The notes under the pieces were generated by a model. That model had not been told where the DNA came from. It saw nothing but the letters and a program-made list of their open reading frames with translations, and made no database searches. A stretch of 64,000 nt of DNA from Promethearchaeota archaeon (lineage in GTDB: Archaea > Asgardarchaeota > Thorarchaeia > Thorarchaeales > Thorarchaeaceae). Location: positions 32,001-96,000 of the forward strand of contig JBHLPF010000003.1 of the NCBI GenBank assembly GCA_048939765.1. The letters are read 5' to 3'. Of the stretch, positions 1 through 64,000 are shown in pieces. How positions within the stretch are numbered: the stretch's first letter is position 1; the number at the start of each line of letters is the position of its first letter. The position numbers and the translations under genes are program-made.

Positions 1-641
1 CATTAGGATACCTTATTGTGGCATTCGCTCGAACCATGGCGGGAAAGGAAGGTGGTGCATTCACAATGCGAAGAATGGGACGCCTCATGCTTCATCTTGG
101 CCTAATCGTGCTGCTTCTGGGAGTTTTTCTAAGTGAAAATGTGGTAATTAGTCAAACCAACACGTATCTCACAGATCAATCGTATGAACTGGGCTCCTCA
201 GGAATAACAGTTGGAGTGAGAGATATCAACCTGGTGTATTGGAATAACGAGTATGATTTCGAATTGCGAGTAGTAATCTTGGTGACAGAAGGAAACTCAG
301 CCTGGTTGGGACTCATAGTTGTCAATGGAAATCCGCAATGGCAATCACTGATACAGGATGTTTACGTGCAGACTACAGCTCTTCGGGATGTATTTGTGTC
401 GCTCCGGACGTTTGACCAAGTTGCTCCCATGGCTTATAGCGTAGAACTTCAAGCGAAGATTCTTCCACTCGTGACCTTTGTATGGTTAGGAGCCTTCCTA
501 ATGATAATGGCTCTGCTTCCATTAAGTGCCATGGAGCTCTCTAGCTTGAGAAAAGCCCTCAAGGAAAAGCAAGAGGACCTCTATGGCCCTATAGAGGATG
601 ACATCGAAGAGGAAATTCCGATATCCGCAGAAAATGAATGA
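1..641 (+). CDS. ccmF: Cytochrome c biogenesis heme lyase CcmF/NrfE, C-terminal part (5' end outside window)
   Basis: HLGLIVLLLGV helix, soluble insert, then PLVTFVWLGAFLM, as in CcmF C-termini; ccmABCE nearby; frame open from window edge. Confidence 0.8.
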   Translation, partial: LGYLIVAFARTMAGKEGGAFTMRRMGRLMLHLGLIVLLLGVFLSENVVISQTNTYLTDQSYELGSSGITVGVRDINLVYWNNEYDFELRVVILVTEGNSAWLGLIVVNGNPQWQSLIQDVYVQTTALRDVFVSLRTFDQVAPMAYSVELQAKILPLVTFVWLGAFLMIMALLPLSAMELSSLRKALKEKQEDLYGPIEDDIEEEIPISAENE

Positions 642-783
642 TAACGTTCACAATATTGCACTCTATGCCACTAAACCGTCTATTCTAGTGGCATTCATTT
701 TCTTCTTTCTTATAGGGAAACTTATGAGATAGGGTTACAATTTGAATTTCTCGTCGGCTTTGTAGCTCGCTGGAGGTTTCAAA

Positions 784-1416
784 ATGGCAAAGGTTGTGGG
801 TATTTCAGGTAGTAATAGACAAGGCGGCAACACATCCACTCTCGTAGAACTTGCCCTCGACGCCGCACGGGAGTATGGTGTAGAAACCGAGTTTATTGAG
901 CTCGCCGATTTTGAAATACTGCCATGCAGGCATTTCCTCAAATGCTATGAATCGGGGCGGTGTAGTCAAGATGATGACTTGAATCCCATTATTGAGAAGA
1001 TGTATGACGCGCACGGAATAATATTCGGCTCTCCAGTACACTATGCCAGCGTTACATCTCAGATGAAGAACTTCATGGATCGTGTCGGTCGGTTTGCTCA
1101 TCTTGAGGGTAAGGTAGGCGCTGCTCTTGCGGTTGCAAGAAAATCTGGGGCAGACATCGCTCTCAACCAAATGCTCTTTTTCATGCTTGTCAAGGAGATG
1201 ATTGTTCCTGGCGGTGTTTCTTGGCCAATAGGATTCGCTATGAATGTAGGTGACATCAGAAGTGATATGGAGGCCATGCGGATGGCGCAACAGATGGGCA
1301 GACGTGTGGCATTTCTATCTGATTTGGTGGCCAAAATCCCCGTTCCATGGCACTATGAACCCCGTCCTAAGGATGAGAAGTCGAGATTTGGGGACGAATG
1401 GAAGACTTCTGACTAA
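784..1416 (+). CDS. Iron-sulfur flavoprotein (Isf) / NADPH-dependent FMN reductase family
   Basis: VVGISGSNRQGGNT flavodoxin-like start, Cys cluster region, IIFGSPVHYASVTSQMKNFMDR. Confidence 0.85.
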   Translation: MAKVVGISGSNRQGGNTSTLVELALDAAREYGVETEFIELADFEILPCRHFLKCYESGRCSQDDDLNPIIEKMYDAHGIIFGSPVHYASVTSQMKNFMDRVGRFAHLEGKVGAALAVARKSGADIALNQMLFFMLVKEMIVPGGVSWPIGFAMNVGDIRSDMEAMRMAQQMGRRVAFLSDLVAKIPVPWHYEPRPKDEKSRFGDEWKTSD

Positions 1417-1802
1417 GGAGTCGCAGGTTCGTATTTGCTTGGACATTGAGCAAGTATATCATGAGCTCGAATCAGAAGTTGTTCGCCTTCTTCGAGAAAT
1501 CCAATAGCGACCATATCTTGTCCGTCGGTCAAAGTTGGAAGCTCACTTTCCACCATGACAAGAATCGTATGATTATCTCCAGCGAGAACAAGAGTAATGT
1601 TGTCGGCCGTGATGGATATTGAACCATTCTGGAGTTTTCCTTTTACCTGAATTGTACGCCCCATGAATTGATCGGGATTCTCCACAACTGCATCTACGCT
1701 GATGTACGGATCCACGAAGAAGTTGAGCATTCCATATGCGACGAAACCAACTACTACGACCAGAACGCCTGCGATTAGTAGCATGCGTGTTTTCTTCTTC
1801 AC
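1413..1802 (-). CDS. ccmE: Heme chaperone CcmE, CxxxY (System I*) type
   Basis: N-terminal TM, OB-fold-like body, terminal AQCPSKY. Confidence 0.9.
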   Translation of the reverse strand: MKKKTRMLLIAGVLVVVVGFVAYGMLNFFVDPYISVDAVVENPDQFMGRTIQVKGKLQNGSISITADNITLVLAGDNHTILVMVESELPTLTDGQDMVAIGFLEEGEQLLIRAHDILAQCPSKYEPATP

Positions 1803-1808
1803 CGGTTC

Positions 1809-2204
1809 TCACTCCGTATTCGTATCTCCAACTAGCAATGCGACGGACTCCTCAATGCCTGCAATCGCAAATATCTGCCAAAGCAGCATGATAAACACTC
1901 CAGCCCAGACAACTATTGCCATCGGAAATAGTGGAATTTGCACCCAGAAGATTAGCCCTGCGAGCAAGACCACCACACCGACCAATTCTAGGATGAAGGC
2001 CACAATGACAATCACCTCGTTTGGCATCTTAGGAAGTCCAACACTCTGCTCGCCTGCAGAGGATAGCATTACCATCGTCTTGTTGATTCCATTGATTCTA
2101 ATGAACAGCCAGAAAAGCAAGGAAAAAGTCCCTACCCATAGTATGACGGCCACAGTGAATAACTCGTTTGAAAGGATGATTTCTGGTGACTGCATTCTAC
2201 TCAC
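1809..2204 (-). CDS. Small membrane protein in the ccmD position, probable CcmD-like
   Basis: Three hydrophobic segments; lies between ccmC and ccmE with tight spacing. Confidence 0.5.
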   Translation of the reverse strand: MSRMQSPEIILSNELFTVAVILWVGTFSLLFWLFIRINGINKTMVMLSSAGEQSVGLPKMPNEVIVIVAFILELVGVVVLLAGLIFWVQIPLFPMAIVVWAGVFIMLLWQIFAIAGIEESVALLVGDTNTE

Positions 2205-2868
2205 TCCTCTGCATCCGCAGTTCCATTAGTTTTTCACTGACCAAGTCTATTCTGTAGGTTAACTCGAGAATCAGAAAATAGACTAGTCCAATAGCAATGA
2301 GACTAACCATCAGAGTCATTCCGTGTTCTATTCCCATCTGTAATCCTTCGCCAGTAATTACAATTGGATGCAGAGTCTCCCATACTCGAATTGAGATGTA
2401 ACTAAGAATGACTGCTGGAAAGGCTATGATTCCAAAGATTGAGCCGAACTGTGCTCGTACATCTCGGTCACTGACTGATGCTCGATACGCAATCAGACAT
2501 GCATACGCTATCCATAGGATCAACGTGGTCGTTTCTCTTGGGTCCCAGTTCCAATACACACCCCAAGATGCATTGGCCCAAATCATCCCGCTAAGCAATG
2601 TGATGGTTGTGAAGACGAGGCCAATCTTAATCGATGCGGCACCGACCAGGTCGTAGCGTAGGTCTTGCTTCCAGAGATACATGACTCCGCAGACCAGCGT
2701 CACACCAAATGCGAGGTAGCCAACAAGCGCTGGAGCGACATGCTGAAAGAAGATTCTGATCCTCTCCCCAAGATTCACTTCTGGCGGTGCGAAAACCCAT
2801 ACCATATAGAGGTAGAGGAAGGTGATTATCAGTGATAGAATATACATCACCATTCGTTTTGTATTCAC
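2197..2868 (-). CDS. ccmC: Heme exporter subunit CcmC
   Basis: WWD motif WGVYWNWDPRET, flanking His in FFQHVA and TLHP. Confidence 0.93.
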   Translation of the reverse strand: MNTKRMVMYILSLIITFLYLYMVWVFAPPEVNLGERIRIFFQHVAPALVGYLAFGVTLVCGVMYLWKQDLRYDLVGAASIKIGLVFTTITLLSGMIWANASWGVYWNWDPRETTTLILWIAYACLIAYRASVSDRDVRAQFGSIFGIIAFPAVILSYISIRVWETLHPIVITGEGLQMGIEHGMTLMVSLIAIGLVYFLILELTYRIDLVSEKLMELRMQRSE

Positions 2869-2938
2869 TTCTTCACATCCCTTTCTGGGCCGGCTCGAAG
2901 AAACACATCAATATGAACATTATGATTGGAGTTCAGTT

Positions 2939-3661
2939 TCAGGCTGAAAGCGTGAACTGAAAGACAGCAGCTGATAGCAGCACCATGGCAAAGACGTGTC
3001 CAGATAAGAGGAACAGCAGTTCAACAATTCCTGGTCCTACAAATGGAATTCCAATGGCCAGCATCCTCGTGATTTCCACTAGCAGAATCAGAGCTGTCGT
3101 GGCGGTTGGAAAGTAGACTATGGGGTACACGGTTGCCTTTGATTCAGCAGGCATTGTTAGTGCAGATGCCATAGCTCCAACTGCAGCCAAGTCCAATGTT
3201 CCTAGAATGAATGTTATTAGGATGAAGAGCGGTGACATCCCCGGGGCAAATGAAAAGCCGAGAAGACCCATGGCGATTGGAACCAGGAATACCTCAACCA
3301 GTCCCATCAGCATGAACCCGTAGATGACTTTCCCCAGATACACTGACCATCCTGGTATTGGAGCAAGAGACAATCCCTTTAGAGTTCCAGTTTCTGACTC
3401 GGAGATGAATACTGGCGAGAAGCCAAACATACCAGTGAAGAACACGACCACCCATAGCATTCCGCTTCCTATCTCCGTCATTACTTGGAGTCTGGCGGCA
3501 GGGTCTGGAATGATAAATGTGGAAGAACTAAGCACGAGACCCAGAACAAAGACCGCGATGATGGCAAACAAAAACATCGAAAATGCTTCAAATCGCTTTC
3601 TCATTTGAGTGACCAGATCTTTCTTCGCGATTGCCAGCGCATATGATAGGCCAGACCCCAT
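2939..3661 (-). CDS. ccmB: Heme exporter permease CcmB
   Basis: About 6 TM, AKKDL start, ESETGTLKGLSLAP..VYLGK motif; between ccmA and ccmC; ATG at 3661 preferred. Confidence 0.85.
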   Translation of the reverse strand: MGSGLSYALAIAKKDLVTQMRKRFEAFSMFLFAIIAVFVLGLVLSSSTFIIPDPAARLQVMTEIGSGMLWVVVFFTGMFGFSPVFISESETGTLKGLSLAPIPGWSVYLGKVIYGFMLMGLVEVFLVPIAMGLLGFSFAPGMSPLFILITFILGTLDLAAVGAMASALTMPAESKATVYPIVYFPTATTALILLVEITRMLAIGIPFVGPGIVELLFLLSGHVFAMVLLSAAVFQFTLSA

Positions 3662-3671
3662 TCTATTCACC

Positions 3672-4346
3672 TCATATGTTTCCATCAAATTCCGAGATCG
3701 GCCCTTGACCTATGATCTCACCTTTTCTCAACGTTATGAAATCATCACACATTTCTGTTCCCAGTGCCAGATTGTGTGTCGTTAGAATCGCTGTTCTATC
3801 ATTCCGCTTTGAATCAATGTAGTTTCTGAACACCTCGGTAGAGTCCTTATCGAGACCTGAGAAGGGTTCATCAAGCAAGAACAATTCAGGGTCATGCAAT
3901 AGACTTCTGATAATATCGAATCTCTTTCTTAGTCCCGTGGATAGGATCTTTGTTGGTTCATCCAACCATGGCTTAACATCAAACTGCTCCGCTAGGTCTT
4001 CGATAGTGGTACTAGATGTATCATCATCTAGATCGTAAAGGTCAGAGTAGAATTTCAGATTCTCCCTACCAGTCAACTCACCGTATAGTAGAGGCTTGTC
4101 ACCGACAACACCAATCCTTCTTCTTACCTCAATTGGCTCCTCCTCAGTATCATATCCAAAGACCTTCACACTGCCTGCGTGTGGCTGAAGGAGAGTAGAT
4201 ATGACTCGCATAAGCGTGGTTTTTCCTGCGCCATTATTCCCAAATAGTGCGTGAACGCCGCCGATTGGGACATTGAACGAGATGTCCTTCAAAGCTACTC
4301 TATAGCCATAGCGTCGAGTCAGTCCGTCAACTTGTATAGATACCAT
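3672..4346 (-). CDS. ccmA: Heme exporter ABC ATPase CcmA
   Basis: Walker A GNNGAGKT, LSTG signature, LLDEP Walker B; start reassigned to ATG 4346. Confidence 0.88.
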   Translation of the reverse strand: MVSIQVDGLTRRYGYRVALKDISFNVPIGGVHALFGNNGAGKTTLMRVISTLLQPHAGSVKVFGYDTEEEPIEVRRRIGVVGDKPLLYGELTGRENLKFYSDLYDLDDDTSSTTIEDLAEQFDVKPWLDEPTKILSTGLRKRFDIIRSLLHDPELFLLDEPFSGLDKDSTEVFRNYIDSKRNDRTAILTTHNLALGTEMCDDFITLRKGEIIGQGPISEFDGNI

Positions 4347-4418
4347 TTGGAGTGCCTCACACGGGTCAATGTGGGAGCACCCAACCCTTTTTTTAGTCTG
4401 ACGGATGCGCCGTAGGCT

Positions 4419-5618
4419 ATGGCTGAGAACTCCTATGACGTTATAGTCGTGGGTGCAGGTCCCGCTGGCTGCACAGCTGCCACAGTAGTTGCCGCCGCTG
4501 GCTTTAAGACTCTTGTAGTTGACAGAAGGAGGGAGATAGGAGTTCCAATCCACTGTGGTGAGTTCTTACCGACCCCAGGAGAGATGCGTGACCTATTGCG
4601 TGATTCTCCGAGAGCATCACGACTTGTCGATATCCCCAACCATCTCATTACAAATCGGACAAACCGATTGATGCTTGCTTCCCCATTGAGTCACAAGTTC
4701 TACTTCAAACTTGATGCCCATGTGATTGACCGGACACGCTTCGATCAGCATATTGCAGGCAAGGCTCGAGATGCTGGTGCTGAGTTCGTTCTTGAGTCAA
4801 CAGTCATCGAGCGAACCAAAACGAATCGACTCATCATTAGGCAGAAAGGTGAGAATTCTGAGTTGAATGCTCGTGTAGTAATAGGCGCTGATGGACCAAG
4901 TTCGCTCATTGCTAAGTCCATGGGCAATCACTATCACAGTCCCGGAAGAGACCTCTGTCCTTCCTTGAATTACGTTGTTGCTGATATTGAATGTGACTCG
5001 AAAACTACCGAGATGTATTTCGGAAACAATGTTGCTCCAGGAGGGTACTCATGGATTATTCCCAAGGGAAACGACACGGCGAATGTGGGCTTTGGGATGC
5101 GACGACCATTCGGAGCGCCTGGAGTTTCATTGAAGCAATATCTTCGAAGATTCATGGAGTTTCATCCTCTCGTTTCTCCGCGCACCAAGAACTCCACGAT
5201 TGTATCTAGAGTCGGAGCCATCATTCCTGTCGGAGGGCCAGTTGACAGAACGTGTTCTGATAATGCAGTTCTTGTTGGGGATGCGGCTGGTCATGTGATG
5301 GCGTCAAACGGTGGAGGGATTCCGACTGCTCTTGTAGGTGGGGAGATCGCCGGAGAGTCGGTCGTCAGTAACTTGATAGATGGAACTCCGTTGTCATCCT
5401 TTGAGCATCAATGGAGAAGGGAGATCGGGAATGAGCTCTATGCTGCGTTAAGGATTCTCCGCATAGCTGATCAAGTGATGCCCTCTGACAGAATAACCGA
5501 TCAATGCATGCGTCTTGCTGGCTCCAGATACCTCAAGCATCTGATTCGATGTAGGCTTCCTGCCCCTGTCGATTTTGCCTCAAAGACACTTGTGAGAGTA
5601 CTGAGTGTCTTGGAATGA
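4419..5618 (+). CDS. Geranylgeranyl reductase family FAD oxidoreductase
   Basis: VVGAGPAG, CGE, IGADG, PGGYSWIIPKG, VGDAAG..GGGI motifs. Confidence 0.9.
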   Translation: MAENSYDVIVVGAGPAGCTAATVVAAAGFKTLVVDRRREIGVPIHCGEFLPTPGEMRDLLRDSPRASRLVDIPNHLITNRTNRLMLASPLSHKFYFKLDAHVIDRTRFDQHIAGKARDAGAEFVLESTVIERTKTNRLIIRQKGENSELNARVVIGADGPSSLIAKSMGNHYHSPGRDLCPSLNYVVADIECDSKTTEMYFGNNVAPGGYSWIIPKGNDTANVGFGMRRPFGAPGVSLKQYLRRFMEFHPLVSPRTKNSTIVSRVGAIIPVGGPVDRTCSDNAVLVGDAAGHVMASNGGGIPTALVGGEIAGESVVSNLIDGTPLSSFEHQWRREIGNELYAALRILRIADQVMPSDRITDQCMRLAGSRYLKHLIRCRLPAPVDFASKTLVRVLSVLE

Positions 5619-5624
5619 TTTTAG

Positions 5625-6656
5625 TCAGTGAATCCGTTCCAGCACAAAGTCAGCAACTTTGTTTAGAAGCCTGTCATTCTTGAGGTCAACCGCTTCGAGT
5701 GCACTCTTTGCGCGTTCCACATATGTCTTTGCCAACTCGGTGGCATGATGCACAGCCTCTGTTTCATCGATGAGCTGCAATACCGGGGCTAGATTACCTT
5801 CTTTCAAAGCCTCGATGCCCTCTTGGCGTTCTGCCTCTGAACTGACCTCAAGAGCGTGAACTAGTGGATAATTGCATCTTCTTCCCTTAATATCCGACTG
5901 GACGGTCTTGCCTGCAACCTGAAGTGAAGCGATTACATCTAGTATATCATCTCTTATCTGAAAACTGAAACCTAGCATCTCTCCATACTTGGTGAGAGCG
6001 GTTTTCTGCTCATTCGAGGCTCCGCCCACAAGGGCTCCAACTCTAGCTGCCTCTCTCATGAAGGTCGCTGTCTTGTGCTCTATCACTTTTAGGTATCTCT
6101 GGCGATTGAAAGAATCCGGGCTATCTTCGCACAAGAGGAAGTCGAGAGCTTCTCCTTCAGTCATTCGTATGCCGCCTCTTCCAAGATGAATTAGTAGCTC
6201 TGGTGTTGCCTGTTCGCCAATGATTTCAACTGCTTGGGCTATCAGCAAATCCCCAGCGAGCACCGCAATCTTTGCACCGAATTTCTGGTGAGTGGTCTCG
6301 ACGCCCCTTCGGACCAAGTCTTCATCAATGATGTCATCATGAACTAAACTGGCAGTCTGAAGTAGCTCCATTGCTAGGGCAAAAGGCAGGACCTTCTTGA
6401 CCTCTCCTCCCACAGCTTCGCAGCTTAGCAGTGTGATCAGTGATCTAAGCCTCTTTCCTCCAGCCAGGAGCAGGTGATGAGCGGCATCATAGAGGACTGA
6501 AGGTTCTCCCCTGTATTTGTCAAGAAACTTCTTCATCTCTTGGTCAATAAGATTCATTCGTGATTGAAGTGTGTCATCATTGAGTAGGTGCTCAACAGAG
6601 GTCATCTTCTCATCATGCTGAGGTCCTGTCGCTGTTCGTTTCTCAGATCCGCGCAA
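5625..6656 (-). CDS. trans-Polyprenyl diphosphate synthase, probably medium/long chain
   Basis: GGKRLR, FARM ASLVHDDIID..RRG, KT, FQIRDDILD; Ala at position -5 of FARM; true start may be ATG 6605. Confidence 0.9.
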   Translation of the reverse strand: MRGSEKRTATGPQHDEKMTSVEHLLNDDTLQSRMNLIDQEMKKFLDKYRGEPSVLYDAAHHLLLAGGKRLRSLITLLSCEAVGGEVKKVLPFALAMELLQTASLVHDDIIDEDLVRRGVETTHQKFGAKIAVLAGDLLIAQAVEIIGEQATPELLIHLGRGGIRMTEGEALDFLLCEDSPDSFNRQRYLKVIEHKTATFMREAARVGALVGGASNEQKTALTKYGEMLGFSFQIRDDILDVIASLQVAGKTVQSDIKGRRCNYPLVHALEVSSEAERQEGIEALKEGNLAPVLQLIDETEAVHHATELAKTYVERAKSALEAVDLKNDRLLNKVADFVLERIH

Positions 6657-6715
6657 AGCTCCATCTCCAAGACCCTTGCTATGGTCTTACTAACGCTCTG
6701 GAATGGCGATAGCAT

Positions 6716-6730
6716 CCTTAAACGTTTCGG
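6716..6730 (-). promoter_or_regulatory. Putative archaeal BRE-TATA promoter for the polyprenyl synthase
   Basis: Minus strand reads CCGAAACGTTTAAGG, upstream of the gene start. Confidence 0.5.
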
Positions 6731-6801
6731 GATAAGCAAAGCCTTAGTTGACTGAATCATTCAGTGAGATTCAGGAAGTCTTTTCTTGAGGGGCCAATGT
6801 A

Positions 6802-7866
6802 TTGACATTACTGGTAACTATGACCGAAGGCGATGAATCCGACCCAAGCATTCCTGAGAAACCTAGCAAGCTAAGAATTTGGATGCTTGAGATGCGCCTG
6901 CCCTTTCTAACTGGAAGCATCACTCCTGTCTTGCTGGGTACGGCAATGGCATGGAGCATGCATGGTGTATTCCTTTTGGATGTCTTTCTTCTCACTCTGG
7001 TAGTCGGGGTATGTCTTCATCTAGGAGCAAACATCAGCAACGACTACTTTGATCACATCAGCACAGCCGACGACATCAATGTAGAATACGTGCGACCATT
7101 CACAGGTGGCAGTAGGATGATTCAACTTGGATGGCTCTCTCCCCGTGAAGTTCTAGCAGGTTCGTTTGTAGCTTATGGAATTGCGGTCATTGTCGGGCTC
7201 TATCTCGCTTTCACACGGGATTTGCTTCTCCTTGCCTTCGGCATTGTTGGTGCTGCCTCAGGATTCTTCTACACCGCCCCTCCTTTCAGATTTGTGTCAC
7301 GCGGCTATGGCGAGGTGTTCATAGGACTGAACTTCGGAGTGCTCATGGTTCTTGGCTCCTTTTACGTTCAAGTTCTCACACTTGCTTGGGAGCCTGTGAT
7401 TGCATCACTCCCAGTGGCCCTCCTAATCACAGCGGTGCTATACATAAATGAATTTCCCGACGCCAAGGCTGACGAGGCAGCAGGGAAGCTGACAGTTGTG
7501 GTCAGGCTTGGCAAGAAGCGAGCCGCGACAGGGTACGGAGTATTGATGGCATTTGTGTACGGTACTCTGGTTTTTGGAATTCTTCTGAATTTCGTAGCGC
7601 TCTTTGCCTCAGTCGCTTTGACTACATTGCCTCTTGGGATATTTGCAACTCGACATGCGATAGCCAATCATAGCAATACTCCAGCGCTTGTTCCTGCAAA
7701 TGCGGCAACAGTGGTGAACCATCTTCTGACTGGATTATACCTCACCATTGCATATGTTATGCATGGGTTTGGACTGTCTCTTGAGATTGTTCTACTTGTG
7801 GCGGTTGTGATGCTTCTGGTTGTTCTAATGCAATATCGTAGTTTGAACACGCCGCCAAAGTCCTAA
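6802..7866 (+). CDS. menA: 1,4-dihydroxy-2-naphthoate polyprenyltransferase (UbiA family)
   Basis: RLPFL start, NDYFD..DD, GGSR, YTAPP, NEFPD..D..AGK.T..VRLG motifs; multi-TM. Confidence 0.88.
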   Translation: MTLLVTMTEGDESDPSIPEKPSKLRIWMLEMRLPFLTGSITPVLLGTAMAWSMHGVFLLDVFLLTLVVGVCLHLGANISNDYFDHISTADDINVEYVRPFTGGSRMIQLGWLSPREVLAGSFVAYGIAVIVGLYLAFTRDLLLLAFGIVGAASGFFYTAPPFRFVSRGYGEVFIGLNFGVLMVLGSFYVQVLTLAWEPVIASLPVALLITAVLYINEFPDAKADEAAGKLTVVVRLGKKRAATGYGVLMAFVYGTLVFGILLNFVALFASVALTTLPLGIFATRHAIANHSNTPALVPANAATVVNHLLTGLYLTIAYVMHGFGLSLEIVLLVAVVMLLVVLMQYRSLNTPPKS

Positions 7867-7876
7867 TATGTCAATA

Positions 7877-9094
7877 CTATCGAAGGCCCATTAAATCCAC
7901 GAATAGATCCTCTATATTGAGGACCTTGATTTTCTTGTCCCGCTTCTTTATTGCATCCATGAAATTCAATTTGCAGAACACACAGGAAGATGCTAGAGTT
8001 GTCGCTCCTACTTCCAGCGCCGTGTCTATTCTTTCAGCGGCGACATTGATTGCATTTTCCCCAAATCCAGCCTTGAACCCTCCTCCTGCACCGCAGCATT
8101 TTGAGTTCTCACGATTGCGATCCATCTCCACCAATTCGAGACCAGGAATACTTGCCAATACCTCTCTTGGAGCATCAAAGATGCCAACATGTCGACCCAA
8201 GTGACACGGGTCGTGGTATGTGACCTTCTCGGGATAGCTCCCTTTCCATTTGAGCTCACCTTTCTTCACTTTCAGTGCGAGGAATTGTGTTAGGTGCTGT
8301 GTAGTAAATGGAAGAATACCCTGCTTCTCGCGATAGAATTTTGGCCAATCCAAAGTGACTGTGCGGAAACATCCTGAGCATGAGAAGATGAGGTGTTTGA
8401 CTCCTCTCTTCTTGAACTCCTCAATGTTATGCATGATGATGTCTTCCACATGAAGTCTTCCGACGTACTCCTTTGTACCATCTTCATGCTCATCATATAC
8501 GGGCTTATCGAGCTGGCCGGTTCTGATGAGGGGGCTGCAACAGCAGTATTCGTCAGGACCCAAGAGCTGCGGTTTGATGCCGAAGTAGTTGAGCATTCGA
8601 AGAGTGGAGTCTCCTATCTCCTGCCTCTTGAAAGATGCTGTACAACCCACAAAATAGCCCCACTCTGAATCATCAGATATCTCTGTATCATCTTGAATCC
8701 AGTCCGCTCTAGTAGCGTTGTCTGCTGCATACGGATTCTTCACTTTGTGTACAAAGTCTCCCATCAAATGAAGACGTCCATATGGTCCCTTGCCCATCTC
8801 AACAAGCTTCTTTCTGACATCTTCTATAATATCCACATAGGGTAACTTGATAGGACATCTCTCAACACATTGTTCACACGTGCTACAGGCGTAGACGGTT
8901 CTGACGAATTCATCATCAATTGGCAGGTTCTGTTCCACATAGGAACGCAGAAGCCTCAGCCGGCCTCCAGCAAACATGGCCTCAGTACGGAACTCCTCGT
9001 AACTAGTGCATGTCCACCGACAAGTGGAGCAGTTAGCGCATAGCACAATCTTGTCTGGATCGAAGTCTAGTTCTGGACCGAATAGTTTTGGCAT
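7877..9094 (-). CDS. Fe-S oxidoreductase, 2x[4Fe-4S] plus two CCG domains (GlcF/HdrD-like), module A
   Basis: CANCSTCRWTC, CSTCEQCVERCP, GC..CC..CSGC, HDPCHLGR..CCG..CVFC. Confidence 0.9.
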   Translation of the reverse strand: MPKLFGPELDFDPDKIVLCANCSTCRWTCTSYEEFRTEAMFAGGRLRLLRSYVEQNLPIDDEFVRTVYACSTCEQCVERCPIKLPYVDIIEDVRKKLVEMGKGPYGRLHLMGDFVHKVKNPYAADNATRADWIQDDTEISDDSEWGYFVGCTASFKRQEIGDSTLRMLNYFGIKPQLLGPDEYCCCSPLIRTGQLDKPVYDEHEDGTKEYVGRLHVEDIIMHNIEEFKKRGVKHLIFSCSGCFRTVTLDWPKFYREKQGILPFTTQHLTQFLALKVKKGELKWKGSYPEKVTYHDPCHLGRHVGIFDAPREVLASIPGLELVEMDRNRENSKCCGAGGGFKAGFGENAINVAAERIDTALEVGATTLASSCVFCKLNFMDAIKKRDKKIKVLNIEDLFVDLMGLR

Positions 9095-10570
9095 CTAGCG
9101 TACCTCCTCTTGTGGAATCTCTAGGATATTCTTGGCTCGTCTGAAAATACTCAGCACTCTTCTAAAGTTGCCATTCATGGTGAACATGAGATTCATTCTT
9201 CTATACGTCATGTTGGAGTGGGTCAGCTTGTCAGGATTCATAATCCCTTTTGGATCCCAGCGGTTTCGAATTTCTTGAAAGCGATTATAGTCATCAGGCT
9301 GGAACTTCTTGAGATAGACCGTGTTCTGGAGACCAAGAGTGTAGAGCTGCCCGTCATGTTTGTAACCAAGTTTCACTAATCGGTGGAGCATTGTCTTACC
9401 AGCCATGAAATGCATCCAGTGCCTGTGGTCCGACGGTGCGAATAGACAGAGTCTTGCCCTTTTATCGTCACCCAGGACCAGATAGAAGCAGGAGTTAATC
9501 CGATACTTCTTTGCTATATTGTACATTCTTTCTGTTATTGGTTTGATATTCTCCACGGGTATCCAAAGATTCTGCATTGAAAGGGTTGGTACTTCCAGCT
9601 TTAGCTTCATTTCTACAATGAACCTGTCCTCCCAGCTCCGAAGGAAGTACTCCTCTCCTAGGTCCATCGCACCAGCTGTTTTGAAGATGCCACGGGCAGC
9701 CTTGACAGAATCCTCGACATCCAAGGGCTTTCCATCATAGGCGACCAGAAGAAAGTACCTTCCCTCAATAAGAGCTGGCAGTCCTCCAGCTACGCGCCAC
9801 TCATACTCTCTGTCAGTCAGTCTTAGATAGACTGGCTTATGCTTCAGTTGGCAGATCCTCTTTATTGCTTCAATTGTCTTCTCCAGATCGGCAAATGTAA
9901 ACATGACCCCGTCAAATGCTTCTGGCACTCGACGAATTTTCAGCTTTAATGATATCACAACGCCAGCAATTCCTGATGTGCCATAGAATACTTTCATATC
10001 GTCGCCAGTGATCGTTTCTATATGGCCTTCAGGTCGCACTACAGTCATCTCGACTACATTGTCCAACATATTTCCGTGCTTTGGAGTGCCTATTCCTGCT
10101 TTTCCCCCAATTGCGAGCCAGCCCGCAATTACAGATGCCACAGCACTCTGCGGCGCCACTCTCAGGGTGAATCCTTGCTTGCGGAGCTGGTTGTCAAGGA
10201 CTTCCCAAACGGCTCCAGCTTGGACGTGTACCCACATTTCATTTTCATTTATTTCAAGAATCTTGTCGAGGAGTTTTACATCAACCATGATTCCTCCTCT
10301 GGTTGGGCTTGCCGATCCATAATAGCAGGTGCCTCCTCCCCTTGGAATGACTGGTATCTTCTTTTTATTCGCCAATTCGAAAACTTGAGCGACCTGTTCT
10401 GCGCTTGTAGGACGTGCAACGTAGTCAGCTAGCCACTTCTTCTTCCATCGATAATGGTAGTAAGGAATCCCGGTCGTGTCACCACTAGCTGATAGCCTGT
10501 CTACCATATTGCCAGTTATCCACTCTACATCTTCCACTTTCTTCAAATCAATTGATTCCGTTTCGGTCAT
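9095..10570 (-). CDS. FAD-binding oxidoreductase, GlcD/VAO family, module A
   Basis: PRGGGT, GGIMVD, IAGWLAIGG, GTSGIAGVV, DPKGIMNPDK; start ATG 10570. Confidence 0.88.
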   Translation of the reverse strand: MTETESIDLKKVEDVEWITGNMVDRLSASGDTTGIPYYHYRWKKKWLADYVARPTSAEQVAQVFELANKKKIPVIPRGGGTCYYGSASPTRGGIMVDVKLLDKILEINENEMWVHVQAGAVWEVLDNQLRKQGFTLRVAPQSAVASVIAGWLAIGGKAGIGTPKHGNMLDNVVEMTVVRPEGHIETITGDDMKVFYGTSGIAGVVISLKLKIRRVPEAFDGVMFTFADLEKTIEAIKRICQLKHKPVYLRLTDREYEWRVAGGLPALIEGRYFLLVAYDGKPLDVEDSVKAARGIFKTAGAMDLGEEYFLRSWEDRFIVEMKLKLEVPTLSMQNLWIPVENIKPITERMYNIAKKYRINSCFYLVLGDDKRARLCLFAPSDHRHWMHFMAGKTMLHRLVKLGYKHDGQLYTLGLQNTVYLKKFQPDDYNRFQEIRNRWDPKGIMNPDKLTHSNMTYRRMNLMFTMNGNFRRVLSIFRRAKNILEIPQEEVR

Positions 10571-10584
10571 TACGTTCCAACCTC

Positions 10585-10998
10585 CTACATTAAGAACTGG
10601 ATGTATCCCATCACAAAAACAATAGTCCAGCATGTCAGAGCAGTTAATCCTGGCCATTTCACTCTGATTCCACTTATTCCTGTTAGAAACGCGAGTACTC
10701 CAAACAAATAGCCCACCGTTCCCAGAAGAATATGGACAAAATGGAAGATGTCCAATGCTGGATTATTGAGCAGTAAGCCAATCCTCGCATCAGGTAGAAT
10801 CACAACGATGTTGATAGTAGTCAATACGAGCGATAGTCCAGCACAGACGCCGTGTGTGAATGTGTATTTCTCCTTTGAGATTTGATATAGAAGCGTACCA
10901 ATGCCCAGCAAGATAATTGCTGGTAGTCCCAATAAGATTGTCAAGTGAAAGCTTGTCCCAGCCTGTAGCGGCTCAAACCATATTTGTTGACCGACCAT
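10585..10998 (-). CDS. 4-TM membrane protein with His in helices (cytochrome b-like candidate)
   Basis: FTHG and FHFVH in TM helices; aligns by eye with the C-terminal domain of 22288..23484; start ATG 10998. Confidence 0.6.
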   Translation of the reverse strand: MVGQQIWFEPLQAGTSFHLTILLGLPAIILLGIGTLLYQISKEKYTFTHGVCAGLSLVLTTINIVVILPDARIGLLLNNPALDIFHFVHILLGTVGYLFGVLAFLTGISGIRVKWPGLTALTCWTIVFVMGYIQFLM

Positions 10999-11035
10999 TT
11001 TACCACCCTTGCAGATTTTGGGCGGACGATATGGA

Positions 11036-12772
11036 CTAGTGCCAAATTCGTCTACCCAATCGTAGGAAAGGACCACCAATTGCCAGCATGAACGAGATAG
11101 GAATCATGTTAGCTACCTCGACCACAACTTCACCTATTACTAGTCCAAGTCCAAATGCGAGCAGCGCACTCGCCAAATCGGTCACTCCCAGCCACGGAAC
11201 GTAGGCATTCACGATATCAGGGACAATCCAGGTGACAAGCCATATGACGATGGGCACTGCCACAGCCACTGCCAGCATAATCAGAAGGTTGAATCGAAGT
11301 GATAGCTTCAGTGGACCGGAAAAGACCTTGTGAGGGTTCATGTACCCCTTTGGATCTGTCTGTTTCTTTATCTTCGCCATCTTCGCGTAGGTTTCCTTCC
11401 CGAAGTATGAACGAGAATGTGAGACATTCCACATGCCAATAGAATATGCCCTCCCATCATATTTGACACCAATGTCAATGACATCAAGAGAACGATACCA
11501 GCCCATCAGGAACGGTATTGTCCTGCGTTCATCATCCAAAAACCAAGTTAGAACCGCGACTTCTCCCCTATCGGACACTGCTCCTTCAGCTGCCCACTTC
11601 TCACGCTTAAAGTGGTCATCCATATGTGCCAAGAACTCATTCAATCGCTCAACAGGTACATAGACTTCGGAAGGTGCCAGACTTGGTCCCAATCGCTTTA
11701 TCCTCATTGGGTAGAATCGCTCATCCCACTCGTGATGCGCGATCTCTTCTGACTCCACTGTACCATTGTGACGTCTGACAACATGTTTGAGCTTCTCCAG
11801 TTCTCCAGCAATATCATCTTCAGTGCCTTCAAACGTGCAGAGAATTACCCATTCACCTGTTGTGTCGGGTGCTTGGCCAACTTCGACAAGCATACGGTGA
11901 AATGAGTCTGTGATGAAGTGCAAGTAGAACGGTCGTGTTGCCTTCAACAAGTCTGCCAAGGCTCCCTGCATCAAATTTCGGCTTCGGAAGGATGCGACAA
12001 CAGGGTGGATATTCCTTAGAGGAATTATCTTCAGAACGACCTTTGTGATAATGCCTAGAGCTCCATTACTGTCGATTAATAGCTCTTTCACATCATCATC
12101 TTGGGTTACATCGGCTTCTTGAGATCCCCAGACGTAACTATCATCACCTGGGAAATATTGGTAGGTCTTCCCTTTTGTTGTCACGATGTCATCTGGCGGG
12201 TCACTTGTTCTAAATATCCTGCCGTCTGGAAGAACAACTTCCATGTCAACAACCTGTTCTCTGATTCCTCCGTACTTGGTGCTGCCAATTCCAGAACCCC
12301 CGGCCGCAACCCAGCCTCCTACTGTGCTAGACGGTGCACTGGATGGATATGCCCCAACTGTAAGATCCTCGTCCTCCAGGATTTCAAGCAAGCGTCCCCA
12401 GATTATGCCTGAGCCAACTTCAACTGTCATGTTCTCGTGATTAATGTCGTGGACTTCGTTCATCCTAGTGGTTTCTATAACAAGTCCGCCTCTAGTTGGA
12501 AGAGCTCCCCCATATCCACTTGTTCCATGACCCCTGGGAACGACGGGTATCTTCTGTTCTATGCAATACTTCAGTAGATTTGATACGACTTTCGCGTTTA
12601 CCGGCTGAGCCACAGCTTCTGCTTCCGTGATGAGAATATCATTGACCAATCCAGGAAGCGCTGCAATATCATGAGAGTATAGTTTCCTCATGAATCCCTC
12701 AGCTGAGAAATAGTCTTCACCTGTGATGTCCGCAAGTTCCTGAACCTGTTTCGCTGTTAACACGCCTATCAC
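11036..12772 (-). CDS. FAD-binding oxidoreductase, GlcD/VAO family, with C-terminal membrane anchor, module B
   Basis: PRGHGTSGYGG, YPSSAPSSTVGGW, DPKGYMNPHK, then 2 TM helices. Confidence 0.88.
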   Translation of the reverse strand: MIGVLTAKQVQELADITGEDYFSAEGFMRKLYSHDIAALPGLVNDILITEAEAVAQPVNAKVVSNLLKYCIEQKIPVVPRGHGTSGYGGALPTRGGLVIETTRMNEVHDINHENMTVEVGSGIIWGRLLEILEDEDLTVGAYPSSAPSSTVGGWVAAGGSGIGSTKYGGIREQVVDMEVVLPDGRIFRTSDPPDDIVTTKGKTYQYFPGDDSYVWGSQEADVTQDDDVKELLIDSNGALGIITKVVLKIIPLRNIHPVVASFRSRNLMQGALADLLKATRPFYLHFITDSFHRMLVEVGQAPDTTGEWVILCTFEGTEDDIAGELEKLKHVVRRHNGTVESEEIAHHEWDERFYPMRIKRLGPSLAPSEVYVPVERLNEFLAHMDDHFKREKWAAEGAVSDRGEVAVLTWFLDDERRTIPFLMGWYRSLDVIDIGVKYDGRAYSIGMWNVSHSRSYFGKETYAKMAKIKKQTDPKGYMNPHKVFSGPLKLSLRFNLLIMLAVAVAVPIVIWLVTWIVPDIVNAYVPWLGVTDLASALLAFGLGLVIGEVVVEVANMIPISFMLAIGGPFLRLGRRIWH

Positions 12773-12774
12773 TC

Positions 12775-13962
12775 CTAAAGACCTAGTGCCTCCACCACAA
12801 TCTGGGATAAGTCCTTGAATTTGATCTCAGACTTCTTTTCCTCGATGCCATCTGTGAAAGACATTGTACAGGATGGACATTCACTTGCTAGAATCTCTGC
12901 TCCTGTCTTCTCAGCCTCTTCTATTCTACGCCCAGAGATTCGTACTGACATCATCGGATTGGTACCCTTTAGTAGACCTCCCCCTCCGCAACATCTAGCT
13001 TTGTTTCGGTTATGTTTCATCTCTCGAAGATCCAGCCCTGGTATCGCACTCAACACCTCACGAGCAGGATCATAGATCTCTTGATGTCGTCCAAGCTCAC
13101 AGGGGTCGTGCCAAGCGACAACATGATTGTAGGGCTTGGTGAACTTTATTCTGCCTTCATTCATCATCTTTTTTATAAACTGCGAAAACGACAGAAATTC
13201 CATGCCTTCTACAGATTCTTGCCCGAGAAGGTGCGGATACTCCTCAGAGAACGCGCGATGGCATCCAGGGCAGTTGAAGACTACTGTCTTGACACCCAAA
13301 TCCTTGAGCGTCGAAAGGTTATGTTTGGCTAGGCCCTTCGCCTTCTCAAACTCACCTGCAACAAAATAGGGATTTCCACAGCAAGTCTCCTCTTCTCCGA
13401 GAACTGTGAAATCGATTCCTAAATGATCGAAAACCTTGATAGTATTCTCTCCCATGAACGCTAGTGTTCCCTTGAATGAAATATTGCAGCCCGCAAAATA
13501 GGCGACCTCTGCATGCGCCATCTCTTTGTCTTCAACCAAGTCGTCGACCATGTCCGCCCAAAGCATTCTGTCGTATTGGTCCATCTCCATGATATTTTGG
13601 GTGTTCCTCAGAGACTCGTCAAGATATTTCACAATCTCTGGCCATTCTTCGAGATTCCCAACTTCGTTTCGAATCAACTGCCAGAAACGAAGCAGAGGTA
13701 TGTTTGTCTGGCAAATCTCCTGACAAGCGCCACACAGAGTACACTTGAATATCCTGTCAGCAAAGTCTGGAGGAATCTTCTGATTCTTTTTGACTAAATC
13801 CCTCAGTTGATACAGCTTTCCTCTTGGCGATTGTGAGTCCCACAGAGTATCTAGATAGGCAGGACATACAAACGTACAGAAACCGCACCTTGCACAGACT
13901 GTCGGTTCAATATCCAGGTTCTCTGCCTTAAGTTTTTCAAAGAGTTTGCTTCCCATCAACAT
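12775..13962 (-). CDS. Fe-S oxidoreductase, 2x[4Fe-4S] plus CCG domains, module B
   Basis: CARCGFCTFVCP, CTLCGACQEIC, CCG x2, HDPCELGR, CPSC. Confidence 0.9.
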   Translation of the reverse strand: MLMGSKLFEKLKAENLDIEPTVCARCGFCTFVCPAYLDTLWDSQSPRGKLYQLRDLVKKNQKIPPDFADRIFKCTLCGACQEICQTNIPLLRFWQLIRNEVGNLEEWPEIVKYLDESLRNTQNIMEMDQYDRMLWADMVDDLVEDKEMAHAEVAYFAGCNISFKGTLAFMGENTIKVFDHLGIDFTVLGEEETCCGNPYFVAGEFEKAKGLAKHNLSTLKDLGVKTVVFNCPGCHRAFSEEYPHLLGQESVEGMEFLSFSQFIKKMMNEGRIKFTKPYNHVVAWHDPCELGRHQEIYDPAREVLSAIPGLDLREMKHNRNKARCCGGGGLLKGTNPMMSVRISGRRIEEAEKTGAEILASECPSCTMSFTDGIEEKKSEIKFKDLSQIVVEALGL

Positions 13963-13968
13963 CCCTCT

Positions 13969-14466
13969 TCAGGGCCAAGGCAATCCTATCCAATCAAGTA
14001 TTGGCTCCAGAATCGATTCGTGATAAACCGCGATCCCTCCCAATGCAGCGATTATGATTATCAATACTCCAGCAACAACTAAGCCTATCCCATAAGTGAG
14101 AAAACCTGAGGTCTTGTCCCACACTCTATCGCCAAGTCTGGTTCGAAGAATAACTAGGAAGATATAGATCTCTGTTGCCACAATTGACCAGAGAATCTTG
14201 AATCTCATATAGGGGTCAATTATCAGTGCAACCATTGGCCAATCCAAGAAGCCTGTCGCCATCCCTACGAAGAGGCCGATGAGTGTTATTATGCTTCCCC
14301 AATAGATGAAGACATCAAACTCATGAAAGATCCTTGCCATTCTTGTCCCGGGGGTTCTTATGCCATCTCGAAACACTAGCCTGAATACGATATTGAGCAA
14401 TGCAATAACCGCTACAGCTGCTCCTATGCCGGTATGAAAGTGTACAAAGACTGGATGTAGTGCCAT
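13969..14466 (-). CDS. DUF2231-like 4-TM membrane protein
   Basis: N-terminal LHPVFVHF and C-terminal LGG..VY pattern. Confidence 0.55.
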   Translation of the reverse strand: MALHPVFVHFHTGIGAAVAVIALLNIVFRLVFRDGIRTPGTRMARIFHEFDVFIYWGSIITLIGLFVGMATGFLDWPMVALIIDPYMRFKILWSIVATEIYIFLVILRTRLGDRVWDKTSGFLTYGIGLVVAGVLIIIIAALGGIAVYHESILEPILDWIGLPWP

Positions 14467-14478
14467 GATAATCACCCT

Positions 14479-15120
14479 CTAGGTTCGGGCCCTCCTCAAA
14501 ACAAACAAGCCTAAGATGGCAAGCACCACTGCCGAAGCTGGAGTTATGGTGTACATCATCAGCTCCCATATGGCAATAAGCTCCTCCTGAGATGGTGTCG
14601 TTGGAGGGGGTGTTGTTGTAGTCGGCGGTGTGCTTGTTGGGGGACTTGTTGTGGCAGTGTTCTCTGCCACATCGACATTTATGTCAACACTCCGGCCTAC
14701 TCCTCCAGTTTCAGCAGACCAAATTCTGATTACGAAGGATCCTACCGTCCGAGGTGTAAATGTGATTGACGCTTGGATCTCTCCTACGTTTCCATTTGCA
14801 TCCTCAGCATCTCCATCCCAGACTACATCGTCAGAGATTGTGAACTCCCCATTGTCAGCAACTCCGTCTTTAATGCTGATTGCGATATGTTCTGTACTAT
14901 CGCTTGCGTCTATGATGAGCAGGAATGATACTCCCCTAGTTGCTTCAATCGTCCCAGTCGCATTCGTTGAAAGTGTAGTACCCACGGTTGTATGGCATCC
15001 CGCTTGTAGAGCGCAATTAGGATTGTAATCCGGTATAGCGAAAGAACTGCTCGCCAAGATAAACACTGAGATGACCAGGGTCGCTATAACCAAGGTCATT
15101 CTGCGATGCTGCTTCTTCAT
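14479..15120 (-). CDS. Exported membrane-anchored protein with CX5CH motif, Ig-like domain and Pro/Thr linker (putative atypical c-type cytochrome)
   Basis: Signal peptide, CALQAGCH, TSPPTSTPPTTTTPPPTTP, C-terminal TM plus RRAR. Confidence 0.6.
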   Translation of the reverse strand: MKKQHRRMTLVIATLVISVFILASSSFAIPDYNPNCALQAGCHTTVGTTLSTNATGTIEATRGVSFLLIIDASDSTEHIAISIKDGVADNGEFTISDDVVWDGDAEDANGNVGEIQASITFTPRTVGSFVIRIWSAETGGVGRSVDINVDVAENTATTSPPTSTPPTTTTPPPTTPSQEELIAIWELMMYTITPASAVVLAILGLFVLRRART

Positions 15121-15343
15121 CTGGTTGTCTCCATTGGTTCTGAACAAGGCTCTATATCGAGTTCGTTCGTCGTTGGCCAAGGCCATGGTTTCAATCCGGA
15201 ACCACGCAACGCCATTTTAAGCATATCGGAAGCTTACATTGTAGGTTTCGAAAGCCGCCTGTTACGTCCTGAGACTTAACTCCTATCGAGAGGTACAATA
15301 CGTAAGTAATTCGAGTATCATCCACATTTTGGCTCTACAAGAG

Positions 15344-17050
15344 TTACCGATTGAGAATCCTATCAAGAACTCTCAACAAGGGAATTCCCACGGCCAGGGC
15401 CTGATTTATCGTCATCAGCTTAATGACTAATAGACCTAACGCTCCGCCCACGAACGATAGCATCCAGATCAGTTGCACTTGAATAGCCGGGATTGGAAAC
15501 GAAAAAACAAGGTTCACAGCCCATTCGAGTCCCAGGATCTGGGGGCCAAAGTAAAGCATGACGAATGCAAGAACGAAGCCCAAACCGAAGCCAAAGACCT
15601 GCGAATGCCATGCAGTTTGGGCTCGCCCTCCAAAGACTTTCAGCGGATTCATCATATTATTGGGATCAATCTCTTTCTTCAGCTGTGACAGCTTCGCAAT
15701 CTTCTCTTCACCGTAGAACTCTTTTGAGTGTCTGGTATTCCAGAGTGCTACCGCATAGGGATGTCCTTCATACTTTCCAGCCAAAGCAGCAATGTCAAAA
15801 GATCGGTGCCACCCTATTGTGTGCCTGATTTTCTTTCTCTCATCGTCAAGAATCCACACTAGGTAGGATGCCACTCCATCAGCGCCGATAGTTCCTTCAA
15901 CGGCGAATTTCGAACTACCTAACTTGTTCAAGGTGTTTCGGTGAAGCTCAGGGAGGCGATCCACAGGAGTCGTGACCTCAGCTGGAATCAAACTAGGTCC
16001 TTGTCTCTTGAATCTCAATGGATACAATCTTTCATCCCAATAGAAGTCTGCACGCTTCTCATCCAACATTATTCCATTATTCGCACTGACGAACTTCTCG
16101 ATTGCTTCAATTCCATCATCATTATCATAGATGGTTCCATGTAGTGCTCCGGCGAGTACGAATTTATTCCATTCAGCGGGGAAGCCAATCAAGGTCACTA
16201 ATTTAGAGGTGTGATTGCTGTCAAGATATCTTAGATGATAAGGCAATGCGCCGTCTATCATGAGCTGAGCAGCTTTGGCGAGGTCCTCTATTGAGTCGAA
16301 TGAGCATGCAAATGGACGAAGTTGGAGTTTGGGAATGGTTCGAAGTGTGACCTTGGTAATAATGCCAAGAGTTCCATAGGTTTTGGAGAGTACTTCATTG
16401 AGTCTGATTTTGCCACCTGCTTTCTCAGAGAGCCAAGCAGTCCCTTCAGCTGCTTCATCCTGCAAATCATCAGACTGAGGTCCTAGGACTACTTCGCCAA
16501 CTCGGACAATTTTGCCATTAGCCAGAACTGCTTCAATTCCAACCACTTGATCACCAATCTCACCATGCTTGGCTGATCCAATGCCGAAACCCCCACTGGC
16601 TACGAAACCTCCAACTGTTGCCGCTGTTGCGCTTGACGGATAGATCGGCAAAGTGGTGCCCATTCGCTCAAGAATCATCAGCAATTCCCGCCAGGTGATT
16701 CCTGCCTCAACCGTAACCGTGCAGGCATAGTCATCAAGATGTACAATCTTATTCATCTGCGTGAGACTCACGCAAAGTCCTCTCTTGACAGGAATAGAGC
16801 CTCCCCAGCCTGATGTTCCATTTCCCCTCGGAACAATTGGCAGGTGATTCCTGCTTGCGTAGCGGAGAAGTAATTGCAGCGATTTCACTGTGACTGGTTG
16901 AGCGACTAAATCGAATTCATTCTTGATAATCTGACTGGCTAGTGCTGGCAAATTGGCTGCATCTTCAGAGTATATGCGGCAGGTTTCACTGTCTGCAGTA
17001 ATATTATCAGCTCCCACGATGTCCTCCAATTCCTGTGGCACGACCTTCAT
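15344..17050 (-). CDS. FAD-binding oxidoreductase, GlcD/VAO family, with C-terminal membrane anchor, module C
   Basis: PRGNGTSGWGG, YPSSATAATVGGF, DPNNMMNPLK, 2 TM. Confidence 0.88.
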   Translation of the reverse strand: MKVVPQELEDIVGADNITADSETCRIYSEDAANLPALASQIIKNEFDLVAQPVTVKSLQLLLRYASRNHLPIVPRGNGTSGWGGSIPVKRGLCVSLTQMNKIVHLDDYACTVTVEAGITWRELLMILERMGTTLPIYPSSATAATVGGFVASGGFGIGSAKHGEIGDQVVGIEAVLANGKIVRVGEVVLGPQSDDLQDEAAEGTAWLSEKAGGKIRLNEVLSKTYGTLGIITKVTLRTIPKLQLRPFACSFDSIEDLAKAAQLMIDGALPYHLRYLDSNHTSKLVTLIGFPAEWNKFVLAGALHGTIYDNDDGIEAIEKFVSANNGIMLDEKRADFYWDERLYPLRFKRQGPSLIPAEVTTPVDRLPELHRNTLNKLGSSKFAVEGTIGADGVASYLVWILDDERKKIRHTIGWHRSFDIAALAGKYEGHPYAVALWNTRHSKEFYGEEKIAKLSQLKKEIDPNNMMNPLKVFGGRAQTAWHSQVFGFGLGFVLAFVMLYFGPQILGLEWAVNLVFSFPIPAIQVQLIWMLSFVGGALGLLVIKLMTINQALAVGIPLLRVLDRILNR

Positions 17051-17052
17051 TG

Positions 17053-18249
17053 CTACTCGCCTCCTTTCTCATACCCCGAACGCAATGAATTTGCCACCAG
17101 CTGTGTAATGTCTAGAATTTGAATGCTATAACCTAGGGTAATTGTTGCTAGATCGAATGCCATTTCACATCTGGGGCATTCTGTCACAAGTAGCGATGCT
17201 GGAGTGACGGATGCATCCCTCAATCGCATCTCCGCAATCTGTGCGGACAAGTGTGGATCAATCATATTCAGAAGGGCATGCGATCCGCAACATCTGGTGT
17301 CTTCCTCAGAAGGGACCATTTCGACTCGATAGATTCCAGGAATCCTCTCTATCACGTTCCTAGGTTCTTTTGAAACACCGAGGACCCTAGCTGAAATGCA
17401 AGGATCGTGATAGGTGGCAGTAATCATAGGCTGCTCTTCGAAAGAAAGACGCCCTTTCTCGATGAGCTGGTTAAGGAACTGTGAAGCAGTTAGGAGCTCC
17501 ATCTTTCTCACAGCTGAAGTTCCTGAGCTCTTATGCATCGAACTAATCCAGGTGCTAGCACACGATGGACAACTAAACACTACTTTCCTTACGCCGAGAT
17601 CAGCAAGGGCTTGCGCATTCTTCTCAACCATGGTTGGAGTTCCTTCGGGTTCTCCAGCCCAAAGCAGAGGAGCTCCACAACATGATTCGTTCTCTCCGAG
17701 AAGAGTATATTCGACTCCTGCATGTTCCATGATTCTTATCATCGACTTGGCTACGGCATGGAGCTGGTGCTTCAGTGATACATTACATCCAAGAAAGTAT
17801 GCGACATCTGCTTTTGCATTGATTCTCGGCTCAACAATGTCCTCAATGCCCTCTGCCCACAGCATTCTGTTGGATTTGCCTATGGAAAATGGGTCGCCAG
17901 TTTTCTTGATTGACTCGCTGGCAAACTTGACTGGTGGTGGAGTAAGGTCTCTTTCTTTTGCCTCCTCGCGCATTAGTTCCCAGAACCTATCGAGCCTGAT
18001 ACTAGTTGTACAGACAGTCGTGCAATGTTCGCACAGTGTGCAGAGGAAGAGCTTCCTCGTAAAATCTGGATTGAACTCGGCTTCCTTTTCTAAAATCGAT
18101 TTTGTAATGCTTAGTTTTCCTCTAGGGCCGTATGGTTCCCATCTCATCTGGCGAAACACTGGACATACGAGTGTGCAATTACCACAAGATGCACAGACGT
18201 ACGGGTCGTTCTTCTGCCCGCTTTGTTCAATCGGCCCAGCTCTAGTCAT
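17053..18249 (-). CDS. Fe-S oxidoreductase, 2x[4Fe-4S] plus CCG domains, module C
   Basis: CASCGNCTLVCP, CTLCEHCTTVC, CCG x2, HDPC, CPRC; start ATG 18249. Confidence 0.9.
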   Translation of the reverse strand: MTRAGPIEQSGQKNDPYVCASCGNCTLVCPVFRQMRWEPYGPRGKLSITKSILEKEAEFNPDFTRKLFLCTLCEHCTTVCTTSIRLDRFWELMREEAKERDLTPPPVKFASESIKKTGDPFSIGKSNRMLWAEGIEDIVEPRINAKADVAYFLGCNVSLKHQLHAVAKSMIRIMEHAGVEYTLLGENESCCGAPLLWAGEPEGTPTMVEKNAQALADLGVRKVVFSCPSCASTWISSMHKSSGTSAVRKMELLTASQFLNQLIEKGRLSFEEQPMITATYHDPCISARVLGVSKEPRNVIERIPGIYRVEMVPSEEDTRCCGSHALLNMIDPHLSAQIAEMRLRDASVTPASLLVTECPRCEMAFDLATITLGYSIQILDITQLVANSLRSGYEKGGE

Positions 18250-18351
18250 TCCAAAGGAATGTCCATTATCTCGCCTTAAGACTGTTAGGCTAGGTTCAAA
18301 AATGAAAGGACACCGGAGCACACATACAGGCACTCCGGATTGTCTATAAAA

Positions 18352-19683
18352 CTAGGACAGGTCCTGAATCATCTCGCCAGCGCAGGCAATTCCGGACCTA
18401 GAAGCCGCTTCCATGCTGGCATAGTATATTCCACAGTTGGCAAATGACCCAGCAACATAGAGTCCTTCGACCCCGGTCCTATTCGTCTTGAGTCGGTCCT
18501 CCAAGATGCCAGGGGGCTGAGAAAGGACTGACCGCCAAATCTTCCAGCTCTTCTTCCAGGTGACCTTCTCTTCGACCCCAGGGATGAGTTCTTTGAGTTC
18601 ACTGAGGATTTCATCGGTCGCTTCCTCATCACTCATCTTCAGCAGTTCTTTATCGATACTGGTGACAGTCAATAGTGATTCGCCAATAGGAGCGAGGACT
18701 CCAGAGACCCGTTTCGCCTCAGCTACAATGTTGATCTTCCTGCCAGGTACAAAGGCACCAACATTGAAGTCAAGCACACGAGATGAAAGGCCGAAGTAGG
18801 CTACGGTTGATGGAGCATAAGTGAATTTACCAACAGCCTTGCCAAAATCGGCCGGTAGCTTGTTCATGTTCACAAGATTCGGAAGAAGGTCTATTGGTGT
18901 GGTCACCACGACTGCATCGGTATCAACGTGCTGATCCTTGCCATCTTGCTCGTAGTCGACTCCTTGAACCTTGCCGTCCTCAATAATGATTTGCTTGACC
19001 GTGGAGTTCACCTTTGGTTCTACCGCAAAGTTGCGTGCTTGAAGCATGAGCGTGTATGGGACACTCCCCAGTCCTCCTCGCTCAGGATACATCGCCTTGA
19101 ATCCATCCTCATATGCGAACCTCTGCTTCTCAGAGTATAGATACTGACCAGCAGAAACCTCGTCCGGAGTCATAAAGGTCACAGTTCTTATCAGTGGATC
19201 ATAGAAGTCCTCTTGGATGGACTCAGCTATGCCCTTTTCATCTGCATATTGAGAAAAGGTCATCTTATCTAGTTCAAGGAATTCTTCGTCAGGTCTGTTC
19301 ATACTCTCTTGGACAAGCAAACCCAGACGTGCCCTATCAGCAACAGGCAATAATCCGAACTTGGCGAGGTCCACCGCAGACTTGCGGACAATGTGTCTGT
19401 CTCCGCTCTTGAGCCAGACAGCTCCCTCTCCAACCGTGGTCATTCTGATTCCACTTCGTTCGAGAATTGGAATCAGTGATTTGAAACCACCAACAAAGAA
19501 GTGGAGGCCCTGATCAAACACGTAGCCAGATTCGGTGAAGGATCTGGCTCGTCCGCCCACAGTCTTCTCTTTCTCTAGGATTGTACATCGCGCCTTAAGC
19601 CCCTTAAGCTCCAGAGCACAGCTGAATCCAGCAATGCCCGCGCCTACAACCACAACCCTTGTCCCCTTTCTTGATTCGCTCAT
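18352..19683 (-). CDS. FAD-dependent oxidoreductase, amine oxidase/phytoene desaturase/HpnE superfamily
   Basis: VVGAGIAG..E..VGGRA, FDQGLH, LYVAG..SMEAASRSG. Confidence 0.8.
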   Translation of the reverse strand: MSESRKGTRVVVVGAGIAGFSCALELKGLKARCTILEKEKTVGGRARSFTESGYVFDQGLHFFVGGFKSLIPILERSGIRMTTVGEGAVWLKSGDRHIVRKSAVDLAKFGLLPVADRARLGLLVQESMNRPDEEFLELDKMTFSQYADEKGIAESIQEDFYDPLIRTVTFMTPDEVSAGQYLYSEKQRFAYEDGFKAMYPERGGLGSVPYTLMLQARNFAVEPKVNSTVKQIIIEDGKVQGVDYEQDGKDQHVDTDAVVVTTPIDLLPNLVNMNKLPADFGKAVGKFTYAPSTVAYFGLSSRVLDFNVGAFVPGRKINIVAEAKRVSGVLAPIGESLLTVTSIDKELLKMSDEEATDEILSELKELIPGVEEKVTWKKSWKIWRSVLSQPPGILEDRLKTNRTGVEGLYVAGSFANCGIYYASMEAASRSGIACAGEMIQDLS

Positions 19684-19690
19684 TTGGTTC

Positions 19691-20815
19691 TCACTCCTCT
19701 ACAAGAGATGACTGTGCAAGATCCAAGATTAACTCGTCTAGCTGAATTACTTCCAAGTCTGTTTCACGTGCACAGTAGCTCAAGTTCTTATAACATGATA
19801 TGCATGTAGTAATCATTCCATCGACACCTAGCTCAACGGCTTCATTAACCCTTCTCTTCCCAACATCTTCAGACAATTGCGGGTCTAGGACCGTGAGGAA
19901 TCCGCCACAGCAATTTGCGTTCTCTTTATTATTAAGCAGCTCTACGAACTCTAGATTCGGAATTGCTCTGATGATCTCTCTTGGTTGCTCATATATGCCA
20001 AGTGCCCTTCCAAGATGACAGCTGTCATGAAATGTATAGCTTCCTTCTTTCCCCTTGAAAGTCAAGACACCATTTCGCACCATATTTGAAAGAACATCGA
20101 CAGTATGGTGTATCTGAACATCGAATTCCGGAATGACTTGCGCATAGTGTTCAGCTAGTGTTCCATAGCATCCTCCACAGCCTGTAACGATATGTTGGAT
20201 GCCTGCTTTCTTGAACATCTCATAGTTCTCGCGAGCTATTTTCTCAAAGCCAGCATCGTCACCAGCCCAGTATGACATGAGACCGCAGCAGACCTCACTG
20301 GGAACATACCCTGCGTCGACCTTCAGTTTCTGCAACATATCTACAACCATCTCAGGTTGATCTGGAAACCAGAAGCTACCCATACAACCACTGAAGATGG
20401 CTGTATTGGATTTCTCGGGCAATTCCAAGTCTTCAGCCCAGATGGTTCGGTCATCGGATTCGTATCCTATGAATGGCGTTCCTTCCTTGTCAAGCCAATC
20501 AATGACTTTCACGAGACTCTCTGACATTTCTCCTCCAGTCTTGAGGAGATTGGCCTTAGCTTCATGCCATATGTGAGTCACAGGCACTCCAGCTGGACAA
20601 ATAGCTTCGCACCTTCTGCAATCAGCGCAATATAGCCTCTGCAGCAATTCCTGAGGGGGATTTCTCATTTTTTCTCTATATGCCCTAAGTGCTCTGATCT
20701 TTCCTCCCGGACTGTCGAGTTCAGAGCCCAACTCAATATACATTGGGCATGTATCGCGACAATAGTTGCAGGACCCACAGTGGCGCATAGTTTCCTTGTC
20801 TATGTCAACTCTCAT
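19691..20815 (-). CDS. Fe-S oxidoreductase, 2x[4Fe-4S] plus CCG domains, module D
   Basis: CGSCNYCRDTCP, CADCRRCEAICP, CCG, CGGC, HDSCHLGR, CCGG, CISC. Confidence 0.9.
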   Translation of the reverse strand: MRVDIDKETMRHCGSCNYCRDTCPMYIELGSELDSPGGKIRALRAYREKMRNPPQELLQRLYCADCRRCEAICPAGVPVTHIWHEAKANLLKTGGEMSESLVKVIDWLDKEGTPFIGYESDDRTIWAEDLELPEKSNTAIFSGCMGSFWFPDQPEMVVDMLQKLKVDAGYVPSEVCCGLMSYWAGDDAGFEKIARENYEMFKKAGIQHIVTGCGGCYGTLAEHYAQVIPEFDVQIHHTVDVLSNMVRNGVLTFKGKEGSYTFHDSCHLGRALGIYEQPREIIRAIPNLEFVELLNNKENANCCGGFLTVLDPQLSEDVGKRRVNEAVELGVDGMITTCISCYKNLSYCARETDLEVIQLDELILDLAQSSLVEE

Positions 20816-20827
20816 TGTCTTCTCACC

Positions 20828-22282
20828 TCATCTCCCCACATATCTTGATAGGCGCCTTATTCCAGCGGCCATTAGGAACAACACATTCATCCTGAAGTAT
20901 GACGTCATGCATGAGGTCACACGGTCTGGATTCATTATATTGCTCCGATCCCACTTTTCTTTTGCTGCCTTCATTAATTCTAATCTCTCTGGATATGCAC
21001 GCTTCATATAGATTGAATTCTGAAGGCCAATCGTGTAAGGCCCACCGCCAAGCGAAATAGCCTTCTTCACCATTTTATGCAATATGCCTTTGCTGCTTAT
21101 GAACTTGAGATACTGGTCGGGATTCAGCATTGCCATCAATTCAGCTCTAACCTTTCCTTGACTTCCGAGCATTGCGAACCAGATTGCAGGCACCTTGTGT
21201 GATTTCTTGTAGGACTCATACCTGTTGAGTAGGTCATAGAGCTTGTCTACCTCAAGTGAAACCTCCTGAAACATCAAGGTGTCACAGTGCTCCTTGGGGT
21301 TGAACTCGCTGTCATAACGTAGACTCCAATCATGAGCTGCATATTCAACACCAAGTTCCATTCCTCCATTGTCTGCAATTGTCCTCTTGAGTTCATCTAT
21401 TGGGACACTTTCCGGCTGATTGGGATAGACCGCTGTCAGGACATAATTGCCCTTCTCTAGTGGATTGCTGTAGCTCTGGAAGTCCTTGTCTGCAATCTTG
21501 AGATGGATCGGTTTCTGATCAATAGCAGCAATTTGCCGCATTGCATTGCACACATGCTCCAGGTGGTCAAATCCGTAGCTGAACGGAATGAAATCATCGG
21601 GCTTATCATGGATTCTCATTTTCACCTCTGTGATGACTCCAAGTATGCCATAAGACCCAAAGAATAGTCCTATCTCATCGCCACTGATTGTGACCAATTC
21701 GCCATCAGCATTCACGACCGTCAATTCAAGGATATTCTCGATCAGAGCTCCGTAGTAGGGAGTGCCAATGCCTGCTGTACCCCCGCATCCGATCCATCCA
21801 GCGATTACAGCTGATTTAGCGCTAGTTGGATAAATGCCAATGGTCTTCCCTTGTTTTGCGAGCTCAACATCGAGTCTGTCGAAGGGAACCCCTGGTTCAA
21901 GTCTGACATAGCCTTCATCTGTATTGATTTCAAGGATGGCATCCATCCGCTTGATGTCAAGAGATATCCCGCCGCGTGTTGGGCTCGATGACCCCAGGCA
22001 ACTTGATGCACCGCCTCTTGGGATGACGGGAATACCGTGAGCAGCCGCAGTTGTAACAACTTCCCTCACCTCATCCACATTCTCGACTCGTACAACATAG
22101 TCGACCAGATACTTCCCTTTCCAGCGGTAGTGGAATTGTGGGAGGGCTGCAGGATCGCCGCTATACACTATCCTCTCCAACAGCATGTTCGAAACTCGAT
22201 CCGGACTTACGGCTGCTGCAAGGTCTCGCATGACTTGGTCATCATATTTTGGAGTCTGGGTTTCCACTTGTTCTTCAGTCAT
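20828..22282 (-). CDS. FAD-binding oxidoreductase, GlcD/VAO family, module D (close paralog of module A)
   Basis: FHYRWKGKYLVDY, PRGGASS, IAGWIGCGG, GSYGILGVI, IMNPDR; start ATG 22282 or 22288. Confidence 0.88.
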   Translation of the reverse strand: MTEEQVETQTPKYDDQVMRDLAAAVSPDRVSNMLLERIVYSGDPAALPQFHYRWKGKYLVDYVVRVENVDEVREVVTTAAAHGIPVIPRGGASSCLGSSSPTRGGISLDIKRMDAILEINTDEGYVRLEPGVPFDRLDVELAKQGKTIGIYPTSAKSAVIAGWIGCGGTAGIGTPYYGALIENILELTVVNADGELVTISGDEIGLFFGSYGILGVITEVKMRIHDKPDDFIPFSYGFDHLEHVCNAMRQIAAIDQKPIHLKIADKDFQSYSNPLEKGNYVLTAVYPNQPESVPIDELKRTIADNGGMELGVEYAAHDWSLRYDSEFNPKEHCDTLMFQEVSLEVDKLYDLLNRYESYKKSHKVPAIWFAMLGSQGKVRAELMAMLNPDQYLKFISSKGILHKMVKKAISLGGGPYTIGLQNSIYMKRAYPERLELMKAAKEKWDRSNIMNPDRVTSCMTSYFRMNVLFLMAAGIRRLSRYVGR

Positions 22283-22287
22283 AATCA

Positions 22288-23484
22288 TCACATCAAGAAT
22301 CCAACCGCATTGAGATAGAATCCTGTCAGCCCGAGTACTGTCCACATCAATACTGTAGGTAGGCCGAGATTGCATGTTTTCCACCCAGCGATATGGGTGA
22401 TGAGCGCTAGTGTTCCGAGTATCATGCTTAGTATTCCAACCCAGATATGCCAAGAGTGAATGAATAGCATCAGCTCAGCTGGGTTGATAAGATAGGATGG
22501 GTTCAAAGCAGTCCAAGCTCCAGGGTCTTCCTGAAATAGCCAAAGCACGTTGATTAATGTGAGGAAGTAGGCTATTGTTAGCATATACCCGTGAAATCTG
22601 GTGAATCTCTCTTCATCATAGTATTCGAGTGCTGTGCCAAGATACGCTAGTATCAATGCTGGAGCACCCAAATAGAACCCATAGTGCAACTTCGGTAGCG
22701 GAATGGCCTGCACTGTGTATTGTAAGGGCGGATCAGTGAATACTTCTATTCCACCTACATCCCTCGCGACTATCCGAAACTCTACTGTAGTGCCAGCCGG
22801 ATATCTTGGAATAGTTGCCTGATAGTATCCACCAACTTGTGTCATTGTAATGTTGGTCCACTCAGTAGTTGTGTTTGCCCTATGTTGTAGCACTGCTGAA
22901 ACAATACCTGCTTCCGAGCTTACATTCGCCGACACAAGTACACTCTCATTATCGAACGGAGACGTTGGCTCAATAGTGAAGTCTGCTATCGATGGTCCTT
23001 CTCCCACATGAATCACATTCACAATGATTGTAGTTCCTACCGCATAGCCACCGTTACCTGCAGCCCATATCTCAAGGGTATATGAGCCCGCTATCGCAGG
23101 CGCAGTCAATGTATAGTTGACTTCCATCTCCAGAGGGTCTGAATCAAGGTCACCTGCTAAGTTATCACGAACCAATCCATCACTGGGAATATTGAAGAGG
23201 GCATTGCTCTCCAAATTCAAGGGGAACTTGATGACTAGCGTAGTTGGCCCTGATGTTGCTGAAGCAGTGACAATAAACGAGAATTCCGCTCCTTCTTCAA
23301 CATCTACCGAAGTGTCCGTGCTTACTGTCATTCCAGTCGCAGTAGTATGACATCCCGTATTATCGCAGGCTCCCTGTTGAGTCACATAGGCAACAGTAGC
23401 TTGAGACGCTATGACGAGGGCTATGGCAGCAGCTAACACAACAATAATGGCATATCTTGATTTCCGCTTCACATCTGTCACCAT
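22288..23484 (-). CDS. Exported CX4CH domain, two Ig-like domains and a 4-TM His-containing membrane domain (putative cytochrome c/b fusion)
   Basis: Signal peptide, CDNTGCH, RFHG and IHSWH in TM region. Confidence 0.6.
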   Translation of the reverse strand: MVTDVKRKSRYAIIVVLAAAIALVIASQATVAYVTQQGACDNTGCHTTATGMTVSTDTSVDVEEGAEFSFIVTASATSGPTTLVIKFPLNLESNALFNIPSDGLVRDNLAGDLDSDPLEMEVNYTLTAPAIAGSYTLEIWAAGNGGYAVGTTIIVNVIHVGEGPSIADFTIEPTSPFDNESVLVSANVSSEAGIVSAVLQHRANTTTEWTNITMTQVGGYYQATIPRYPAGTTVEFRIVARDVGGIEVFTDPPLQYTVQAIPLPKLHYGFYLGAPALILAYLGTALEYYDEERFTRFHGYMLTIAYFLTLINVLWLFQEDPGAWTALNPSYLINPAELMLFIHSWHIWVGILSMILGTLALITHIAGWKTCNLGLPTVLMWTVLGLTGFYLNAVGFLM

Positions 23485-23628
23485 AGGTTGTGCACTGATG
23501 CACAGCGGCAAGCTACCCAGTAAAAAACCTTACCGGATGTTATGTATCATCAGATTTGAGTTTCATGTTCGTTTTCGAAAGTTTTGCTGTGGAATCACTT
23601 TGAGTTACCATCTGCAACCGAAATCTAC

Positions 23629-24117
23629 TCAATAATCGTGGTTCTTCCATCTGTAGAAGTCTGTACCTCTCCAATAGGACAATATCCTTGGAGTAATCCG
23701 AATTGCAATTCTGTTTCCCAAGGGATATCCGGCGCCGAGGAAATCTAGATACTTGGAGAGGAAGTTGATCGTAATCTCTTCATCAACAAGCTCCATCTCC
23801 ACCATCATGGCGCGACCCTTAATCATGACTCCGCGATTGGCTGCAGGTAGTACTGCGTTTCGCTCATCCACGGTTACACACACTTTTGTGTTCTTTCTGA
23901 TGTTTGCAATCTTGTGGCTACCTCTTGTGGTAATCATATAGATCTGCTTTGTAGGATCATGCCAGATATAGAACATCGCAGTTAGGTGCGGCAAGCATCC
24001 TGCTTCTGATGTTCCAAGGTATGAGAAAAAGCCTGACTTGAGGATACGCAAAGCTTCCTCTGGAATCTCCTTCGCGATTCTTATTGGAGCACCATGTGTC
24101 TTGGCTAGGAACATCAT
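23629..24117 (-). CDS. Pyridoxamine 5'-phosphate oxidase-like split-barrel flavin/F420/heme-binding protein
   Basis: PHLTAMFY, SHKIANIRKNTKVCVTVD, GVMIKGRA. Confidence 0.8.
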   Translation of the reverse strand: MMFLAKTHGAPIRIAKEIPEEALRILKSGFFSYLGTSEAGCLPHLTAMFYIWHDPTKQIYMITTRGSHKIANIRKNTKVCVTVDERNAVLPAANRGVMIKGRAMMVEMELVDEEITINFLSKYLDFLGAGYPLGNRIAIRITPRILSYWRGTDFYRWKNHDY

Positions 24118-25371
24118 TCACACCCTCAGTATCTGCGGCTTAGCCTCTCTCCAGTATGTTATCTTCTCAGGCTCGACCCTCACCATGACTCTGGATACGA
24201 ATGGTTTGTTTTGCCATGCAAGGGGGAGGTCCTTTTCTTGTGTGTCATAGTACTTCATGTATCGTGGATATTTCCTACCAAAGAGAGACCGTACTCTGAG
24301 CATCCATAGTCCATAAAGATACAGTCTGAATAGTCCTAGTGGAGTTACCTCCCCAAGAATCATCGCCTTTCCGCGAAGCATAACAGCTCGATTTTTCATT
24401 ACATTCTTACTGTCTCTCAGATCTACAAGGATAGCGATGTTGGGGTTCTTCTTGATCTTCCGATATTTCGCAGAGGCGAGCGATATTCCGAAATACAAGT
24501 ACTTTCCATCATAGACAAAGATCACTGGAGTCACATGACTCTGGTTCTTTTCACAAAGAGCAACATATGCAAATCGTTCATTGTAGAGGATGCTCTCCAC
24601 ATCGGGCGGGAACCATGGAACTCGTTCCATAGCCAACAGACTTGCTCCCGATAGTGACAGGACAGCGGCGAAGAAGGCACCCAGTCCATACAGCAGCATT
24701 GGTTCAATGCTTGCCAGAGGCAGCAACAGGACGGCTGATGCAGCCCAATACAGATTGACTGAGTCCAAATACTTTAGGGTCCGAACTTCCGAATATGCAG
24801 TGTATTCAAGTCCCCTTCTCCGTCTTGCGGCGCGGCTGAGTGATATAGACCTCCTAGCCGCAAAGAGTGTGGTAATCAACGATAATCCAATTCGATAGGA
24901 AACGTCCCAAATAAGAACTGCAACTAGTGCCATTAGTATTGGGTTGCCAAATCCTGTTCCTAGGTTCTCAGCAAGAAGTGTCGGATTCAGGAGGATGAAT
25001 CCCCAAACACCAGCGAAAAGCGTGATTCCCATTGCAAGCTCGTACCGCCTATCCAGAAGAAGTCGGTTTTTGTATGACTCAAGAACTCTTCTTTCCTCAT
25101 CGTTAGTTGGATTTCTTAAGCGTCTCAGCCACGGGATGACATAAAGACATCCAGCGGACCATACAACAGTATATAGAATTGCCAATGTACCGTAGATGGC
25201 TGAGGTCAAAGGCATTTCGAAATACAGGAATCCAGCAATCCCTATCGCTTCGACCAATAGCAATTGGGCCAAAACGTCGTAAACTGGCGGGAGCCAGCTA
25301 AATGGAGGAACTCTGTCAACTATCTCCTCATAAATCCATTTTCTCTCGGCATGCTGGCTCGTCCCTTGCAT
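24118..25371 (-). CDS. Multi-TM membrane domain fused to a PNPOx-like split-barrel domain
   Basis: About 6 TM N-terminal region; C-terminal HVTPV..SAKYRKIKKNPNIAILVD..AVMLRGKA. Confidence 0.75.
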   Translation of the reverse strand: MQGTSQHAERKWIYEEIVDRVPPFSWLPPVYDVLAQLLLVEAIGIAGFLYFEMPLTSAIYGTLAILYTVVWSAGCLYVIPWLRRLRNPTNDEERRVLESYKNRLLLDRRYELAMGITLFAGVWGFILLNPTLLAENLGTGFGNPILMALVAVLIWDVSYRIGLSLITTLFAARRSISLSRAARRRRGLEYTAYSEVRTLKYLDSVNLYWAASAVLLLPLASIEPMLLYGLGAFFAAVLSLSGASLLAMERVPWFPPDVESILYNERFAYVALCEKNQSHVTPVIFVYDGKYLYFGISLASAKYRKIKKNPNIAILVDLRDSKNVMKNRAVMLRGKAMILGEVTPLGLFRLYLYGLWMLRVRSLFGRKYPRYMKYYDTQEKDLPLAWQNKPFVSRVMVRVEPEKITYWREAKPQILRV

Positions 25372-25474
25372 TCATAGACAGGCTTCACACCAACTTATTT
25401 GCGTATCGAAACCACCGATTGGCTAGGGCTTTGATATTGTATCTTTAAGGGGGCACATCAGAATGGAATTCAGC

Positions 25475-26716
25475 CTACTCATAGATCTCCTCTAACCCAT
25501 CCCACTCCAAGCCTAATGCCTCAGCCATTAGAACTGCAAGGTCCTTAACTACCTTACTCGATCCTGCTTGAGGCAGTTGATCATGCATGAAGTCAACACA
25601 TGAAGGGCAAGATGCAGCAACTACTGAAGCACTTGTCTGTTCAATATCGTCCACTTTCAACTTGCTGATCCGGTTGGCAAACTCGGCGTCAATAGCTCGT
25701 AGCACACCGCCCGACCCGCAGCAGAAACAGTTGCTCTTGTTATGCGGCAGCTCCTCGAAAGTCACCCCAGGCAGGTACTCCAAGACCTTTCTAGGCTGTT
25801 CATAGAAACCTGAGTTCCTTCCCGCGTCGCAGCCGTCATGAAATGTCACAGTAATGTCTAGAGGATTGGTGAATTCCAACTTGTTGGCATCAATAAGCTC
25901 CTCAAAATACTCCGGTCCGTAGATGATTTCGAATGGCGGGTCAATGCCAAGGAACTCGTGATATTCATGGGCCCACATCTTATAGCAGCCCGGGCAATTT
26001 GTCATAACTCGTTCCACCCCGAGTTCCTTGTATTTCTCAATATTATGCTCAGCAAATTGACGAGCGGTCTCGAAGTCGCCTGTCATGATCATAGGCGCTC
26101 CACAACAGACTTCATCTTCACCAAGAAATGTGTACGACTCGCCAGCTTTGTCCATGATCAGAGTGGTGGCAATTGTTGCCTGAATGGAGACTCCACGGAA
26201 TGAGGAGGCACACCCGAAGAAGAATGCAGTCTTTGCCTCTTGGCCCATTGTATCTAAAAGGGCGTCTTCATCTGGATGCCAATACGACCATCCCTCGACT
26301 CTATCCATCTGTGACTGTCCCTGAATGTTCTGGCTGTCAAGTAGGGTCTTCTTTGCCATCTCAAGTTGCTCAGGCCAGAGACCCATCTTCTGGAAGTCTG
26401 ACCTCATCAGTTGGTAAATCTGAACAAAAGGAATGTCCACCTGGCAAATCTCTTCGCATCCTCCACAGAGAGTACATCCGAAAACCGCGTCGCGAAGACC
26501 CTCTAGACCTTCCGACGCCTTCAGGCTTCCCTGGGCCAATGAACGGGCAATGATCATCTTCCCTTTTCCTGAGTAGCTATCTCGGCGCTTCACCTTGTAG
26601 GTCGGACAGGCGCCATGGCCAACTTGGCAGAAGCTACATTGCGCACAAGTATATGGCATATCTTGAAGGTTATGCTTCTTCAGTGATGGGAATTCCATGA
26701 TGTCATTCACAACCAT
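25475..26716 (-). CDS. Fe-S oxidoreductase, 2x[4Fe-4S] plus CCG domains, module E (divergent from the FAD-NuoB fusion)
   Basis: CAQCSFCQVGHGACP, CTLCGGCEEIC, CCG, CPGC, HDGC, CCGSGG, CPSC. Confidence 0.9.
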   Translation of the reverse strand: MVVNDIMEFPSLKKHNLQDMPYTCAQCSFCQVGHGACPTYKVKRRDSYSGKGKMIIARSLAQGSLKASEGLEGLRDAVFGCTLCGGCEEICQVDIPFVQIYQLMRSDFQKMGLWPEQLEMAKKTLLDSQNIQGQSQMDRVEGWSYWHPDEDALLDTMGQEAKTAFFFGCASSFRGVSIQATIATTLIMDKAGESYTFLGEDEVCCGAPMIMTGDFETARQFAEHNIEKYKELGVERVMTNCPGCYKMWAHEYHEFLGIDPPFEIIYGPEYFEELIDANKLEFTNPLDITVTFHDGCDAGRNSGFYEQPRKVLEYLPGVTFEELPHNKSNCFCCGSGGVLRAIDAEFANRISKLKVDDIEQTSASVVAASCPSCVDFMHDQLPQAGSSKVVKDLAVLMAEALGLEWDGLEEIYE

Positions 26717-26935
26717 CGGGACACGTGGCTCGACATGTTTTGCCGAACGAGTTATGCCCTGCAACAGCCCTTAATATCTGTGCTCGTTGCACAATGGCAT
26801 AGCTTTCGTCACACTTTAAAACTTGTTAGGTAAGTTGTGTCAAACGCCATTCCCTCCCTCTCTCGCTAGGTTTTTATGGAGCATGATTCCACGACCGTGA
26901 CCTGAGAGCAGCTTCATCTCTTGGAGAGAGTCCAC

Positions 26936-28876
26936 ATGACACTGAAGCCAAAGCTAGTGACGGAACTCGCTGAGGTCTATGAAGACCGAGTGATCACAGA
27001 GAAGCATGAGCTCGTCATCCATGGCATGGATGTTGGTTCTTTGCCCAAACAAGTGGGCTGGTTAATGAACGTCAAGCCTGATGCGATTGTGCAGCCTCAA
27101 ACCCCTGAAGAGATCAGGTTCCTGTACGAGTTTGCAAACAAGTACAAGGTTCCTCTAATACCAAGGGGGGCAGGCACTTCGGGCTATGGTGGTGCAATTC
27201 CTCGAAAGGGAGGCATCATTGTTGACATGCGTGTTATGGACAAGATCGTTGACATCGATGAAGAGAATCTGACTGTCACTGTTGAGCCCGGACTCTCATG
27301 GGCGAATCTGCAATTTGAGCTGAACCGAAAGAACCTAGACCTCCGTTGTTATCCCTCTTCTGGACTCTCTGCAACAATCGGGGGCTGGGTGGCCCAGGGC
27401 GGCGATGGAATTGGGTCTCTCAAGTATGGGAACATCAACAAGAACGTGGTTGCTTTCGAGGTGGTCTTGCCAACTGGAAAGATGATCAAGAGCAAGGACT
27501 GTGACCTGTTCTGTGACACAGAGGGCATTCTTGGAATCATCACTAAGGTGACTCTGAAGATAAAGCCCTTCACTCCTATCAAGGTCATTGTTTCGAGCTT
27601 CCCTGAGAATTATCTGATGGTTCATGCTATAGAGAAGATACTCGAAGATGGTCCTCTTCCATTCACGATAAAGTTCGAAGAAGCAAAGTACACAGACCTG
27701 AAGAAGAAGATCTGGGACAGTGAGGAGAAGTTCCCATTCCCGGTTCATCACTGCACGATTATGGTTGCATATGACGGAGATGAGGAGGAGATTGCAGAGG
27801 GCTTCAGAGTTGTAGAAGAAGTCACAAAGATGTACAAGGGAACTGTTTATGATGAGCATGTGTCTACCCACGAATGGAGTGACCGCTTCTACCCAATGAG
27901 AGTCAAGAAAGCTGGTCCTACCCTCGTTGTTGGCCAAGCATTTGCACCGCTTGAGAACCTAACCGCAATACTTGATGACTGGCAATTTGAACAGGGATCC
28001 GCTAAAGCTGGTATTGATGGCTACGTAAACTCTTTGAATGCTGTCACCATGATGGGCTATTTCCTCGAAGATGAACGGCGCAGATTCTTCATGTTATCCT
28101 GGGCTCAGAGCTTTGTTGTGTTCAAGATTGCACAGCGGCATGGCGGTCATGCTCACTCGACAGGAATCTGGTTCGCCAACCTGGCCGGTCAATACTTTGG
28201 TGCACAGCGACTGGCAAAGATACGTGCAGCCAAGCTTAAGTACGACAAGAAGGAGATATCAAATCCTGGGAAGGTGTTCGCCTATTGGCTACCACTTATT
28301 CTCAAGTTTGGTAAGTATTTCCTCTGGATATTCTATGACCTATTCAGGAATGGGTTTGGCAGGATTGCTCCAATACTTCTGAAGTGGCTCCAGAACCTGC
28401 CGCCACTCAAGTGGGTGCTGCGATGGGGCCGAGCACATAGTCCATGGCCAGTGCAATACGGATTAGGATGTTGCATGGTCGATGGTGCCGCTGGAATCGC
28501 GTCGAGGTGGGACTTTGAACGATTCGGGATGCTCCCCCTCTTTGGCCCGCGGCAGTGTGATGTGCTATGGATATCTGGGTCTCTTACCAAGAAGATGGCT
28601 CCGCGACTGCGAAGAGTCTACGAGATGATGCCAGATCCCAAGTTCGTTATCGCCTTCGGACAGTGCGCGGCCAGTGGCGGCGTCTTTTGGGACGGATACT
28701 CGCTACAGGTTCCGCCTGAGTCTGTAGTACCTGTCGACGTCTATTTGCCCGGGTGTCCTCCGAAGCCTTCAGACTTCGTCAGGGCTCATCTGATACTCCA
28801 GAACAAGATTCGTGCAGGCACGACACACTGGCAAATGAAGTATGAAAACCAGGACGCAATGGGGATGATCCAATGA
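26936..28876 (+). CDS. nuoB: Fusion of a GlcD/VAO-family FAD oxidoreductase and complex I subunit NuoB
   Basis: N-terminal PRGAGTSGYGG, YPSS..ATIGGW, NPGK; C-terminal WP..GLGCC, ERFG, PRQCD..SG, LRRVYEMMPDPK.VIAFGQCAASGG, PVDVYLPGCPP. Confidence 0.93.
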   Translation: MTLKPKLVTELAEVYEDRVITEKHELVIHGMDVGSLPKQVGWLMNVKPDAIVQPQTPEEIRFLYEFANKYKVPLIPRGAGTSGYGGAIPRKGGIIVDMRVMDKIVDIDEENLTVTVEPGLSWANLQFELNRKNLDLRCYPSSGLSATIGGWVAQGGDGIGSLKYGNINKNVVAFEVVLPTGKMIKSKDCDLFCDTEGILGIITKVTLKIKPFTPIKVIVSSFPENYLMVHAIEKILEDGPLPFTIKFEEAKYTDLKKKIWDSEEKFPFPVHHCTIMVAYDGDEEEIAEGFRVVEEVTKMYKGTVYDEHVSTHEWSDRFYPMRVKKAGPTLVVGQAFAPLENLTAILDDWQFEQGSAKAGIDGYVNSLNAVTMMGYFLEDERRRFFMLSWAQSFVVFKIAQRHGGHAHSTGIWFANLAGQYFGAQRLAKIRAAKLKYDKKEISNPGKVFAYWLPLILKFGKYFLWIFYDLFRNGFGRIAPILLKWLQNLPPLKWVLRWGRAHSPWPVQYGLGCCMVDGAAGIASRWDFERFGMLPLFGPRQCDVLWISGSLTKKMAPRLRRVYEMMPDPKFVIAFGQCAASGGVFWDGYSLQVPPESVVPVDVYLPGCPPKPSDFVRAHLILQNKIRAGTTHWQMKYENQDAMGMIQ

Positions 28877-29418
28877 AATTGCGAGAAGACAGCGATCAGT
28901 ACTGCATGCTGCTGATCGGCACAATCATCCTAAGTGCCTATGTCTTTGACATCTTGCTGGCTGTTGTCGCTGATACAGCGATGGCTCTTCACTTTCCGTT
29001 CCTGGTCGGTGGGCCTCTGATCATGGTGTTCTTTCTAATTGGCTACTTCAGGCCAAAGCGCGGCAGGATCAAGGTCAATATGCTCTCTATTGCAATTGTG
29101 ATAGGTGTTCTCTACACAATCTATGTCTTGGTACCATTTGGCGGTGATATCATCTATGCGTCCTGGGGAATGGGAGGCGCAATCCTCCTGGCTGGCGGTT
29201 TCTCAATGTTGGACCCGATGGAGGTCAGTGTGACCCCCGGAATCATGGAGGTCAGCGACTTCAAGTACAAGCCCTTGCCAGAGCCTGAGCCCGAGCCAGA
29301 ACCCGAGGAGGCGGCTGAGGCTGAATCAGAAACGGAAGCCGCCCCTGACACCTCAACTTCAGAAGAGCCAGCTCAAACGGAATCAACTGAAACTACTGAT
29401 GAAACTCCATCAGAATAG
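28873..29418 (+). CDS. Hypothetical 4-TM protein with acidic PE-rich tail
   Basis: ATGA overlap with the fusion gene; four hydrophobic segments; PEPEPEPEP tail. Confidence 0.7.
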   Translation: MKLREDSDQYCMLLIGTIILSAYVFDILLAVVADTAMALHFPFLVGGPLIMVFFLIGYFRPKRGRIKVNMLSIAIVIGVLYTIYVLVPFGGDIIYASWGMGGAILLAGGFSMLDPMEVSVTPGIMEVSDFKYKPLPEPEPEPEPEEAAEAESETEAAPDTSTSEEPAQTESTETTDETPSE

Positions 29419-29513
29419 AGCAGACTGGAACCTGCAATTGTTATCCCCTGAGTCCGCCTAGATTCTTCTAGTCCTGACTAAAATGAGGAGGCTATGGATG
29501 AGAGCGCGGACTC

Positions 29514-29873
29514 TCATTCACGAAGCCAAGCAAACGCAGCAAACGCCAGGAGCAAACCGAAGGCAACCCATGCAAAGAGGAGAATACCTGCTAGGTCAGT
29601 GTACTGGGTGATGTCCAAATATGCGTGCACACCACCAAAGACTCCAGCAGCCATCGTGGCACCTATGCGGCCACTGCGGGTTGATGCGAATGCAATACCA
29701 AGAGTCGCTACTACGAAGAACAGCCCACTCAAGAAGATGAAGTATTGGAAGGTGAGATCAATCGGTGCTACAGTCAAGATGATCCAGAAGTATGCCCCAA
29801 TGAATCCCATTCCGATTAGAAGCGCGAGGTAATAGAAGAATGTACCCTCTTCTTTGTAAGACAATTGTATCAC
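29514..29873 (-). CDS. Hypothetical 4-TM membrane protein
   Basis: Four hydrophobic helices; GGTG upstream; fills the intergenic gap. Confidence 0.65.
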   Translation of the reverse strand: MIQLSYKEEGTFFYYLALLIGMGFIGAYFWIILTVAPIDLTFQYFIFLSGLFFVVATLGIAFASTRSGRIGATMAAGVFGGVHAYLDITQYTDLAGILLFAWVAFGLLLAFAAFAWLRE

Positions 29874-29967
29874 CTTTACCTTGTCGGTAAACTGTTTCCA
29901 TCTGGAATATGTGCTCTATTTAAGCCCTTTGAGGGAAACTGGTCGAAGACTTTTTATCATGCTACTT

Positions 29968-30055
29968 TGTACGCCGACTTCCACAGCACAAGGTAGTCCT
30001 ACCCATCAGGCGACCCGCCTCGATGGATCGGGCATCATCTTGGCTGTCGTGTACA
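29968..30055 (+). promoter_or_regulatory. Long imperfect RNA hairpin upstream of nuoA (candidate leader or ncRNA)
   Basis: Nested stems TGTACGC/GTGTACA, ACAGC/GCTGT, CAAGGT/ATCTTG, GTCC/GGGC, CCATC/GATGG, AGGCG/CGCCT; TTTTTATC TATA-like box at 29951-29958. Confidence 0.4.
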
Positions 30056-30206
30056 CGATTCGACCTGGAATACGTCACCTAGGTAAGGTTGGAGCTTGAC
30101 TGCTATGGACAAAGAACTCAGGAAGAAGGTATTTGGAATGGTTCCTTCCAGTTTAGGTGGCGTGCAGGTTACTATTTCTATAACGGACCTAGGAGGGTCT
30201 TGAGGC

Positions 30207-30665
30207 TTGCAGACAGATAGGCTGTTTCTCCAATTCATCCCGGTCTTGGTTTGGGCTATTCTTGTAATCGTTCTGATTGTTATCATGCTGTTGGCATCCT
30301 GGGTGCTGCGACCCCATATACTCCAGAACTCAGAGAAGACTTCTACATACGAATGTGGAGAAGAGCCTATTGGGCCAGCACGAATGTCATTCCCCTATAG
30401 CTACATCATCTACACGATTCTCTTTGTCATCATAGACGTAATGGGCGCATTTCTCTGGCTACTTACTGTTTCACCGCTACGATTGAATCCCATAGTCGCT
30501 TGGCAGACGTTCATCTTCGTCGTGATTATTATGGGTGCAATTGGATATGCGCTGAGGTATCTGCCTCAGACTTCGTTTAATGGTAAGGAAATCCTCGAGG
30601 CATATCGCGCTGCAAAGGCAAAGCGTCTCGAGAAAGCGCACGCATCGGGGAGGGAGCATCATTGA
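30207..30665 (+). CDS. nuoA: Complex I-like subunit A
   Basis: 3 TM, EKTSTYECGEEP, ILFVIIDV. Confidence 0.92.
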   Translation: MQTDRLFLQFIPVLVWAILVIVLIVIMLLASWVLRPHILQNSEKTSTYECGEEPIGPARMSFPYSYIIYTILFVIIDVMGAFLWLLTVSPLRLNPIVAWQTFIFVVIIMGAIGYALRYLPQTSFNGKEILEAYRAAKAKRLEKAHASGREHH

Positions 30666-31333
30666 TGCAAGGATTTGAGTCCGCGTTCGAGTCAGTTGAG
30701 TTTCTGTTGATTGCAGGAATAGTCATTGTACTGGCTTACCTCGCACTGGAACATAGGGAGATTGTGTATGCCGCATTCTTTTTTGGCTTCATGGCGTCGT
30801 TCGTAGCTGGATTCTTCCTTCTATTGGAAGCGCCTTTTGTTGCCGGTATGCAGATTGCGGTGTACACTGGAGGCATAAGTGCGTTAATCATATTCGGCGT
30901 TCTCCTGTTGCCACGAGCACAAGACTCCACACTCGAGGCAATAGAGTCGCCCCACGCCAAGAAAGTTGGCATACTTGTATCCGGCTCCATAATGTTCCTC
31001 TCTGCAATTCTTGCACTGACGTTCCCATGGAACGAAACGATTCCAGAGAGCACAATCGATTCTTCAAACAACGTGGCTCTTCTCGCTGAGTGGTTGTGGG
31101 GAGATCATGGAATCTATGTTCAACTCATCGCACTCATCATTGTGACATCCCTCGTAGGTGTCATCGCGCTCATGAAGATGGATAAGGCAGAGCTGATGAA
31201 AGATGTCGTCGCCGAGTTCGGTATCGAAGCAGCACCAGAACCTGAAGCGCCTGAGCCGGAAGAACCTCCGGAGCCTGAGGAGACCTCTGAGGAAGCTTCT
31301 GAGTCGGAAGTCAGTGAGGAGGTGGCCGACTAA
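30665..31333 (+). CDS. nuoJ: Complex I-like subunit J with acidic tail
   Basis: LEAPFVAGMQIAVYTGGISALIIFGVLL. Confidence 0.9.
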   Translation: MQGFESAFESVEFLLIAGIVIVLAYLALEHREIVYAAFFFGFMASFVAGFFLLLEAPFVAGMQIAVYTGGISALIIFGVLLLPRAQDSTLEAIESPHAKKVGILVSGSIMFLSAILALTFPWNETIPESTIDSSNNVALLAEWLWGDHGIYVQLIALIIVTSLVGVIALMKMDKAELMKDVVAEFGIEAAPEPEAPEPEEPPEPEETSEEASESEVSEEVAD

Positions 31334-31653
31334 TGGTCCCGCTTTCTTGGTATCTTGCTGTTGCATTCATCTTGATAGGCCTTGGTGCCTATGGGATGAT
31401 GGTGAAGAGGAACCTCATCAGAATTCTCATTGGTGCTGAAATCATGGGGAATGGAGTCAGCATCGCTATAGCTGCTTTTGCAGTCTACAGCCCTACCTTT
31501 ACGCTGACAGGACAGGCTCTCATTATTCTCTTGATATCAGTTGCTGCAGCTCACACTGCTCTAGCTCTAGTCTTGATGCTTGCTTACAACAGGCGACATG
31601 GAACAGTGGATCTTGGAAGACCAATCTCACAGGAGGAGAAGCTGGATGTCTGA
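31333..31653 (+). CDS. nuoK: Complex I-like subunit K
   Basis: RNLIRILIGAEIM, VAAAHTALAL, 3 TM. Confidence 0.9.
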   Translation: MVPLSWYLAVAFILIGLGAYGMMVKRNLIRILIGAEIMGNGVSIAIAAFAVYSPTFTLTGQALIILLISVAAAHTALALVLMLAYNRRHGTVDLGRPISQEEKLDV

Positions 31654-32173
31654 AGGTACTCCTATGTCTGCAGCCACATTTGGAAGACAGATTGTCAACA
31701 AGTTTCCTGGCGTTGAATGTACGCCAAAGGAAGATGGTATCCTTGAGTGCATTGTGCCAGCAGACAGGATTAGGGACGTTGTCGGGATGATTGACGAACA
31801 GATAGAAGATGCCTTTCCAGAGAGCGTCTTTGGAGTTGACCTTCAGGAAGACAAGTATGAAGTCATCTACATATTCTGGTCTCGAACCAATAGGACACTG
31901 TATCACCTTCGTGTTTCACTTGAGGGCACCAATCCCGAGGTGGACACAGTGTGTGACATATTCCCCGGCATGGAGTGGCATGAGAGAGAGACCTGGGAGA
32001 TGTTTGGAATCAACTTCAAGGGCCATCCTGACCTCAGGCTACTTTTGCTTCCTGAGGAGCTGGAAGGGAAGTATCCTCTTAGAAAGAGCTTCGTGACAGA
32101 TAGATCACGGCTCAATGAGGCTGATAAAACGCCTCCAAAGCCCAAGCCACCAGAAGGAGGTGCAACCGAATGA
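31646..32173 (+). CDS. nuoC: Complex I-like subunit C
   Basis: WHERETWEMFGINFKGHPDLR..YPLRK; AGGAGG before ATG 31646. Confidence 0.92.
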   Translation: MSEGTPMSAATFGRQIVNKFPGVECTPKEDGILECIVPADRIRDVVGMIDEQIEDAFPESVFGVDLQEDKYEVIYIFWSRTNRTLYHLRVSLEGTNPEVDTVCDIFPGMEWHERETWEMFGINFKGHPDLRLLLLPEELEGKYPLRKSFVTDRSRLNEADKTPPKPKPPEGGATE

Positions 32174-33306
32174 GCCCTGACATCATAGATGAAACAACTG
32201 AAGTCTGGTTTGGGCCACAGCACGTATCCGCGCACGGATGGGCGGCCAAACTGACTCTTGTTGGAGACTTTGTAGTGGAATGTGATCCGAACGCCGGATA
32301 CTTCCATAGATCTGCTGAGAAGTGCTTGGAGTTCCGGAACTTCCAGCAAGGGTCTCTCATCATGGAACGGCTCTGCATGCTTGAGGCATTTCTAGCTGAA
32401 TATCCCTACATCATGGCGGTTGAGAAGATAGCAGGGCTCGAAGTACCTGAACGAGCCAAGGTCATACGTACGATTATGATGGAGGCCAGCCGAATTCATT
32501 CATTGCAGTTCTGGTGGGGTCAATTCTCGGCTGAGCTCGGCTTATTCGCTATGTTGCTGTGGCCGTGGGTTGACCGTGAGTTCTTCCTCGACACTTTCGA
32601 GGAGCTCAGCGGTTCTCGTCATGCTGTTTCTTTCAGCACTCCTGGAGGAATAAGATATGATTTCACTGACAAGGTGCTCAGGAAGCTCGATATTGCCTTG
32701 GAGCGGTTTGAGGATCGGATGCCTATGATGCGAGACATGCTCATGGGTAGTCCTACTTTCAGAGCAAGGACAGAGGGCATTGGTCAGTATACGCTGAAAC
32801 AGGGGCTGAAGTACGGCTTGAGTGGACCACCGATTAAAGCATGTGGTCTACCAATGGACCTACGAAAAGATGCCCCTGACCCGAATCTAGCCTACGATAT
32901 GATCGATTGGGAAGTTCCAATTACAGAGAGCAAGGAGCATCCTGGGGAGAGTGATGCCTACGATAGGATGGTCCAGCGATTCAAAGAGATGGAGACCTCA
33001 GCAGATATAATTCGAAAACTCATTCCATTAATTCCTGAGGGCCCGATTGTTGACCCCAAGGCACGAGCCAAGGCAAACAGACTTCCAGAGGGTGAGGCAT
33101 ACGGTCGTGTCGAAGGAACAAGAGGAATCTCAACTCTCTGGCTTAAGACCACTGAAAAGGCGCAGACTCCATACAGGGCCAAGATACGCGGACCCTGTTT
33201 CAACTCTTACTACTCATTGAAACATCTGGTCCCGGGTGCGAAGTTTGCAGACTTCATTGCCATTTTTGGATCGCTTGATCCATATCCAGGGTGGTGGGAT
33301 CGCTGA
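32170..33306 (+). CDS. nuoD: Complex I-like subunit D (not a [NiFe] large subunit)
   Basis: FGPQHVSAHG, GYFHRSAEK, ERLCMLE, terminal SLDPYPGWWDR. Confidence 0.9.
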   Translation: MSPDIIDETTEVWFGPQHVSAHGWAAKLTLVGDFVVECDPNAGYFHRSAEKCLEFRNFQQGSLIMERLCMLEAFLAEYPYIMAVEKIAGLEVPERAKVIRTIMMEASRIHSLQFWWGQFSAELGLFAMLLWPWVDREFFLDTFEELSGSRHAVSFSTPGGIRYDFTDKVLRKLDIALERFEDRMPMMRDMLMGSPTFRARTEGIGQYTLKQGLKYGLSGPPIKACGLPMDLRKDAPDPNLAYDMIDWEVPITESKEHPGESDAYDRMVQRFKEMETSADIIRKLIPLIPEGPIVDPKARAKANRLPEGEAYGRVEGTRGISTLWLKTTEKAQTPYRAKIRGPCFNSYYSLKHLVPGAKFADFIAIFGSLDPYPGWWDR

Positions 33307-33317
33307 TGGGAGGTGTC

Positions 33318-34451
33318 ATGTTGCAAATAGACTTCTTCGCTTGGCTTCAAGGAATCCCTTCGTGGATCTACGGTGTGATTCAGTGGTTCTTCTACCTTGT
33401 CAGCGGGATATTCTACTGGATATGGGGGATATTCACTTGGATCTGGGCAGCTCTATTTGATGTAGCCAACTTCTTTTTCCTGATTCGAGCAATACTATTC
33501 CCGGGTCTTGTCTTCATCCTCATGACGATTATCTTCGCAGTCTGGTATACTCGCAAGCTCTGGGGTAGAATTCAAGACAGACGAGGTCCTTTCCACCTAG
33601 GGAAATACGGAGGTCTCCAGCTCTTCGCAGACGCAATCAAGCTTGTGGGGAAAGAGACTATCATTCCCGATAAGGCGAGGCGTTGGATGTACAGATTTCT
33701 TCCATCCTTGCTGCTTCTTGTCGTACTCATACCTTTCGCATTCATTCCATGGGATCCAGTATGGTACATCGCTGACCTCTCAGTCAGCCTCGTGCTTGTC
33801 TTTGCATTCTTGACAGCTGTTCCTGTAATTGCGTTGCTGTCCGGATGGATAAGCGGTTCAAAGTACACCCTAATTGGTGGGTTTAGAGCAGCTAACAATC
33901 AGTTCGCTAGCGAGATTCCGCTAATCATCTCATCCGTTGGTCCTGCGATGATTGCTGGGTCTCTTAGCGTAATGGGAATCTCGATGGCTCAGTCTAATAT
34001 CTGGTTCATCTTCCTGCTACCAATCAACTTGGCCACCTTCTTGGTCGCATCTATCGCATCCGTTGGTACATTTCCATTCGATGCCCCAGTTGCTGACTCG
34101 GAGGTCATCTTTGGTTGGAGGACTGAGTTCAGTGGTATTTACTTCACGCTCACTTATTTCGCGGAGTTCGCCGAGCAGGCGCTTTACTCAGCACTCATAG
34201 TTGCACTATTCCTTGGCGGGTTCCAAGGACCAGATTTCTTGCCAGGGAGTGTGATATTCATCATCAAGTTCCTGATCGTATTCTTCTTTTTCGTCGTTGT
34301 GACTTCATCGTTCCATCGACTTAGACAGGACCAGATTGTATACTTCTGCTGGAAGTATCTACTTCCATTGTCAATCCTGAACGTTATGCTTGTGATGTTG
34401 GGAATCGCCAACATACCCCTGCTACAAGCAATTATTGGAATAGGAGGCTAG
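33318..34451 (+). CDS. nuoH: Complex I-like subunit H
   Basis: RKLWGRIQDRRGP, GLQLFADAIKLVGKE, SKYTLIGGFRA, PFD, RLRQDQ; GGAGGTG before ATG 33318. Confidence 0.93.
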   Translation: MLQIDFFAWLQGIPSWIYGVIQWFFYLVSGIFYWIWGIFTWIWAALFDVANFFFLIRAILFPGLVFILMTIIFAVWYTRKLWGRIQDRRGPFHLGKYGGLQLFADAIKLVGKETIIPDKARRWMYRFLPSLLLLVVLIPFAFIPWDPVWYIADLSVSLVLVFAFLTAVPVIALLSGWISGSKYTLIGGFRAANNQFASEIPLIISSVGPAMIAGSLSVMGISMAQSNIWFIFLLPINLATFLVASIASVGTFPFDAPVADSEVIFGWRTEFSGIYFTLTYFAEFAEQALYSALIVALFLGGFQGPDFLPGSVIFIIKFLIVFFFFVVVTSSFHRLRQDQIVYFCWKYLLPLSILNVMLVMLGIANIPLLQAIIGIGG

Positions 34452-34457
34452 AGCAAG

Positions 34458-34889
34458 ATGGGATTCTTCAGAAACCTAGGTGACATATTCCAGATATTGA
34501 GACATATATTCCGTCAAGTGATGTCCCGTCCATTCACGTACTTCTATCCATTCGAGGACAGGGAATATCCCGAGAGGACTCGTGGCAGGCACATTCACGT
34601 GCGAGAGAATTGCACAGCCTGCATGCAGTGTGTACGAGCTTGTCCTGTTGTAGCTATTAGTATCGATAAGAGTGATAAGAAGTTCGAGAAGGACGCAGCC
34701 CTAACCTTTGATTATACAAGGTGTATCTTCTGTGGCTTATGCGTTCAAGCCTGCAGATTTGATGCACTATTTCACACCCAGGTGGTAGATATCAGCGAGG
34801 GAGAGAGGGAGGACTTGGTCTACGGTCCTGACAAGATAGAGACTCTCGATAGAGACCCGCTTGAGTGGCGTGGAAGGAGGTTCCGTTGA
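34458..34889 (+). CDS. nuoI: Complex I-like subunit I, 2x[4Fe-4S]
   Basis: TYFYPFE..RTRGRH, CTACMQCVRACP, CIFCGLCVQAC. Confidence 0.93.
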   Translation: MGFFRNLGDIFQILRHIFRQVMSRPFTYFYPFEDREYPERTRGRHIHVRENCTACMQCVRACPVVAISIDKSDKKFEKDAALTFDYTRCIFCGLCVQACRFDALFHTQVVDISEGEREDLVYGPDKIETLDRDPLEWRGRRFR

Positions 34890-36406
34890 TGCAGCTAGCA
34901 TTCGAGTTCCCATTTATGACCTTGTCCTTACTAGTCCTCTTTATCGGAGGGCTTTTGATCTACCTCTTCCGCGGTCGACTCGAAAAGACGTCTGGAAAAA
35001 TCGCAGTTGGCTTCTCGGCGGTGGGGGCATTGCTAATGGTGCCTCCATTCTACCGCATCCTGGTCGAAGGTGGTCGGGCGGCTGAGAAGGTTTCGTGGTC
35101 AGTTGTGCTCGGAGAGTTCGGTCTCTATTTGGATGAGATTGCCTTCCCAATTACGTTCGCAGTTGTTGTCTTGGGATTCCTTTCAGTCATCTATGCCGTA
35201 GGTTATACTGAGCATACTGAGAACAAGCCCACCTTCTTCGCAAACACACTATTCTTCATAATGGGCATGCAAGGAGTGACGCTTGCCACCAATTTGCTGG
35301 AGTTCTTCATTTTCTGGGAAATCATGCTTGTCCCATCATACTTCCTGATTCTGTTTTGGGGCTTGCCTGAGACCCGAAAACGAACCGCCCTCAAGTTCTG
35401 GCTCTATACACAGGCTGGAGCGGTCTGTATTCTGATCGCCCTAGGACTTTTGTACTTCTTCACAGGCACCTTTGAACTCTACACCATACTAGCAATGGCT
35501 CCTGCCATATGGTCAGACCTCCGACTATTGCAGATTATTTTCATCTTGTTCGCTGCTGGCTTTTTAGTCAAGATGGCAGCTTTCCCTGTGCATTGGTGGT
35601 TGCCTCCAGTTCACGCCGAAGCTCCGACTCCTATCTCAGTTCTGCTATCCGGAGCTATGATTGAGACTGGTGCATATGCTCTCGTCCGTTTCGGAATCAT
35701 AACGCTTGGACCTGCAGCTGCGTCTCTCTCATTCTGGATTGGAGTACTTGGTGTGGCTACGATGTTCTACGGAGGAGCTATGGCGCTCGTCCAGAAAGAC
35801 ATCAAGAGACTGCTAGCCTACTCATCGGTCTCCCAGATGGGCTACGTTTTGTTTGCACTCGGAATGATAACCACAATGGGGGTATCCGGTGGTCTATTCC
35901 ACCTCATCAATCACGCCTTCAGCAAGGGTGTCTTGTTTATGACTGCTGGAGCGGTGATTCATCAGACTCATCTAAGGGACGTCGACAAGATGGGCGGTCT
36001 CTCAAACAAGATGCCCATCACCGCATTTGCCGCGGCTATCGGCGCAATGAGCATCGCAGGGAGCCCCCCTCTCTCTGGATTCGCCAGTGAGTGGATGATG
36101 TTTCTCGGCGGCTTTGACGCCGCTCAGATGGGACCAGGAGGCCTTGCAAGACCTGAGTTCTTCTTCCTGTCCATCTTGGCTGTTTCAAGCTCCATATTGA
36201 GTGCCGGCTACATGCTCCGGTATCTCTGGAAGGTCTTTCTTGGGCCTCATCCAGCTGAACTGGAGGATGTCAAGGAGAGCTCGGACTGGATGACTGCTCC
36301 AATGATCATCCTTGGAGTTCTCATCGTGTTATTTGGAATATTCCCAGGATTGGCACTGGATGTCATAGTTCCTGGCGTAGAAGGAATATCTACCCTGCTT
36401 CCATGA
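34889..36406 (+). CDS. nuoM: Antiporter-like subunit NuoM, copy 1
   Basis: FWEIMLVPSYFLI..WG, KFWLYT, VKMAAFPVHWWLP..HAEAP, AYSSVSQMG, PPLSGFASE. Confidence 0.85.
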   Translation: MQLAFEFPFMTLSLLVLFIGGLLIYLFRGRLEKTSGKIAVGFSAVGALLMVPPFYRILVEGGRAAEKVSWSVVLGEFGLYLDEIAFPITFAVVVLGFLSVIYAVGYTEHTENKPTFFANTLFFIMGMQGVTLATNLLEFFIFWEIMLVPSYFLILFWGLPETRKRTALKFWLYTQAGAVCILIALGLLYFFTGTFELYTILAMAPAIWSDLRLLQIIFILFAAGFLVKMAAFPVHWWLPPVHAEAPTPISVLLSGAMIETGAYALVRFGIITLGPAAASLSFWIGVLGVATMFYGGAMALVQKDIKRLLAYSSVSQMGYVLFALGMITTMGVSGGLFHLINHAFSKGVLFMTAGAVIHQTHLRDVDKMGGLSNKMPITAFAAAIGAMSIAGSPPLSGFASEWMMFLGGFDAAQMGPGGLARPEFFFLSILAVSSSILSAGYMLRYLWKVFLGPHPAELEDVKESSDWMTAPMIILGVLIVLFGIFPGLALDVIVPGVEGISTLLP

Positions 36407-36411
36407 GGTGA

Positions 36412-38736
36412 TTGACAGTGTTGCTAGGACTCCCCTATTGGCTTATCCTCGTAATTCCACTGCTTGGCTCCCTCCTCGTTCCACTTGTTGGAAGGTTCAG
36501 TGAGCGTGCACGAGACTGGACTCCTGCGATCCTAATGGGAATCTCTATGGTCTTCTGCTGGTCGCTGCTGCCTGAAATCGGCCATCCTACTCAGACAACA
36601 AGCTGGATGTGGATTGAAGTTCTAGGGCTCGAATTTGAAGTGCTTCTAGATCCGCTCTCTGTTGTGATGGGCATTCTAGCCAGCACCCTCTGTTTCCTCA
36701 TCTATGTCTATTCAACCGAATATATGGCTCATGAAGGAGACCGTGACCGGTTCTTCTTCCTCATGCTTGCCTTCGGCGGCGGAATGCTCACGCTCGTGCT
36801 CAGCAACAATCTGCTGATCGCATTCATCGGATGGGAGATCATGGGATTCTGCTCCTACGGTTTGATAGGATTCTGGAATGACAAGAGGAACCCTCCCGAG
36901 ACCGACCCGACAGACATTCACTACACAAACCCACTTCTTCAATTCAAGACCGAGGGACAGTATAACACTCACTGCGGGACCAAGGCATTCGTTGTTACCC
37001 GTATCGGTGATGCATTCATGCTTGGTGGAATCCTGATTCTCTTCGTCTTCACCGGCACTTTCTCATTCACCGAGATGGCTGCTGATGCCCAATCTTGGTG
37101 GAGCACCATGGCTGGCATTGGCATGCTAGTGCCTACATTCTTGCTTATCTTCATGGGCGCTATTGGTAAGTCTGGACAGGCACCATTGCAGGTTTGGCTA
37201 CCAGAGGCTATGGCGGGTCCAACAAGCGTATCTGCTCTCATCCACGCTGCAACGATGGTCAAGGCGGGAGTCTATATCACCGCACGATTCCTAGTCACAA
37301 TGGTATCAGCAGCTGGCGGTGAGGGAAATGGAGGAGAACATATTGCTGGTCTACAGGCAATTGGCTTTGAGGCTGCACTGACGTTCTTCATCTTTGTAGC
37401 GATTATAGGCGGCATAACTGCCCTCATGACTGCGACCATGGGAATGGTCTCAAACGAGCTCAAGCAGATACTGGCGTTCTCAACACTCAGCCAGCTTGGA
37501 TACATGATGCTCTCACTAGGTGTGGGTGGCGTTCTTCAGGCCGAGGGACTTCATTTCGGTGATGCATACTTGAGTGGCGTTATGCATGTGATTTCGCATG
37601 GTGCCTTCAAGGCTCTTTTGTTCCTTGCATCAGGAGGAGTCATCCATGCTGTGCATTCGAAGTTCATTACCAAGATGGGGGGTCTCAAGCAACACATGCG
37701 TAAGACCTTCATCGTTATGTGGATTGGTGTTCTCGCTCTTGCAGGCATACCGCCGTTCTCAGGGTTCTGGTCAAAGGACTCTATCATCGAGTATGCCTAT
37801 GAGCTGGCGGTTGAATGGCCGAATCCGTTAGGTTGGATGCTATTCTTCTTTGCAGTCCTAGCAGCCGCCTGCACACTATTTTATAGCCTCCGACTCATGG
37901 GCATCACTTTCTATGGCCCTTCCAAGGAGAGTCACGACCATCACGAGTCACACGGCTCACACGAGAATGAGGAATCCGAAGAACATGAAGAGTTACATTA
38001 TGATGACCTAGATGAGCAAGAAGAATCGCATGATGATGATTCAGAGGAGCATGAAGAACCGCATGACAGCCCCTCTGAAGAGCAGGATCACTCAACTCCT
38101 CATGATCCGGGACCGGCAATGATGGTGCCATTGTATATACTAGCGGCTTTCACAATCATTGCATTCCTCGTCTTCCCATTCGTTCAGAACATTGTGCTTG
38201 AGGAGAGCCACACCTGGGCTGAGAACTTTGCTCACATGATAGAAGTCAAGCTAACCTACCCGGGCATCGTGCCGTTCATGATTACACTTGGCGCACTCGC
38301 TTTGGGTGGAATTCCTGGATATGTGATGTACATCAGGGGTGCAGACACTCCCAACACTTGGGTTCCGGAGAAAGGCTTTCGAAGGAGAGTTCATAATTTC
38401 CTCAAGCACCGATGGTACATCAACGAAATGTACTATGGATTACTAAACCGATTCCTGAGTGCTGCCGAGCGTTACCGAGTGAATGTTGACGATAAGATCA
38501 TCGATGGCATCGACTTCAAGTCCGCTGACACAGGCAAAGGCCTTGCCACCAAATTGAGGTGGTTCGATGACAATGTGGTTGACGGCTTTGCTGAGGGGGT
38601 ATCTACGTACAGTGTTGCCGCTTCAGAGTCTGGCCAATCTGCACAGACTGGTCGAGTCAATGACTACGTTGGAGTGATCATGTTCGGGATTGGGATACTT
38701 GTCATCATTGTTCTTCTGTCGCTGGGGGTGCTCTAG
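36412..38736 (+). CDS. nuoL: Antiporter-like subunit NuoL with His/acidic insert and extended lateral helix
   Basis: GWEIMGFCSY, KAFVVTRIGD, GKSGQAPLQVWLPEAMAGPT.VSALIHAATMVKAG, GFWSKD, WYINEMY..QTG. Confidence 0.93.
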   Translation: MTVLLGLPYWLILVIPLLGSLLVPLVGRFSERARDWTPAILMGISMVFCWSLLPEIGHPTQTTSWMWIEVLGLEFEVLLDPLSVVMGILASTLCFLIYVYSTEYMAHEGDRDRFFFLMLAFGGGMLTLVLSNNLLIAFIGWEIMGFCSYGLIGFWNDKRNPPETDPTDIHYTNPLLQFKTEGQYNTHCGTKAFVVTRIGDAFMLGGILILFVFTGTFSFTEMAADAQSWWSTMAGIGMLVPTFLLIFMGAIGKSGQAPLQVWLPEAMAGPTSVSALIHAATMVKAGVYITARFLVTMVSAAGGEGNGGEHIAGLQAIGFEAALTFFIFVAIIGGITALMTATMGMVSNELKQILAFSTLSQLGYMMLSLGVGGVLQAEGLHFGDAYLSGVMHVISHGAFKALLFLASGGVIHAVHSKFITKMGGLKQHMRKTFIVMWIGVLALAGIPPFSGFWSKDSIIEYAYELAVEWPNPLGWMLFFFAVLAAACTLFYSLRLMGITFYGPSKESHDHHESHGSHENEESEEHEELHYDDLDEQEESHDDDSEEHEEPHDSPSEEQDHSTPHDPGPAMMVPLYILAAFTIIAFLVFPFVQNIVLEESHTWAENFAHMIEVKLTYPGIVPFMITLGALALGGIPGYVMYIRGADTPNTWVPEKGFRRRVHNFLKHRWYINEMYYGLLNRFLSAAERYRVNVDDKIIDGIDFKSADTGKGLATKLRWFDDNVVDGFAEGVSTYSVAASESGQSAQTGRVNDYVGVIMFGIGILVIIVLLSLGVL

Positions 38737-38737
38737 A

Positions 38738-40282
38738 ATGCAGCTAGATCTCATCCAAAATCTTATCGCAATGTTGCCTATGGAAAGCATCCTCCCCTTC
38801 ATGCTTTTCCTACCACTTGTAGCAGCATTCATCGCTTACATCGTTGGAGGCAGAGGAGCTAGAGCAATTACCATTGCCATTACTTTCTTCGAGCTGTTGC
38901 TTTCAATCGTCCTTATTGTCGCCATTTTGCCTAATCCTGGAGCAATGTGGTATGAATGGACATTTACACTCAGTACAGTGCAATTCGCAAGCTGGACCGC
39001 GGTTCTTCAGATATTTCTTGGAGTCGATGGAATCTCAGTTGCTATGGTGTTCCTATCAAACCTCGTAGTCTTCATTGCGGCTCTTAGCTCAAATCATATC
39101 CACAAATCCAGGCACCTGTATTACATGTTCTTCCTGATGCTCCAGACAGGGCTGCTTGGCGTTTTCATGTCATTTGATCTTATCAGCTTCTTCATTTTCT
39201 GGGAGTTGGTCCTGATACCGATGTTCTTCATAATTGGTAGATGGGGAGAAGAGGGATGTGAACATGCAGCTGTCAAATTCTTCATCTATACACATCTTGG
39301 ATCGGCTGTGATGCTGGTCTCATTCATGGCACTGTTCTTCCTGGGACCCGGTACATTCAACATGATTGCTATCAAGGCTGCACCCATTGCAATCAACATC
39401 CAAATTGGTTTTGCTCTGGCTGTCTTTCTGGGTGCTGGCGTCAAGCTCCCAGTGTTTCCCTTGCACAACTGGCTTCCATGGGCCCACGTTAAAGCACCGA
39501 CTCCTGGTTCAGTGATACTCGCTGGGATACTCTTGAAGATGGGAGGATATGGATTCATCAGACTAGGTCTCTGGATGGTCCCGCAGGGATTTGCTCGACT
39601 CAGTATCCCATTCGCTGTCCTCGCGGTCTTCACATGCATCTATGCTGCATTCGTAGCAATGGGCCAGACTGACGTGAAGTCAATGGTCGCCTACACATCG
39701 ATAAACCACATGGCTTGGGTGTTGCTTGGAGTTGCCATTGGAGGATTTGCCATCGGTGGTGGAGCTACGGAAGGTCAGCTCTTCTCAGCTAGTCTTGCAG
39801 TTCAGGGAGCGGTTTTCATGATGGTATCTCATGGGATGATCTCCTCTGTCATGTTCATCCTCGCCGGCCAGCTGAAGTACTCAGCTGGAAGCAGATTGAT
39901 ACCTGATGTCATGGGTCTGATGACAAAGGCTCCTAGGATGTCGGCAGTCTTTATCCTCGCAGTCTTCGCAGCCTTTGGATTGCCCGGAATGAGTGGATTC
40001 ATTGCGGAAGCATTAGTGCTCTTTGGCTCTGTGAATGTCTATATCTGGTCTGGCTTCATTGCGTTCGGCATCTTTGTCACAGTGGGCTATCTCCTCTGGA
40101 CACTGAACCGAATTGTGTTTAGTGACCCTGATTCTGAGAAGGAAGTTACTGAAGCACCATGGAGTGATCTTATTGCGCCAATCTTGATGATGATACCAGT
40201 GATTATCCTTGGGCTCTGGCCAGACCTTGTCCTTAATCTAGTGATACCAATAGTCAATGACATGATAGGGGTGATTCCATGA
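38738..40282 (+). CDS. nuoM: Antiporter-like subunit NuoM, copy 2
   Basis: LGVDGIS, FWELVLIPMFFII..WG, VKLPVFPLHNWLP.AHV.AP..GSVILAGILLKMGGYG, LPG.SGFIAE. Confidence 0.92.
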   Translation: MQLDLIQNLIAMLPMESILPFMLFLPLVAAFIAYIVGGRGARAITIAITFFELLLSIVLIVAILPNPGAMWYEWTFTLSTVQFASWTAVLQIFLGVDGISVAMVFLSNLVVFIAALSSNHIHKSRHLYYMFFLMLQTGLLGVFMSFDLISFFIFWELVLIPMFFIIGRWGEEGCEHAAVKFFIYTHLGSAVMLVSFMALFFLGPGTFNMIAIKAAPIAINIQIGFALAVFLGAGVKLPVFPLHNWLPWAHVKAPTPGSVILAGILLKMGGYGFIRLGLWMVPQGFARLSIPFAVLAVFTCIYAAFVAMGQTDVKSMVAYTSINHMAWVLLGVAIGGFAIGGGATEGQLFSASLAVQGAVFMMVSHGMISSVMFILAGQLKYSAGSRLIPDVMGLMTKAPRMSAVFILAVFAAFGLPGMSGFIAEALVLFGSVNVYIWSGFIAFGIFVTVGYLLWTLNRIVFSDPDSEKEVTEAPWSDLIAPILMMIPVIILGLWPDLVLNLVIPIVNDMIGVIP

Positions 40283-41757
40283 TGCTACAATTCTCAACGA
40301 TAATCGATGCTATCAGCGACATCCTGAGTCCCTTCTTTGCACTTGTCCCGGCGGAGTGGCTGGTATCGCTGCCAGCATTGACACTTATCCTATTCGGAAT
40401 CATTGCACTTATTGTTGGAATGAGAAGAAGTCCATTGGCAGTAAGTTTCATTGGTCTATTCCTTGCGGGTCTTGAGATGATTCTCATCGACCCAGGTTCT
40501 TCATTTGGAGGGCTATTCGTAAGAGACATGTTTGGTGATTTCTTCATCTGGATCATTCTTGTTGTCGCGTTTATTATCTTGCTCTCGTCAACTACATATG
40601 GAGGAAATAGAGGCACATACAACTTTCTCCTCATGATGTCATTTGCTGGCGCAATATGGGTCGTCATGGCGACTGATCTTATTGCCCTGTATCTTGCCTG
40701 GGAATTAATGAGTACTCCAACATACATACTCGTCGCCTTAGGACCTCATCGAGGAGCCATAGACGGAGCAACGAAGTACTTCGTCATGGGACTGGTGTCT
40801 TCAGGCCTTATCGTATTTGGAATCGCACTAGTCTATGGCGCTACAGGTTATACAAGCTTTGCAGCGATAGGCACATTCGTGGCTTCTGTGTGGAGTGCCG
40901 GTTCACCTTCCGCCTATGCAATGCTTCTTGCTATGGTGCTATTCCTGATAGGCTTCGGATTCAAAGTCGGGGTGTTCCCAGGATGGATGTGGGTTCCGGA
41001 TGCATACGCCACCGCCGATGGAAGCGTTACAGGTTATCTCGCCGGCGCGACCAAAAAGACCGGTGTCAGTGCCTTGCTCAGAATACTGCTTGTAGGATTT
41101 GTTGCAGCGCAGTTGGAATGGATGCCTGTGGTTGTGACCATCTCCATCCTTACAATGGTCATTGGAAACATCCTTGCGCTCTCACAACGTAATATCATGA
41201 GAATGTTTGCTTTCTCGTCGATTATGATGATGGGCCTCCTTTTCGTGGGGATAGCTGCAGGGACTGCTTTCGGAGCAGCAGCTGCGATGTTCACTGCGTT
41301 TGCCCATGCTCTCATAAAGACAGGTGCATTCATCCTCGTCTGGGCATTAGCTGTGTCTATTGGAAAAGAAGTCACATATGAAGATCTGAAAGGGCTCAGT
41401 ACCCGTGCTCCGGTTGTGGCCCTACTAATGGCCGTTCTGGTCTTTGCGCTGGCAGGTGCTCCTTTCACAGCAGGATTCTGGTTCAAGTGGTTCCTATTGC
41501 CTGGAGCTGCGGTTGATGCCGGACTTTGGTGGTTGGCAATAATTGCTGTACTGAACTCAGTGTTCGCACTTGGCTATTATCTGAGGATTCTCAGGTATTG
41601 CTACTTCATGGAACCAACAGAAAGCACAATCCTGCGCATACCAACAATTCCTCTTGTCGCAGTGGTACTCGCAGTCGTGGGCACAATAGTAATTGGCATA
41701 TTCCCAGGTCTAATCCTAGACTATGCATCATTAGCAGCTGGAGTCCTCGTCCCATAG
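40279..41757 (+). CDS. nuoN: Antiporter-like subunit NuoN
   Basis: WELMS.P.Y.L, KYFVMG, FKVGVFP..WVPDAY, AGAPFTAGFWFK, YYLR. Confidence 0.9.
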   Translation: MMLQFSTIIDAISDILSPFFALVPAEWLVSLPALTLILFGIIALIVGMRRSPLAVSFIGLFLAGLEMILIDPGSSFGGLFVRDMFGDFFIWIILVVAFIILLSSTTYGGNRGTYNFLLMMSFAGAIWVVMATDLIALYLAWELMSTPTYILVALGPHRGAIDGATKYFVMGLVSSGLIVFGIALVYGATGYTSFAAIGTFVASVWSAGSPSAYAMLLAMVLFLIGFGFKVGVFPGWMWVPDAYATADGSVTGYLAGATKKTGVSALLRILLVGFVAAQLEWMPVVVTISILTMVIGNILALSQRNIMRMFAFSSIMMMGLLFVGIAAGTAFGAAAAMFTAFAHALIKTGAFILVWALAVSIGKEVTYEDLKGLSTRAPVVALLMAVLVFALAGAPFTAGFWFKWFLLPGAAVDAGLWWLAIIAVLNSVFALGYYLRILRYCYFMEPTESTILRIPTIPLVAVVLAVVGTIVIGIFPGLILDYASLAAGVLVP

Positions 41758-41962
41758 CTCGGTAGAATCAGCATAGGTTACCGTAAAGCAAGTGACTTCC
41801 CAAATGGAAACTTGATGAGTTAAGTACCTTTGATGGGTGTGCCTGACATCCTAGTGTTCGTTACTAATCCCTGACATCTCAGATCATTTGTTGCGCGCAA
41901 GTCGCCATTGATCTAAAAGGGCGAGAGAAACGGGGCCAGCCTGCTCTTTCGCCCACCATATT

Positions 41963-42514
41963 TCATTCAACTGCTTTGTCGCTGTATTTTCTGACTCCCG
42001 AAGTTATGAGGTCCGTGAATAACGCCTCAACATTCTCGCCTGTCTTTGCACTGGTTTCAATATGAGTGACGTCCAGCCAATCGGTCAGCATCTGTCCTGC
42101 TTCAGGGGGCACTCTCCTATCTTCCAAGTCAATTTTGTTTGCCACTATTGTTACCGTAGCATCGGGATTCACAGACATGAAATGCGAATACCAATCATAT
42201 ACATGAAGAAATGACCTCGGATTCGTCACATCATAGACAATGAAAGCGATACTAGCTCCAGCCATATATCGCAGCCTAAGTTCTTTGAAATCGGGTTGTC
42301 CGCCAAGGTCCCATAGAACAATCTGTACAGGCATAGTCTTTTCTTCGGTCAATGCAACTTGAAGATTCTTGACCGCTATGTTTGTTCCCATGGTCGCCTG
42401 ATACGACTCACCAAAGCTATTCTCAGTGTATCTGATTATACAGCTTGTCTTACCTGAAGCCGCGTCACCCAAGCTGACCATTTTGAACATATAACGCGGT
42501 GTTCTTCTTGACAC
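41963..42514 (-). CDS. Small Ras/Rab-like GTPase (Asgard-type eukaryotic signature family)
   Basis: G1 GDAASGKT, G2 ATMG, G3 WDLGGQ, G4 NKID, G5 ETSAK; no CAAX; GTG 42514 preceded by GGAG (ATG 42562 possible). Confidence 0.92.
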   Translation of the reverse strand: MSRRTPRYMFKMVSLGDAASGKTSCIIRYTENSFGESYQATMGTNIAVKNLQVALTEEKTMPVQIVLWDLGGQPDFKELRLRYMAGASIAFIVYDVTNPRSFLHVYDWYSHFMSVNPDATVTIVANKIDLEDRRVPPEAGQMLTDWLDVTHIETSAKTGENVEALFTDLITSGVRKYSDKAVE

Positions 42515-42649
42515 GCCAAGCTCCTTCCCGGAATATCTCTCATTGATGACTAGGTCCAGCATATAATCGCATTTCAGACATACAGATGGAAAACAGTAAC
42601 AAATCAGAAGATAATTGCGGGTCGGGAGTGACTCCATCCCCAGCGGTTT

Positions 42650-44044
42650 CTAAGAGTTCTGAGACAAGCTGAGAACATTGGATAATGCTTGAGCCGCTCT
42701 TTCAGGATTTGAGAATACAGGGACATGCCCGCGTTCCAATCTGTCCTTGCCAGTTGGTGGTGTGCATACAGGTGAATTCAGAATTGCGATGACTGCTTTT
42801 TCGGAAGTGGAGGTCTTCTCTAGAATCGGATCAATAGGCACTCCTCCCCCAATATCATCCTGATAGTTTGGAGAGAACACTATAATTACCGCATCATATT
42901 GTGGCTCGTCCATTATCAGATTGAAAGCTCCCGCGAAGATTTCAGGATCAGCCCAGCCCTGAGCGAGTAGATCAACAGGATTGGTGATCTCTATCTCAAC
43001 TTGCATTCCAAGCATCTTTTGAATTGTCGATGAAGTTCCCTGAGAAGGAGGAGGAAGTGATACCCCTGCGTTTTCGAGTATCTGCGCTGCTATGAGCGAT
43101 GGACCGAGCGTATGAGTTACAATAGCTACGTTACGCCCCCTTAGGCGCTTTCTGCAGATAGAGAGGATTTTGGCTGTGTCTATCATCTCAGTGACAGTGT
43201 TCGCTTCAATTGCGCCACTCTGACGTGCAGCGGCCGAATATAGTTCATGCCGACCTGCTAGGCTGCCTGTATGACTCAAAGCTACTTTCCTTGATGTGGG
43301 AGTCTTGCCAACTTTGTACATGATGATCGGCTTGTCTTTTGTCACATGTGCCATCTCATTGTACATTGACCTAGCGTGTTCAGTACCTTCCACAAACAAG
43401 CAGACGACTTCTGTTTCATCATCCTGTCCAAAATATCTCACCATGTCGTGGAAGTCGATGTTGACTCTATTTCCAATGCTGGCAAATTTGGAGACTCCAA
43501 CGCCTGAGTCAGCAGCTTCATAGAGCATAAGACCTGCCACACCTCCGCTTTGACTGACAAGGGCAACACTGCCTCCTTGAACTGGAGCAGGATGTGGAAA
43601 GAACGTAGCATTTAGTGCATTACGCGGATTGCCTGCGCCAAGGCAGTTGGGACCAATGACAGCTATATGAGATGCGTCTGCAGTCTCCTTTACTTGCGCC
43701 TGATGTTCTTCGCCGAGTGGACCCAACTCCTTGAATCCTGCAGAGAATATGATTACACCTCCAGCATTTGCCTCAGCACAGTCTTTGAGTGCTGGGAGGA
43801 CATTCAATGGCCCAAGAGCTATAATTGCTAAATCAATATCCTCCCCTATATCCGTCGCACTGAAGTAGCATTTGAGCCCATTAATTTCGGAATAACGCGG
43901 ATTCACCGGGTACTTTCTTGCATTTGAGTCTTTGAGAGCGCGAAGTGTTAGTGATCCCAGCTTGTTAGGTCGATTTGAGGCGCCGATAATCGCTATAGAT
44001 TCTGGATTGAAGAGCCTGTCAAGGGAATTAACCTTCCAGCTCAA
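42650..44044 (-). CDS. acdA: ADP-forming acyl-CoA synthetase alpha subunit-like (AcdA)
   Basis: LFNPESIAIIGAS, YPVNP, IGPNCLG, SQSGG, SHTGSLAG phospho-His, NPVDL. Confidence 0.88.
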   Translation of the reverse strand: MSWKVNSLDRLFNPESIAIIGASNRPNKLGSLTLRALKDSNARKYPVNPRYSEINGLKCYFSATDIGEDIDLAIIALGPLNVLPALKDCAEANAGGVIIFSAGFKELGPLGEEHQAQVKETADASHIAVIGPNCLGAGNPRNALNATFFPHPAPVQGGSVALVSQSGGVAGLMLYEAADSGVGVSKFASIGNRVNIDFHDMVRYFGQDDETEVVCLFVEGTEHARSMYNEMAHVTKDKPIIMYKVGKTPTSRKVALSHTGSLAGRHELYSAAARQSGAIEANTVTEMIDTAKILSICRKRLRGRNVAIVTHTLGPSLIAAQILENAGVSLPPPSQGTSSTIQKMLGMQVEIEITNPVDLLAQGWADPEIFAGAFNLIMDEPQYDAVIIVFSPNYQDDIGGGVPIDPILEKTSTSEKAVIAILNSPVCTPPTGKDRLERGHVPVFSNPERAAQALSNVLSLSQNS

Positions 44045-44949
44045 GGTTCATCTCTCCTACCCTTGTCATCTACCAGTTCGCGAATCTTGTCGAGTATGAT
44101 AAAACGTATCTCCTCTGAAGCTTGCTCATAGTCTGATAGTATCACTCTTCTAATCCCGCATTCCTTGGCAAGATGGACCATATACTCTTGAATTTGACGA
44201 GCAGCAAGGAATTCATTTTCCCTTATCTCTGCATCAGATGATACAGTCTTGAGTCCAGTAGCACTATGCTTGGCAAGGAACATAGTACGATGAGTTTGTT
44301 CTTCAGGATGGACTAGAATCTCCAAGACGCCAGGGCTAATGTCTTGAAGACTGCCGGGAAGAATGTGGACGCCCTCAACCAACCCCTCAGCTCCTTCCTG
44401 CACCATTCTATCCACAGCATCACGGATAGTGGGCTCTATCAATTCACATTGAGCCAAATACCCCCTGATCATTGGGTCGAGTTCCTCAGGGCTTGCTTTT
44501 CGATATCTATGGGCTTGGTATGTATGACAGTGCAACTCCGGGTACTCTTCCTTGGAATAAATGCATCTGAGTACCTGCCTGACAGTATCAGTACTAATGA
44601 TTCGTGTAATTGAGAGAAAGACTATGAAGTCCAATGCTAGCATCGACTTGCCAGTAGCTGATGCTCCCTCCAGTACTAAAACGAGTGGAGGAATCTCTCT
44701 TGTAGTTCTCCTTAATGCTTCGTATTTTGTAATGAGGTCGTATTCTGCTAGATATGATTCAGGTACTTGTTCTCGCGCAATAGATGCTACTGTTTCCGTG
44801 GAGATGCCTGATTCAGATGCTGCGATTTTACTAGCCAGCTTCAGTAGAATGTCATCTGTGTCACCATATGATAGACCTGCAGTCAGGAGCTTTCCACGTA
44901 GAGCAGCCAATGGAAACGGTAAGGAATCACCGTGATAGTCAATCTTCAT
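44041..44949 (-). CDS. 2-phosphoglycerate kinase-like P-loop protein
   Basis: PLVLVLEGASATGKS, ISTDTVRQVLR, VEGVHILP. Confidence 0.75.
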   Translation of the reverse strand: MKIDYHGDSLPFPLAALRGKLLTAGLSYGDTDDILLKLASKIAASESGISTETVASIAREQVPESYLAEYDLITKYEALRRTTREIPPLVLVLEGASATGKSMLALDFIVFLSITRIISTDTVRQVLRCIYSKEEYPELHCHTYQAHRYRKASPEELDPMIRGYLAQCELIEPTIRDAVDRMVQEGAEGLVEGVHILPGSLQDISPGVLEILVHPEEQTHRTMFLAKHSATGLKTVSSDAEIRENEFLAARQIQEYMVHLAKECGIRRVILSDYEQASEEIRFIILDKIRELVDDKGRRDEP

Positions 44950-44976
44950 GCAGGTTTCTATGAGCAGATAACCGAC

Positions 44977-45480
44977 TCAAAAGCCCTTCCATGAGCAGTA
45001 TCCTTTTTCCTCTCTTCCCGGAGTTCCCCTGAATGATCTACCCGTCCTCGTTCGAGGGCTTCTTCGTTGCGGCTTCTGTCCTGCGAAAGGCCTGCTCATA
45101 TCAACTGATTCATTCACATCCTCAATGTGTCTTTGAGTTTCCTTAAACTCACCATCTCGACTCCGAAGAAGGTACATGCATTCATCATATTCTCTCACGT
45201 AGCCTTTTGTCAAAAGATAGGTCCGGCCCTCCTGTAGAGAATCGGTGTCTTCATTCCAAAGTGTCATGTTGATTCTTGCGGTTGAATCGCCGGCAACAAC
45301 ATCTTGAACTAGGAACCTTCTACCCGTCTTGTTTGAGCTTACCTGTCGAGTTTGACTCGTTGAAACTATCTTGAGAAGTACCCCCACCGATCTGGTGAAT
45401 GGAGTTAAGTCAGCAACCGAGGTTAGTTCTAGGCTCAACTCCTCTCCAGCTGAGGATTCTATTAGTGATACCATGTTCAT
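44977..45480 (-). CDS. Single OB-fold ssDNA-binding protein with basic tail
   Basis: VAGDSTARINMTLWN, EG..Y....GYV, Arg/Gly-rich C-terminus. Confidence 0.75.
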   Translation of the reverse strand: MNMVSLIESSAGEELSLELTSVADLTPFTRSVGVLLKIVSTSQTRQVSSNKTGRRFLVQDVVAGDSTARINMTLWNEDTDSLQEGRTYLLTKGYVREYDECMYLLRSRDGEFKETQRHIEDVNESVDMSRPFAGQKPQRRSPRTRTGRSFRGTPGREEKGYCSWKGF

Positions 45481-45628
45481 TCTCCTTCCTGTATGTTGAC
45501 ACTCCTAAAGAACTACTACAGGAGCGGAAGTCGATCCCAGAATGCCGCTACGCAACTGCAAATCCTAACCATTCATAAGTCGGTTTCACCAAGATTACAT
45601 GTTTGAATACGAAGCATGCAGGGATGAG

Positions 45629-46030
45629 ATGTCAGTGACAACCACCATTCTCATAGTTGATGATGAGCCAGGAATAGTTGACATAATGACTGAGTATCTT
45701 AGAAGATACATAGATGATCTGGAAGTCATTCCTGCAATCGATGGCGAAGCAGCTTTAGAGAGGATCTCTGAACTCAGAGCCGAAGGCAGGCTTCCTCAAA
45801 TGACATTGATGGATCTCAAGATGCCCGTAATGGACGGGATAGCCTGTACTGAGAAGCTGACAGAACTAGGCGTTGAGAATGTGCACATCCTTACAGCCTA
45901 TGTTGACCGTGAACTCATCAGTAAAGCTGTTTCCGCTGGAGCCAAGGGACTGCTAATGAAAAGCGAAGGACTTCGTACAATCGCTATGAAAGTGGCCGAG
46001 ATGATTCGTGTGATGCGCCCTTCGATGTGA
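45629..46030 (+). CDS. Stand-alone response regulator receiver (CheY-like)
   Basis: ILIVDDE, LMDLKMPVMDG, ILTA, GA..LLMK. Confidence 0.9.
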   Translation: MSVTTTILIVDDEPGIVDIMTEYLRRYIDDLEVIPAIDGEAALERISELRAEGRLPQMTLMDLKMPVMDGIACTEKLTELGVENVHILTAYVDRELISKAVSAGAKGLLMKSEGLRTIAMKVAEMIRVMRPSM

Positions 46031-46126
46031 CAGCAGCTGCGTTTTTTGATGACTCTATATGCACAACCCTTTTCTGCTGAGAATCGAGTAGAAGCAGACT
46101 GCTAGAGACTAGGTGAGGAAATCAAT

Positions 46127-47656
46127 ATGGCCCGCTTCCGCCGAAGAAGATTGCTAATTGGCTTTCTAGCCATATGTGGAGTAGTAATTCTAGCAAGCAC
46201 GATTCTTGCCTCCGCTCAAGCGCCACCAGCGGGATGGTTCGGAGATAACGAGCATCTGCATGCGCGAATCTTGATCAATGGTGTCAGTATCACAGATACA
46301 GACCAGGAAAATGCAATTCCAATCGACCTTGAAGCTGAAACAACTGTCGACATTGAAATTGATGTAATAGGAACTCAAGCCATTCATCACGTGCAAGGTG
46401 GGATAGGCTTTTGGTATCAGAGCATAAAGGTCTTTGAAATTGGAATTTCTCAAATGAATCTGGAGGCTCTAATGCATCCTGATGATGATATACCTGCTGT
46501 TCATGGTGGTGTTACTCTTGGCGATTTCCTAAGCACAGAATTCGCAGGAATTTCAATCGATGTAATAACTGGGAAATTCGAGGCTTCAGTGAGTCTATAC
46601 TATCTATTGGAGGGCGAGGTTGACGGTGTCGATACGCCACATTCAATTGGGCAGAATTTCTTCCTTTCAATTGAGTATGCATCGGCAATAGATGCGATTA
46701 CATCGGTAGCTGGAGTTGCCACGGCAATAGCGACCGGTGGTGCAATTCTAGGCGTGGGTACAAGTTTCAAATCCCTCTTGGACGGTATTCAGACAGCCCA
46801 CAAGGTGCGCTCTATTCAAAAGAAGGCTGGAGAGATAAGATCGCTTCCAAATCTCACGGTGCTTGGGGCATTACCTGCTTTGTTCTCACTGCTTTCAATG
46901 CAGGTGAAGATTCGAAAGAAGAAGGCCACGGAAGAAGAGATTAGTTCATATGAGCGAGGAGAAGGCGGAGTCAGTGAGTATCGAATTCGCCAGCGTGTGA
47001 GAGAGATTGCTCCAGAGGCATGGAACAAAGACAAGTGTCCAAACTGCAAAGCCAAGTGGCGAGCTGATGCCACCGAATGCAAGAAGTGTCACATCGATAT
47101 CGAAGAAGCTCAGGACAAATATGCTGACTTGATAGCCAGTAGGGTGCCCATGGCGTTGCAGGTGATGGGGAAGAAGAAATCACTCTCAATCAGGAAACTT
47201 GCAAAGAAGACCAAGTCAAACGAGTACAATGCTGGAGTCCTTGGTGCGGCGCTCGTTGATTCAGAAGTAACAGAGATACAAAAGATCGAAACTCCCGTTC
47301 GGAGCTTCGTTATGAACATTGGCGGACTAGCATTTCTCGTTCTCACTTGGCAGACATTGCTAGGTGGCGCAGCTAGCACCTTCCAGACAACTCTCACTGT
47401 TGTGGGAGCTGCTCTATCCCTTGCAGTCATTGTAGCATTGTACTTCTCACGGAGGTCACAGATCCAGAAATTGAGAGTCACTTTGGACGACCAAGAACTC
47501 TCCGTTGCGGAGGAAGTCAGATCTGAGCCTGCGACTGGACCTGCAGGCGCTGAGGCTAAGCCCGAAGAAGAGGAGTATGTCGCTGAAGAGGCATCAGACA
47601 TTTACGAAGAATACTCTGAAACGGATGAGGAGTATTCAGAAGATGATGAGGCGTGA
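46127..47656 (+). CDS. Hypothetical membrane protein: exported domain, TM segments, Zn-ribbon, acidic tail
   Basis: Signal-like N-terminus, CPNC-x10-CKKC, hydrophobic helices; AGGTGAGG upstream. Confidence 0.7.
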   Translation: MARFRRRRLLIGFLAICGVVILASTILASAQAPPAGWFGDNEHLHARILINGVSITDTDQENAIPIDLEAETTVDIEIDVIGTQAIHHVQGGIGFWYQSIKVFEIGISQMNLEALMHPDDDIPAVHGGVTLGDFLSTEFAGISIDVITGKFEASVSLYYLLEGEVDGVDTPHSIGQNFFLSIEYASAIDAITSVAGVATAIATGGAILGVGTSFKSLLDGIQTAHKVRSIQKKAGEIRSLPNLTVLGALPALFSLLSMQVKIRKKKATEEEISSYERGEGGVSEYRIRQRVREIAPEAWNKDKCPNCKAKWRADATECKKCHIDIEEAQDKYADLIASRVPMALQVMGKKKSLSIRKLAKKTKSNEYNAGVLGAALVDSEVTEIQKIETPVRSFVMNIGGLAFLVLTWQTLLGGAASTFQTTLTVVGAALSLAVIVALYFSRRSQIQKLRVTLDDQELSVAEEVRSEPATGPAGAEAKPEEEEYVAEEASDIYEEYSETDEEYSEDDEA

Positions 47657-47696
47657 TGGCTACACTGCCATCACACCGTTGTCCTTTCTCCTAGCA

Positions 47697-50600
47697 TTAT
47701 TCAGAAGGTACTGAACTTCTTTTAGAAACTGCACCTGTGACCTTGCCCAGAGCCTGGATTATCTTCGAAGCAATGAATGGAATAACCACCAGGAAGAGAA
47801 CTGGCATCAGCACTATGATGGCGAGCTGGAAGCTCTGCAAGAAATCCATTGACATCACTGTAGTGGCGCCCACCACAACCAAGAACATCAGAAACTTGAG
47901 GCGGATTGAAGAACTAAACCTGTTGATCATTGATATCTTCTCATCCTCAACAATTCTTCGAGGTGTTCCTGCTTCCTCCATTCTCATCACCTTCTTGATG
48001 CCCTTGCTGACCTCTCTGTAGAGATTTACAACCACAACGATGATTGATGACACATATGCCACGAAGATTGTGGTCATTATCGTCGGGATTGTCAGATCAC
48101 CGAAGGACGTTGAAACCTCAATGATGTATGCCCTGAACCAATCTATTCCCGTGCCATATACTAGCATCAGCACAATGACCAGTGGCACAAACACGAGATG
48201 CCAGAGACCCAGGGCAATCCTACCCCTGTTCAGAGCCCCTTTGATGAGGACGGCAGAGACCGCATCTCGGTAGAGCCAGAGGCCATACATGAGCACCGAC
48301 ATTCCGAGCAGGGCTAGAGTAAGCACCAATGCTAGACCAAGTTCTGCTTGCATGAAGTACCAATATGATGCTATCAAGCCTGCACCACTACCAATTGCCA
48401 TCAGCAGGTATATTCGATCCATCCGCCGCACAGACCTTCGAAGTCCCTCAACAGATTCGTCATCTATTCTTGTAGAAGCTGAGATTCTGAAATATACAAA
48501 CATGCCAATGATGCTCAGCAGGAATGATAGTCCAGCTCCAATGCTGACGGATTGTGTTGACAGGGCGAAGTCAGGGACGGCGGGATCTATCGTTATAGTC
48601 TCTGTTGTATCAGTAGCCTGCACAAACTGGCCTTGGGCTGTAATGCCTACGGTGAATTCGCCGTATCCCTCAGTTGTTGGAATCTGTACTATGCTGACCT
48701 CATATGTCCCTATTGCATAAGTTTCAGTTGCTTGAACTGGAGGCATATCCATCAGAGACACTGTTACATCCAAGTCGGGAATCGGATTTCCGTAGATGTC
48801 TTGGATTGCTATGGCAACCAATAATGATTGGCCTTGGGTGCCTGACTCTGGGAAGAATGTGACATCGAACACGATTTGGCCTGTAACGACCAAGACTCCT
48901 TCCAGAGCGTCACCAGTCTCAATGTCTTCATGATGGACAGACACAGAATAGTTGTATTCGCCAGGCGACCATCCAACGGTTGATACTTGCGCAGTATAGA
49001 CGCCGGGAGTGCTTTCTTGCATTGGATAGGAAAGCGCCTTCACAAAGAAGGTCACAGTTGCACCAGAGACCGGTCGGTCGAGCCAATCGACAAGAGTCAG
49101 TTCCATCGTTGTCTGGCCTCCTTGCGCAACTGTATCGCCTCCGAGGGACCTGATGGATGAATATGCACTTGCATCTGCATAGGCACGAATAGTGTATACC
49201 TTTGACCATGGATTGGCGTAGGTTGCATTCACATAGACCGTGAAGGTGTTGTCTCCAATCAGGAAGTCGGCAAGGACCATGAACACAAAATCAGGCTCTC
49301 CTGTCACCCCTGTCTGGGTGTACCTTGTGCCATTGATCTCGATAGCCACTGAAGTGCCCTGAAGGACGGGGCCAAACGCGTCTTTGACGAAAACACTCAC
49401 TTCAAAAGTGGCACCTGCCTCAACTCTTGGAGTGAAGAACACATTTGGTAATAGATCACCAACTACTTCAAACTCGATCTGCTGGGCCGGATTATCGAAT
49501 ATGTTGCTTTTCTGAACGTGCAGATTGAAGGTATAGTTTCCAATGCCCAATTCAATTGTACTATTGAACTGATAGGCACCAGGTACTGCGGACTCCTGGA
49601 GCTGGAAAATTACGTTTTCACTTCTAAGAGATACAGACGCGTGAATAATTGGTCTCCCGTAGGCGTCATAGACTTGAAACACAGCTACAACATTGTCATG
49701 TTGCTGCGCAATCCCGGGGAAGTCAGTAATGACTGTCAGGCTTGATGCGAGAGTCTGAACTTCGATGATGCGCTCTCCATATCCCACCCCATTTCCAAAG
49801 GGATGCGTTGCTGTCGCACTTATAAGATGGGAGCCTGCCTGCAGTTGCACCTCAGCAACCTCCAAGAAATAGGAGTTATTCATTGGAACTGCAGGATAAT
49901 CTGAACCGCCAATATGAACCATGACCGAAGAGTCATCCACTCTCGCCTCCAAGTTGTCATGAACCAGGACCTCAACAGTCATGTTGCCTCCCTGATAAAC
50001 TCGATCCGGACAAAAGACCAGAACATGAAGATCACTTCTTACGGTGACCGCATCGGGGAAGGAAGCATATCTGAAATGATAGAAATCATGATTGACAAGA
50101 ACACTGAGGTTGATTGGTCCAATTGGCCATGAAGCGTCTGTCCATGCTTCGTAATGAGACTCACTGGGATTGTAATATGAATTGAAAGAAGGTGTCTGCA
50201 AACCTTCAGGAGTCACGAAACTAGCTTGTACGTAGACAGCAGCATCATCGACAGATTCTCCATAGATATTAAGAACTGTGACATTTGCTCCAAAGGGGCT
50301 GCCTTGATCAACAATGGCTGGAGCATACTCAATACCCACCGATAGTCTATAGAATAGATCCAGGTCTCGGATTGCACCTATGACTGCTTTTCCAACGTCG
50401 GTTACAATAGGATATGCAGCAATCTCCTGCCCACTGCCAGGATCAACATTCCCGATTGGTATGGGGTCATAGACCTCTCCGACCTCAGCAGTTCTCACTC
50501 CACCATCATTGGATATTATGGTGAGGAGTCCATCCTCCTTGGTGAACAAGAGAAACTCGTTGACAGGCCAACCATTGAAATCCGTTTCTATCGCACAGAG

Positions 50601-53192
50601 CGGTGTTGATTCCGTCACATAGATGGACCAATCAATTTCAAGAGTCACACCGACTCTTGTTAGCATTAGCTCGCCGCTGTCATGAAGAACAACGAGTTCG
50701 TCTATGCCGTCGAGATTTGCATCGAATGGAGCGAGGAAGGTCACGTCGTTATTAGGAATGACATGCATTTCCAAATCTCCCATATTCTGAGCTGTTCCAT
50801 CAAACAGATACAATCTAGTTTCGGGTGTGGGTCCAGTCCAAAATGTCATTCCAATAGCAAATTCCTCTGCACCGCCAAGGTTTCTTTCTAGAGTAGTCAT
50901 GGATTTAGCTTGTACCGCAGAGAAGCCACCAGTCGGGATGGTTATCGAACTATAGGTGTTGATGTCGGATCCGTCAACTATTTCGATGAGGGAGTTTCCT
51001 CGGATGATTGTCAAGTAACTGGCTTTGCCAGCTCCAGATTTTGCTCCGATCAGGAACTGAGGACGAAGACTGGGATTGGTTGAATCCGTTAGGTTTCTCC
51101 AAGTCCAGGTACCTACGTCATCCATTTGTGCCAGCGTGTAGTAGTCGGACGTACTGAGATGATACAACTCGTCTTTCCCATCTCCATCTCCGTCGAGAAT
51201 CTCCAATGTACGCAGGGTCTTCTGGAAGACTGGAGATACCGTGGCGTGGTAAAGCGTGAAACTGCTTCCGTGTAGGACATAGGCTTCTGTTGTAACGCCC
51301 CTACTTACGAGAGCAACTGGGTCCAGAACTGAATCGCCATCGAACATGCCACTGGCGAGCCTGAAATCAAATCCTGATGTAAAGTCGATAGGATATGAAT
51401 CTACAAGCACTCCTTCAGGCAAGTATTTGTTCAGATACACTGTTTTTCCACCAGGGTCTAATTCCAGAGAATATATCAAAGGAGTTCCATCTGAGAGATT
51501 TCCTTGCGCAATAAGATGATGCGAATATCCTGCATTGTATATCTCTGATCTATCATGTTGCCAGGCAAAATGGCCCGTGACCTCAAAGATACGAGGATGA
51601 GTTTCATTACCCCAGTACCCAGTGTTATGATACACATCATCTACAGCAATGTAGTATTCGTAGGTCGCGGCTTGTAGGCCAACCAGAAACGCAAAGAACG
51701 TGTCGCCATCATCTGGTGTCTGCATCCCGCCTGGTGGTTGAGTCCACTCAAGAGTACCCGCCTCTCGGATGAAGAGCTCTGCTGATTCAACAGCAGTAGT
51801 TTCATGGACTCCCACCTCGACTGTGATGAAGTCGTCAGTAACTGTCGGGTGAAGCGGATCAAGGGGTGCCTGTGTGATATCAGGAGGGTCAAGCTCTGAA
51901 AGGAGTATATAGAGGTCATTACCTGATGTGATGAAGATGTCCTCCAAGGCATCTTCATTGAGGTCAAAGAGTCGAATCGAATCTACCGTTTCTATGGTTG
52001 ACTCAGTGTAAGCTATCTCTGCATTGCTACCGTGGATGAAACTTGGATTCTCAGGATCGGATATCATAGCAACATCTGTGACTGTGTCACGGTCAATCAA
52101 TCCTGTTTCAAATGACTGGGCGGTGGCATATACTCCTGGGGTTTCTCTGAAGATGTTTCCATTGGTGCCGTTAATGAAGAATGCTAGACCCCAATTCACG
52201 GAACTCAAAACTAGGTCCTCTTGGCCATCATCAGTGAAATTGCCTGTTTTTACATAGAGCTGCCCTCCCGGGGGACCAACACCAACCTGGTAAATCGTTG
52301 CGAGATTTGTGCCTTGATACAGGGTTAGATCTCCGAGAATATCTGCGACAACAATGTCAGAGAGACCTCCTCCATAGTCCAATCGTTCTATGGCTCTCGG
52401 TGTAGGATGGGTCATATTGAGATTGCATGTTCCATCCCCATTGACGACCCATACGTGTGTATCGTTAGTCAATACAATTTGGTCTGCTGAAGGGTCTGAG
52501 AATCTCCCTATTGCATTGTGGGATCTAAGATAGGTGCCCACATTGAAAGTGCCAATAATACCCCCTGTGCTCAGGTCTATTGTATGCATTGAATAATCTG
52601 GCGCCCAATTCGCTATAAAGGCCAAATCGGGTGATGCATCACCGTTAAAATCGCCTATCCCGAGCAAGGTCCCTGAAACGCCTTGGAGTCCAGTCCATTC
52701 AGTCAGGGTGTCATCATTGAAGTCTACTATGTATGGTGTCAAGGAAGTTGAGGTGAGCCGCTTCAATCCAATGAACTCATCTTGGCCATCGTCATCTATA
52801 TCCTCGACAATAAGGCTGTTGTATAGTCCGTAAGCGGGTCCAACACTCATGTTGAACGATGTGCCACTCAGGGGGTCCAAGAATAAAACTAACTCATCTC
52901 CTATATCTACGTACGCAAATCCAGTCAGACCCATAGCTCTTCCAGGCGCCACGCGATACACGCTAGGAGGCAGCGTTACATGCAGCAGATTCTCTGGCCC
53001 ACCCACTGAAAGAGTACTGGCATCTTCAGTAGCGGCAGTTCTATTTACAGCTACCATGTTTGCATCTCCTGCGATTAATGGTAGCATAGCCACAAACATG
53101 AAAAACACTAGGCACATCGCTTTCATCAATTCCTTTTCAAAACCATGTGCCTCTCGTGCTCTAGGTCTAAATCTGCTTGAATCCATTTTCAT
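47697..53192 (-). CDS. Large surface protein with FG-GAP-type repeats, Ig-like repeats and a C-terminal 7-helix membrane domain
   Basis: Signal peptide; DIDDDGQDE, DFNGDASPD, DLNEDALED, DGDGDGKDE, DANLDGIDE; repeated D..G.PV..A.V and PG.Y motifs; seven hydrophobic segments. Confidence 0.8.
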   Translation of the reverse strand: MKMDSSRFRPRAREAHGFEKELMKAMCLVFFMFVAMLPLIAGDANMVAVNRTAATEDASTLSVGGPENLLHVTLPPSVYRVAPGRAMGLTGFAYVDIGDELVLFLDPLSGTSFNMSVGPAYGLYNSLIVEDIDDDGQDEFIGLKRLTSTSLTPYIVDFNDDTLTEWTGLQGVSGTLLGIGDFNGDASPDLAFIANWAPDYSMHTIDLSTGGIIGTFNVGTYLRSHNAIGRFSDPSADQIVLTNDTHVWVVNGDGTCNLNMTHPTPRAIERLDYGGGLSDIVVADILGDLTLYQGTNLATIYQVGVGPPGGQLYVKTGNFTDDGQEDLVLSSVNWGLAFFINGTNGNIFRETPGVYATAQSFETGLIDRDTVTDVAMISDPENPSFIHGSNAEIAYTESTIETVDSIRLFDLNEDALEDIFITSGNDLYILLSELDPPDITQAPLDPLHPTVTDDFITVEVGVHETTAVESAELFIREAGTLEWTQPPGGMQTPDDGDTFFAFLVGLQAATYEYYIAVDDVYHNTGYWGNETHPRIFEVTGHFAWQHDRSEIYNAGYSHHLIAQGNLSDGTPLIYSLELDPGGKTVYLNKYLPEGVLVDSYPIDFTSGFDFRLASGMFDGDSVLDPVALVSRGVTTEAYVLHGSSFTLYHATVSPVFQKTLRTLEILDGDGDGKDELYHLSTSDYYTLAQMDDVGTWTWRNLTDSTNPSLRPQFLIGAKSGAGKASYLTIIRGNSLIEIVDGSDINTYSSITIPTGGFSAVQAKSMTTLERNLGGAEEFAIGMTFWTGPTPETRLYLFDGTAQNMGDLEMHVIPNNDVTFLAPFDANLDGIDELVVLHDSGELMLTRVGVTLEIDWSIYVTESTPLCAIETDFNGWPVNEFLLFTKEDGLLTIISNDGGVRTAEVGEVYDPIPIGNVDPGSGQEIAAYPIVTDVGKAVIGAIRDLDLFYRLSVGIEYAPAIVDQGSPFGANVTVLNIYGESVDDAAVYVQASFVTPEGLQTPSFNSYYNPSESHYEAWTDASWPIGPINLSVLVNHDFYHFRYASFPDAVTVRSDLHVLVFCPDRVYQGGNMTVEVLVHDNLEARVDDSSVMVHIGGSDYPAVPMNNSYFLEVAEVQLQAGSHLISATATHPFGNGVGYGERIIEVQTLASSLTVITDFPGIAQQHDNVVAVFQVYDAYGRPIIHASVSLRSENVIFQLQESAVPGAYQFNSTIELGIGNYTFNLHVQKSNIFDNPAQQIEFEVVGDLLPNVFFTPRVEAGATFEVSVFVKDAFGPVLQGTSVAIEINGTRYTQTGVTGEPDFVFMVLADFLIGDNTFTVYVNATYANPWSKVYTIRAYADASAYSSIRSLGGDTVAQGGQTTMELTLVDWLDRPVSGATVTFFVKALSYPMQESTPGVYTAQVSTVGWSPGEYNYSVSVHHEDIETGDALEGVLVVTGQIVFDVTFFPESGTQGQSLLVAIAIQDIYGNPIPDLDVTVSLMDMPPVQATETYAIGTYEVSIVQIPTTEGYGEFTVGITAQGQFVQATDTTETITIDPAVPDFALSTQSVSIGAGLSFLLSIIGMFVYFRISASTRIDDESVEGLRRSVRRMDRIYLLMAIGSGAGLIASYWYFMQAELGLALVLTLALLGMSVLMYGLWLYRDAVSAVLIKGALNRGRIALGLWHLVFVPLVIVLMLVYGTGIDWFRAYIIEVSTSFGDLTIPTIMTTIFVAYVSSIIVVVVNLYREVSKGIKKVMRMEEAGTPRRIVEDEKISMINRFSSSIRLKFLMFLVVVGATTVMSMDFLQSFQLAIIVLMPVLFLVVIPFIASKIIQALGKVTGAVSKRSSVPSE

Positions 53193-53399
53193 TCAATCTC
53201 GTTATCCTTCAAGGTATCGCGAATCCCTACACCGTACCTAATGTTTCTAAAATCGCGTACTCCTAATTCGGTGTCTATAGCCCCTTTTATTGATTCTGAG
53301 TGGTCAAGTTCTTTCAACACAATTCCAAACATTCAAGTTGGGCTTTTCATCGCTCGAGTCAGGGCCTAACGTTACGATTAGGTTGAGGAGACCCAAAGA

Positions 53400-54761
53400 A
53401 TGGTTGATAACATTGCGGTGATTGGCTGTGGAGCTGCAGGAGCCACAGCAGCATTACAGGCAAGGAAATTCAATAGGAATGTCGAGATTTCGGTCTTCAA
53501 CGCAGAGCCTTATTCTCAATACTCGCGCTGCGGTCTACCCTACACCATTTCTGGAAAAGTAGGTGATTTTCATGACCTGGTTCTCATGCCGCCTGACAAT
53601 TGGGAACAGTTGAAGATCAATTCGTACCTTGGCGTGACAGTTGGTAAAATTGACCATGCCTCAAGAGAGCTGCATTTCAAAAATGCAGAAGGTGATGGCA
53701 TGCAGAAGTATGATGCATTGATTTTCGCAACAGGAGCAGAGAATGCAGATCCCCCAATCAAAGGTTTGGATAAGAACCGAGTATACGGACTCCGCACACT
53801 TGATGATGCAAAAGCTCTTGCCTCGGAAGTCGGTAAGGCAAAGAGAGCAGTCGTGATCGGGGGTGGCCTAATAGGAATGGAAGCAGCCGAGGCCTTTCAT
53901 GAGAAGGGTCTGGATGTCACAGTGGTTGAGTTCCTGCCTCATTGTCTTCTCGCTATGGTGGATCCCGACATGGCACAGATTGTTGAGGATCACTGCAGAG
54001 AACACGGTCTCAGTATAATCACAAACACTGCAGCGCAGGAGGTCCTTGGCGATGATTCGCCTTCTGGTGTCGTCCTTAAGAGCCGTGAAACCGAAGAGGA
54101 GTCTACTATAGACGCCGACTTCGTGATAGTCGCCACTGGAGTTCGACCGGTCACAGGGCTAGCTGAGAGCATAGGTGTCAAAATCGGATCAACACGCGGC
54201 ATTACGGTCGATGACAGGATGATGACCAATCTTGAAGATGTATATGCATGCGGTGATTGCGCTGAGCATCTCGAATATGTAACACGCCAACCGTCTCCGG
54301 GCGGTCTGGGGACTATTGCTGTACGTCAGGGCAGAGTTGCAGGCATCAACGCTGCAGGCGGCGATGAAAGGTTTCCAGGGATAGTTGGTGCGAAGGTGAC
54401 AAAGCTATTCGGTATGGAGATAGCAAGCACTGGACTAACGGACGACATGGCCAAGCGACTTGAGGTTCCACTTGTAAAGGGGTCAATAAAGGGTAGCACA
54501 AAGCCGCCCTATTTCATTGGTGGCAGGGATCTAAAGGTGAAGACGTACTTCAACAAGGAGACCGGGAAACTTGTGGGTGGGCAACTTGTAGGTCTTGAAG
54601 ATGCAGCAATGAGAATAAACGTCATTACGTTGGGCATCCAGCACGAAGTCAATTCTGTGGACCTATTTGAATTCGAAAACTGCTATGCTCCAGCGATATG
54701 TGATACCTGGGATCCCATCGTCGAGTCGGCAAGTGCAGCAAGGCGACGTTTCAAGGTGTGA
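53400..54761 (+). CDS. CoA-disulfide reductase / NADH oxidase family flavoprotein
   Basis: IGCGAAG, single redox Cys in YSRCGLPY, IGGGLIGME, ATGVRP, YACGDC, YAP. Confidence 0.88.
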   Translation: MVDNIAVIGCGAAGATAALQARKFNRNVEISVFNAEPYSQYSRCGLPYTISGKVGDFHDLVLMPPDNWEQLKINSYLGVTVGKIDHASRELHFKNAEGDGMQKYDALIFATGAENADPPIKGLDKNRVYGLRTLDDAKALASEVGKAKRAVVIGGGLIGMEAAEAFHEKGLDVTVVEFLPHCLLAMVDPDMAQIVEDHCREHGLSIITNTAAQEVLGDDSPSGVVLKSRETEEESTIDADFVIVATGVRPVTGLAESIGVKIGSTRGITVDDRMMTNLEDVYACGDCAEHLEYVTRQPSPGGLGTIAVRQGRVAGINAAGGDERFPGIVGAKVTKLFGMEIASTGLTDDMAKRLEVPLVKGSIKGSTKPPYFIGGRDLKVKTYFNKETGKLVGGQLVGLEDAAMRINVITLGIQHEVNSVDLFEFENCYAPAICDTWDPIVESASAARRRFKV

Positions 54762-55203
54762 TGATATCAATATTCTCGAATGCATATTGAAATGAACTTA
54801 CCTGAGTTGGAGAGCTAGAGACCACGACGACCTCCCTTACCCTGCTGGACCACTTTGAATGCGCGTATATCGCCTTCGCTATCTCTTCCGCCACCTCCCA
54901 GCTGGGCACTCTCGCCACCTCTAGGCCTAAGGTATAGAAGCCAACCGATGAGATTTCCTTCCTTTCAGCTGTTTCAAGAGCCTTCTTGGATGACTCATAG
55001 ATCGCCTGCCTCCGATTGTCACTAGCGATCGAGAGTTCAGGCCAGAATTCTATGTTGTCTGAGGATGATACTTCTTGAACAGTGAATCCTAATCCTTCGG
55101 CCGCTCCGATTGACTTCGACCTAACTGCCAGTCTGATATTGTCGTCATTGTAAGGTCCTAGGTGCACTCCAATCTTGATTGACCCGAAAGACCAGGCTAT
55201 CAT
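54751..55203 (-). CDS. Degenerate macrodomain-like protein
   Basis: ALETAERKEISSVGF..EVAEEIAKAI..VREVVVV resembles the macrodomain C-terminal half; ATGA-coupled to the macro gene. Confidence 0.55.
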   Translation of the reverse strand: MIAWSFGSIKIGVHLGPYNDDNIRLAVRSKSIGAAEGLGFTVQEVSSSDNIEFWPELSIASDNRRQAIYESSKKALETAERKEISSVGFYTLGLEVARVPSWEVAEEIAKAIYAHSKWSSRVREVVVVSSSPTQVSSFQYAFENIDIITP

Positions 55204-55763
55204 TCGCCTTCCCTCATGACATCAACCATCACTTGGTCAATGAATGCCTCCTCAACAGCTTTGTCGAAGTGGTCACACATTTCATTGCTGAGTCCTACCA
55301 ATAGTATTCTCTTGACAGAACGACTGGCTCGTGTATATTCAGCAATGGCATCGGCTATGGCCTTGGCTGACTCCTCTTCTGATAGCCCTCCAATCCCAGC
55401 CCCAATTGCAGGCACAGCTATTTCCTCCAATCCATGTTCGCTGGCAATATCCAAGGCTGTTGCGACGGAAGACCGAACATTCCAAAATGTTGCGCTTCCT
55501 CCAGGAGGCATTCCTGCACAATGAATGACGTACCTTGCTGGAAGTTTCCCTGCTGTAGTCATCACTGCCTCACCAGGTTTTATCGGACCTAATGAAAGGG
55601 CTTCATCCTCAATTTCTTTACCGCCTTTCGCCTTAATGGCGCCAGCAACACCCCTGCCCATCCATAAATCCGAATTTGCAGCATTTATGATTGCATCGAC
55701 TCCCAATTCAGTAATGTCACCATGATGAGTTCGTATCAGAACACCACCTACCGTCCTATCCAT
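55200..55763 (-). CDS. Macrodomain ADP-ribose-binding/hydrolase protein
   Basis: GDIT, DAIINAANSDL.MG.GVAGAI, AGKLPARYVIH, PAIGAGIGG. Confidence 0.92.
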   Translation of the reverse strand: MDRTVGGVLIRTHHGDITELGVDAIINAANSDLWMGRGVAGAIKAKGGKEIEDEALSLGPIKPGEAVMTTAGKLPARYVIHCAGMPPGGSATFWNVRSSVATALDIASEHGLEEIAVPAIGAGIGGLSEEESAKAIADAIAEYTRASRSVKRILLVGLSNEMCDHFDKAVEEAFIDQVMVDVMREGE

Positions 55764-55878
55764 CGAAGAAGCCTCCTGTCTTCACAGTACCCTGTATTAA
55801 AACACCAACGCACAAAAGTATGTCGTGCAATCACAATCCTTTTTGGTGCCATACATTTTCCACTCCTAGGCGAGTAAT

Positions 55879-56454
55879 CTGAAGGATATAGACCCTAGAG
55901 ATGAGGCAGACATCATTTCCAGGTACGGAGAGCCAGCGAAGACTCAATTCAATGCCAATTTTCAGCAGTTTGAATGTGACTTGGTGAAGCAGAGTACCTC
56001 AAAAGGGAGATACCATGACATAACATGTTTCATTCGAAGCGGGGAAAAGTACGTCGGAATACAGAAGCATGCGTATGCGGACACTGGAATATACCGGGCA
56101 CCATCAGGTGGCGCCAATATGGGAGAGCCTATCGAGGAAGCTGCAAAGAGGGAGATGTATGAGGAAACGGGACTCAAAATCCGCTTGATTCGATATGTAT
56201 TGGACTCTCGTCTGGATGTTGTCTGCGCGGATGACACAATCCCTTGGCGTTCACTAGTGTTCCTTGCTGAGATTGAAAATGGGGAAATGAATGCTGTCGA
56301 TACACACGAGATCTATGAGGTCAAGACTGTCACTCGTGAGGAGATGCTAGGCCCAATTTGCAGGCTTATGGAAGACTCCGGCTGGGGTGGGTTCCTCTAT
56401 CGTGCTCATTTAACTAGAAGATTCTTTGAGCAAATGGACGCGTTAGGTATTTGA
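55879..56454 (+). CDS. NUDIX hydrolase
   Basis: Nudix box GGANMGEPIEEAAKREMYEETGL; frame open back to 55870; CTG 55879 or TTG 55981 start. Confidence 0.88.
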   Translation: MKDIDPRDEADIISRYGEPAKTQFNANFQQFECDLVKQSTSKGRYHDITCFIRSGEKYVGIQKHAYADTGIYRAPSGGANMGEPIEEAAKREMYEETGLKIRLIRYVLDSRLDVVCADDTIPWRSLVFLAEIENGEMNAVDTHEIYEVKTVTREEMLGPICRLMEDSGWGGFLYRAHLTRRFFEQMDALGI

Positions 56455-56475
56455 GCAGACTATCCCCGTGTCATG

Positions 56476-56510
56476 AAAAAAGAAAGGGTTGGCTGCAGAC
56501 TTCTGCAGCC
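56476..56510 (-). terminator. Hairpin plus U-rich tract downstream of tfb2
   Basis: GGCTGCAG-4nt-CTGCAGCC followed on the minus strand by CCCTTTCTTTTTT. Confidence 0.55.
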
Positions 56511-56518
56511 CAGGCACT

Positions 56519-57478
56519 CTACGGAGCCATCGATATCTTGAGTCGTGAGACCAGCTCCTTGTACCTGTTACGAATTGTGACCTCTGTAACACTCGCAGCT
56601 AGAGCTATCTGACGCTGAGTCACTCTGTTATCAGTGAGTATTGATGCGATGTAGATGGCTGCTGCAGCTAGTCCTCTTGGGTCTCTGCCGGTGACAAGAC
56701 CCCCCACAGCCTTTGCTTCGTCTAGCAGTTCAAGTGCCTTGCTCTGAACTTCGCCAGGAAGGCCAAGATCTGAGATGAACCGAGGCACGTAGTTCTCCGG
56801 TTCTGAAACAGGCATTCTCAGACCGAGCTTGGTCACTAGGAGCCTATAGCTGGCGCCCATCTTCTTCTTGTGGACTCTGCTGTACTCCGATATCTCCTCT
56901 AGAGACCTCGGTGACTTCCTGAGTCTGCATGCAGCATAGATGGCGGCTCCCACCATAGCATCAATTGAACGGCTCTTGACATATCGTCCTAGGATAAGCT
57001 TCCTATACAGTGTCGCAGCCAATTCCTTGATGTTCTTCGTCAGTCCCATTTGGGATGCAAGCCTATCAAGCTCTGTCATTGCCTGTGCCAAGTTACGCTC
57101 AAGTGAGCTATGAACTCGGGTTCGTCTCTGCCACTTTCTGAGCCTATAGATCTGGGCTCGCTGTGACGCGGTGAATCGTTTACCGCTGGAGTCATGATCT
57201 CTCCAGTCAATCATTGTGGATAGACCCTTGTCATGAATAGCAATACTCGAAGGAGCGCCGGTTCTGGCGCGAGAGTCTCTCTCCTGCGAAGTAAAGGCCC
57301 TCCACTCAGGACCGGTGTCTATTCTATGGTCTGACAGTACTAACCCACACTGGGTGCAGACTATTTCTCCATTCTCCCAAATTGACTCCTTGCTGCCGCA
57401 GTCCGGACAGGCGGAGTCGACTGTACTTTCAACCTTTGCATTGTTTAGATTCTTACTCTGTGTAGTTCTGGATGCTAT
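56519..57478 (-). CDS. tfb: Transcription initiation factor IIB, paralog 2 (apparent ATA start)
   Basis: In-frame upstream of the tracked ORF: CPDC-x11-CTQC Zn ribbon, IDTGPEWRAF, HDKGLST; two cyclin repeats; VTEVTIRNRYKEL. Confidence 0.9.
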   Translation of the reverse strand: MASRTTQSKNLNNAKVESTVDSACPDCGSKESIWENGEIVCTQCGLVLSDHRIDTGPEWRAFTSQERDSRARTGAPSSIAIHDKGLSTMIDWRDHDSSGKRFTASQRAQIYRLRKWQRRTRVHSSLERNLAQAMTELDRLASQMGLTKNIKELAATLYRKLILGRYVKSRSIDAMVGAAIYAACRLRKSPRSLEEISEYSRVHKKKMGASYRLLVTKLGLRMPVSEPENYVPRFISDLGLPGEVQSKALELLDEAKAVGGLVTGRDPRGLAAAAIYIASILTDNRVTQRQIALAASVTEVTIRNRYKELVSRLKISMAP

Positions 57479-57558
57479 TTTTTCTCCCTCCTCAGGGAAA
57501 CGGTGTTAGGGGATTAACCCCACACCCCACTTGCGTGCTTTTGCGCGGATTCCGTAGA

Positions 57559-58500
57559 TCACGGTGCCATTGTGATGTTAAGCTTGTTCACCAATTCCTT
57601 GTAGCGATTTCTGACTGTCACTTCAGTGACGCCAGCGGCCATTGCAATGTCCCGCTGAGTTACTCTGTGATCCATCAGTATCGACGCGATGTATATTGCA
57701 GCCGCGGCTAGCCCTCTAGGATCGCGGCCGGTTACAAGGCTTCTCCGTTCCTTGGCCATATCCAGAATCTCAAGTACCTTCTGCTGAACCTTGCCCGGTA
57801 GGTTCAACTGAGTTATCAGTCTTGGAACATAGTTTGCTGGGTCAGATATCGGCATTTTGAGCTTCAATTTCTCCACCAGCAACCTGTAATGCTGTCCGAT
57901 CTTCTTCTTTGAGACTCTGCTGTGCCTGGAGATTTCCTCAAGGGACCTGGGTGCCTTTCTCAGTCTGCATGCGGCGTAAATAGACGCACCGACCATCGCA
58001 TCAATCGACCTGCTCCGTGCAAGTCTCTTGACTATGAGCTTCCTATATAGAAGTGCAGCCAACTCCTTGATGCTCTTTGTAAGTCCAAGCTGTGAAGTCA
58101 GTCTGTCAAGTTCAGACATCGCCTGAGCGAGATTTCTGTCCACTGAGCTATGAACGCGAGTTCTGATCTGCCACTTTCGAAGCCGATAGAACTTCGAGCG
58201 CTGTTGTGCTGTGAAACGCTTACCCTGTGAGTCATGATCTCTCCAGTCCATCATCGTTGAGAGACCCTTGTCATGAATAGCGTATGAGCTAGGCGCACCC
58301 GCTCTTGAGCGTGCATCTTTCTCATCCGCCGTGAATGCTCTCCATTCAGGACCAGTATCAATGCGGTGGTCGCTTACTACAAGGCCGCAGGTCGCGCAAA
58401 TCCTTTCACCCTTTTCTAGGTCCTGCACTATCTCATGTCCCCCACAATCTGGACATGTGAAGACTGTGCCTTTTGCTCCTGCTCCTTTCCTTGACGACAT
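57559..58500 (-). CDS. tfb: Transcription initiation factor IIB, paralog 1
   Basis: CPDC..CATC, IDTGPEWRAF, GRDP.GLAAAAIY, VTEVTVRNRYKEL. Confidence 0.96.
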   Translation of the reverse strand: MSSRKGAGAKGTVFTCPDCGGHEIVQDLEKGERICATCGLVVSDHRIDTGPEWRAFTADEKDARSRAGAPSSYAIHDKGLSTMMDWRDHDSQGKRFTAQQRSKFYRLRKWQIRTRVHSSVDRNLAQAMSELDRLTSQLGLTKSIKELAALLYRKLIVKRLARSRSIDAMVGASIYAACRLRKAPRSLEEISRHSRVSKKKIGQHYRLLVEKLKLKMPISDPANYVPRLITQLNLPGKVQQKVLEILDMAKERRSLVTGRDPRGLAAAAIYIASILMDHRVTQRDIAMAAGVTEVTVRNRYKELVNKLNITMAP

Positions 58501-58659
58501 GGCGGATCGACCTCTCCTCACACCTTAGGATTGGACACGAAAGGGAATGGAATCTCACCTTGTATTGATGTCGAAGTCGTGGTGTGGCGCTGAAAGTTCA
58601 AGAAGGTGTTCAATCCCTGTAGGTGGACCCTTAGATTTATATACATGAATGCGTATGGC

Positions 58660-58686
58660 CTTATAAGTGTTTCGAACCTTTATATA
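58660..58686. promoter_or_regulatory. Back-to-back BRE-TATA-like elements upstream of tfb1
   Basis: Minus strand CGAAACACTTATAAG; plus strand CGAACCTTTATATA; overlapping around TTCGAA. Confidence 0.45.
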
Positions 58687-58870
58687 CCTAGGTTCCACTC
58701 CCCTATTTTTCCCCCGCTACTCTGCGTATAGCTTCCTTTTGATATAAGTATTTTGACAAGTCCGTCCATTCGATTTCTCTCACATAGTGTTCCATTTTTC
58801 GTAAGAAACATGTTATTCTCACTATATAGTACGAGAAAAACATACTATCCTCATACATACGTATGTGATT

Positions 58871-59635
58871 CTACTGCTGGGATTCCATTTCTTCTGTGTC
58901 TGAATAGAGTCGCCACTCAGCAACTAGGCCGTCTCGTATCTCTGCGGTCCATAGTATGGTCTCTCTGTCTTCGATTTCTGGAGCTACATGAGAGCCGGTG
59001 GTCCTCCCCAGAATCGCAACTCCATCACCGCTTGTAATGATATGATTCACATGTATCCTGTAGTCCGGATAGGCAGTGAAGTAATCATTCCATCCGGATC
59101 TGCCTTTGGATACTTCTCCTTCGTAGTCTGTAAACGTGAAATCCTCAGTCTGCAGTGCCATGAGACCCTCAGAGTCTGCTGCGTTGATGGTTTCAACAAA
59201 CTTGAGGGCTGTTGACTTGACTCTATCAAGCTTCTCCATGTGCTCCTTGGCCTTCTCTCCAATGTTGACCTTTTCGCGGATTTCGTGCACGTCAGAGTAG
59301 ATTCTCCATTCTGATACCAAATCGCCTCGGACTTGAGCGACCCATAATATTGTCCAATGCTCTTCAACCACAGGTCCCACATGACACCCTGTTGTCCTTC
59401 CGAATACCGCTACTCCATTTCCCCCATTTACTAATTCATCTATGTGAATCTTGTATTCGGGATAATTCTCGAAGTAGCCATACCAACCATCTCGGCCCGT
59501 TGTCACATCACCGTCATAGTCAATGAATGTGAAGTCTTTAGTCTGATGCATCATCAGATCTTCAGCATCTCCGGCATTAATGCATTCAACGAATTCACGC
59601 ACAGCGGACCTAGCCTCTTCTCTCGACTTGCTCAT
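58871..59635 (-). CDS. Tandem SnoaL/NTF2-like domain protein
   Basis: Two clear internal repeats FV..IN..D...QT.DFTF.DY.G..GW..YF..YP.Y..GRTTG.HV.P..TILW..EWR.YSD. Confidence 0.82.
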   Translation of the reverse strand: MSKSREEARSAVREFVECINAGDAEDLMMHQTKDFTFIDYDGDVTTGRDGWYGYFENYPEYKIHIDELVNGGNGVAVFGRTTGCHVGPVVEEHWTILWVAQVRGDLVSEWRIYSDVHEIREKVNIGEKAKEHMEKLDRVKSTALKFVETINAADSEGLMALQTEDFTFTDYEGEVSKGRSGWNDYFTAYPDYRIHVNHIITSGDGVAILGRTTGSHVAPEIEDRETILWTAEIRDGLVAEWRLYSDTEEMESQQ

Positions 59636-59695
59636 GATATGCCTCAATGCAGTATTTGCTCTTCTTGGAGATAAAATGACCGACGAATGAGATCC

Positions 59696-59962
59696 CTAGG
59701 ATGATGCGTATTTCTTTCCCTTCTCAGTTACATAGTAGGACTTGCCACTGGTACCATCAGGCTGGCAGCCCGCGGCGCTTGGGCAGCCGGCACAATGCTT
59801 CCTAGTTGCTTCCACACAATCGCCCAATCTCAGAAGACCTCTATCTAGAAGCATCCCTAGCATATCCTCCAAAGTCTCGAGATGCACACCAACGGCTCTT
59901 GCAAGCTCTGGTTTACTAATGATATTTTCATGCAGAATGATTTGAAGGATCTTTTTCAACAA
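59696..59962 (-). CDS. feoC: FeoC-like winged-helix protein with Cys cluster
   Basis: SKPELARAVGV..LEDML..L..RG, C-x7-CAGCP-x4-C; last gene of feo operon; TTG start. Confidence 0.7.
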   Translation of the reverse strand: MLKKILQIILHENIISKPELARAVGVHLETLEDMLGMLLDRGLLRLGDCVEATRKHCAGCPSAAGCQPDGTSGKSYYVTEKGKKYASS

Positions 59963-59963
59963 G

Positions 59964-60425
59964 TCAACGGTCCCCCAGGAGATGTTGTGTGAAGTTCCCT
60001 TCAGTTTCACCTTCGAGTGCTCTCGCAATTCCAAAGATCAACAGAATAATGAGAAACAACCATACTGTCGGCGTGATGTCTAGAAGGGGCGTCCAAGCTA
60101 TCCAATCCTCAAACCCGAGAATCCATCCAAGATAGTTCGTAGCCAGAATGAACAATTGCAGAACGAATAATATACCTGCTAGGAAGATGCCAACTGCAAT
60201 GTAGGCAAAGCCTTCTCTTTCACCTCTGCGGAGCGGCCTCGCCCCAGCTAAGAAGACCATTGACACTATAACGAGCATCAATGAGCTGATTGGATCTGAC
60301 TGACTTGGAAATGGAACCGCTATGCCAATGCTAGAGCTGAACCACAGAAGACCTCCTGCAAGGTAGACTATTCCTAGGATCAAAGGGAACGGCCAAGTGG
60401 CTTTGTTGACTGTCTTCGCCATCAT
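59964..60425 (-). CDS. Hypothetical 4-TM membrane protein in the feo operon
   Basis: Hydrophobic helices; GGAGG before ATG 60425. Confidence 0.7.
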   Translation of the reverse strand: MMAKTVNKATWPFPLILGIVYLAGGLLWFSSSIGIAVPFPSQSDPISSLMLVIVSMVFLAGARPLRRGEREGFAYIAVGIFLAGILFVLQLFILATNYLGWILGFEDWIAWTPLLDITPTVWLFLIILLIFGIARALEGETEGNFTQHLLGDR

Positions 60426-60433
60426 TTTGCCTC

Positions 60434-61756
60434 CTACGGAATAAAGAACCCTCCAATCAAAACTACCAGTAGTGAGACTGCATATGCAAGAATCAGCTGA
60501 TATCCAACTGAGAAGCCAGTCCACTTCCATGATCCAGTTTCACTTCTAATTATCGCTACAGTGGCAATACAGGGTGTATAGAGGAGAACAAAGACCATCA
60601 AGGCTAGCGCTGAAAGCGGGCTGATTGCTGCTGCAAGTGCTCCACCAATGGCGGCTTTACCTTGCACAGAGTATATGATCCCTAGCGCTTCAACCACTAT
60701 CTCTTTTGCCAACAGACCGAAAATCAATGCTGCAACTATTTGCCATGGAAACCCTTGAGGAGCGAAGATAATGGTACCAAGACTCCCAATTATGCCAATA
60801 AATGATCCATCTGGCTCAACGCCAAATCCACTTGGTCCAGTGTTAGCTAGGAACCACAGAATTATTGCTCCTGCGAGTAAGTACGTACCAGCCTTTCTGA
60901 GAAATAGATAGCCTCTATCCCATGCGTGTCTAATTGACCCGTGTAGTGTCGGTGTCTGATAGGTTGGAAGCTCCATGATTAGCGGAGAGGATTCTTCCCT
61001 TAGAATCGTCTTCTTGAAGATAAGCGCCATGAGGACCGCCATGATAATGCCTAAGAGATACATGACAAAGATCATTGTGCCAGCATAGTCAGGAAAGAAC
61101 ACACCAGCGATGAGCACATACACGGGGAGTCTGGCTGCGCACGACATCAATGGACTAATGAGAATTGTTGTCAGACGATTGCTCTCACCATCTACTGTCC
61201 TTGCTGCCATTATCGCAGGCACATTACAGCCAAAGCCGAGTAGCATCGGTATGAATGACCTACCATGAAGGCCAATTCTCATCATAATTCGGTCCATAAC
61301 AAATGCCGCACGTGCGAGATAGCCACTGTCTTCCAAGATGGATATTGCGAGGTACATGAACAGGATTGGTGGGAGGAATACAAGGATGAATCCAACACCT
61401 CCAATTATCCCATCTGTTAGGAGTGAAGCCAGCCAAGGAATGGGGATTTGTATCGTGAATGTACCTAACCAAGCAAAAGCCGTCTCAATCATTGCCATGA
61501 ACACTAAAGACGCTGTAAAGGTGAAATGAAACATCGCCCACATTATGACCATGAAGATGGGCAATCCGAGGTAGCGGTGGACCAACACGCTATCCAACAT
61601 ATCACTAAGAGTCCACTTCTCCTCACCAGGTTCGTATACCTCGCAGAGTATCTCTCCGATAATCTCGTACCGACGGTCTGCGAGCACTATTTGGGGATCC
61701 AATTCTTCATCGAAATCCTCATCTTCTGAGAATGTACTCTCTGGAGGTTCGGTCAA
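60434..61756 (-). CDS. feoB: FeoB membrane (permease) half
   Basis: LEDSGYLARAAF, GFGCNVPA, MSCAARLP, MELP.Y..P, AKE, LYTPCIAT. Confidence 0.93.
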   Translation of the reverse strand: MTEPPESTFSEDEDFDEELDPQIVLADRRYEIIGEILCEVYEPGEEKWTLSDMLDSVLVHRYLGLPIFMVIMWAMFHFTFTASLVFMAMIETAFAWLGTFTIQIPIPWLASLLTDGIIGGVGFILVFLPPILFMYLAISILEDSGYLARAAFVMDRIMMRIGLHGRSFIPMLLGFGCNVPAIMAARTVDGESNRLTTILISPLMSCAARLPVYVLIAGVFFPDYAGTMIFVMYLLGIIMAVLMALIFKKTILREESSPLIMELPTYQTPTLHGSIRHAWDRGYLFLRKAGTYLLAGAIILWFLANTGPSGFGVEPDGSFIGIIGSLGTIIFAPQGFPWQIVAALIFGLLAKEIVVEALGIIYSVQGKAAIGGALAAAISPLSALALMVFVLLYTPCIATVAIIRSETGSWKWTGFSVGYQLILAYAVSLLVVLIGGFFIP

Positions 61757-62565
61757 ATGGAAACCTCCAAAACACGCTCCCTGATAGCAGGGTTTTGAAC
61801 CATCATCAGAATCTGGTCATCTCGCTCCAGGATTCTGAGTGCTAGCCATCTAGGCGGAAATCTATCCAGGAGTTCCTTTTCATCCTCCAGTATTGCAACA
61901 ATCTCTTTCAGTTTGGTTTCAATGTCAGGACCGTATTTTATTGAGGGAGGTCTGAGTCGTTCGTACTCTCCGTGATGGTGGTGTATCGGATGATAGTGAA
62001 GATGATCGTTGTTATTTGGCTCCCCCGCTGAATGGGGCGCAGAATGGACGGTTTCAACCCTATGGTTTTCTAAGAGCCCCTCTGGCAACGCATGCAGGAT
62101 TGCTTCCCGCAATTCATCCATCCCAACCTTCTTGGTGGCAGTAGTGGCAACGACTGGGGCTCTCAATCGCTGTGATAGCAAATCCATGTCGATATTGTCA
62201 CCCCTCGATTTCACAACATCATACATGTTGAGTACAACTACCAGATTCACCTGCATCTCAATGAGTAACAGCGTTAGATACAGATTCCTTTCCAGCTGAG
62301 AGGCATTCAAAATATCGACAACCACATCGGGTCGATGGTCTATCAGATATTCTCGTGCCACTTCTTCATCATCTGTTAATGCACTCAAGCTATAGACGCC
62401 CGGTAAATCAATGACTTCGAACTCAATGCCCTCGTAGTCGTAATGCCCTTCCTTGACTTCAACTGTCTTTCCGGGCCAATTGCCTGTATGTTGCTTCATG
62501 CCTGTGAGATTGTTGAAGATTACCGACTTGCCAACATTGGGATTGCCAATGAGTGCAATTCTCAT
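61753..62565 (-). CDS. feoB: FeoB N-terminal GTPase/GDI half
   Basis: GNPNVGKS, GNWPGKTVE, DLPG.YS, NMYD; His-rich insert. Confidence 0.93.
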   Translation of the reverse strand: MRIALIGNPNVGKSVIFNNLTGMKQHTGNWPGKTVEVKEGHYDYEGIEFEVIDLPGVYSLSALTDDEEVAREYLIDHRPDVVVDILNASQLERNLYLTLLLIEMQVNLVVVLNMYDVVKSRGDNIDMDLLSQRLRAPVVATTATKKVGMDELREAILHALPEGLLENHRVETVHSAPHSAGEPNNNDHLHYHPIHHHHGEYERLRPPSIKYGPDIETKLKEIVAILEDEKELLDRFPPRWLALRILERDDQILMMVQNPAIRERVLEVSI

Positions 62566-62575
62566 CCTCAACTTG

Positions 62576-62992
62576 CTAAGGCACCTCCCTAACGAGTATC
62601 CTACAAGCCATGTGATGTCCGAGTGCTATGCGTGTTCCTCTGACTTCAATTAATACTGGGCCCTGCCCACCACCTTGCACTACCATGAAGGTACAGCCTC
62701 GTGTTATGCCAAGATCTAGCAGTCTCCGCATTATGCTCCGGCCCCTTTCCTTTCTTGAATGCCTGAATCTGCAATCATCGGTTGCACTCAATACATCACG
62801 AAAATGCATCCTTTGACGGCGTCCTCTTCTATGTGGTACGTGTCGACTGCCTCTTATTCCTTCTATGCCAAGAAGTACGCATCTAGTACCTGGACTGACT
62901 GAAGCAAGCCTCTTCGCCTCGGATTCGTCTAGAACTGGCGTAACTTCTTCTGGCACACGGATCACCTGTAAAAAGTTAGATGCATCTAACAT
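62576..62992 (-). CDS. feoA: FeoA with Arg/His-rich insertion
   Basis: RRLLDLGITRG, GPVLIEVRGTRIALG..MA..ILV. Confidence 0.85.
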   Translation of the reverse strand: MLDASNFLQVIRVPEEVTPVLDESEAKRLASVSPGTRCVLLGIEGIRGSRHVPHRRGRRQRMHFRDVLSATDDCRFRHSRKERGRSIMRRLLDLGITRGCTFMVVQGGGQGPVLIEVRGTRIALGHHMACRILVREVP

Positions 62993-63102
62993 TTCTCTGA
63001 TTCAACTACCCGATATAAGCATTTTCAAATGAGCTTTCAAGGCGAATGCTACCTACCGCAACTATTACATATTGAGTATAGTAATCCGAAGTGGAGACTG
63101 CT

Positions 63103-64000
63103 ATGTCCTTCTACAAGACTCCATTGAAATATGGCGCCACCGTTATCGATGAGTTCATCCCAAAGACACTCAGCGATGTAACTGTGCTGCAGATTGAGGA
63201 ATACAAGCCTGACTTCTCGGACTTTGAGAAGAAGATTGAGGATGTATTGGCCAATCCGATTGGTTCCAAGCCCTTCGATAGTCTAGTCGATGAGGTCTAC
63301 TCTGAAGGCAAGATTATGATGTTCATGGTGGACGACAACACTCGTCCAAACATACATACTCGAATTCTACTGCCGATACTCATGAAGCGACTCTTCACTC
63401 TTGGTGTAAGAAAGGAAGATATCCGAATCATAATTGCCAGTGGCTCACACACGAAGCCCACTCCAGAGGCAATTGAGAAGCGAATCCTAGGAACTGCACT
63501 CTATAGCGAGTGGAAGGACAATGTGCTCATACATGACTGCGATTCGGGAAACCGCAATCTTGGAAACACAAAGAAGGGAGCGCCAATTCTCATAGATGAA
63601 CAAGTACTGAGTGCTTCATTGCTCATTCCACTAAGCGATTCGGAATATCACTACTTTGCTGGACAGGCGGGAACGGTCAAGTTGTTCTGCCCAGGAGTGG
63701 CAGGCCGAGAGACTATTCGAGTCAATCATCCCCGTATGTTTGATGTCGAGCGAGGATTTGTGCCTGGGTGCAGATTAGGCAATACGCAGGGAAACCCTGT
63801 AATCCAGGAGATGATTGAGATCGCAACAAGTGTCAAGCAAAAGCTTCCAATGTTTTGCATTGACACCATAGTGCATCATGGCGAAATTGTCTATGTTCAA
63901 GCTGGGGACCTCATTGAATGCCACAAAGCTGCTTCAGAGCCACTTCGAAAACTACGAGTTGTTGAGACCGATGATCCAGGTGACATAGTATTTGTGTCAG
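63103..64000 (+). CDS. larA: LarA-family nickel-pincer 2-hydroxy-acid racemase/epimerase (3' truncated; not in ORF track)
   Basis: Manual translation from ATG 63103: NPIGS.P, VDDNTRP, IASGSH, IHD, EYHYFAG, K..PGVAG.ETI..NH, GNPV. Confidence 0.88.
   Translation, partial: MSFYKTPLKYGATVIDEFIPKTLSDVTVLQIEEYKPDFSDFEKKIEDVLANPIGSKPFDSLVDEVYSEGKIMMFMVDDNTRPNIHTRILLPILMKRLFTLGVRKEDIRIIIASGSHTKPTPEAIEKRILGTALYSEWKDNVLIHDCDSGNRNLGNTKKGAPILIDEQVLSASLLIPLSDSEYHYFAGQAGTVKLFCPGVAGRETIRVNHPRMFDVERGFVPGCRLGNTQGNPVIQEMIEIATSVKQKLPMFCIDTIVHHGEIVYVQAGDLIECHKAASEPLRKLRVVETDDPGDIVFVS

Follow-up and report, generated by a model that had tools for sequence, protein, structure and literature searches.

The question raised by this locus is whether a genome of Thorarchaeia encodes a respiratory chain together with the cofactors of that chain. 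The window (the whole stretch of DNA analysed, 64,000 nt from a Promethearchaeota archaeon) had been interpreted in a preliminary description as a self-contained island for menaquinone- and cytochrome-based electron transport. The gene content first described is confirmed item by item with Pfam and NCBIfam; the interpretation as a whole is partly supported. We see an even chance that the island serves membrane electron transport in Thorarchaeia and can operate only if haem and the quinone head group are imported. The class-wide gaps in cofactor synthesis, the structure of core and accessory parts, an upstream candidate for a terminal reductase and the placement of NuoD are new: we have found no paper on any of them.

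The conserved core

We have surveyed 87 Thorarchaeia genomes from 17 genera and inspected synteny in eight genomes. The full core, GGR-IPPS-MenA-CCG5-fusion-TM181-TM119-nuoAJKCDHI-M-L-M-N, is found in genera g1, g2, g6, g9, g11 and g12. In g3 and g10 the order is kept up to the fusion, and nuoD lies elsewhere on the contig or in the assembly. At least 25 genomes have MenA on the contig of the fusion gene, about 2–29 kb away from it. This linkage and the core order common to eight genera bear out a conserved neighbourhood, not a chance cluster. In the genome studied here the core contains:

4419-5618 (+), GGR-family flavoprotein (GGR_cat; TIGR02032, 241 bits, over cut-off)
5625-6656 (−), trans-polyprenyl diphosphate synthase (PF00348, 208.7 bits)
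6802-7866 (+), MenA-type 1,4-dihydroxy-2-naphthoate polyprenyltransferase (TIGR00751, 108.4 bits, cut-off 102.15)
25475-26764 (−), CCG5, HdrD-like partner of the fused flavoenzyme (Pfam; 65–80% identity)
26921-28876 (+), VAO/GlcD-type FAD enzyme fused to NuoB (Pfam FAD_binding_4, FAD-oxidase_C, Oxidored_q6)
28873-29418 (+), 181-aa protein with 3 TM helices and an acidic tail, 4-bp overlap with the fusion gene
29514-29873 (−), 119-aa 4-TM protein
30207..34889 (+), nuoA, J, K, C, D, H, I (Pfam)
32170-33306 (+), NuoD, with motifs GPQHVSAHG, ERLCMLE and SLDPYPGWWDR
34865..41757 (+), NuoM (513 aa), NuoL (774 aa), NuoM (530 aa) and NuoN (492 aa) (NCBIfam)

The assignment of menA with a prenyl synthase and a GGR is upheld by Pfam and NCBIfam, and the three genes are found together in eight genera. 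The GGR, which belongs to a set of about 10 paralogues in this genome, is a candidate for saturation of the quinone side chain. The prenyl synthase falls below the cut-off of every NCBIfam equivalog and has a second paralogue at C87; small residues (Ala, Ser) at positions −5/−4 of its first DDxxD (FARM) hint at a product longer than C20. The best NCBIfam matches of MenA are all MenA, its NDYFD and DAKAD..GK motifs are present, and it is found in 63 of the 87 genomes and 15 of the 17 genera. A MenG/UbiE methyltransferase is encoded elsewhere in the genome (190 bits, over cut-off). In G077 (g15) an ETF-QO-like protein with a quinone-binding domain adjoins IPPS-MenA.

The fusion is in frame, with a linker of about 50 helical residues; its start is likely at 26936, giving 646 aa. 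The NuoB part has the tandem CC, GQCA and GCPP ligands and is the sole NuoB of the genome: a search for another one found none. About 60 of the 87 genomes (genera g1–g12) have the fusion, intact and with 73–98% identity across genera. It forms 47 clusters, all but one named Thorarchaeota; these names, with the Ras and TFIIB genes, support the lineage that had been guessed. The AF2 model of the fusion is of too low quality to show where the flavin lies with respect to the clusters. In each of the eight genera inspected CCG5 and the fusion gene are neighbours, and in seven they are transcribed divergently. The 181-aa and 119-aa proteins have no Pfam family; their position between the fusion and nuoA is kept in the five inspected genomes with nuoA on the stretch.

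The nuo operon (30207-41757) has the order A J K C D H I M L M N, without NuoEFG. Its description as a '2M' complex holds, since NCBIfam calls the antiporter-like subunits 1 and 3 NuoM (TIGR01972, 316 and 414 bits) and subunit 2 NuoL (TIGR01974, 463 bits), all above cut-off. The lateral helix region of NuoL has a 26-residue internal repeat, like the 2M-type insertion described in PMC9040806.

NuoD and the acceptor of the pump

The NuoD motifs are invariant in six genera (72–98% identity), and they show that the quinone tyrosine has been lost: RLDY is invariably RLCM, with Y87 replaced by Met and D86 by Cys. In Nqo4, Y87 is the tyrosine which binds the quinone head group (PMC7684303). The best PDB match of NuoD is MbsL (6U8Y_L, 204 bits; complex I, 178), and a quick tree places it among Tyr-less subunits of MBS/Mbx type (clade support 0.885). 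Judging from the Tyr loss and this grouping, the pump is no canonical quinone reductase. It also differs from MBS: NuoD keeps H38, absent in MBS (PMC7684303), and lacks the C-terminal MBS cysteine; the CC pair of NuoB is adjacent, as usual in complex I, and not spaced as in MBS; the membrane arm is of complex I type (NuoA/J/K, NuoL with a long lateral helix) and not of Mrp type.

In the explanation that we prefer, the core (g1–g12) would join a quinone-tailoring set to a pump resembling complex I that lacks the head and has four antiporter-like subunits; the one NuoB is covalently bound to a VAO/GlcD-type flavoenzyme with CCG5 as HdrD-like partner. Electrons may enter from reduced ferredoxin at NuoI, as proposed for other complexes without NuoEFG, or through the flavoenzyme and CCG5. 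From there the clusters of NuoI and NuoB would lead them to a lipophilic acceptor, situated in a non-canonical pocket of NuoD/NuoH, and their transfer would drive the translocation of up to about five protons. A membrane chain linked to prenylquinone and cytochrome c is still the most economical interpretation; the label 'menaquinone-based' first proposed needs a caveat, as NuoD is Tyr-less and groups with MBS/Mbx-type subunits in the quick tree. Some observations count against this explanation. The same 2M operon occurs in G001, a genome of the sister family, where NuoB is not fused, NuoD is of MBS type and has both cysteines, and MenA is absent, so that quinone use need not date back to the ancestral pump. 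The Glu-His metal site of D-lactate and 2-hydroxyacid dehydrogenases is kept in none of the five flavoenzymes of the island and, from standard potentials, lactate-type donors would be too weak for a five-proton pump to menaquinone.

Alternatively, the pump could be an MBS- or Fpo-HdrD-GlcD-like machine and no quinone reductase, with electrons going from ferredoxin through NuoI/NuoB to a non-quinone acceptor. Candidates are polysulfide, reduced as in MBS at the NuoB/NuoD pocket, and a disulfide or organic acceptor at CCG5/flavoenzyme, as hypothesised for Methanomethylicia; MenA would then have some other role, or work for quinone enzymes of a separate set. The features of NuoD (the invariant changes at Y87 and D86, the Tyr-less clade, MbsL as closest solved relative) and the G001 operon fit such a machine. 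So do the full HdrD-type cysteine sets kept in all five CCG proteins, one of which has the thiol:fumarate reductase TfrB as best NCBIfam match, and the CoA-disulfide-reductase/NSR-like gene listed below; an Fpo-HdrD-GlcD complex has already been proposed in the literature. We nevertheless find this alternative rather unlikely: the CC pair of NuoB, H38, the loss of the C-terminal cysteine and the membrane arm all speak against it, and it leaves unexplained the linkage of MenA, prenyl synthase and GGR to CCG5 and the fusion in eight genera.

The accessory cytochrome part

The multihaem cytochrome is found in 36 and CcmF in 37 of the 87 genomes, in the same five of the 17 genera. In all five the cytochrome module adjoins the core, on one side or the other and with varying gene order. 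Extra GlcD/CCG pairs and CxnCH proteins are confined, in the set of eight genomes inspected, to those with the cytochrome, and their gene order differs. Genera g2, g4, g5, g7, g8, g10 and g11 have the core without cytochrome or Ccm: our preferred explanation does not account for quinol re-oxidation in them, which counts against it.

The left end of the island, G000:C50:26727 (L001:12727), lies 5.3 kb ahead of the window and is bordered by MutS; multihaem cytochrome, 726-aa protein and CcmF follow in this order. Outside the core the island contains:

L001:12727-14196, multihaem cytochrome, NrfA/c552 family, membrane-anchored, 3.8 kb before the window
L001:14374-16554, 726-aa exported surface protein
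3..641 (+), C-terminal third of CcmF (689 aa, start C50:30572; Pfam CcmF_C, Cytochrom_C_asm)
784..1416 (+), FMN_red-family flavoprotein (PF03358, 122.9 bits)
1413-1802 (−), ccmE (Pfam), with CPSKY as archaeal CxxxY haem site
1809-2204 (−), small 4-TM ORF between ccmE and ccmC
2197-2868 (−), ccmC (Pfam)
2939-3688 (−), ccmB (Pfam)
3672-4553 (−), ccmA (Pfam), true start probably internal to this ORF
7877-9094 (−), CCG protein, first module (Pfam)
9095-10657 (−), GlcD-like subfamily A, first module (Pfam)
10585-11079 (−), 4-TM His-rich protein, first module, resembling the TM part of the 407-aa cytochrome
11036-12772 (−), GlcD-like subfamily B with C-terminal TM tail, second module (Pfam)
12775-13962 (−), CCG protein, second module (Pfam)
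13969-14475 (−), 4-5-TM His-rich protein with HPVFVHFH N-terminus
14479-15186 (−), exported monohaem c / Ig-like protein with C-terminal anchor
15344-17050 (−), GlcD-like B (Pfam)
17053-18333 (−), CCG protein (Pfam)
18352-19683 (−), amine-oxidase/HpnE-like flavoprotein (Pfam, NCBIfam; 81–85% identity across genera)
19691-20815 (−), CCG protein (Pfam)
20828-22453 (−), GlcD-like A (Pfam)
22288..23511 (−), 407-aa haem-c and 4-TM protein: CX4CH, two beta-sandwich domains, 4 TM helices
23629-24117 (−), PNPOx-fold protein (Pfam)
24118-25371 (−), DUF7530 membrane domain fused to a PNPOx fold (Pfam)

With CCG5 and the fusion, these genes provide the five flavin/FeS modules that had been recognized: five VAO/GlcD-type FAD proteins and five HdrD-like proteins (2x[4Fe-4S]+2xCCG). 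Subfamilies A and B and the TM tails of the GlcD-like proteins are visible in the alignment. All five ccm genes claimed are present according to Pfam; they match the streamlined archaeal CcmABCEF system, and CxxxY in CcmE is as in the functional archaeal system (PMC9084895). The FMN_red flavoprotein has a weak similarity to WrbA/NAD(P)H:quinone reductase, all its NCBIfam matches being below cut-off; it adjoins ccmF/ccmE in G007 and G019, with a partial match in G010 and none in G046. Within the set of eight genomes, the PNPOx and DUF7530-PNPOx genes are restricted to genomes that bear the cytochrome (this one, G010, G019 and G046); G007 lacks them.

The haem-protein candidates are real families: relatives of two have a canonical CxxCH. 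The protein at 14479-15186 has CX5CH here and CxxCH in four relatives; no Pfam family matches the proteins at 13969..15186, even at E = 5. In the 407-aa protein C39, C44, H45 and five His of the TM region are invariant in 53 homologues; its family has at least 130 clusters, nearly all Thorarchaeota. A confident AF2 model (pLDDT 83.9) gives its topology, with the five His at both membrane faces. The protein is a candidate single-chain transmembrane electron conduit.

It had been stated that no terminal reductase was identifiable; this is not supported, since the multihaem cytochrome upstream, in the same island, is a candidate. Searches of this genome gave no hit for cytochrome bd, a haem-copper oxidase or NrfD, and as molybdoenzymes they yielded FdhA and a NuoG/HoxU-like protein. 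No quinol dehydrogenase of NrfH/NapC or NrfD type was found, so the 4-TM proteins are also the sole candidates for quinol oxidation. In the preferred explanation the accessory part (five genera, including this one) would add four more flavoenzyme/CCG pairs, held at the membrane by TM tails or by small His-rich 4-TM proteins. It would further add monohaem c / Ig-like proteins that are exported, CcmABCEF for maturation, and an NrfA-family cell-surface cytochrome with up to nine haem sites. The 4-TM proteins, with two b haems, would draw electrons from the quinol pool, or straight from the CCG proteins, and hand them on to haem c on the outer side of the membrane, and the multihaem cytochrome would be the terminal reductase or an outlet to an external acceptor.

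The cytochrome part could also be a quinone-independent transmembrane wire like Tmc, Hmc or DsrMKJOP of sulfate reducers, leading from cytoplasmic flavoenzymes through CCG, the b haems of 4-TM proteins, monohaem c and multihaem cytochrome to an extracellular acceptor; the MenA/nuo core would be a separate system, merely nearby. Each extra flavoenzyme/CCG pair indeed comes with a 4-TM protein of its own, a monohaem c protein or the two together, the 407-aa protein unites a haem-c domain and the 4-TM domain in one chain, one CCG protein has TmcB, HmcF and DsrK among its NCBIfam matches, and seven genera have the core without the cytochrome module. However, adjacency to the core in every cytochrome-bearing genus argues for a functional tie, and a separate quinone chain would have no NrfH/NapC- or NrfD-type dehydrogenase to serve it. 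We hold such a wire to be distinctly improbable as a full account, but it overlaps with the preferred explanation and does not exclude it.

Cofactor synthesis: genes not found

The cofactor supply claimed for the island does not stand. Among the 87 Thorarchaeia genomes MqnA/D and MenD are found in none and ALAD in one, on a 3.3-kb contig of an 80%-complete MAG; apart from this, the marker families searched for the known haem and quinone-ring pathways gave no match. In this genome the searches yielded neither HemC nor a ferrochelatase, and no MenB over its cut-off. What is encoded are late steps alone: prenyl synthase, MenA, MenG/UbiE, the GGR-type reductase and CcmABCEF. It is therefore probable that the chain depends wholly on external cofactors, through an uptake that we infer; no haem or DHNA importer was identified, which counts against our explanation.

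These gaps, the patchy cytochrome module in g12 (15 of 28) and g14, where nuo is deleted and a truncated fusion gene kept, might suggest an inoperative remnant losing its genes, but intact ORFs in dozens of genomes, the identities given above, invariant ligand motifs and synteny across genera make this very improbable, and haem-auxotrophic respirers exist among bacteria.

Genes beyond the core

The genes feoABC and larA had been described further along; FeoA, a split FeoB and LarA are present, 18–21 kb past nuoN. They do not belong to the syntenic unit. Unrelated genes intervene: a Ras GTPase, an ACD-type ligase, an 1831-aa surface protein and two TFIIB genes.

53400-54761, CoA-disulfide-reductase/NSR-like gene
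60434-62992, FeoA and split FeoB
63091-, LarA

The respiratory island

We have translated every long open reading frame (ORF) of the window and scanned it against Pfam and NCBIfam. The window (C50:32001-96000) belongs to an assembly of 3.37 Mb which is 88.5% complete. The gene inventory of the preliminary description, including its "2M" complex, is correct in these translations. Its guess of a Thorarchaeial lineage is borne out by a Ras-family GTPase, by TFIIB genes and by the names attached to the relatives of the GlcD-NuoB fusion. The observation is confirmed; its interpretation, a menaquinone- and cytochrome-based membrane chain which encodes its own cofactor supply and has no identifiable terminal reductase, is partly supported. 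The island is a real and conserved variant assembled from known respiratory parts. It is apparently undescribed: our literature search found no paper on a Thorarchaeial island of this kind. Its most interesting features are a class-wide cofactor dependence, an apparently MBS-type NuoD within a 2M complex I frame and candidate new families of membrane cytochromes.

Main features of the island, from left to right
L001:12727-14196 (C50:26727-28196), upstream of the window: multihaem cytochrome, 489 aa
Start of the window: end of ccmF, FMN_red flavoprotein, ccmE, a small ORF with four transmembrane (TM) helices, ccmC, ccmB and ccmA, in this order
Next: geranylgeranyl-reductase (GGR) family reductase (4419-5618), trans-polyprenyl synthase, UbiA-family protein (MenA)
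Minus-strand array of 19 kb: four VAO/GlcD-type FAD proteins, five HdrD-like proteins (CCG proteins; CCG5 is 25475-26764), an amine-oxidase-type flavoprotein, two PNPOx-fold proteins and four proteins with no Pfam family
Plus strand: fifth FAD protein, fused to NuoB (26921-28876), two small membrane proteins, then the nuo genes
nuo operon, plus strand: nuoA, J, K, C, D, H and I, followed by NuoM, NuoL, NuoM and NuoN

Upstream of ccmF we find a 726-aa exported protein and the 489-aa cytochrome, with MutS beyond both. On the right the island ends with nuoN. FeoA/B and LarA are found 18-21 kb further on, past unrelated genes, and in the inspected stretches of relatives none of them lies beside the island. 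The small membrane proteins of the island match no Pfam family up to E = 5.

The complex I-like pump

All eleven core subunits (A, B, C, D, H, I, J, K, L, M and N) were found with Pfam and NCBIfam, B as a fusion. No NuoE, NuoF, NuoG or FpoF was found in the island; a NuoG/HoxU-like gene with its neighbours is on another contig (C80). There are two NuoM-type subunits, with 316 and 414 bits for TIGR01972 (cut-off 263.8). NuoL has 774 aa, with about 95 residues between its last two TM helices (TM15 and TM16) which include a 26-residue internal repeat. This stretch may correspond to the lateral-helix insertion reported for 2M enzymes.

The NuoB part of the fusion is the only NuoB of the source genome. 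It keeps the N2 ligands, the adjacent Cys-Cys pair included (GLGCCMVDG, GQCAASGG and PGCPP), which are invariant in 31 sequences. NuoI has both of its four-cysteine motifs. An AF2 model of the fusion, built with 31 near-identical sequences, has pLDDT 59.5 and pTM 0.49, values at which the flavin cannot be placed with respect to NuoB.

The catalytic subunit NuoD is different from that of complex I. Among solved structures its best match is MbsL, from the sulfane reductase (MBS) of Pyrococcus, with 204 bits versus 178 or less for the 49-kDa subunits of complex I. In Thermus thermophilus numbering, His38 and Tyr87 of NuoD bind the quinone head group (PMC7684303). Here the His pair of the beta1-beta2 loop is kept (GPQHVSAHG), RLCM takes the place of RLDY, which has the quinone-binding Tyr in complex I, and the C-terminus SLDPYPGWWDR has no cysteine; the three motifs are identical in the six genera aligned. 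A comparison with 1.84 billion cluster representatives gives nearest non-self relatives of only 49% and 40% identity. In the best 150 matches the pair D-Y is found 62 times and the hydrogenase pair C-G 28 times, with a minority of C-F, C-V or C-M. In a quick FastTree analysis the Thorarchaeial NuoD falls within a clade of 19 members (support 0.885) which contains only sequences with no Tyr; its named members are Heimdallarchaeota, Zestosphaera and Aquifex. This placement, and the grouping with MBS/Mbx-type subunits that it suggests, is provisional, because the tree is midpoint-rooted and limited to best matches.

A genome of a sister family (G001) has the same order J K B C D H I M L M N. Its NuoB is unfused (152 aa), its NuoD is MBS-like with both residual cysteines and it has no MenA. 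Most economically, the ancestor had a 2M pump whose catalytic subunit was of the MBS type; in the ancestry of genera g1-g12, again most economically, nuoB moved beside MenA and CCG5 and was fused to the flavoenzyme gene.

At window 53400-54761, 12 kb past the pump, there is a flavoprotein similar to CoA-disulfide reductase/NSR (TIGR03385, 326 bits, under the cut-off). A similar enzyme of Pyrococcus shares its regulation with MBS.

Flavoenzymes and CCG proteins

The five FAD proteins have 114-131 bits each for FAD_binding_4 and all keep the FAD-binding signature. Their alignment separates two subfamilies; two members of the subfamily of the fusion end in a hydrophobic tail of about 90 residues at the place where the fusion has NuoB. 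The Glu-His of the GEHGIG motif, which we take to be the metal/substrate site of LDHD-type 2-hydroxyacid dehydrogenases, is kept in none of the five: the fusion has Ala-His and the four paralogues x-Tyr. Their scores for the glcD equivalog TIGR00387 are 128-139 bits, far below the cut-off of 568. For both reasons "GlcD-like" is a fold assignment and not a substrate call.

Each of the five CCG proteins matches Fer4_8 and two CCG stretches in Pfam, as expected for 2x[4Fe-4S] plus two CCG domains, and in the alignment their cysteine sets are complete. Outside the island there are at least seven further GlcD-like/CCG pairs (contigs C91, C16, C55, C97, C2, C69 and C57), so this family is strongly expanded in the source genome. 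Between two CCG genes lies a flavoprotein of the amine-oxidase/HpnE/phytoene-desaturase type (window 18352-19683), the best-conserved gene of the accessory array, with 81-85% identity across genera.

Conservation across Thorarchaeia

We have searched 87 genomes of Thorarchaeia, which belong to 17 genera (written g1, g2 and so on).

Distribution of island proteins in Thorarchaeia
Full-length fusion, 73-98% identical: about 60 of 87 genomes, g1-g12
Orthologous NuoD, at least 72% identical: g1-g12
MenA: 63 of 87 genomes, 15 of 17 genera
Multihaem cytochrome: 36 of 87 genomes, five genera (g1, g3, g6, g9 and g12)
CcmF: 37 of 87 genomes, the same five genera (g1, g3, g6, g9 and g12)

For the study of gene order, loci were fetched from eight other genera and their ORFs were labelled by BLAST against the window proteins. 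This comparison reveals a constant core, made up of GGR, prenyl synthase, MenA, CCG5, the fusion, the two small membrane proteins and nuoAJKCDHI-M-L-M-N. An accessory set appears, in the inspected loci, only in the cytochrome-bearing genera. It is formed by the cytochrome, the 726-aa protein, ccmF, the FMN_red protein and ccmECBA, together with extra flavoenzyme/CCG pairs with 4-TM and CxnCH proteins and the amine-oxidase-type protein. PNPOx proteins are found in four of the five cytochrome-bearing genomes inspected. The side of the core on which the accessory set is found, and its gene order, vary among genera, which argues for selection on proximity and against the simple inheritance of one arrangement.

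Genus g14 lacks the nuo operon and keeps MenA, CCG5 and the flavoenzyme together. We considered its unfused flavoenzyme (499 aa) as the ancestral state and rejected it: the protein stops within the first residues of the N-terminal helix of NuoB and nuo is missing behind it, so that the gene looks like a deletion remnant. In G024 (C5:93241-95186) the fusion gene is found in two overlapping frames, by a frameshift or a split, and in G018, G023 and G025 there is a single in-frame TAG or TAA inside the reported match.

Supply of haem and quinone

The preliminary description had proposed that the island encodes its own cofactor supply, and had named the lack of a naphthoquinone or haem source in the genome as a refutation. 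In the source genome (88.5% complete) MqnA/D, ALAD, porphobilinogen deaminase (HemC) and ferrochelatase were not found, and no MenB is over the cut-off. Since this assembly is incomplete, the key searches were repeated across the class, in the 87 genomes, 24 of which are at least 90% complete; positive controls behaved as expected. MqnA/D and MenD are found in none of the 87 and ALAD in a single one (G021:C459:866-1801). This gene comes from a contig of only 3.3 kb, in a MAG that is 80% complete and 5% contaminated, and is probably a binning contaminant.

The finishing steps are encoded: prenyl synthase, MenA, MenG/UbiE, a GGR-type reductase and CcmABCEF. MenA exceeds the cut-off of TIGR00751 by a small margin (108.4 versus 102.15 bits), all its best NCBIfam matches are MenA, and it has the Asp-rich motifs of UbiA proteins (NDYFD and DAKAD); 41 of the 87 genomes have a MenA over this cut-off. 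MenG/UbiE (TIGR01934, 189.9 versus 158.35 bits) is on another contig (C22:9883-10602). CcmA, B, C, E and F are all present, CcmE with its CxxxY motif. With only the finishing steps encoded and no source found for ring or macrocycle, the island cannot be called self-contained: a working chain would have to obtain both haem and a DHNA-like head group externally.

Two other roles for these genes were rejected. GGR, prenyl synthase and the UbiA protein could be plain archaeal lipid genes; the UbiA protein matches MenA models only, and the genome has a second prenyl synthase (C87) and about ten GGR paralogues. The MenA homologue could also be a lycopene elongase, since a carotenoid cluster is found nearby in G077, a genome of genus g15; that cluster has its own UbiA protein of 286 aa. 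In G077 (L035, C34:64001-84000) the pair prenyl synthase-MenA adjoins this cluster, which contains phytoene synthase, two CrtI-like desaturases, the 286-aa UbiA protein and a Caroten_synth protein, and an ETF-QO-like flavoprotein with a quinone-binding domain. The same arrangement is found in G074 (g13; L036), judged by ORF size and BLAST matches only.

Some bacteria live on borrowed cofactors. Streptococcus agalactiae and Lactococcus lactis respire with exogenous haem, and with DHNA or menaquinone by means of MenA; Haemophilus influenzae is a haem auxotroph with Ccm and NrfA. These bacteria resemble our case in that the late steps and the apoproteins are encoded and the synthesis of ring or macrocycle is absent. 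The Thorarchaeial case differs in its archaeal host, in the absence of both cofactors across the class as sampled and in its anaerobic chain. A streamlined System I, CcmABCEF, is known in Methanosarcina acetivorans (PMC9084895). The same five ccm genes are found here, with CxxxY in CcmE, and no CcmD, CcmH or CcmI was noted in the island; unlike that system, the Thorarchaeial cluster contains an FMN_red flavoprotein and a small 4-TM ORF, and its host has no haem synthesis.

Candidate haem proteins and a candidate electron outlet

The preliminary description had found no identifiable terminal reductase. A genome-wide count of CxxCH motifs gave one clear multihaem protein, a candidate for this role as judged from its sequence, which lies just outside the window, 3.8 kb before it. 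This cytochrome has an N-terminal helix, a Thr-rich stalk and a C-terminal anchor, with six CxxCH and three non-standard sites (CX5CH, CMHCM and CX11CH). In Pfam it matches Cytochrom_C552 (32.4 versus a cut-off of 24.1 bits) and also C554. Weak PDB matches are Desulfovibrio NrfA (2J7A, E = 2.9e-7, residues 275-419) and 6I5B, a multihaem protein which is uncharacterised. In the alignment with 6I5B the CMHC[M/Q] site falls opposite an ordinary CxxCH. It is conserved across four genera, as CMHCM in three and CMHCQ in the fourth, and the second Cys is never followed by His. The spacing of two more sites varies among genera, one being CxxCH, CX4CH or CX5CH and the other ranging from CX4 to CX11.

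In comparison with the NrfA/c552 family (PDB 2J7A and 1OAH), the C-terminal haem region and the long helices match (E = 3e-7), and a segment HHPQY of the cytochrome, which is anchored at the cell surface, aligns with QHPEY of NrfA. However NrfA has one CxxCK and four CxxCH sites; the Thorarchaeial cytochrome has its six standard and three non-standard sites, no CxxCK (the active-site haem motif of NrfA) and no NrfH or NrfD partner. Cytochrome bd, haem-copper oxidase and NrfD are all absent from the source genome; its molybdoenzymes are FdhA and the NuoG/HoxU-like protein.

Between the cytochrome and ccmF there is always the 726-aa protein (L001:14374-16554), exported and C-terminally anchored. 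Its Atlas model is an (alpha/alpha)6 barrel like that of AGE-family epimerases (TM 0.85 by target).

Other candidate haem proteins belong to the membrane. The 235-aa protein (14479-15186), monohaem c and Ig-like, has CX5CH here, where four other genera show the canonical CxxCH. The 407-aa protein (22288-23511), with a haem-c site and four TM helices, has CX4CH here and CxxCH in one relative; C39, C44, H45 and five histidines of the membrane part are invariant in 53 homologues. Its AF2 model is confident (pLDDT 83.9) and has two beta-sandwich domains and four TM helices. With the N-terminal domains outward, H266 and H342/H345 lie towards the outside of the membrane and H297 and H363 towards its inner face, a modelled spacing which may suit two bis-His b haems. 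Foldseek gives only tandem Ig/FnIII matches and leaves the TM domain unmatched. Both halves have separate copies in the island: the TM domain as a 164-aa protein, and the haem-c/Ig part as the 235-aa protein. The His-rich 4-TM proteins and the monohaem Ig-like proteins are candidate new families for transmembrane electron transfer in archaea.

The whole set resembles the Tmc, Hmc and DsrMKJOP complexes of sulfate reducers: a cytoplasmic HdrD-like CCG protein, a membrane haem-b protein (here a candidate) and an outward-facing cytochrome c. It differs by membrane and cytochrome subunits of unrelated, new families and by a VAO-type flavoenzyme on the cytoplasmic side.

Comparison with known complexes

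A 2M complex I is found in Nitrospira and other organisms (Chadwick et al. 2018, as reported in PMC9040806). This enzyme has a second NuoM beside NuoL, M and N, as in our case, and a lateral helix of NuoL which is about 26 residues longer; here there is a 26-residue repeat in that region. The Thorarchaeial pump differs in the absence of NuoEFG, in the fusion of NuoB to a flavoenzyme, in a NuoD with no quinone Tyr and an MBS/Mbx-type grouping, and in its gene order A J K C D H I M L M N.

Fpo-like complexes with no head are known in association with HdrD, and a complex Fpo-HdrD-GlcD has been hypothesised in Methanomethylicia, Bathyarchaeia and Korarchaeia (bioRxiv 10.1101/2022.08.18.504445; PMC8407382). 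The latter shares with our pump the 11-subunit complex with no dehydrogenase head, the HdrD-like CCG protein and the GlcD-like flavoprotein. The Thorarchaeial association is instead covalent (GlcD-NuoB) and MenA-linked, with four antiporter-like subunits. The MBS of Pyrococcus furiosus (PDB 6U8Y; PMC7684303) also has no quinone Tyr, and NuoD has a Cys at the position of C85 of MbsL; however NuoD keeps H38 and has lost C385. NuoB has an adjacent CC pair, whereas the MBS small subunit has a spaced pair and one Fe free. The membrane arm also differs from MBS/Mbx, since it is of the complex I type (NuoA/J/K/L) and not of the Mrp type.

In plants, L-galactono-1,4-lactone dehydrogenase binds non-covalently to an assembly intermediate of the membrane arm. 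It is also a VAO-family flavoenzyme attached to complex I, and its structure (PDB 7A24, chain z) is among the matches of the flavoenzyme domain of the fusion; the Thorarchaeial enzyme differs in being a translational fusion to NuoB.

In other Asgard archaea, a complex I with no NuoEFG has been proposed for Sif- and Jordarchaeia, with menaquinone and an unidentified acceptor (Sun et al., PMC9723677), and the complex I-like enzymes of Heimdallarchaeia are treated as hydrogenases (Appler et al., bioRxiv 10.1101/2024.07.04.601786). The Thorarchaeial island is described in neither of these two papers.

Proposed working of the chain

The observed identities, ligands, conservation, linkage and cofactor gaps can be joined in the following scheme. 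The donor would be ferredoxin or the attached flavoenzyme, and the acceptor a prenylquinone in spite of the missing Tyr of NuoD. By standard potentials, the step from ferredoxin to menaquinone has enough energy for five protons and that from a lactate-type donor does not, which favours ferredoxin as the driving donor; the pair flavoenzyme/CCG5 would be a second redox site sharing the carrier. The 4-TM proteins may link quinol, or CCG proteins, to cytochrome c, and the surface cytochrome would be the electron outlet.

The main alternative is an acceptor other than a quinone, in a system similar to MBS or to Fpo-HdrD-GlcD. The NuoD data keep it alive; we consider it unlikely. A more far-reaching reading is possible and rather doubtful as a whole. 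Most Thorarchaeia would be respirers which cross-feed on cofactors, with haem and a naphthoquinone head group imported and both finished in-house, and not only fermenters or acetogens. Their pump would be a five-proton, head-less relative of complex I, which descended from a sulfur reductase of the MBS type and adapted to a lipophilic acceptor independently of canonical complex I, with a flavoenzyme welded to its N2 subunit. In five genera the electrons would exit by way of new membrane cytochromes of the b/c type and reach a surface cytochrome that has nine sites, among them a CxxC[M/Q] haem site.

Few Asgard archaea are as widespread as Thorarchaeia, which are commonly depicted as fermenters or acetogens; we know of no cultured member. 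A respiratory island with no haem and quinone-ring supply of its own would tie their energy metabolism to their neighbours, a dependence which bears on syntrophy-based ideas of the origin of eukaryotes. It also offers a lead for cultivation: hemin with DHNA or menaquinone, together with candidate acceptors. The pump itself may be seen as a natural experiment in complex I evolution. It combines a complex I-type membrane arm and an extra pump subunit with what appears to be an MBS-type, Tyr-less catalytic subunit, and its NuoB carries a fused flavoenzyme, a module which other enzymes lack at this place.

Other genes of the window

Directly after nuoN there is a Ras-family small GTPase (window 41963-42637), which occupies the same place in another Thorarchaeial genome, G046 (59% identical). 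A protein of 1831 aa (47697-53192, minus strand), with weak matches to Big_1 and to invasin-type Ig-like domains, is probably a surface protein. Two TFIIB-repeat genes are found in tandem at 56519-58521; the shorter one (231 aa) has no zinc ribbon. FeoB is split into a C-terminal permease ORF (60434-61756) and an N-terminal GTPase ORF (61753-62571), which overlap by 4 bp.

Follow-up and report, generated by a model that had tools for sequence, protein, structure and literature searches.

Background

An "Fpo-associated HdrD/GlcD" unit has been put forward, as a genomic hypothesis, for Methanomassiliicoccales, Methanomethylicia, Bathyarchaeia and Korarchaeia (PMC10667645, PMC6783470). The locus described here, from a member of the Thorarchaeota (Asgard), resembles this unit in two respects. 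It encodes an 11-subunit complex-I homologue with NuoEFG and FpoF absent from the operon, and it encodes an HdrD-like CCG protein and a GlcD-like flavoprotein as a pair that is thought to work with the pump. No published account of tethered pairs like those found here was located.

Organization of the array

Within the window (the whole 64,000-nucleotide stretch of DNA that was analysed), positions 7877-28876 encode five FAD proteins of the GlcD/LDHD fold, each adjoining an HdrD/GlcF-type protein. The pairs are designated A to E. All five flavoproteins match PF01565 (FAD_binding_4, E 7e-33 to 2.5e-38) and PF02913 (FAD-oxidase_C), and all five partners match Fer4_8 together with two CCG domains (E 3e-26 to 6e-37). 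The Pfam domains of all ten proteins thus confirm the five FAD/CCG pairs in about 21 kb that had been counted in the first-pass annotation. The flavoprotein gene precedes the CCG gene in pairs A and D and follows it in B and C, while the two genes of pair E are divergent.

The window begins with a block of Ccm system I genes on mixed strands (1-4553; Pfam CcmF_C, CcmE, Cytochrom_C_asm, CcmB and ABC_tran). It comprises the C-terminal part of ccmF (3-641, plus strand), an FMN reductase gene lying inside the block (784-1416, plus) and, on the minus strand, ccmE (1413-1802), ccmC (2197-2868), ccmB (2939-3688) and ccmA (3672-4553). The remainder of ccmF and a six-CxxCH cytochrome are encoded just upstream of the window. 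Prenyl genes come next: a geranylgeranyl-reductase-like gene (4419-5618, plus; GGR_cat), a polyprenyl synthase (5625-6656, minus; polyprenyl_synt) and a UbiA prenyltransferase (6802-7866, plus; UbiA). The array is flanked by ccm, cytochrome and prenyl genes. Past its other end, on the plus strand, are two conserved genes with no family match, for a small 3-TM protein whose tail is acidic (28873-29418) and for a 112-aa product (29494-29832), and then nuoA, J, K, C, D, H and I with four antiporter-like subunits (30207-41757), which form an operon downstream of FAD-E.

The 3.37-Mb genome has at least 12 FAD/CCG pairs. Since five of these lie within 21 kb, and since the entire order of the array recurs in two further species of the genus, the clustering is not due to chance. 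This is the comparison of synteny in related genomes that the first-pass annotation had proposed. Across species of the genus the order is kept at 55-95% identity. The E pair is conserved at 82-95%, like NuoD, H and I (CCG-E orthologs, at 82-91%, are as conserved as the nuo core), and the other pairs at 55-91%. Membrane links are found only in these five pairs. The remaining seven lack TM tails, and no genes for His-rich 4-TM or exported CxnCH proteins lie next to them.

The explanation favoured here places this stretch at the middle of an island of respiratory genes, about 47 kb long, which is conserved in a single genus of Thorarchaeota. The island would encode five two-subunit redox modules, each made up of a cytoplasmic flavoprotein of the GlcD/LDHD fold and an HdrD/GlcF-type protein, and each attached to the membrane by different means. 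Each flavoprotein would, most likely, oxidise a small organic substrate bearing a carboxylate, and the electrons would pass from the FAD through the Fe-S clusters to a membrane carrier or a partner membrane complex. The partner of module E would be the complex-I-like pump, and those of modules A to D putative cytochrome b/c modules. Acceptors outside the cytoplasm, for example the six-haem cytochrome encoded nearby, would then take up the electrons. The analysis establishes the domains, the cofactor ligands, the fusion with its conservation, the membrane segments, the synteny and the history of the paralogs; we infer the substrate class, the direction of electron transfer, all of the protein contacts and the binding of haem. 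Taken as a whole, this explanation has about an even chance of being right.

Relationships among the pairs

The flavoproteins are 24-36% and the CCG proteins 25-37% identical to one another. Judged from their sequences, the five pairs are real paralogs, as had been proposed, and they are old. The motifs reported for them can be read directly in the translations: HYRWK and YT.GLQN in FAD-A and FAD-D, and W..R.YP.R.K..GP.L in FAD-B (WDERFYPMRIKRLGPSL), FAD-C and FAD-E. An NP.K motif is present in all five.

In the FAD tree, A groups with D (99/99) and B with C (100/98), and E falls in a clade of natural FAD-CCG fusion proteins that is widespread in bacteria and archaea. The proposed division into two subfamilies thus stands for the A/D and B/C groupings, but B, C and E do not form an exclusive group. 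The CCG trees agree with the FAD trees for B, C and E and do not recover A with D, although a grouping of CCG-A with CCG-D was not rejected by the AU test (p 0.165). Among the 120 permutations of the five pairs, the true pairing gave the best correlation of FAD and CCG distances (r 0.63). When all 12 pairs were taken, co-phylogeny was not significant (r 0.34, p 0.11).

The natural single-chain FAD-CCG proteins (895-1030 aa in those read) occur in bacteria and in Methanoperedens and have the clade motifs W.ERFYPMR.KR.GPS and YS.G in common. Because such fusions exist, the separate FAD and CCG subunits can be taken to work together. At four Chloroflexota loci the fused gene follows a gene for a PocR-type small-molecule sensor.

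The flavoprotein subunits

FAD-A (9095-10570), FAD-B (11036-12772), FAD-C (15344-17050) and FAD-D (20828-22453) are encoded on the minus strand and FAD-E (26936-28876) on the plus strand. The start of FAD-A is likely to be at 10570, because its orthologs, which are found only in Thorarchaeota, have 491-497 aa; the longest open reading frame extends to 10657. Likewise, FAD-E likely starts at 26936, because its orthologs have 646 aa. For FAD-D the probable start is 22288, where the gene overlaps the stop codon of the one upstream; the longest frame runs to 22453.

In Foldseek the FAD domain matched mouse LDHD best (TM-score 0.85), and AGPS is among the closest folds. Active-site residues were mapped with an HMMER alignment of FAD-B to 8jdb and 7qh2 and with an alignment of 13 paralogs. 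In mLDHD, whose numbering is used here, the metal ligands are His398, His405 and Glu442 (PMC10589216). The carboxylate-binding arginine (mLDHD Arg347) is kept in all five proteins (WEDR, WDER, WDER, WSLR and WSDR in A to E). All three Mn ligands are absent from A to E, with a histidine in E at the Glu442 column. The column of the catalytic His443 holds tyrosine in A to D (YTLG, YSIG, YAVA and YTIG) and histidine only in E (HSTG). The absence of the Mn ligands, together with the tyrosine in A to D, means that ordinary 2-hydroxyacid chemistry is not assured. The FAD proteins also score below the cut-offs of the curated models (TIGR00387, GlcD, 123-152 bits against 568; YdiJ, 46-76 against 1350).

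These missing catalytic residues and the likeness to the lipid enzyme AGPS would suit another role, in which the substrate of the E pair (and perhaps of the others) is not catabolic but a prenylated compound, for example a membrane carrier, lipid or haem precursor, and the enzymes make or modify the carrier used by the pump and the cytochromes. The surroundings lend this some weight. In both genera where it was compared, the E pair adjoins UbiA, polyprenyl synthase and geranylgeranyl-reductase-like genes, and the array itself includes a 443-aa flavoprotein of the amine-oxidase/phytoene-desaturase family (18352-19683, minus; PF01593, E 1e-34), with orthologs 77-92% identical in the same position, and two PNPOx-like proteins (23629-25371, minus; Pfam) that would bind flavin or F420, one of 162 aa and one of 417 aa with the membrane domain DUF7530. 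Such a role is nevertheless improbable. The carboxylate-binding arginine is retained, four Fe-S clusters or a covalent link to NuoB would serve no evident biosynthetic need, prenyl genes are not found near the homologous bacterial fused FAD-CCG genes, and five paralogs with seven more elsewhere fit a diversity of substrates better than a single pathway.

The iron-sulfur subunits

CCG-A (7877-9094), CCG-B (12775-13962), CCG-C (17053-18333), CCG-D (19691-20815) and CCG-E (25475-26764, divergent from FAD-E) are all encoded on the minus strand. All 18 cluster cysteines are invariant across the five proteins. Two ferredoxin-type CxxCxxCxxxC motifs (C19/22/25/29 and C70/73/76/80), kept in five of five, are followed by two CCG domains of the pattern C..CC..CxxC (C151, C184-185, C239, C242; and C297, C333-334, C371, C374), PF02754 being matched twice in each protein. 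Each CCG partner accordingly has predicted binding sites for four iron-sulfur clusters, two of them cubane and two of the CCG type. All five are below every equivalog cut-off that was compared (TfrB, LdhH, GlpC, GlcF, TmcB, HmcF, DsrK and HdrB); CCG-B matches TmcB over its full length (E 3e-32), also below cut-off.

The full HdrB/HdrD cysteine pattern is preserved, and the best NCBIfam matches of these proteins are thiol:fumarate reductase TfrB, HdrB-related proteins, TmcB and HmcF. Together with the Fpo-associated HdrD/GlcD unit already hypothesised (PMC10667645; PMC6783470), this speaks for electron flow in the reverse direction: reduced ferredoxin would feed the headless pump at NuoI, CCG-E/FAD-E would reduce a soluble disulfide, a fumarate-like compound or a 2-oxoacid, and the other modules would be reductases too, draining the membrane carrier. 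Reverse flow is judged unlikely, however, because the matches to reductase equivalogs all fall far below cut-off, the characterised members of the flavoprotein fold are oxidising dehydrogenases, and the adjoining genes (ccm and a multihaem cytochrome) suggest a sink outside rather than inside the cytoplasm. We also know of no CoM/CoB-type disulfide in Thorarchaeota, which counts against it.

Membrane links of modules A to D

Under the favoured, oxidative explanation, B and C would be held at the membrane by a two-helix hairpin and A and D by amphipathic tails, with His-rich 4-TM proteins and exported CxnCH proteins nearby. Hydropathy agrees with the TM helices after NP.K in B and C and the amphipathic tails in A and D that had been described. 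Hydrophobic helices follow NP.K only in FAD-B (496-514 and 528-546, within a hairpin at 496-546) and FAD-C (485-503 and 520-558, within a hairpin at 485-558); in A, D and E the segments there are amphipathic, with no hydrophobic helix. A conserved tail helix closes the proteins of the wider clade to which B, C and E belong. The alignment places the hairpin ahead of this helix, whose end reads ...PFLRLGRRIWH in FAD-B and ...PLLRVLDRILNR in FAD-C, and NuoB behind it. The docking modules had been described as interchangeable in one slot, with NuoB in the place of the B and C helices. This is wrong in detail, as NP.K and NuoB are separated in E by a tail of its own, about 45 residues long. Both hairpins obey the positive-inside rule and are predicted to bring the conserved tail back to the cytoplasm.

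Genes for His-rich 4-TM proteins and for exported CxnCH proteins accompany FAD-A and FAD-D. Proteins of these kinds in the array are m164 (10585-11079, minus; four hydrophobic helices), which probably starts at 10998; x235 (14479-15186, minus), which is exported, has a C-x5-CH motif and is anchored by a TM helix at its C-terminus; and x407 (22288-23511, minus), a 407-aa protein with a signal/anchor helix, a C-x4-CH motif, two Ig/FN3-like domains and a His-rich 4-TM domain, as read from sequence and an AF2 model. The N-terminal domain of x407 is 33% identical to x235 and its C-terminal part 32% identical to m164, with conserved histidines; on these alignments, x407 is a fused version of the two. 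A further 4-TM protein, m168 (13969-14475, minus; hydropathy), begins with HPVFVHFH and has no Pfam match and no detectable similarity to m164. One homolog of x407 has a canonical CxxCH, and four histidines are conserved in the 4-TM domain. The AF2 model of x407 (mean pLDDT 73) matched only Ig/FN3 folds in Foldseek, with no cytochrome fold, and its middle domain matches giant repeat proteins.

The FAD-E::NuoB fusion and the pump

FAD-E consists of an FAD domain (residues about 1-450), an amphipathic tail or linker (about 450-495) and a NuoB domain. That it carries NuoB was borne out by matches to PF01058 (residues 531-622; E 6e-24, 84.6 bits against a cut-off of 27) and to NCBIfam models above their cut-offs (NF005012, 168.6 against 116; TIGR01957, 160.8 against 142.7). 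The best PDB matches of this part are NdhK and Nqo6 (E 1e-40), and it is nearest to subunits of true complex I/NDH-1. The four cysteine ligands of cluster N2 (tandem CC, GxC and GCPP) are all present in GLGCCMVDG, FGQCAASGG and LPGCPPKP. In place of the usual free-standing NuoB of about 150-250 aa, the gene encodes a 646-aa fusion with the FAD domain at its N-terminus. The NuoB part is of low confidence in a single-chain AF2 model.

The fusion heads the only nuo operon of the genome and supplies its only close NuoB. No nuoE, F, G or FpoF gene was found in the operon between 28873 and 41757. One NuoF-like and two FrhB-like genes lie on other contigs, unlinked to the operon, and their products could be alternative docking partners of the pump.

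The fusion is conserved. It occurs in at least 45 protein clusters, all from Thorarchaeota, at 71-95% identity, and in 12 of the 16 genomes of the genus. A free NuoB is present in another genome (G019), which belongs to the same taxonomic order. In the sister genus (G017) an unfused E pair occupies the same syntenic frame, anchored by MutS, geranylgeranyl reductase, polyprenyl synthase and UbiA on one side and ACS on the other, and the unfused E-type tail is homologous to the linker of the fusion. FAD-E would be held at the membrane through the NuoB of a NuoEFG-less pump, by way of its family's own amphipathic tail.

The covalent fusion reads as strong genomic evidence for association of an HdrD/GlcD-type unit with the pump. 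The N-terminus of NuoB is close to the membrane and distant from the NuoI clusters, where headless complexes accept electrons, so the tether is no proof of an electron path. It is possible, and proposed here only tentatively, that FAD-E/CCG-E is the redox head of the pump, an organic-acid dehydrogenase (or the reverse) wired through NuoB without NADH, F420 or free ferredoxin, with its sister modules leading into cytochrome b/c conduits.

There may also be no network at all. The dehydrogenases would then be independent catabolic enzymes in tandem, the NuoB fusion a tether or assembly aid without electron exchange, and the CxnCH and 4-TM genes unrelated surface proteins. The weak genome-wide co-phylogeny fits such an arrangement, as do the x407 model, with Ig-like domains typical of surface proteins, the variable PKD/Ig surface genes inserted between CCG-E and FAD-E in other species, and a genome of the genus (G004) in which the pump is absent and the array decayed and partial. 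It is quite improbable all the same, given that gene order is held across species, that only five of the pairs are linked to the membrane, that the one close NuoB is the fusion, evolving at the rate of the pump core, and that ccm and multihaem cytochrome genes are adjacent.

We infer that the modules of the favoured network feed the quinone pool, cytochromes and the pump. MqnA/D was the one quinone-pathway marker sought without success in the genome, which is 88.5% complete; UbiD is present. The five old pairs within a respiratory gene island, each tied to the membrane differently and one of them fused to NuoB, point to respiration at the membrane in a group that is generally regarded as fermentative. 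If the tentative redox-head proposal is true, this Asgard lineage, thought to be fermentative, would have an anaerobic respiratory chain multiplexed by substrate.

Comparison with known systems

The flavoproteins share a two-domain VAO/PCMH fold and the carboxylate-binding arginine with mouse LDHD, LctD of the A. woodii Ldh-EtfAB complex and related enzymes (PDB 8jd*, 7qh2; PMC10589216). They differ from these enzymes in lacking the Mn ligands, in having tyrosine for His443 in A to D, in scoring below the GlcD cut-offs, in working with a CCG Fe-S protein as dedicated partner and in ending with a conserved tail helix.

The single-chain FAD-CCG proteins of Thermincola potens, Methanoperedens and Chloroflexota fall in the same clade as B, C and E in both the FAD and the CCG trees, and where the split forms have their tail helix, the fused ones have the linker between the two domains. 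In the array, in contrast, the halves are separate genes and the flavoprotein carries a hairpin (B and C) or NuoB (E). To our knowledge no fused member of this clade has been characterised.

In the Tmc, Hmc and Dsr(MK) systems of sulfate reducers, a cytoplasmic CCG protein is combined with a cytochrome b in the membrane and a cytochrome c that is exported. Similar parts occur here, with haem putative, but the scores are far below cut-off and neither the membrane partners nor the exported ones are related in sequence to TmcC/A or DsrM/J. GlcDEF glycolate oxidase likewise combines FAD_binding_4 proteins with a CCG protein; it differs from the array in that the canonical catalytic residues are retained in GlcD. 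FpoF/FqoF, the F420H2-oxidising input subunit, offers a precedent for the proposal that a flavoprotein other than NuoF serves an archaeal complex-I-type pump, although its fold and cofactor logic are different and it is a separate subunit, unfused to FpoB.

The headless Fpo-like complex with its HdrD/GlcD unit differs from this locus in three ways. Its published association with the pump is a genomic hypothesis, whereas here the flavoprotein and NuoB form one covalent chain; the locus shows no Mcr or CoM/CoB context; and four more membrane-linked paralogous pairs lie alongside, with ccm and cytochrome genes adjacent.

The flavoprotein/iron-sulfur protein pairs

Five proteins encoded in the window combine FAD_binding_4 and FAD-oxidase_C domains (E 7e-33 to 2.5e-38); their genes occupy 7877-26764 of the minus strand and the plus strand from 26936 onwards. 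Each has beside it a partner in which a Fer4_8 dicluster domain is joined to two CCG domains, and the pairs are called A to E. All of the motifs quoted in the first-pass annotation are present in the translated proteins. The FAD gene precedes the CCG gene in A and D and follows it in B and C; in E the two genes are divergent. All five CCG proteins share 18 invariant cysteines, which make up two CxxCxxCxxxC motifs and a full pair of CCG patterns, so each partner can hold two cubane and two HdrB-type clusters. None of the ten proteins passes the cut-off of an NCBIfam equivalog model. The best partial matches of the CCG proteins, all below cut-off, are to TfrB, LdhH, GlpC, TmcB, HmcF and DsrK.

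At least 12 FAD/CCG pairs with adjacent genes occur in the whole genome, A to E being five of them. The seven outside the array have no adjoining genes for His-rich 4-TM or exported CxnCH proteins, and hydrophobic tails are absent from all of the additional pairs (at least seven; contigs C97, C16, C55, C91, C2, C57 and C69, and C26). Among these, the C16 flavoprotein alone retains the HQHGVG motif. Its gene is flanked by two CCG genes and lies next to two FAD-type genes that, from their N-terminal sequences only, look GlpA/B-like. The C26 pair is TfrA/TfrB-type in appearance, and the C69 genes are arranged FAD-CCG-FAD.

Fusion of FAD-E to NuoB

With no intervening stop codon, FAD-E runs on into an Oxidored_q6 domain, which passes NuoB subfamily cut-offs. 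The NuoB part is closest to true complex I/NDH-1 NuoB subunits (E 1e-40) and retains the CC, GQC and GCPP cluster ligands. The fusion is followed by two small conserved genes and, after them, by nuoA, J, K, C, D, H and I and four antiporter-like genes; nuoE, F and G are absent from this operon. The two small genes (28873-29832) match no family. The first, whose start overlaps the stop of the fusion, encodes a 3-TM protein ending in an acidic, PE-rich tail, and the second is a 112-residue ORF; they may encode lineage-specific pump subunits. A Ras-family small GTPase gene (41963-42637) directly follows the last antiporter-like gene, and an 1831-residue ORF occupies 47697-53192 on the minus strand.

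When proteins are clustered at 90% identity, at least 45 clusters, from several sources, contain the fusion, with members 71-95% identical and 644-667 residues long (mostly 646). The junction is present in many independent assemblies. Among the sequencing runs listed, this DNA occurs in sediment, mangrove and marsh samples and in no RNA run. The fusion, or its contig-split fragments, occurs in 12 of the 16 genomes of the genus, the remaining four being 62-77% complete. The genome has no other close NuoB and a single nuo operon, of which the fusion is part. On this ground, and from the number of clusters, we reject the idea that the fusion arose in assembly or is an additional paralog. In another genome of this order nuoB is a separate gene, flanked by nuoK and nuoC. 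When further proteins joined to this NuoB clade were sought through shared words, which gives weak evidence, only the Thorarchaeota fusions themselves came up, and literature searches yielded no description of the fusion, the array, or a complex I or cytochromes of Thorarchaeota. Public records label the fusion "NADH-quinone oxidoreductase subunit NuoB", "subunit K" or "hypothetical protein", which hides it. In the AF2 model of the fusion the FAD domain is confidently predicted, and the NuoB part has a pLDDT below 55 because the alignment is shallow there.

C-terminal tails

In the clade containing B, C and E, the NPxK motif is followed by a tail that closes with a conserved helix, P-[FL]-[LM]-[RK]-[IL]-G-[RK]. 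The same tail serves as the linker to the CCG half in single-chain FAD-CCG proteins. An insert of about 60 residues separates NPxK from the conserved helix in B and C; it forms two hydrophobic helices, and the flanking charges of this hairpin are consistent with an in-out-in topology. FAD-E retains the entire tail, and NuoB is appended after it, the junction being ...PPLKWVL followed directly by RWGRAHSPWPVQYGLGCC. Unfused FAD-E orthologs (498-499 residues, 55% identity) end in ...PPLKW(I/L)RN. The hairpin is thus an insertion and NuoB an addition, so that the modules were not exchanged within one slot, contrary to the interchangeable docking modules proposed in the first-pass annotation.

Paralog history

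Pairwise identities are 24-36% among the FAD proteins and 25-37% among the CCG proteins, low enough to indicate that the five copies are old. A maximum-likelihood tree of the FAD domains was built from 12 paralogs of the genome, the ortholog from the sister genus (G017) and eight split fusion proteins. It groups A with D (99/99), B with C (100/98) and E with its G017 ortholog (100/100). B, C, E and the fused forms make up one clade (87/99), in which E is closer to the fused forms. The proposed subfamily of B, C and E is therefore not exclusive. In the CCG tree, B, C and the CCG protein of the C57 pair join E and its G017 ortholog (95/90), and this group joins the fused forms and CCG-D (96/96), leaving CCG-A outside. 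Forcing CCG-A and CCG-D into one clade costs 15 log-likelihood units and is not rejected by the AU test (p 0.165). The FAD groups (A,D) and (B,C), and the kinship of B, C and E in both trees, bear out part of the proposed history; among the CCG proteins the grouping of A with D is not recovered.

A mirror-tree comparison of the five pairs gave r 0.63, the true pairing being the best among all 120. Over all 12 pairs of the genome, however, it was non-significant (r 0.34, p 0.11). Together with the trees, this supports co-duplication for B, C and E. The first-pass annotation took the pairs to form a modular respiratory network that feeds different membrane acceptors; that they form no network at all is quite improbable.

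Active site of the flavoproteins

The FAD domain has the fold of mouse LDHD (TM-score 0.85). That enzyme uses His398, His405 and Glu442 as Mn ligands, His443 as catalytic base and Arg347 to hold the carboxylate; replacing any of them by alanine gives a dead enzyme (PMC10589216). The residues were compared using a HMMER alignment of FAD-B to LDHD and LctD and an alignment of all 13 paralogs in the genome. The equivalent of Arg347 is present in all five FAD proteins and the three metal ligands are missing from all five. The His443 position is Tyr in A to D and His in E only. Judged from these residues, FAD-A to FAD-E are not ordinary GlcD or LDHD enzymes. Public records call paralogs of the fusion "glycolate oxidase", an annotation that hides the atypical active site.

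The Tyr motif (YS.G) and W.ERFYPMR.KR.GPS also occur in fused FAD-CCG proteins of 895-1030 residues from Thermincola, Chloroflexota and Methanoperedens, which makes B, C and E members of a widespread clade. We know of no characterised member. FAD-A orthologs were seen in Thorarchaeota only. These flavoproteins define a widespread GlcD-like clade lacking the canonical metal site. The neighbourhoods of 17 related loci outside Thorarchaeota gave no clue to the substrate; their sole recurrent neighbour is a PocR-sensor/HTH regulator gene, upstream of single-chain homologs in four Chloroflexota loci (L069, L084, L086 and L089), which hints at a small-molecule-induced catabolic use there.

The A-D array

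Two sister units, rearranged, can be read in the A-D part. They run x407 - FAD-D - CCG-D - amine-oxidase-like gene - CCG-C - FAD-C and x235 - m168 - CCG-B - FAD-B - m164 - FAD-A - CCG-A. Each has one A/D-type pair, one B/C-type pair with the hairpin, one exported CxnCH protein (x407 or x235) and one or two 4-TM proteins. The exported and 4-TM parts are a single protein in x407 and separate proteins in the second unit. The 4-TM protein m164 is similar to the membrane domain of x407, and m168 has no detectable similarity to either. The array also contains a conserved amine-oxidase/phytoene-desaturase-family flavoprotein (18352-19683) and two conserved PNPOx-like proteins, one with a DUF7530 membrane domain (23629-25371).

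The evidence on x407 is mixed, and haem binding is what we infer. The Cys-Cys spacing in its homologs is 2 to 5 residues, one having a canonical CxxCH, its 4-TM domain has four conserved His, and ccm genes are 3-8 kb away. The AF2 model, on the other hand, shows no cytochrome fold but two Ig/FN3-like domains, and Foldseek returned Ig/FN3-like matches only, with none for the 4-TM part or a cytochrome fold.

The genomic island

The order of the array is conserved in two further species. The E pair is conserved to the same degree as NuoD, H and I (82-95% identity); the other pairs are 55-91% identical. In two other species a gene for a large PKD/Ig-repeat surface protein (1224 or 770 residues; L006:4257-7931 and L008:6002-8314), absent from the window, lies between CCG-E and FAD-E. 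In G004, of the same genus, the 2.58-Mb chromosome has no match to NuoD or the fusion. Its locus (L009, G004:C1:2210001-2230000) retains only FAD-A, CCG-A, m164 and a FAD-B match lacking the first 171 residues, and looks like a decayed array.

The sister genus G017 has the order MutS - GGR - polyprenyl synthase - UbiA - CCG-E - FAD-E (499 residues) - ACS, with no nuo genes near the E pair and no close NuoD. Comparison of this locus (L004, G017:C3:106000-125999) with window 4419-44044, an unrooted comparison of presence and absence, shows the same MutS-to-ACS frame with three extra blocks in the source genome. The first, after MutS, contains a six-CxxCH cytochrome, a 726-residue gene and ccm genes; the second, after UbiA, is the A-D array; the third, after FAD-E, is the nuo operon. 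The ccm genes form a system I set (ccmF, E, C, B and A; window 1-4553), with an FMN reductase gene mid-set; directly downstream of the set come the prenyl genes and the array. The six-CxxCH protein (489 residues; C50:26727-28196, L090:12727-14196) is encoded about 4 kb before window base 1, has weak Cytochrom_C552 (NrfA-type) and c554 matches, and is followed by the 726-residue gene, which has no family, and then by ccmF. This cytochrome may be an extracytoplasmic terminal reductase, and one that the Ccm system serves. The conserved prenyl genes adjoining the E pair would also suit a role in cofactor or lipid metabolism, which is improbable.

Direction of electron flow and relation to known systems

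The reading we prefer, at about an even chance, is that the pairs are membrane-docked dehydrogenase modules feeding a respiratory chain. Module E would act on or beside the ion pump, and A to D would act with putative cytochrome b/c modules. Several points count against a simple input module. The LDHD catalytic residues are absent. The N-terminus of NuoB, as complex I structures indicate, is likely near the membrane and not at NuoI. NuoF-like and FrhB-like genes are present elsewhere in the genome. MqnA/D were not found in the genome, which is 88.5% complete, so that their lack is no proof of absence. The main rival, electron flow in the reverse direction, is unlikely though the strongest of the alternatives. 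It corresponds to the Fpo-like plus HdrD/GlcD unit hypothesised for several archaeal lineages from gene neighbourhood only (PMC10667645, PMC6783470).

Around module E the island contains four further membrane-tethered modules, ccm genes, a multihaem cytochrome and prenyl-carrier genes, and on this ground we argue for respiration across the membrane in at least one genus of Thorarchaeota. This is relevant to models of metabolism in Asgard archaea and in the archaeal partner at the origin of eukaryotes.

It has long been asked what feeds or drains the many "headless" 11-subunit complex I homologues found in archaea and bacteria. Here, half of an HdrD/GlcD-type unit is made as one protein with the only NuoB of the pump, in dozens of independent assemblies. 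The fusion, together with the unfused state in the sister genus, makes the HdrD/GlcD hypothesis testable by expression, structure and enzymology.

Follow-up and report, generated by a model that had tools for sequence, protein, structure and literature searches.

A GlcD-like flavoprotein fused to the NuoB subunit of a complex I-type gene cluster in a Thorarchaeia clade

Enzymes of the complex I family are generally pictured as exchanging detachable input heads (NuoEFG, FpoF, or ferredoxin) and as passing their electrons to a lipid carrier. For some archaeal relatives that lack such a head, other redox partners have been suggested. In Methanomassiliicoccales, the Fpo-like complex and HdrD are assumed to interact directly (PMC7374477), and Fpo-associated HdrD/GlcD pairs were proposed in Methanomethylicia, Bathyarchaeia, and Korarchaeia (PMC10667645, PMC6421429). 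Known fusions of NuoB are to NuoC or NuoC-D (PMC11237513).

The locus analyzed here resembles the Methanomassiliicoccales system in having a pump without a NuoEFG/FpoF head, an HdrD-type protein (2x[4Fe-4S] and two CCG domains) without HdrE, and no evident lipid carrier. However, the Methanomassiliicoccales system includes no flavoprotein and its contact between pump and HdrD is an assumption, whereas here the HdrD-like protein is predicted to sit on a flavin domain covalently joined to NuoB; in addition, the archaea of the fusion clade lack methanogenesis. As in the Methanomethylicia, Bathyarchaeia, and Korarchaeia, a GlcD-like gene lies beside an HdrD-like gene and is tied to a NuoEFG-less complex I homologue. 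In those lineages the genes are separate and a lactate:heterodisulfide function was proposed; in contrast, the flavoprotein described below is fused to NuoB and lacks the catalytic residues of lactate dehydrogenases. Full-text searches of the literature returned no description of a GlcD-NuoB fusion, and the architecture appears to be undescribed so far, in agreement with the first-pass annotation of this DNA, which had named no characterized complex with it.

The window, that is, the whole stretch of DNA that was analyzed (64,000 nucleotides), contains the following features of interest.

25475..26716, minus strand (divergent from the fusion): HdrD-like partner with a 2x[4Fe-4S] domain and two CCG domains, without a TM helix (Pfam Fer4_8, 2x CCG)
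26936..28279, plus strand: FAD domain of the fusion, residues 1-448, GlcD/LDHD fold, terminating in NPGKV (Pfam, solved relatives, AF2 model)
28280..28360, plus strand: amphipathic aromatic/basic helix of the fusion, residues 449-475, the membrane-surface tail of the flavoprotein subfamily (hydropathy, AF2)
28361..28876, plus strand: complete complex I-type NuoB, residues 476-646, including N-terminal helices of its own and the N2 ligands C512, C513, C577, and C607 (Pfam, NCBIfam, alignment)
28873..29418, plus strand: small protein with 3-4 TM segments and an acidic PEPE tail, its start overlapping the fusion stop (ATGA); candidate accessory subunit
29514..29873, minus strand: convergent gene (119 aa, 3 TM) parting the fusion unit from nuoA-N, kept in relatives L004, L014, and L010
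30207..31653, plus strand: nuoA, nuoJ, nuoK (Pfam Oxidored_q4, q3, q2)
31580..34889, plus strand: nuoC, nuoD, nuoH, nuoI (Pfam; inspection of NuoD motifs)
34865..41757, plus strand: four antiporter-like subunits, NuoM-like (513 aa), long NuoL (774 aa), NuoM-like (530 aa), and NuoN-like (492 aa) (Pfam Proton_antipo_M, NCBIfam NuoM/NuoL)

The fusion gene (26936-28876, plus strand) is a single uninterrupted ORF of 646 aa in the frame 26921/26936-28876; ATG 26936 is its likely start because the orthologues measure 646 aa. It is composed of a GlcD/LDHD-fold FAD domain (residues 1-448), an amphipathic helix (approximately 449-475), and a complete complex I-type NuoB, and matches the Pfam models FAD_binding_4 (2.5e-38), FAD-oxidase_C (7e-7), and Oxidored_q6 (6e-24). 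The first-pass annotation had described one frame joining a FAD domain, an aromatic/basic amphipathic linker, and a NuoB with all four N2-cluster cysteines, and had suggested searches with these three models and a survey of the architecture in archaeal genomes. All parts of this description held, with matches to the three Pfam models and the cysteines at the positions given.

The survey revealed the full-length, single-frame 646-aa fusion in 51 genomes from 12 genera (g1-g12) of one Thorarchaeia family, including one single-contig assembly. Forty-seven protein clusters carry the fusion, on contigs of up to 3.16 Mb, and exhaustive protein searches among 1.84 billion representatives yielded a single cluster that holds it. 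The gene order around the fusion is identical in L004, L014, and L010. One copy (G334) is split; it was set aside because its assembly is full of frameshifts, which also affect the adjoining genes. Such conservation makes an assembly chimera or a stop codon lost in this bin only untenable; nothing was found in favor of either, and we regard their probability as negligible. We conclude that the gene encodes a true fusion, shared by a clade of Thorarchaeia, in which an LDHD-fold FAD domain is joined by an amphipathic membrane-surface helix to the N-terminus of NuoB.

The FAD domain has the VAO-type FAD-binding and cap domains, as seen from the Pfam matches and from the Foldseek comparison of its AF2 model with mouse LDHD (TM 0.83). 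The nearest solved structures are mouse LDHD and LctD (E 1e-26); the solved relatives also include GLDH (7a24_z), a FAD_binding_4 protein whose structure was determined on plant complex I. Fold and domain composition (FAD_binding_4 plus FAD-oxidase_C) are thus those of the LDHD/GlcD/YdiJ group of VAO/PCMH FAD-linked oxidases. However, the metal and substrate residues of D-2-hydroxyacid dehydrogenases (HxGDGNxH and EH), when looked for in this domain, were not retained: HVGDGNFH reads YVNSLNAV and GEHGIG reads HAHSTG. In the alignment to mLDHD, H398 is replaced by Y, H405 by V, and E442 by A; only the His of the EH motif is kept in the fusion, and that His is not invariant within the subfamily. 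The equivalog cut-offs are failed by far, with 127.8 vs. 567.9 bits for glcD and 67.3 vs. 1350 for YdiJ. The flavin domain is therefore, as judged from these alignments, without the metal and substrate residues of D-2-hydroxyacid dehydrogenases, and the suggestion of a substrate-specific GlcD-type enzyme found no support, the His/His/Glu set of LDHD, GlcD, and D2HGDH being replaced. At the same time, the FAD-binding motifs and the interface motifs towards the FeS partner are invariant. In close Bacillota homologues of the flavoprotein, and likewise in YdiJ-type relatives, the FeS/CCG domains known from the partner of the fusion are part of the same polypeptide.

The linker helix is amphipathic, with a high hydrophobic moment and a Kyte-Doolittle maximum of 1.28; the hydropathy is under the TM threshold, and a TM helix is not supported for this segment. 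AF2 places a helix at residues 451-472 with pLDDT 55-66, the same range as for the inter-domain helices as a whole. In distant flavoprotein homologues, a TM helix comes after a comparable tail; in P0054, the anchor is of NrfD type.

The NuoB part aligns over its whole domain (fusion residues 490-627) to residues 24-160 of Thermus thermophilus Nqo6 and to cyanobacterial NdhK (E 1e-41). It scores 84.6 bits with Oxidored_q6 (cut-off 27), and passes the NCBIfam NuoB subfamily models NF005012 (168.6 vs. 116) and TIGR01957 (160.8 vs. 142.7). The N2 cysteines, namely the tandem CC (28469-28474), GQCAASGG (28658-28681), and PGCPP (28748-28762), correspond to C512, C513, C577, and C607 and match the Nqo6 ligands in the alignment; the N-terminal helix has an aligned counterpart in free-standing Asgard NuoB. 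The protein thus shares with NuoB/Nqo6/NdhK/PSST the tandem CC and two further cysteines, and its gene likewise accompanies nuoA, C, D, H, I, J, K, L, M, and N. It differs in an additional 475-residue N-terminal extension, made of the flavoprotein and the amphipathic helix, and in the location of its gene, apart from nuoA and behind a convergent gene. In solved complex I, the NuoB N-terminus lies at the membrane heel, which is far from the NuoI docking face and is not the docking site of NuoG, FpoF, or ferredoxin.

A separate canonical nuoB serving the cluster was sought and rejected. The genome itself has three Oxidored_q6 matches, two of which are MvhG-type paralogues adjoining MvhD and MvhA, and a single NuoD, that of the nuoA-N cluster. 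In five relatives (97-99% completeness), an extra free NuoB-like gene lies beside its own NuoC and a NuoD with both NiFe motifs (RICGICSATH and DPCFSCTDR); its product has CxxC, as in hydrogenase small subunits, instead of the tandem CC of the fusion. By these motifs, the free genes of the five relatives encode the small subunit of a separate true group 4 [NiFe] hydrogenase, for which C, D, H, and I genes of its own are present. The gene content therefore indicates that the fusion is the sole NuoB for the nuoAJKCDHI-M-L-M-N cluster, as had been proposed from the window, where nuoA indeed runs directly to nuoJ.

The fusion and the small TM ORF downstream of it are separated from nuoA by the convergent gene (29514-29873, minus strand) and 375 nt; thus, the fusion does not belong to the nuoA-N operon proper and should form a separate transcription unit. 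The idea of a flavin module built into the pump stands insofar as a clade-conserved flavoprotein is tethered to the only NuoB, but the gene lies outside the pump operon. The small ORF (28873..29418) keeps its position in L004, L014, and L010 with 38-41% identity and matched no Pfam or NCBIfam family. The four antiporter-like subunits are kept in the same three relatives; together with the lengthened NuoL, they resemble the 2M complex I of Nitrospira (PMC9040806), which, in contrast, retains a free NuoB and NuoEFG. The absence of nuoE/F/G and fpoF holds for the window but not for the genome, which elsewhere contains a NuoE/F/G-like cluster and two FrhB-like genes; an orphan FrhB-like gene lies on C86. 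The NuoE/F/G-like trio (C80) was rejected as a head of the pump: it is accompanied by a DHODB-type subunit and resembles a soluble formate dehydrogenase or a bifurcating-type complex, in line with bioRxiv 10.1101/2024.07.04.601786.

The divergent gene had been read as a 2x[4Fe-4S]/CCG protein and a partner of the flavoprotein; the first point was confirmed, and the second is supported by modelling. Its product has two [4Fe-4S] motifs of ferredoxin type, together with two complete CX(31-39)CCX(35-36)CXXC motifs; the Cys columns are invariant or near-invariant, and both CCG motifs are among the invariant ones. By these motifs the protein is of HdrD type, heterodisulfide reductase activity being putative; the CCG proteins GlpC, LdhH, and TfrB score as its relatives; against the equivalogs TfrB, GlpC, GlcF, and HdrB every score is under the cut-off. 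Its orthologues are co-distributed with the fusion. Complex prediction for the partner and the FAD domain gave a score of 0.92, whereas the best of three controls gave 0.00; in a benchmark, 58 of 80 solved complexes attained this mark, as did 2 of 110 mismatched pairs, counts that hold only roughly because user-supplied alignments and ligands were included in our prediction. Three runs agree in at least 96% of contacts, with a partner pLDDT of at least 91, and in the predicted complex the ferredoxin-like domain of the partner adjoins the FAD loops of the flavin domain. The HdrD-like protein is thus predicted to bind the flavin domain, forming a chain from FAD through 2x[4Fe-4S] to the two CCG clusters. 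In the sister genus g14, the flavoprotein with its tail and the CCG partner are kept (56-66% identity) without an orthologous nuo cluster, and hence the FAD/CCG module can work alone. Paralogous GlcD-like/CCG pairs in the same window adjoin other membrane proteins, an observation that counts against the reading preferred below.

The NuoD of the cluster keeps the His of the quinone-site loop (FGPQHVSAHG; Nqo4 His38 equivalent). The Tyr of the quinone site (Nqo4 Tyr87) is lost, the RLDY of complex I reading RLCM, a replacement conserved in L004 and L014. Membership in the group 4 [NiFe] hydrogenases (MBH/Ech) was rejected: NuoD lacks the NiFe cysteines and has ERLCMLE and SLDPYPGWWDR, both conserved, instead of RxCGxCxxxH and DPCxxCxxH/R. 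Among solved chains, it is closest to MbsL, a subunit of the sulfane reductase MBS (E 3.6e-59). The equivalent of the first MbsL Cys is kept; however, the second is absent, and the membrane arm is Nuo-type rather than the Mrp-type of MBS. The FpoD model gives 233 against a cut-off of 600, and no FrhB-family gene occurs within the nuo cluster. Among 41 genomes of the family, none has MqnA/D, and in five genomes with the fusion MqnC, MenD, and CofH stayed below their cut-offs. Menaquinone was accordingly discarded as a shared carrier, and F420 input via FpoF is unlikely, CofH being under the cut-off. With these markers missing and the quinone-binding Tyr absent from NuoD, the pump is unlikely to work with a quinone or F420, marker searches of this kind being blind to other lipid carriers, e.g., a methanophenazine-like one.

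We tentatively favor, at a little under an even chance, a tethered FAD/HdrD-like module serving a quinone-independent, ferredoxin-type pump, most likely as its acceptor side. Ferredoxin would feed electrons in at NuoI, as thought for other head-less relatives, and the tethered module would be the dedicated redox partner of the pump, most likely passing electrons to a soluble disulfide or to some other acceptor in the cytoplasm. Such a role would parallel the Fpo-like:HdrD ferredoxin:heterodisulfide oxidoreductase proposed in Methanomassiliicoccales. It is rather doubtful that the module is the terminal reductase of a quinone-independent proton pump, with electrons passing from ferredoxin to NuoI, N2, the FAD/FeS/CCG chain, and a soluble acceptor; if true, this would be the first physical (Rosetta-stone) evidence for direct head-less Fpo-like/HdrD-GlcD coupling in archaea, and complex I-type coupling would be possible without a lipid carrier. 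Against the favored acceptor-side reading stand the low pLDDT of the inter-domain helices, the fusion point at the membrane heel, the separate transcription of the fusion, the g14 pair without a pump, and the retained NuoD His. The last but one also fits co-localization without a direct wire, in which a self-sufficient monotopic FAD/HdrD-like oxidoreductase contacts the pump only via a shared lipid-soluble carrier and the fusion does no more than hold the two side by side, in place of the TM anchor of the homologues. An amphipathic tail that goes back to the ancestor of the flavoprotein subfamily, the TM or NrfD-type anchors of homologues, and the relatedness of the partner to GlpC, LdhH, and TfrB point the same way. 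However, no candidate carrier is known, the menaquinone markers were not found, and the quinone-binding Tyr is lost, and we consider such co-localization unlikely.

The first-pass annotation had seen the module as built in instead of NuoEFG/FpoF, giving a distinct input or output module. With the module as electron input, a cytoplasmic substrate would be oxidized at FAD, or thiols at the CCG site, and electrons would pass by the NuoB/NuoI chain to the NuoD site, e.g., to a sulfur compound. The head-less nuo operon, the choice of the N2 subunit as fusion partner, and the similarity of NuoD to MbsL, with its first Cys, agree with this scenario, which nevertheless seems improbable given the missing dehydrogenase residues and second MbsL Cys; moreover, four antiporter-like subunits would need a large driving force, for which low-potential ferredoxin should be better suited than a donor at the flavin level. 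A flavin domain with a structural, regulatory, or assembly function and no electron exchange has precedents in the nucleotide-binding NDUFA9 beside PSST and in the VAO-family GLDH bound to plant complex I assembly intermediates. Such a role is compatible with the loss of canonical catalytic residues and with GLDH being a solved relative, but it is very unlikely, as the FAD-binding and interface motifs are invariant, every cluster ligand is kept in the HdrD-like partner, and the pair survives in g14, where the pump is missing.

Should the module be wired to the pump, as in the favored reading, the electron disposal or supply of head-less Fpo-like complexes (Methanomassiliicoccales, Methanomethylicia, Korarchaeia, Asgard) becomes testable, and so does the direct docking of HdrD-type modules on them. 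Database names are misleading for the fusion and its relatives, which bears on metabolic reconstructions of Asgard archaea: the fusion is annotated merely as NuoB, and the relatives are named glycolate oxidase or D-lactate dehydrogenase. As a further precedent for such a module near a complex I homologue, nuoA-nuoB of another Asgard family (G003) has two GlcD-like genes and one CCG gene in its vicinity (within 9 kb).

The complex I-like enzyme encoded in the window has its N2 subunit covalently linked to a flavoprotein/HdrD-like redox module. A single open frame on the plus strand runs from 26921 (TTG) or 26936 (ATG) to 28876; since orthologues have 646 aa, the ATG at 26936 is the likely start. 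The uninterrupted FAD domain-NuoB frame proposed in the first-pass annotation is confirmed by three Pfam domains in this one protein, FAD_binding_4 (2.5e-38), FAD-oxidase_C (7e-7), and Oxidored_q6 (6e-24). The C-terminal part matches Thermus thermophilus Nqo6 and cyanobacterial NdhK along the entire domain (E ~1e-41), exceeds the NCBIfam NuoB subfamily cut-offs, and carries the four N2 ligands exactly where they had been placed (CC at 28469-28474, GQCAASGG, and PGCPP). In the AF2 model (pLDDT 84.8, pTM 0.69), the domains are joined by three aromatic/basic helices (451-472, 474-486, and 489-500) with a high hydrophobic moment, none of them of TM-grade hydropathy. Alignment with free-standing Asgard NuoBs identifies residues ~476 onward as NuoB's own N-terminal helix; therefore, the flavoprotein's own share of the spacer is a single amphipathic helix.

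A search of 5.8 billion proteins yielded 47 clusters with the identical three-domain architecture (71-95% identity, nearly all exactly 646 aa), labelled Thorarchaeota except for two, Hodarchaeota and Promethearchaeota. When 1.84 billion representatives were scanned exhaustively by HMMER, the NuoB part as query matched one fused cluster only; the next match was a 185-aa free NuoB (62% identity). The six-frame survey of 400 Asgard genomes revealed a full-length single-frame fusion in 51 genomes, all from 12 genera of one family; this count covers full-length copies, several further ones being interrupted by contig ends. The sole split copy comes from an assembly riddled with frameshifts (G334). 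With the same fusion in 51 genomes and 47 clusters, on contigs of up to 3.16 Mb, the chance that it is an artefact is practically nil. NCBI names these proteins plain 'NuoB'. Our literature search found the fusion nowhere described, including a structural survey devoted to complex I-like enzymes of Asgard archaea (bioRxiv 10.1101/2024.07.04.601786) and a systematic survey of archaeal fusions, where NuoBC and NuoBCD are the sole NuoB fusions (PMC11237513). The fusion is limited to one Thorarchaeia clade and, as far as the literature could be searched, unpublished.

The following gene order is kept in three other genera (loci L004, L014, and L010):

25475-26716, minus strand: HdrD-like gene, divergent from the fusion
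26936-28876, plus strand: fusion
third in order: small 3-4 TM protein with an acidic tail, its start overlapping the fusion stop
fourth in order, minus strand: convergent 3-TM gene
spacer of ~375 nt between the convergent 3-TM gene and nuoA
30207-41757, plus strand: nuoA-J-K-C-D-H-I, then NuoM-like, 774-aa NuoL, NuoM-like, and NuoN-like antiporter-like genes

As had been claimed, nuoA is followed directly by nuoJ and the cluster has no nuoB of its own, but the fusion forms a separate transcription unit. The membrane arm (34865-41757), with its four antiporter-like subunits and a NuoL containing a long TM-free stretch ahead of the last helix, is retained in the same three genera; the '2M' complex I of Nitrospira, which has a lengthened lateral helix, is similar (PMC9040806).

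The fusion is the only NuoB available to this cluster. Besides it, the genome (88.5% complete) contains just two Oxidored_q6 genes, both MvhG adjoining MvhD and a [NiFe] large subunit, and a single NuoD. Five relatives (97-99% completeness) have an extra free NuoB-like gene, adjoined by a separate NuoC and by a large subunit bearing the motifs RICGICSATH and DPCFSCTDR. These NiFe motifs, together with CxxC in place of CC in the NuoB-like protein, show that it serves as small subunit in a genuine group 4 [NiFe] hydrogenase. The idea that a separate canonical nuoB serves this cluster is thus rejected. Most relatives encode such a second, compact A-B-C-D-H-I-type complex (L008 G392:C6, L013 G321:C24), which full NiFe motifs in the large subunit and a CxxC small subunit mark as a membrane-bound [NiFe] hydrogenase; no such complex was found in the 88.5% complete genome studied here. 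The closest free NuoB of another Asgard family (L015, G003:C175; 59% identity) lies after nuoA and before a B12/radical-SAM gene, with nuoJ, nuoK, and nuoN divergent and two GlcD-like genes and a CCG gene at most 9 kb away.

The N-terminal 448 residues adopt a D-lactate dehydrogenase fold, the best solved relatives being LctD and mouse LDHD (TM 0.83 to the model). The GlcD-type identity assigned at first pass, or a D-lactate dehydrogenase label, has to be rejected. Compared with mouse LDHD, HVGDGNFH (where the A of entry 8jdb reflects the H405A mutation) is replaced by YVNSLNAV and GEHGIG by HAHSTG, so that canonical catalytic residues are lost, and scores fall far under the glcD and YdiJ cut-offs. 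Invariant motifs private to the subfamily are TSGYGGAIP, EW..R..PM..K..GP, and DER.

The divergent neighbor, with orthologues in the same clade only, contains two cluster motifs of ferredoxin type as well as two CCG motifs, both complete. Its proposed role as the flavoprotein's partner agrees with complex prediction for this protein and the FAD domain (residues 1-450): the score was 0.92 (best of three controls, 0.00), with at least 96% contact agreement across three runs and partner pLDDT of at least 91. Among solved complexes 58 of 80 attain this mark, against 2 of 110 among mismatched pairs; the counts are rough, since own alignments were used and ligands included. The partner's [4Fe-4S] domain (residues 19-94) is predicted to face FAD loops and the private motifs (79-81, 142-145, 318-330, and 379-381). 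Bacillota have close homologues in which the same FeS/CCG domains are part of the protein, and a Hydrothermarchaeota homologue (P0054, 38% identity) is fused to an NrfD/PsrC-type membrane anchor, a second route by which this subfamily gets attached to a membrane redox module. Taken with the modelled contact, these fusions suggest a module of the form FAD - 2x[4Fe-4S] - 2xCCG at the membrane surface.

NuoD lacks NiFe cysteines. The His of its GPQH..HG loop is retained, but ERLCMLE stands in place of the complex I RLDY, and with it the quinone-binding Tyr has gone. Among solved proteins, MbsL of the sulfane reductase MBS is the nearest to this NuoD, and the NuoD of complex I ranks behind it. MqnA/D were found in none of 41 family genomes (completeness at least ~90%), and in five fusion-bearing genomes MqnC, MenD, and CofH, of which the last is required for F420, stayed below their cut-offs. 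Hence the pump probably works neither as an NADH:quinone nor as an F420H2:phenazine enzyme. By analogy with head-less relatives (PMC6421429, PMC7374477), its likeliest donor would be ferredoxin at NuoI. The reported absence of nuoEFG and fpoF holds for the window, but the genome has related genes elsewhere. Another contig (L018, G000:C80:47000-60999) encodes NuoE-like (155 aa), NuoF-like (613 aa, extra Fer4), and NuoG/molybdopterin-like (770 aa) proteins with a DHODB-type FeS subunit, and there are two FrhB-like genes, one adjoining FdhA. All resemble the soluble enzymes of formate dehydrogenase or bifurcating type that other Asgard archaea are described to have (bioRxiv 10.1101/2024.07.04.601786); the trio is probably a soluble NAD(P)-linked formate dehydrogenase or a bifurcating-type complex.

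The suggestion that a flavoprotein is tethered to the pump as an input or output module stands as regards the tether, which is real and conserved; that electrons pass between the module and either N2 or NuoI, in which direction they do so, and what the module's substrate is, we infer. Tentatively, we favor the module as the pump's dedicated redox partner: ferredoxin electrons would enter at NuoI and be exchanged with the module, probably acting as acceptor side. Parallels are the ferredoxin:heterodisulfide oxidoreductase model for the Methanomassiliicoccales Fpo-like complex with HdrD (PMC7374477) and Fpo-associated HdrD/GlcD proposals in other archaea (PMC10667645). The opposite assignment, the module as electron input, is distinctly unlikely.

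Three observations count against the favored reading. The spacer is modelled at low confidence. In solved structures, NuoB has its N-terminus at the membrane heel, distant from the NuoI docking face. Finally, the sister genus g14 keeps flavoprotein, tail, and partner without an orthologous nuo cluster, so the module can work alone. Its unfused homologue (499 aa, 56-57% identity) directly follows the CCG partner, and no nuo cluster of the fusion-associated type was found in these genomes (L012 G385:C64; L007 GCA_964648855.1). The tail ends in KW.L...PPLKW(I/L), homologous to the start of NuoB's N-terminal helix, which suggests a truncated former fusion. Tethering without a wire, module and pump being linked via a hypothetical lipid carrier, seems somewhat unlikely; a structural or assembly role of the flavin domain, like that of NDUFA9 or plant GLDH, is less probable than either this or electron input.

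A Ras/Roc-family small GTPase gene, typical for Asgard genomes, lies directly 3' of the nuo cluster (41963-42637, minus strand). Upstream of the HdrD-like gene, four genes occupy 20828-25371:

minus strand: 6-TM DUF7530 protein fused to a PNPOx-like flavin domain
minus strand: free PNPOx-like protein
minus strand: 407-aa protein with a signal peptide, a C-x4-CH motif, and a C-terminal His-rich TM domain
minus strand: second GlcD-like flavoprotein

This set may be a transmembrane electron conduit, and it recurs upstream in L004 along with additional GlcD-like/CCG pairs.
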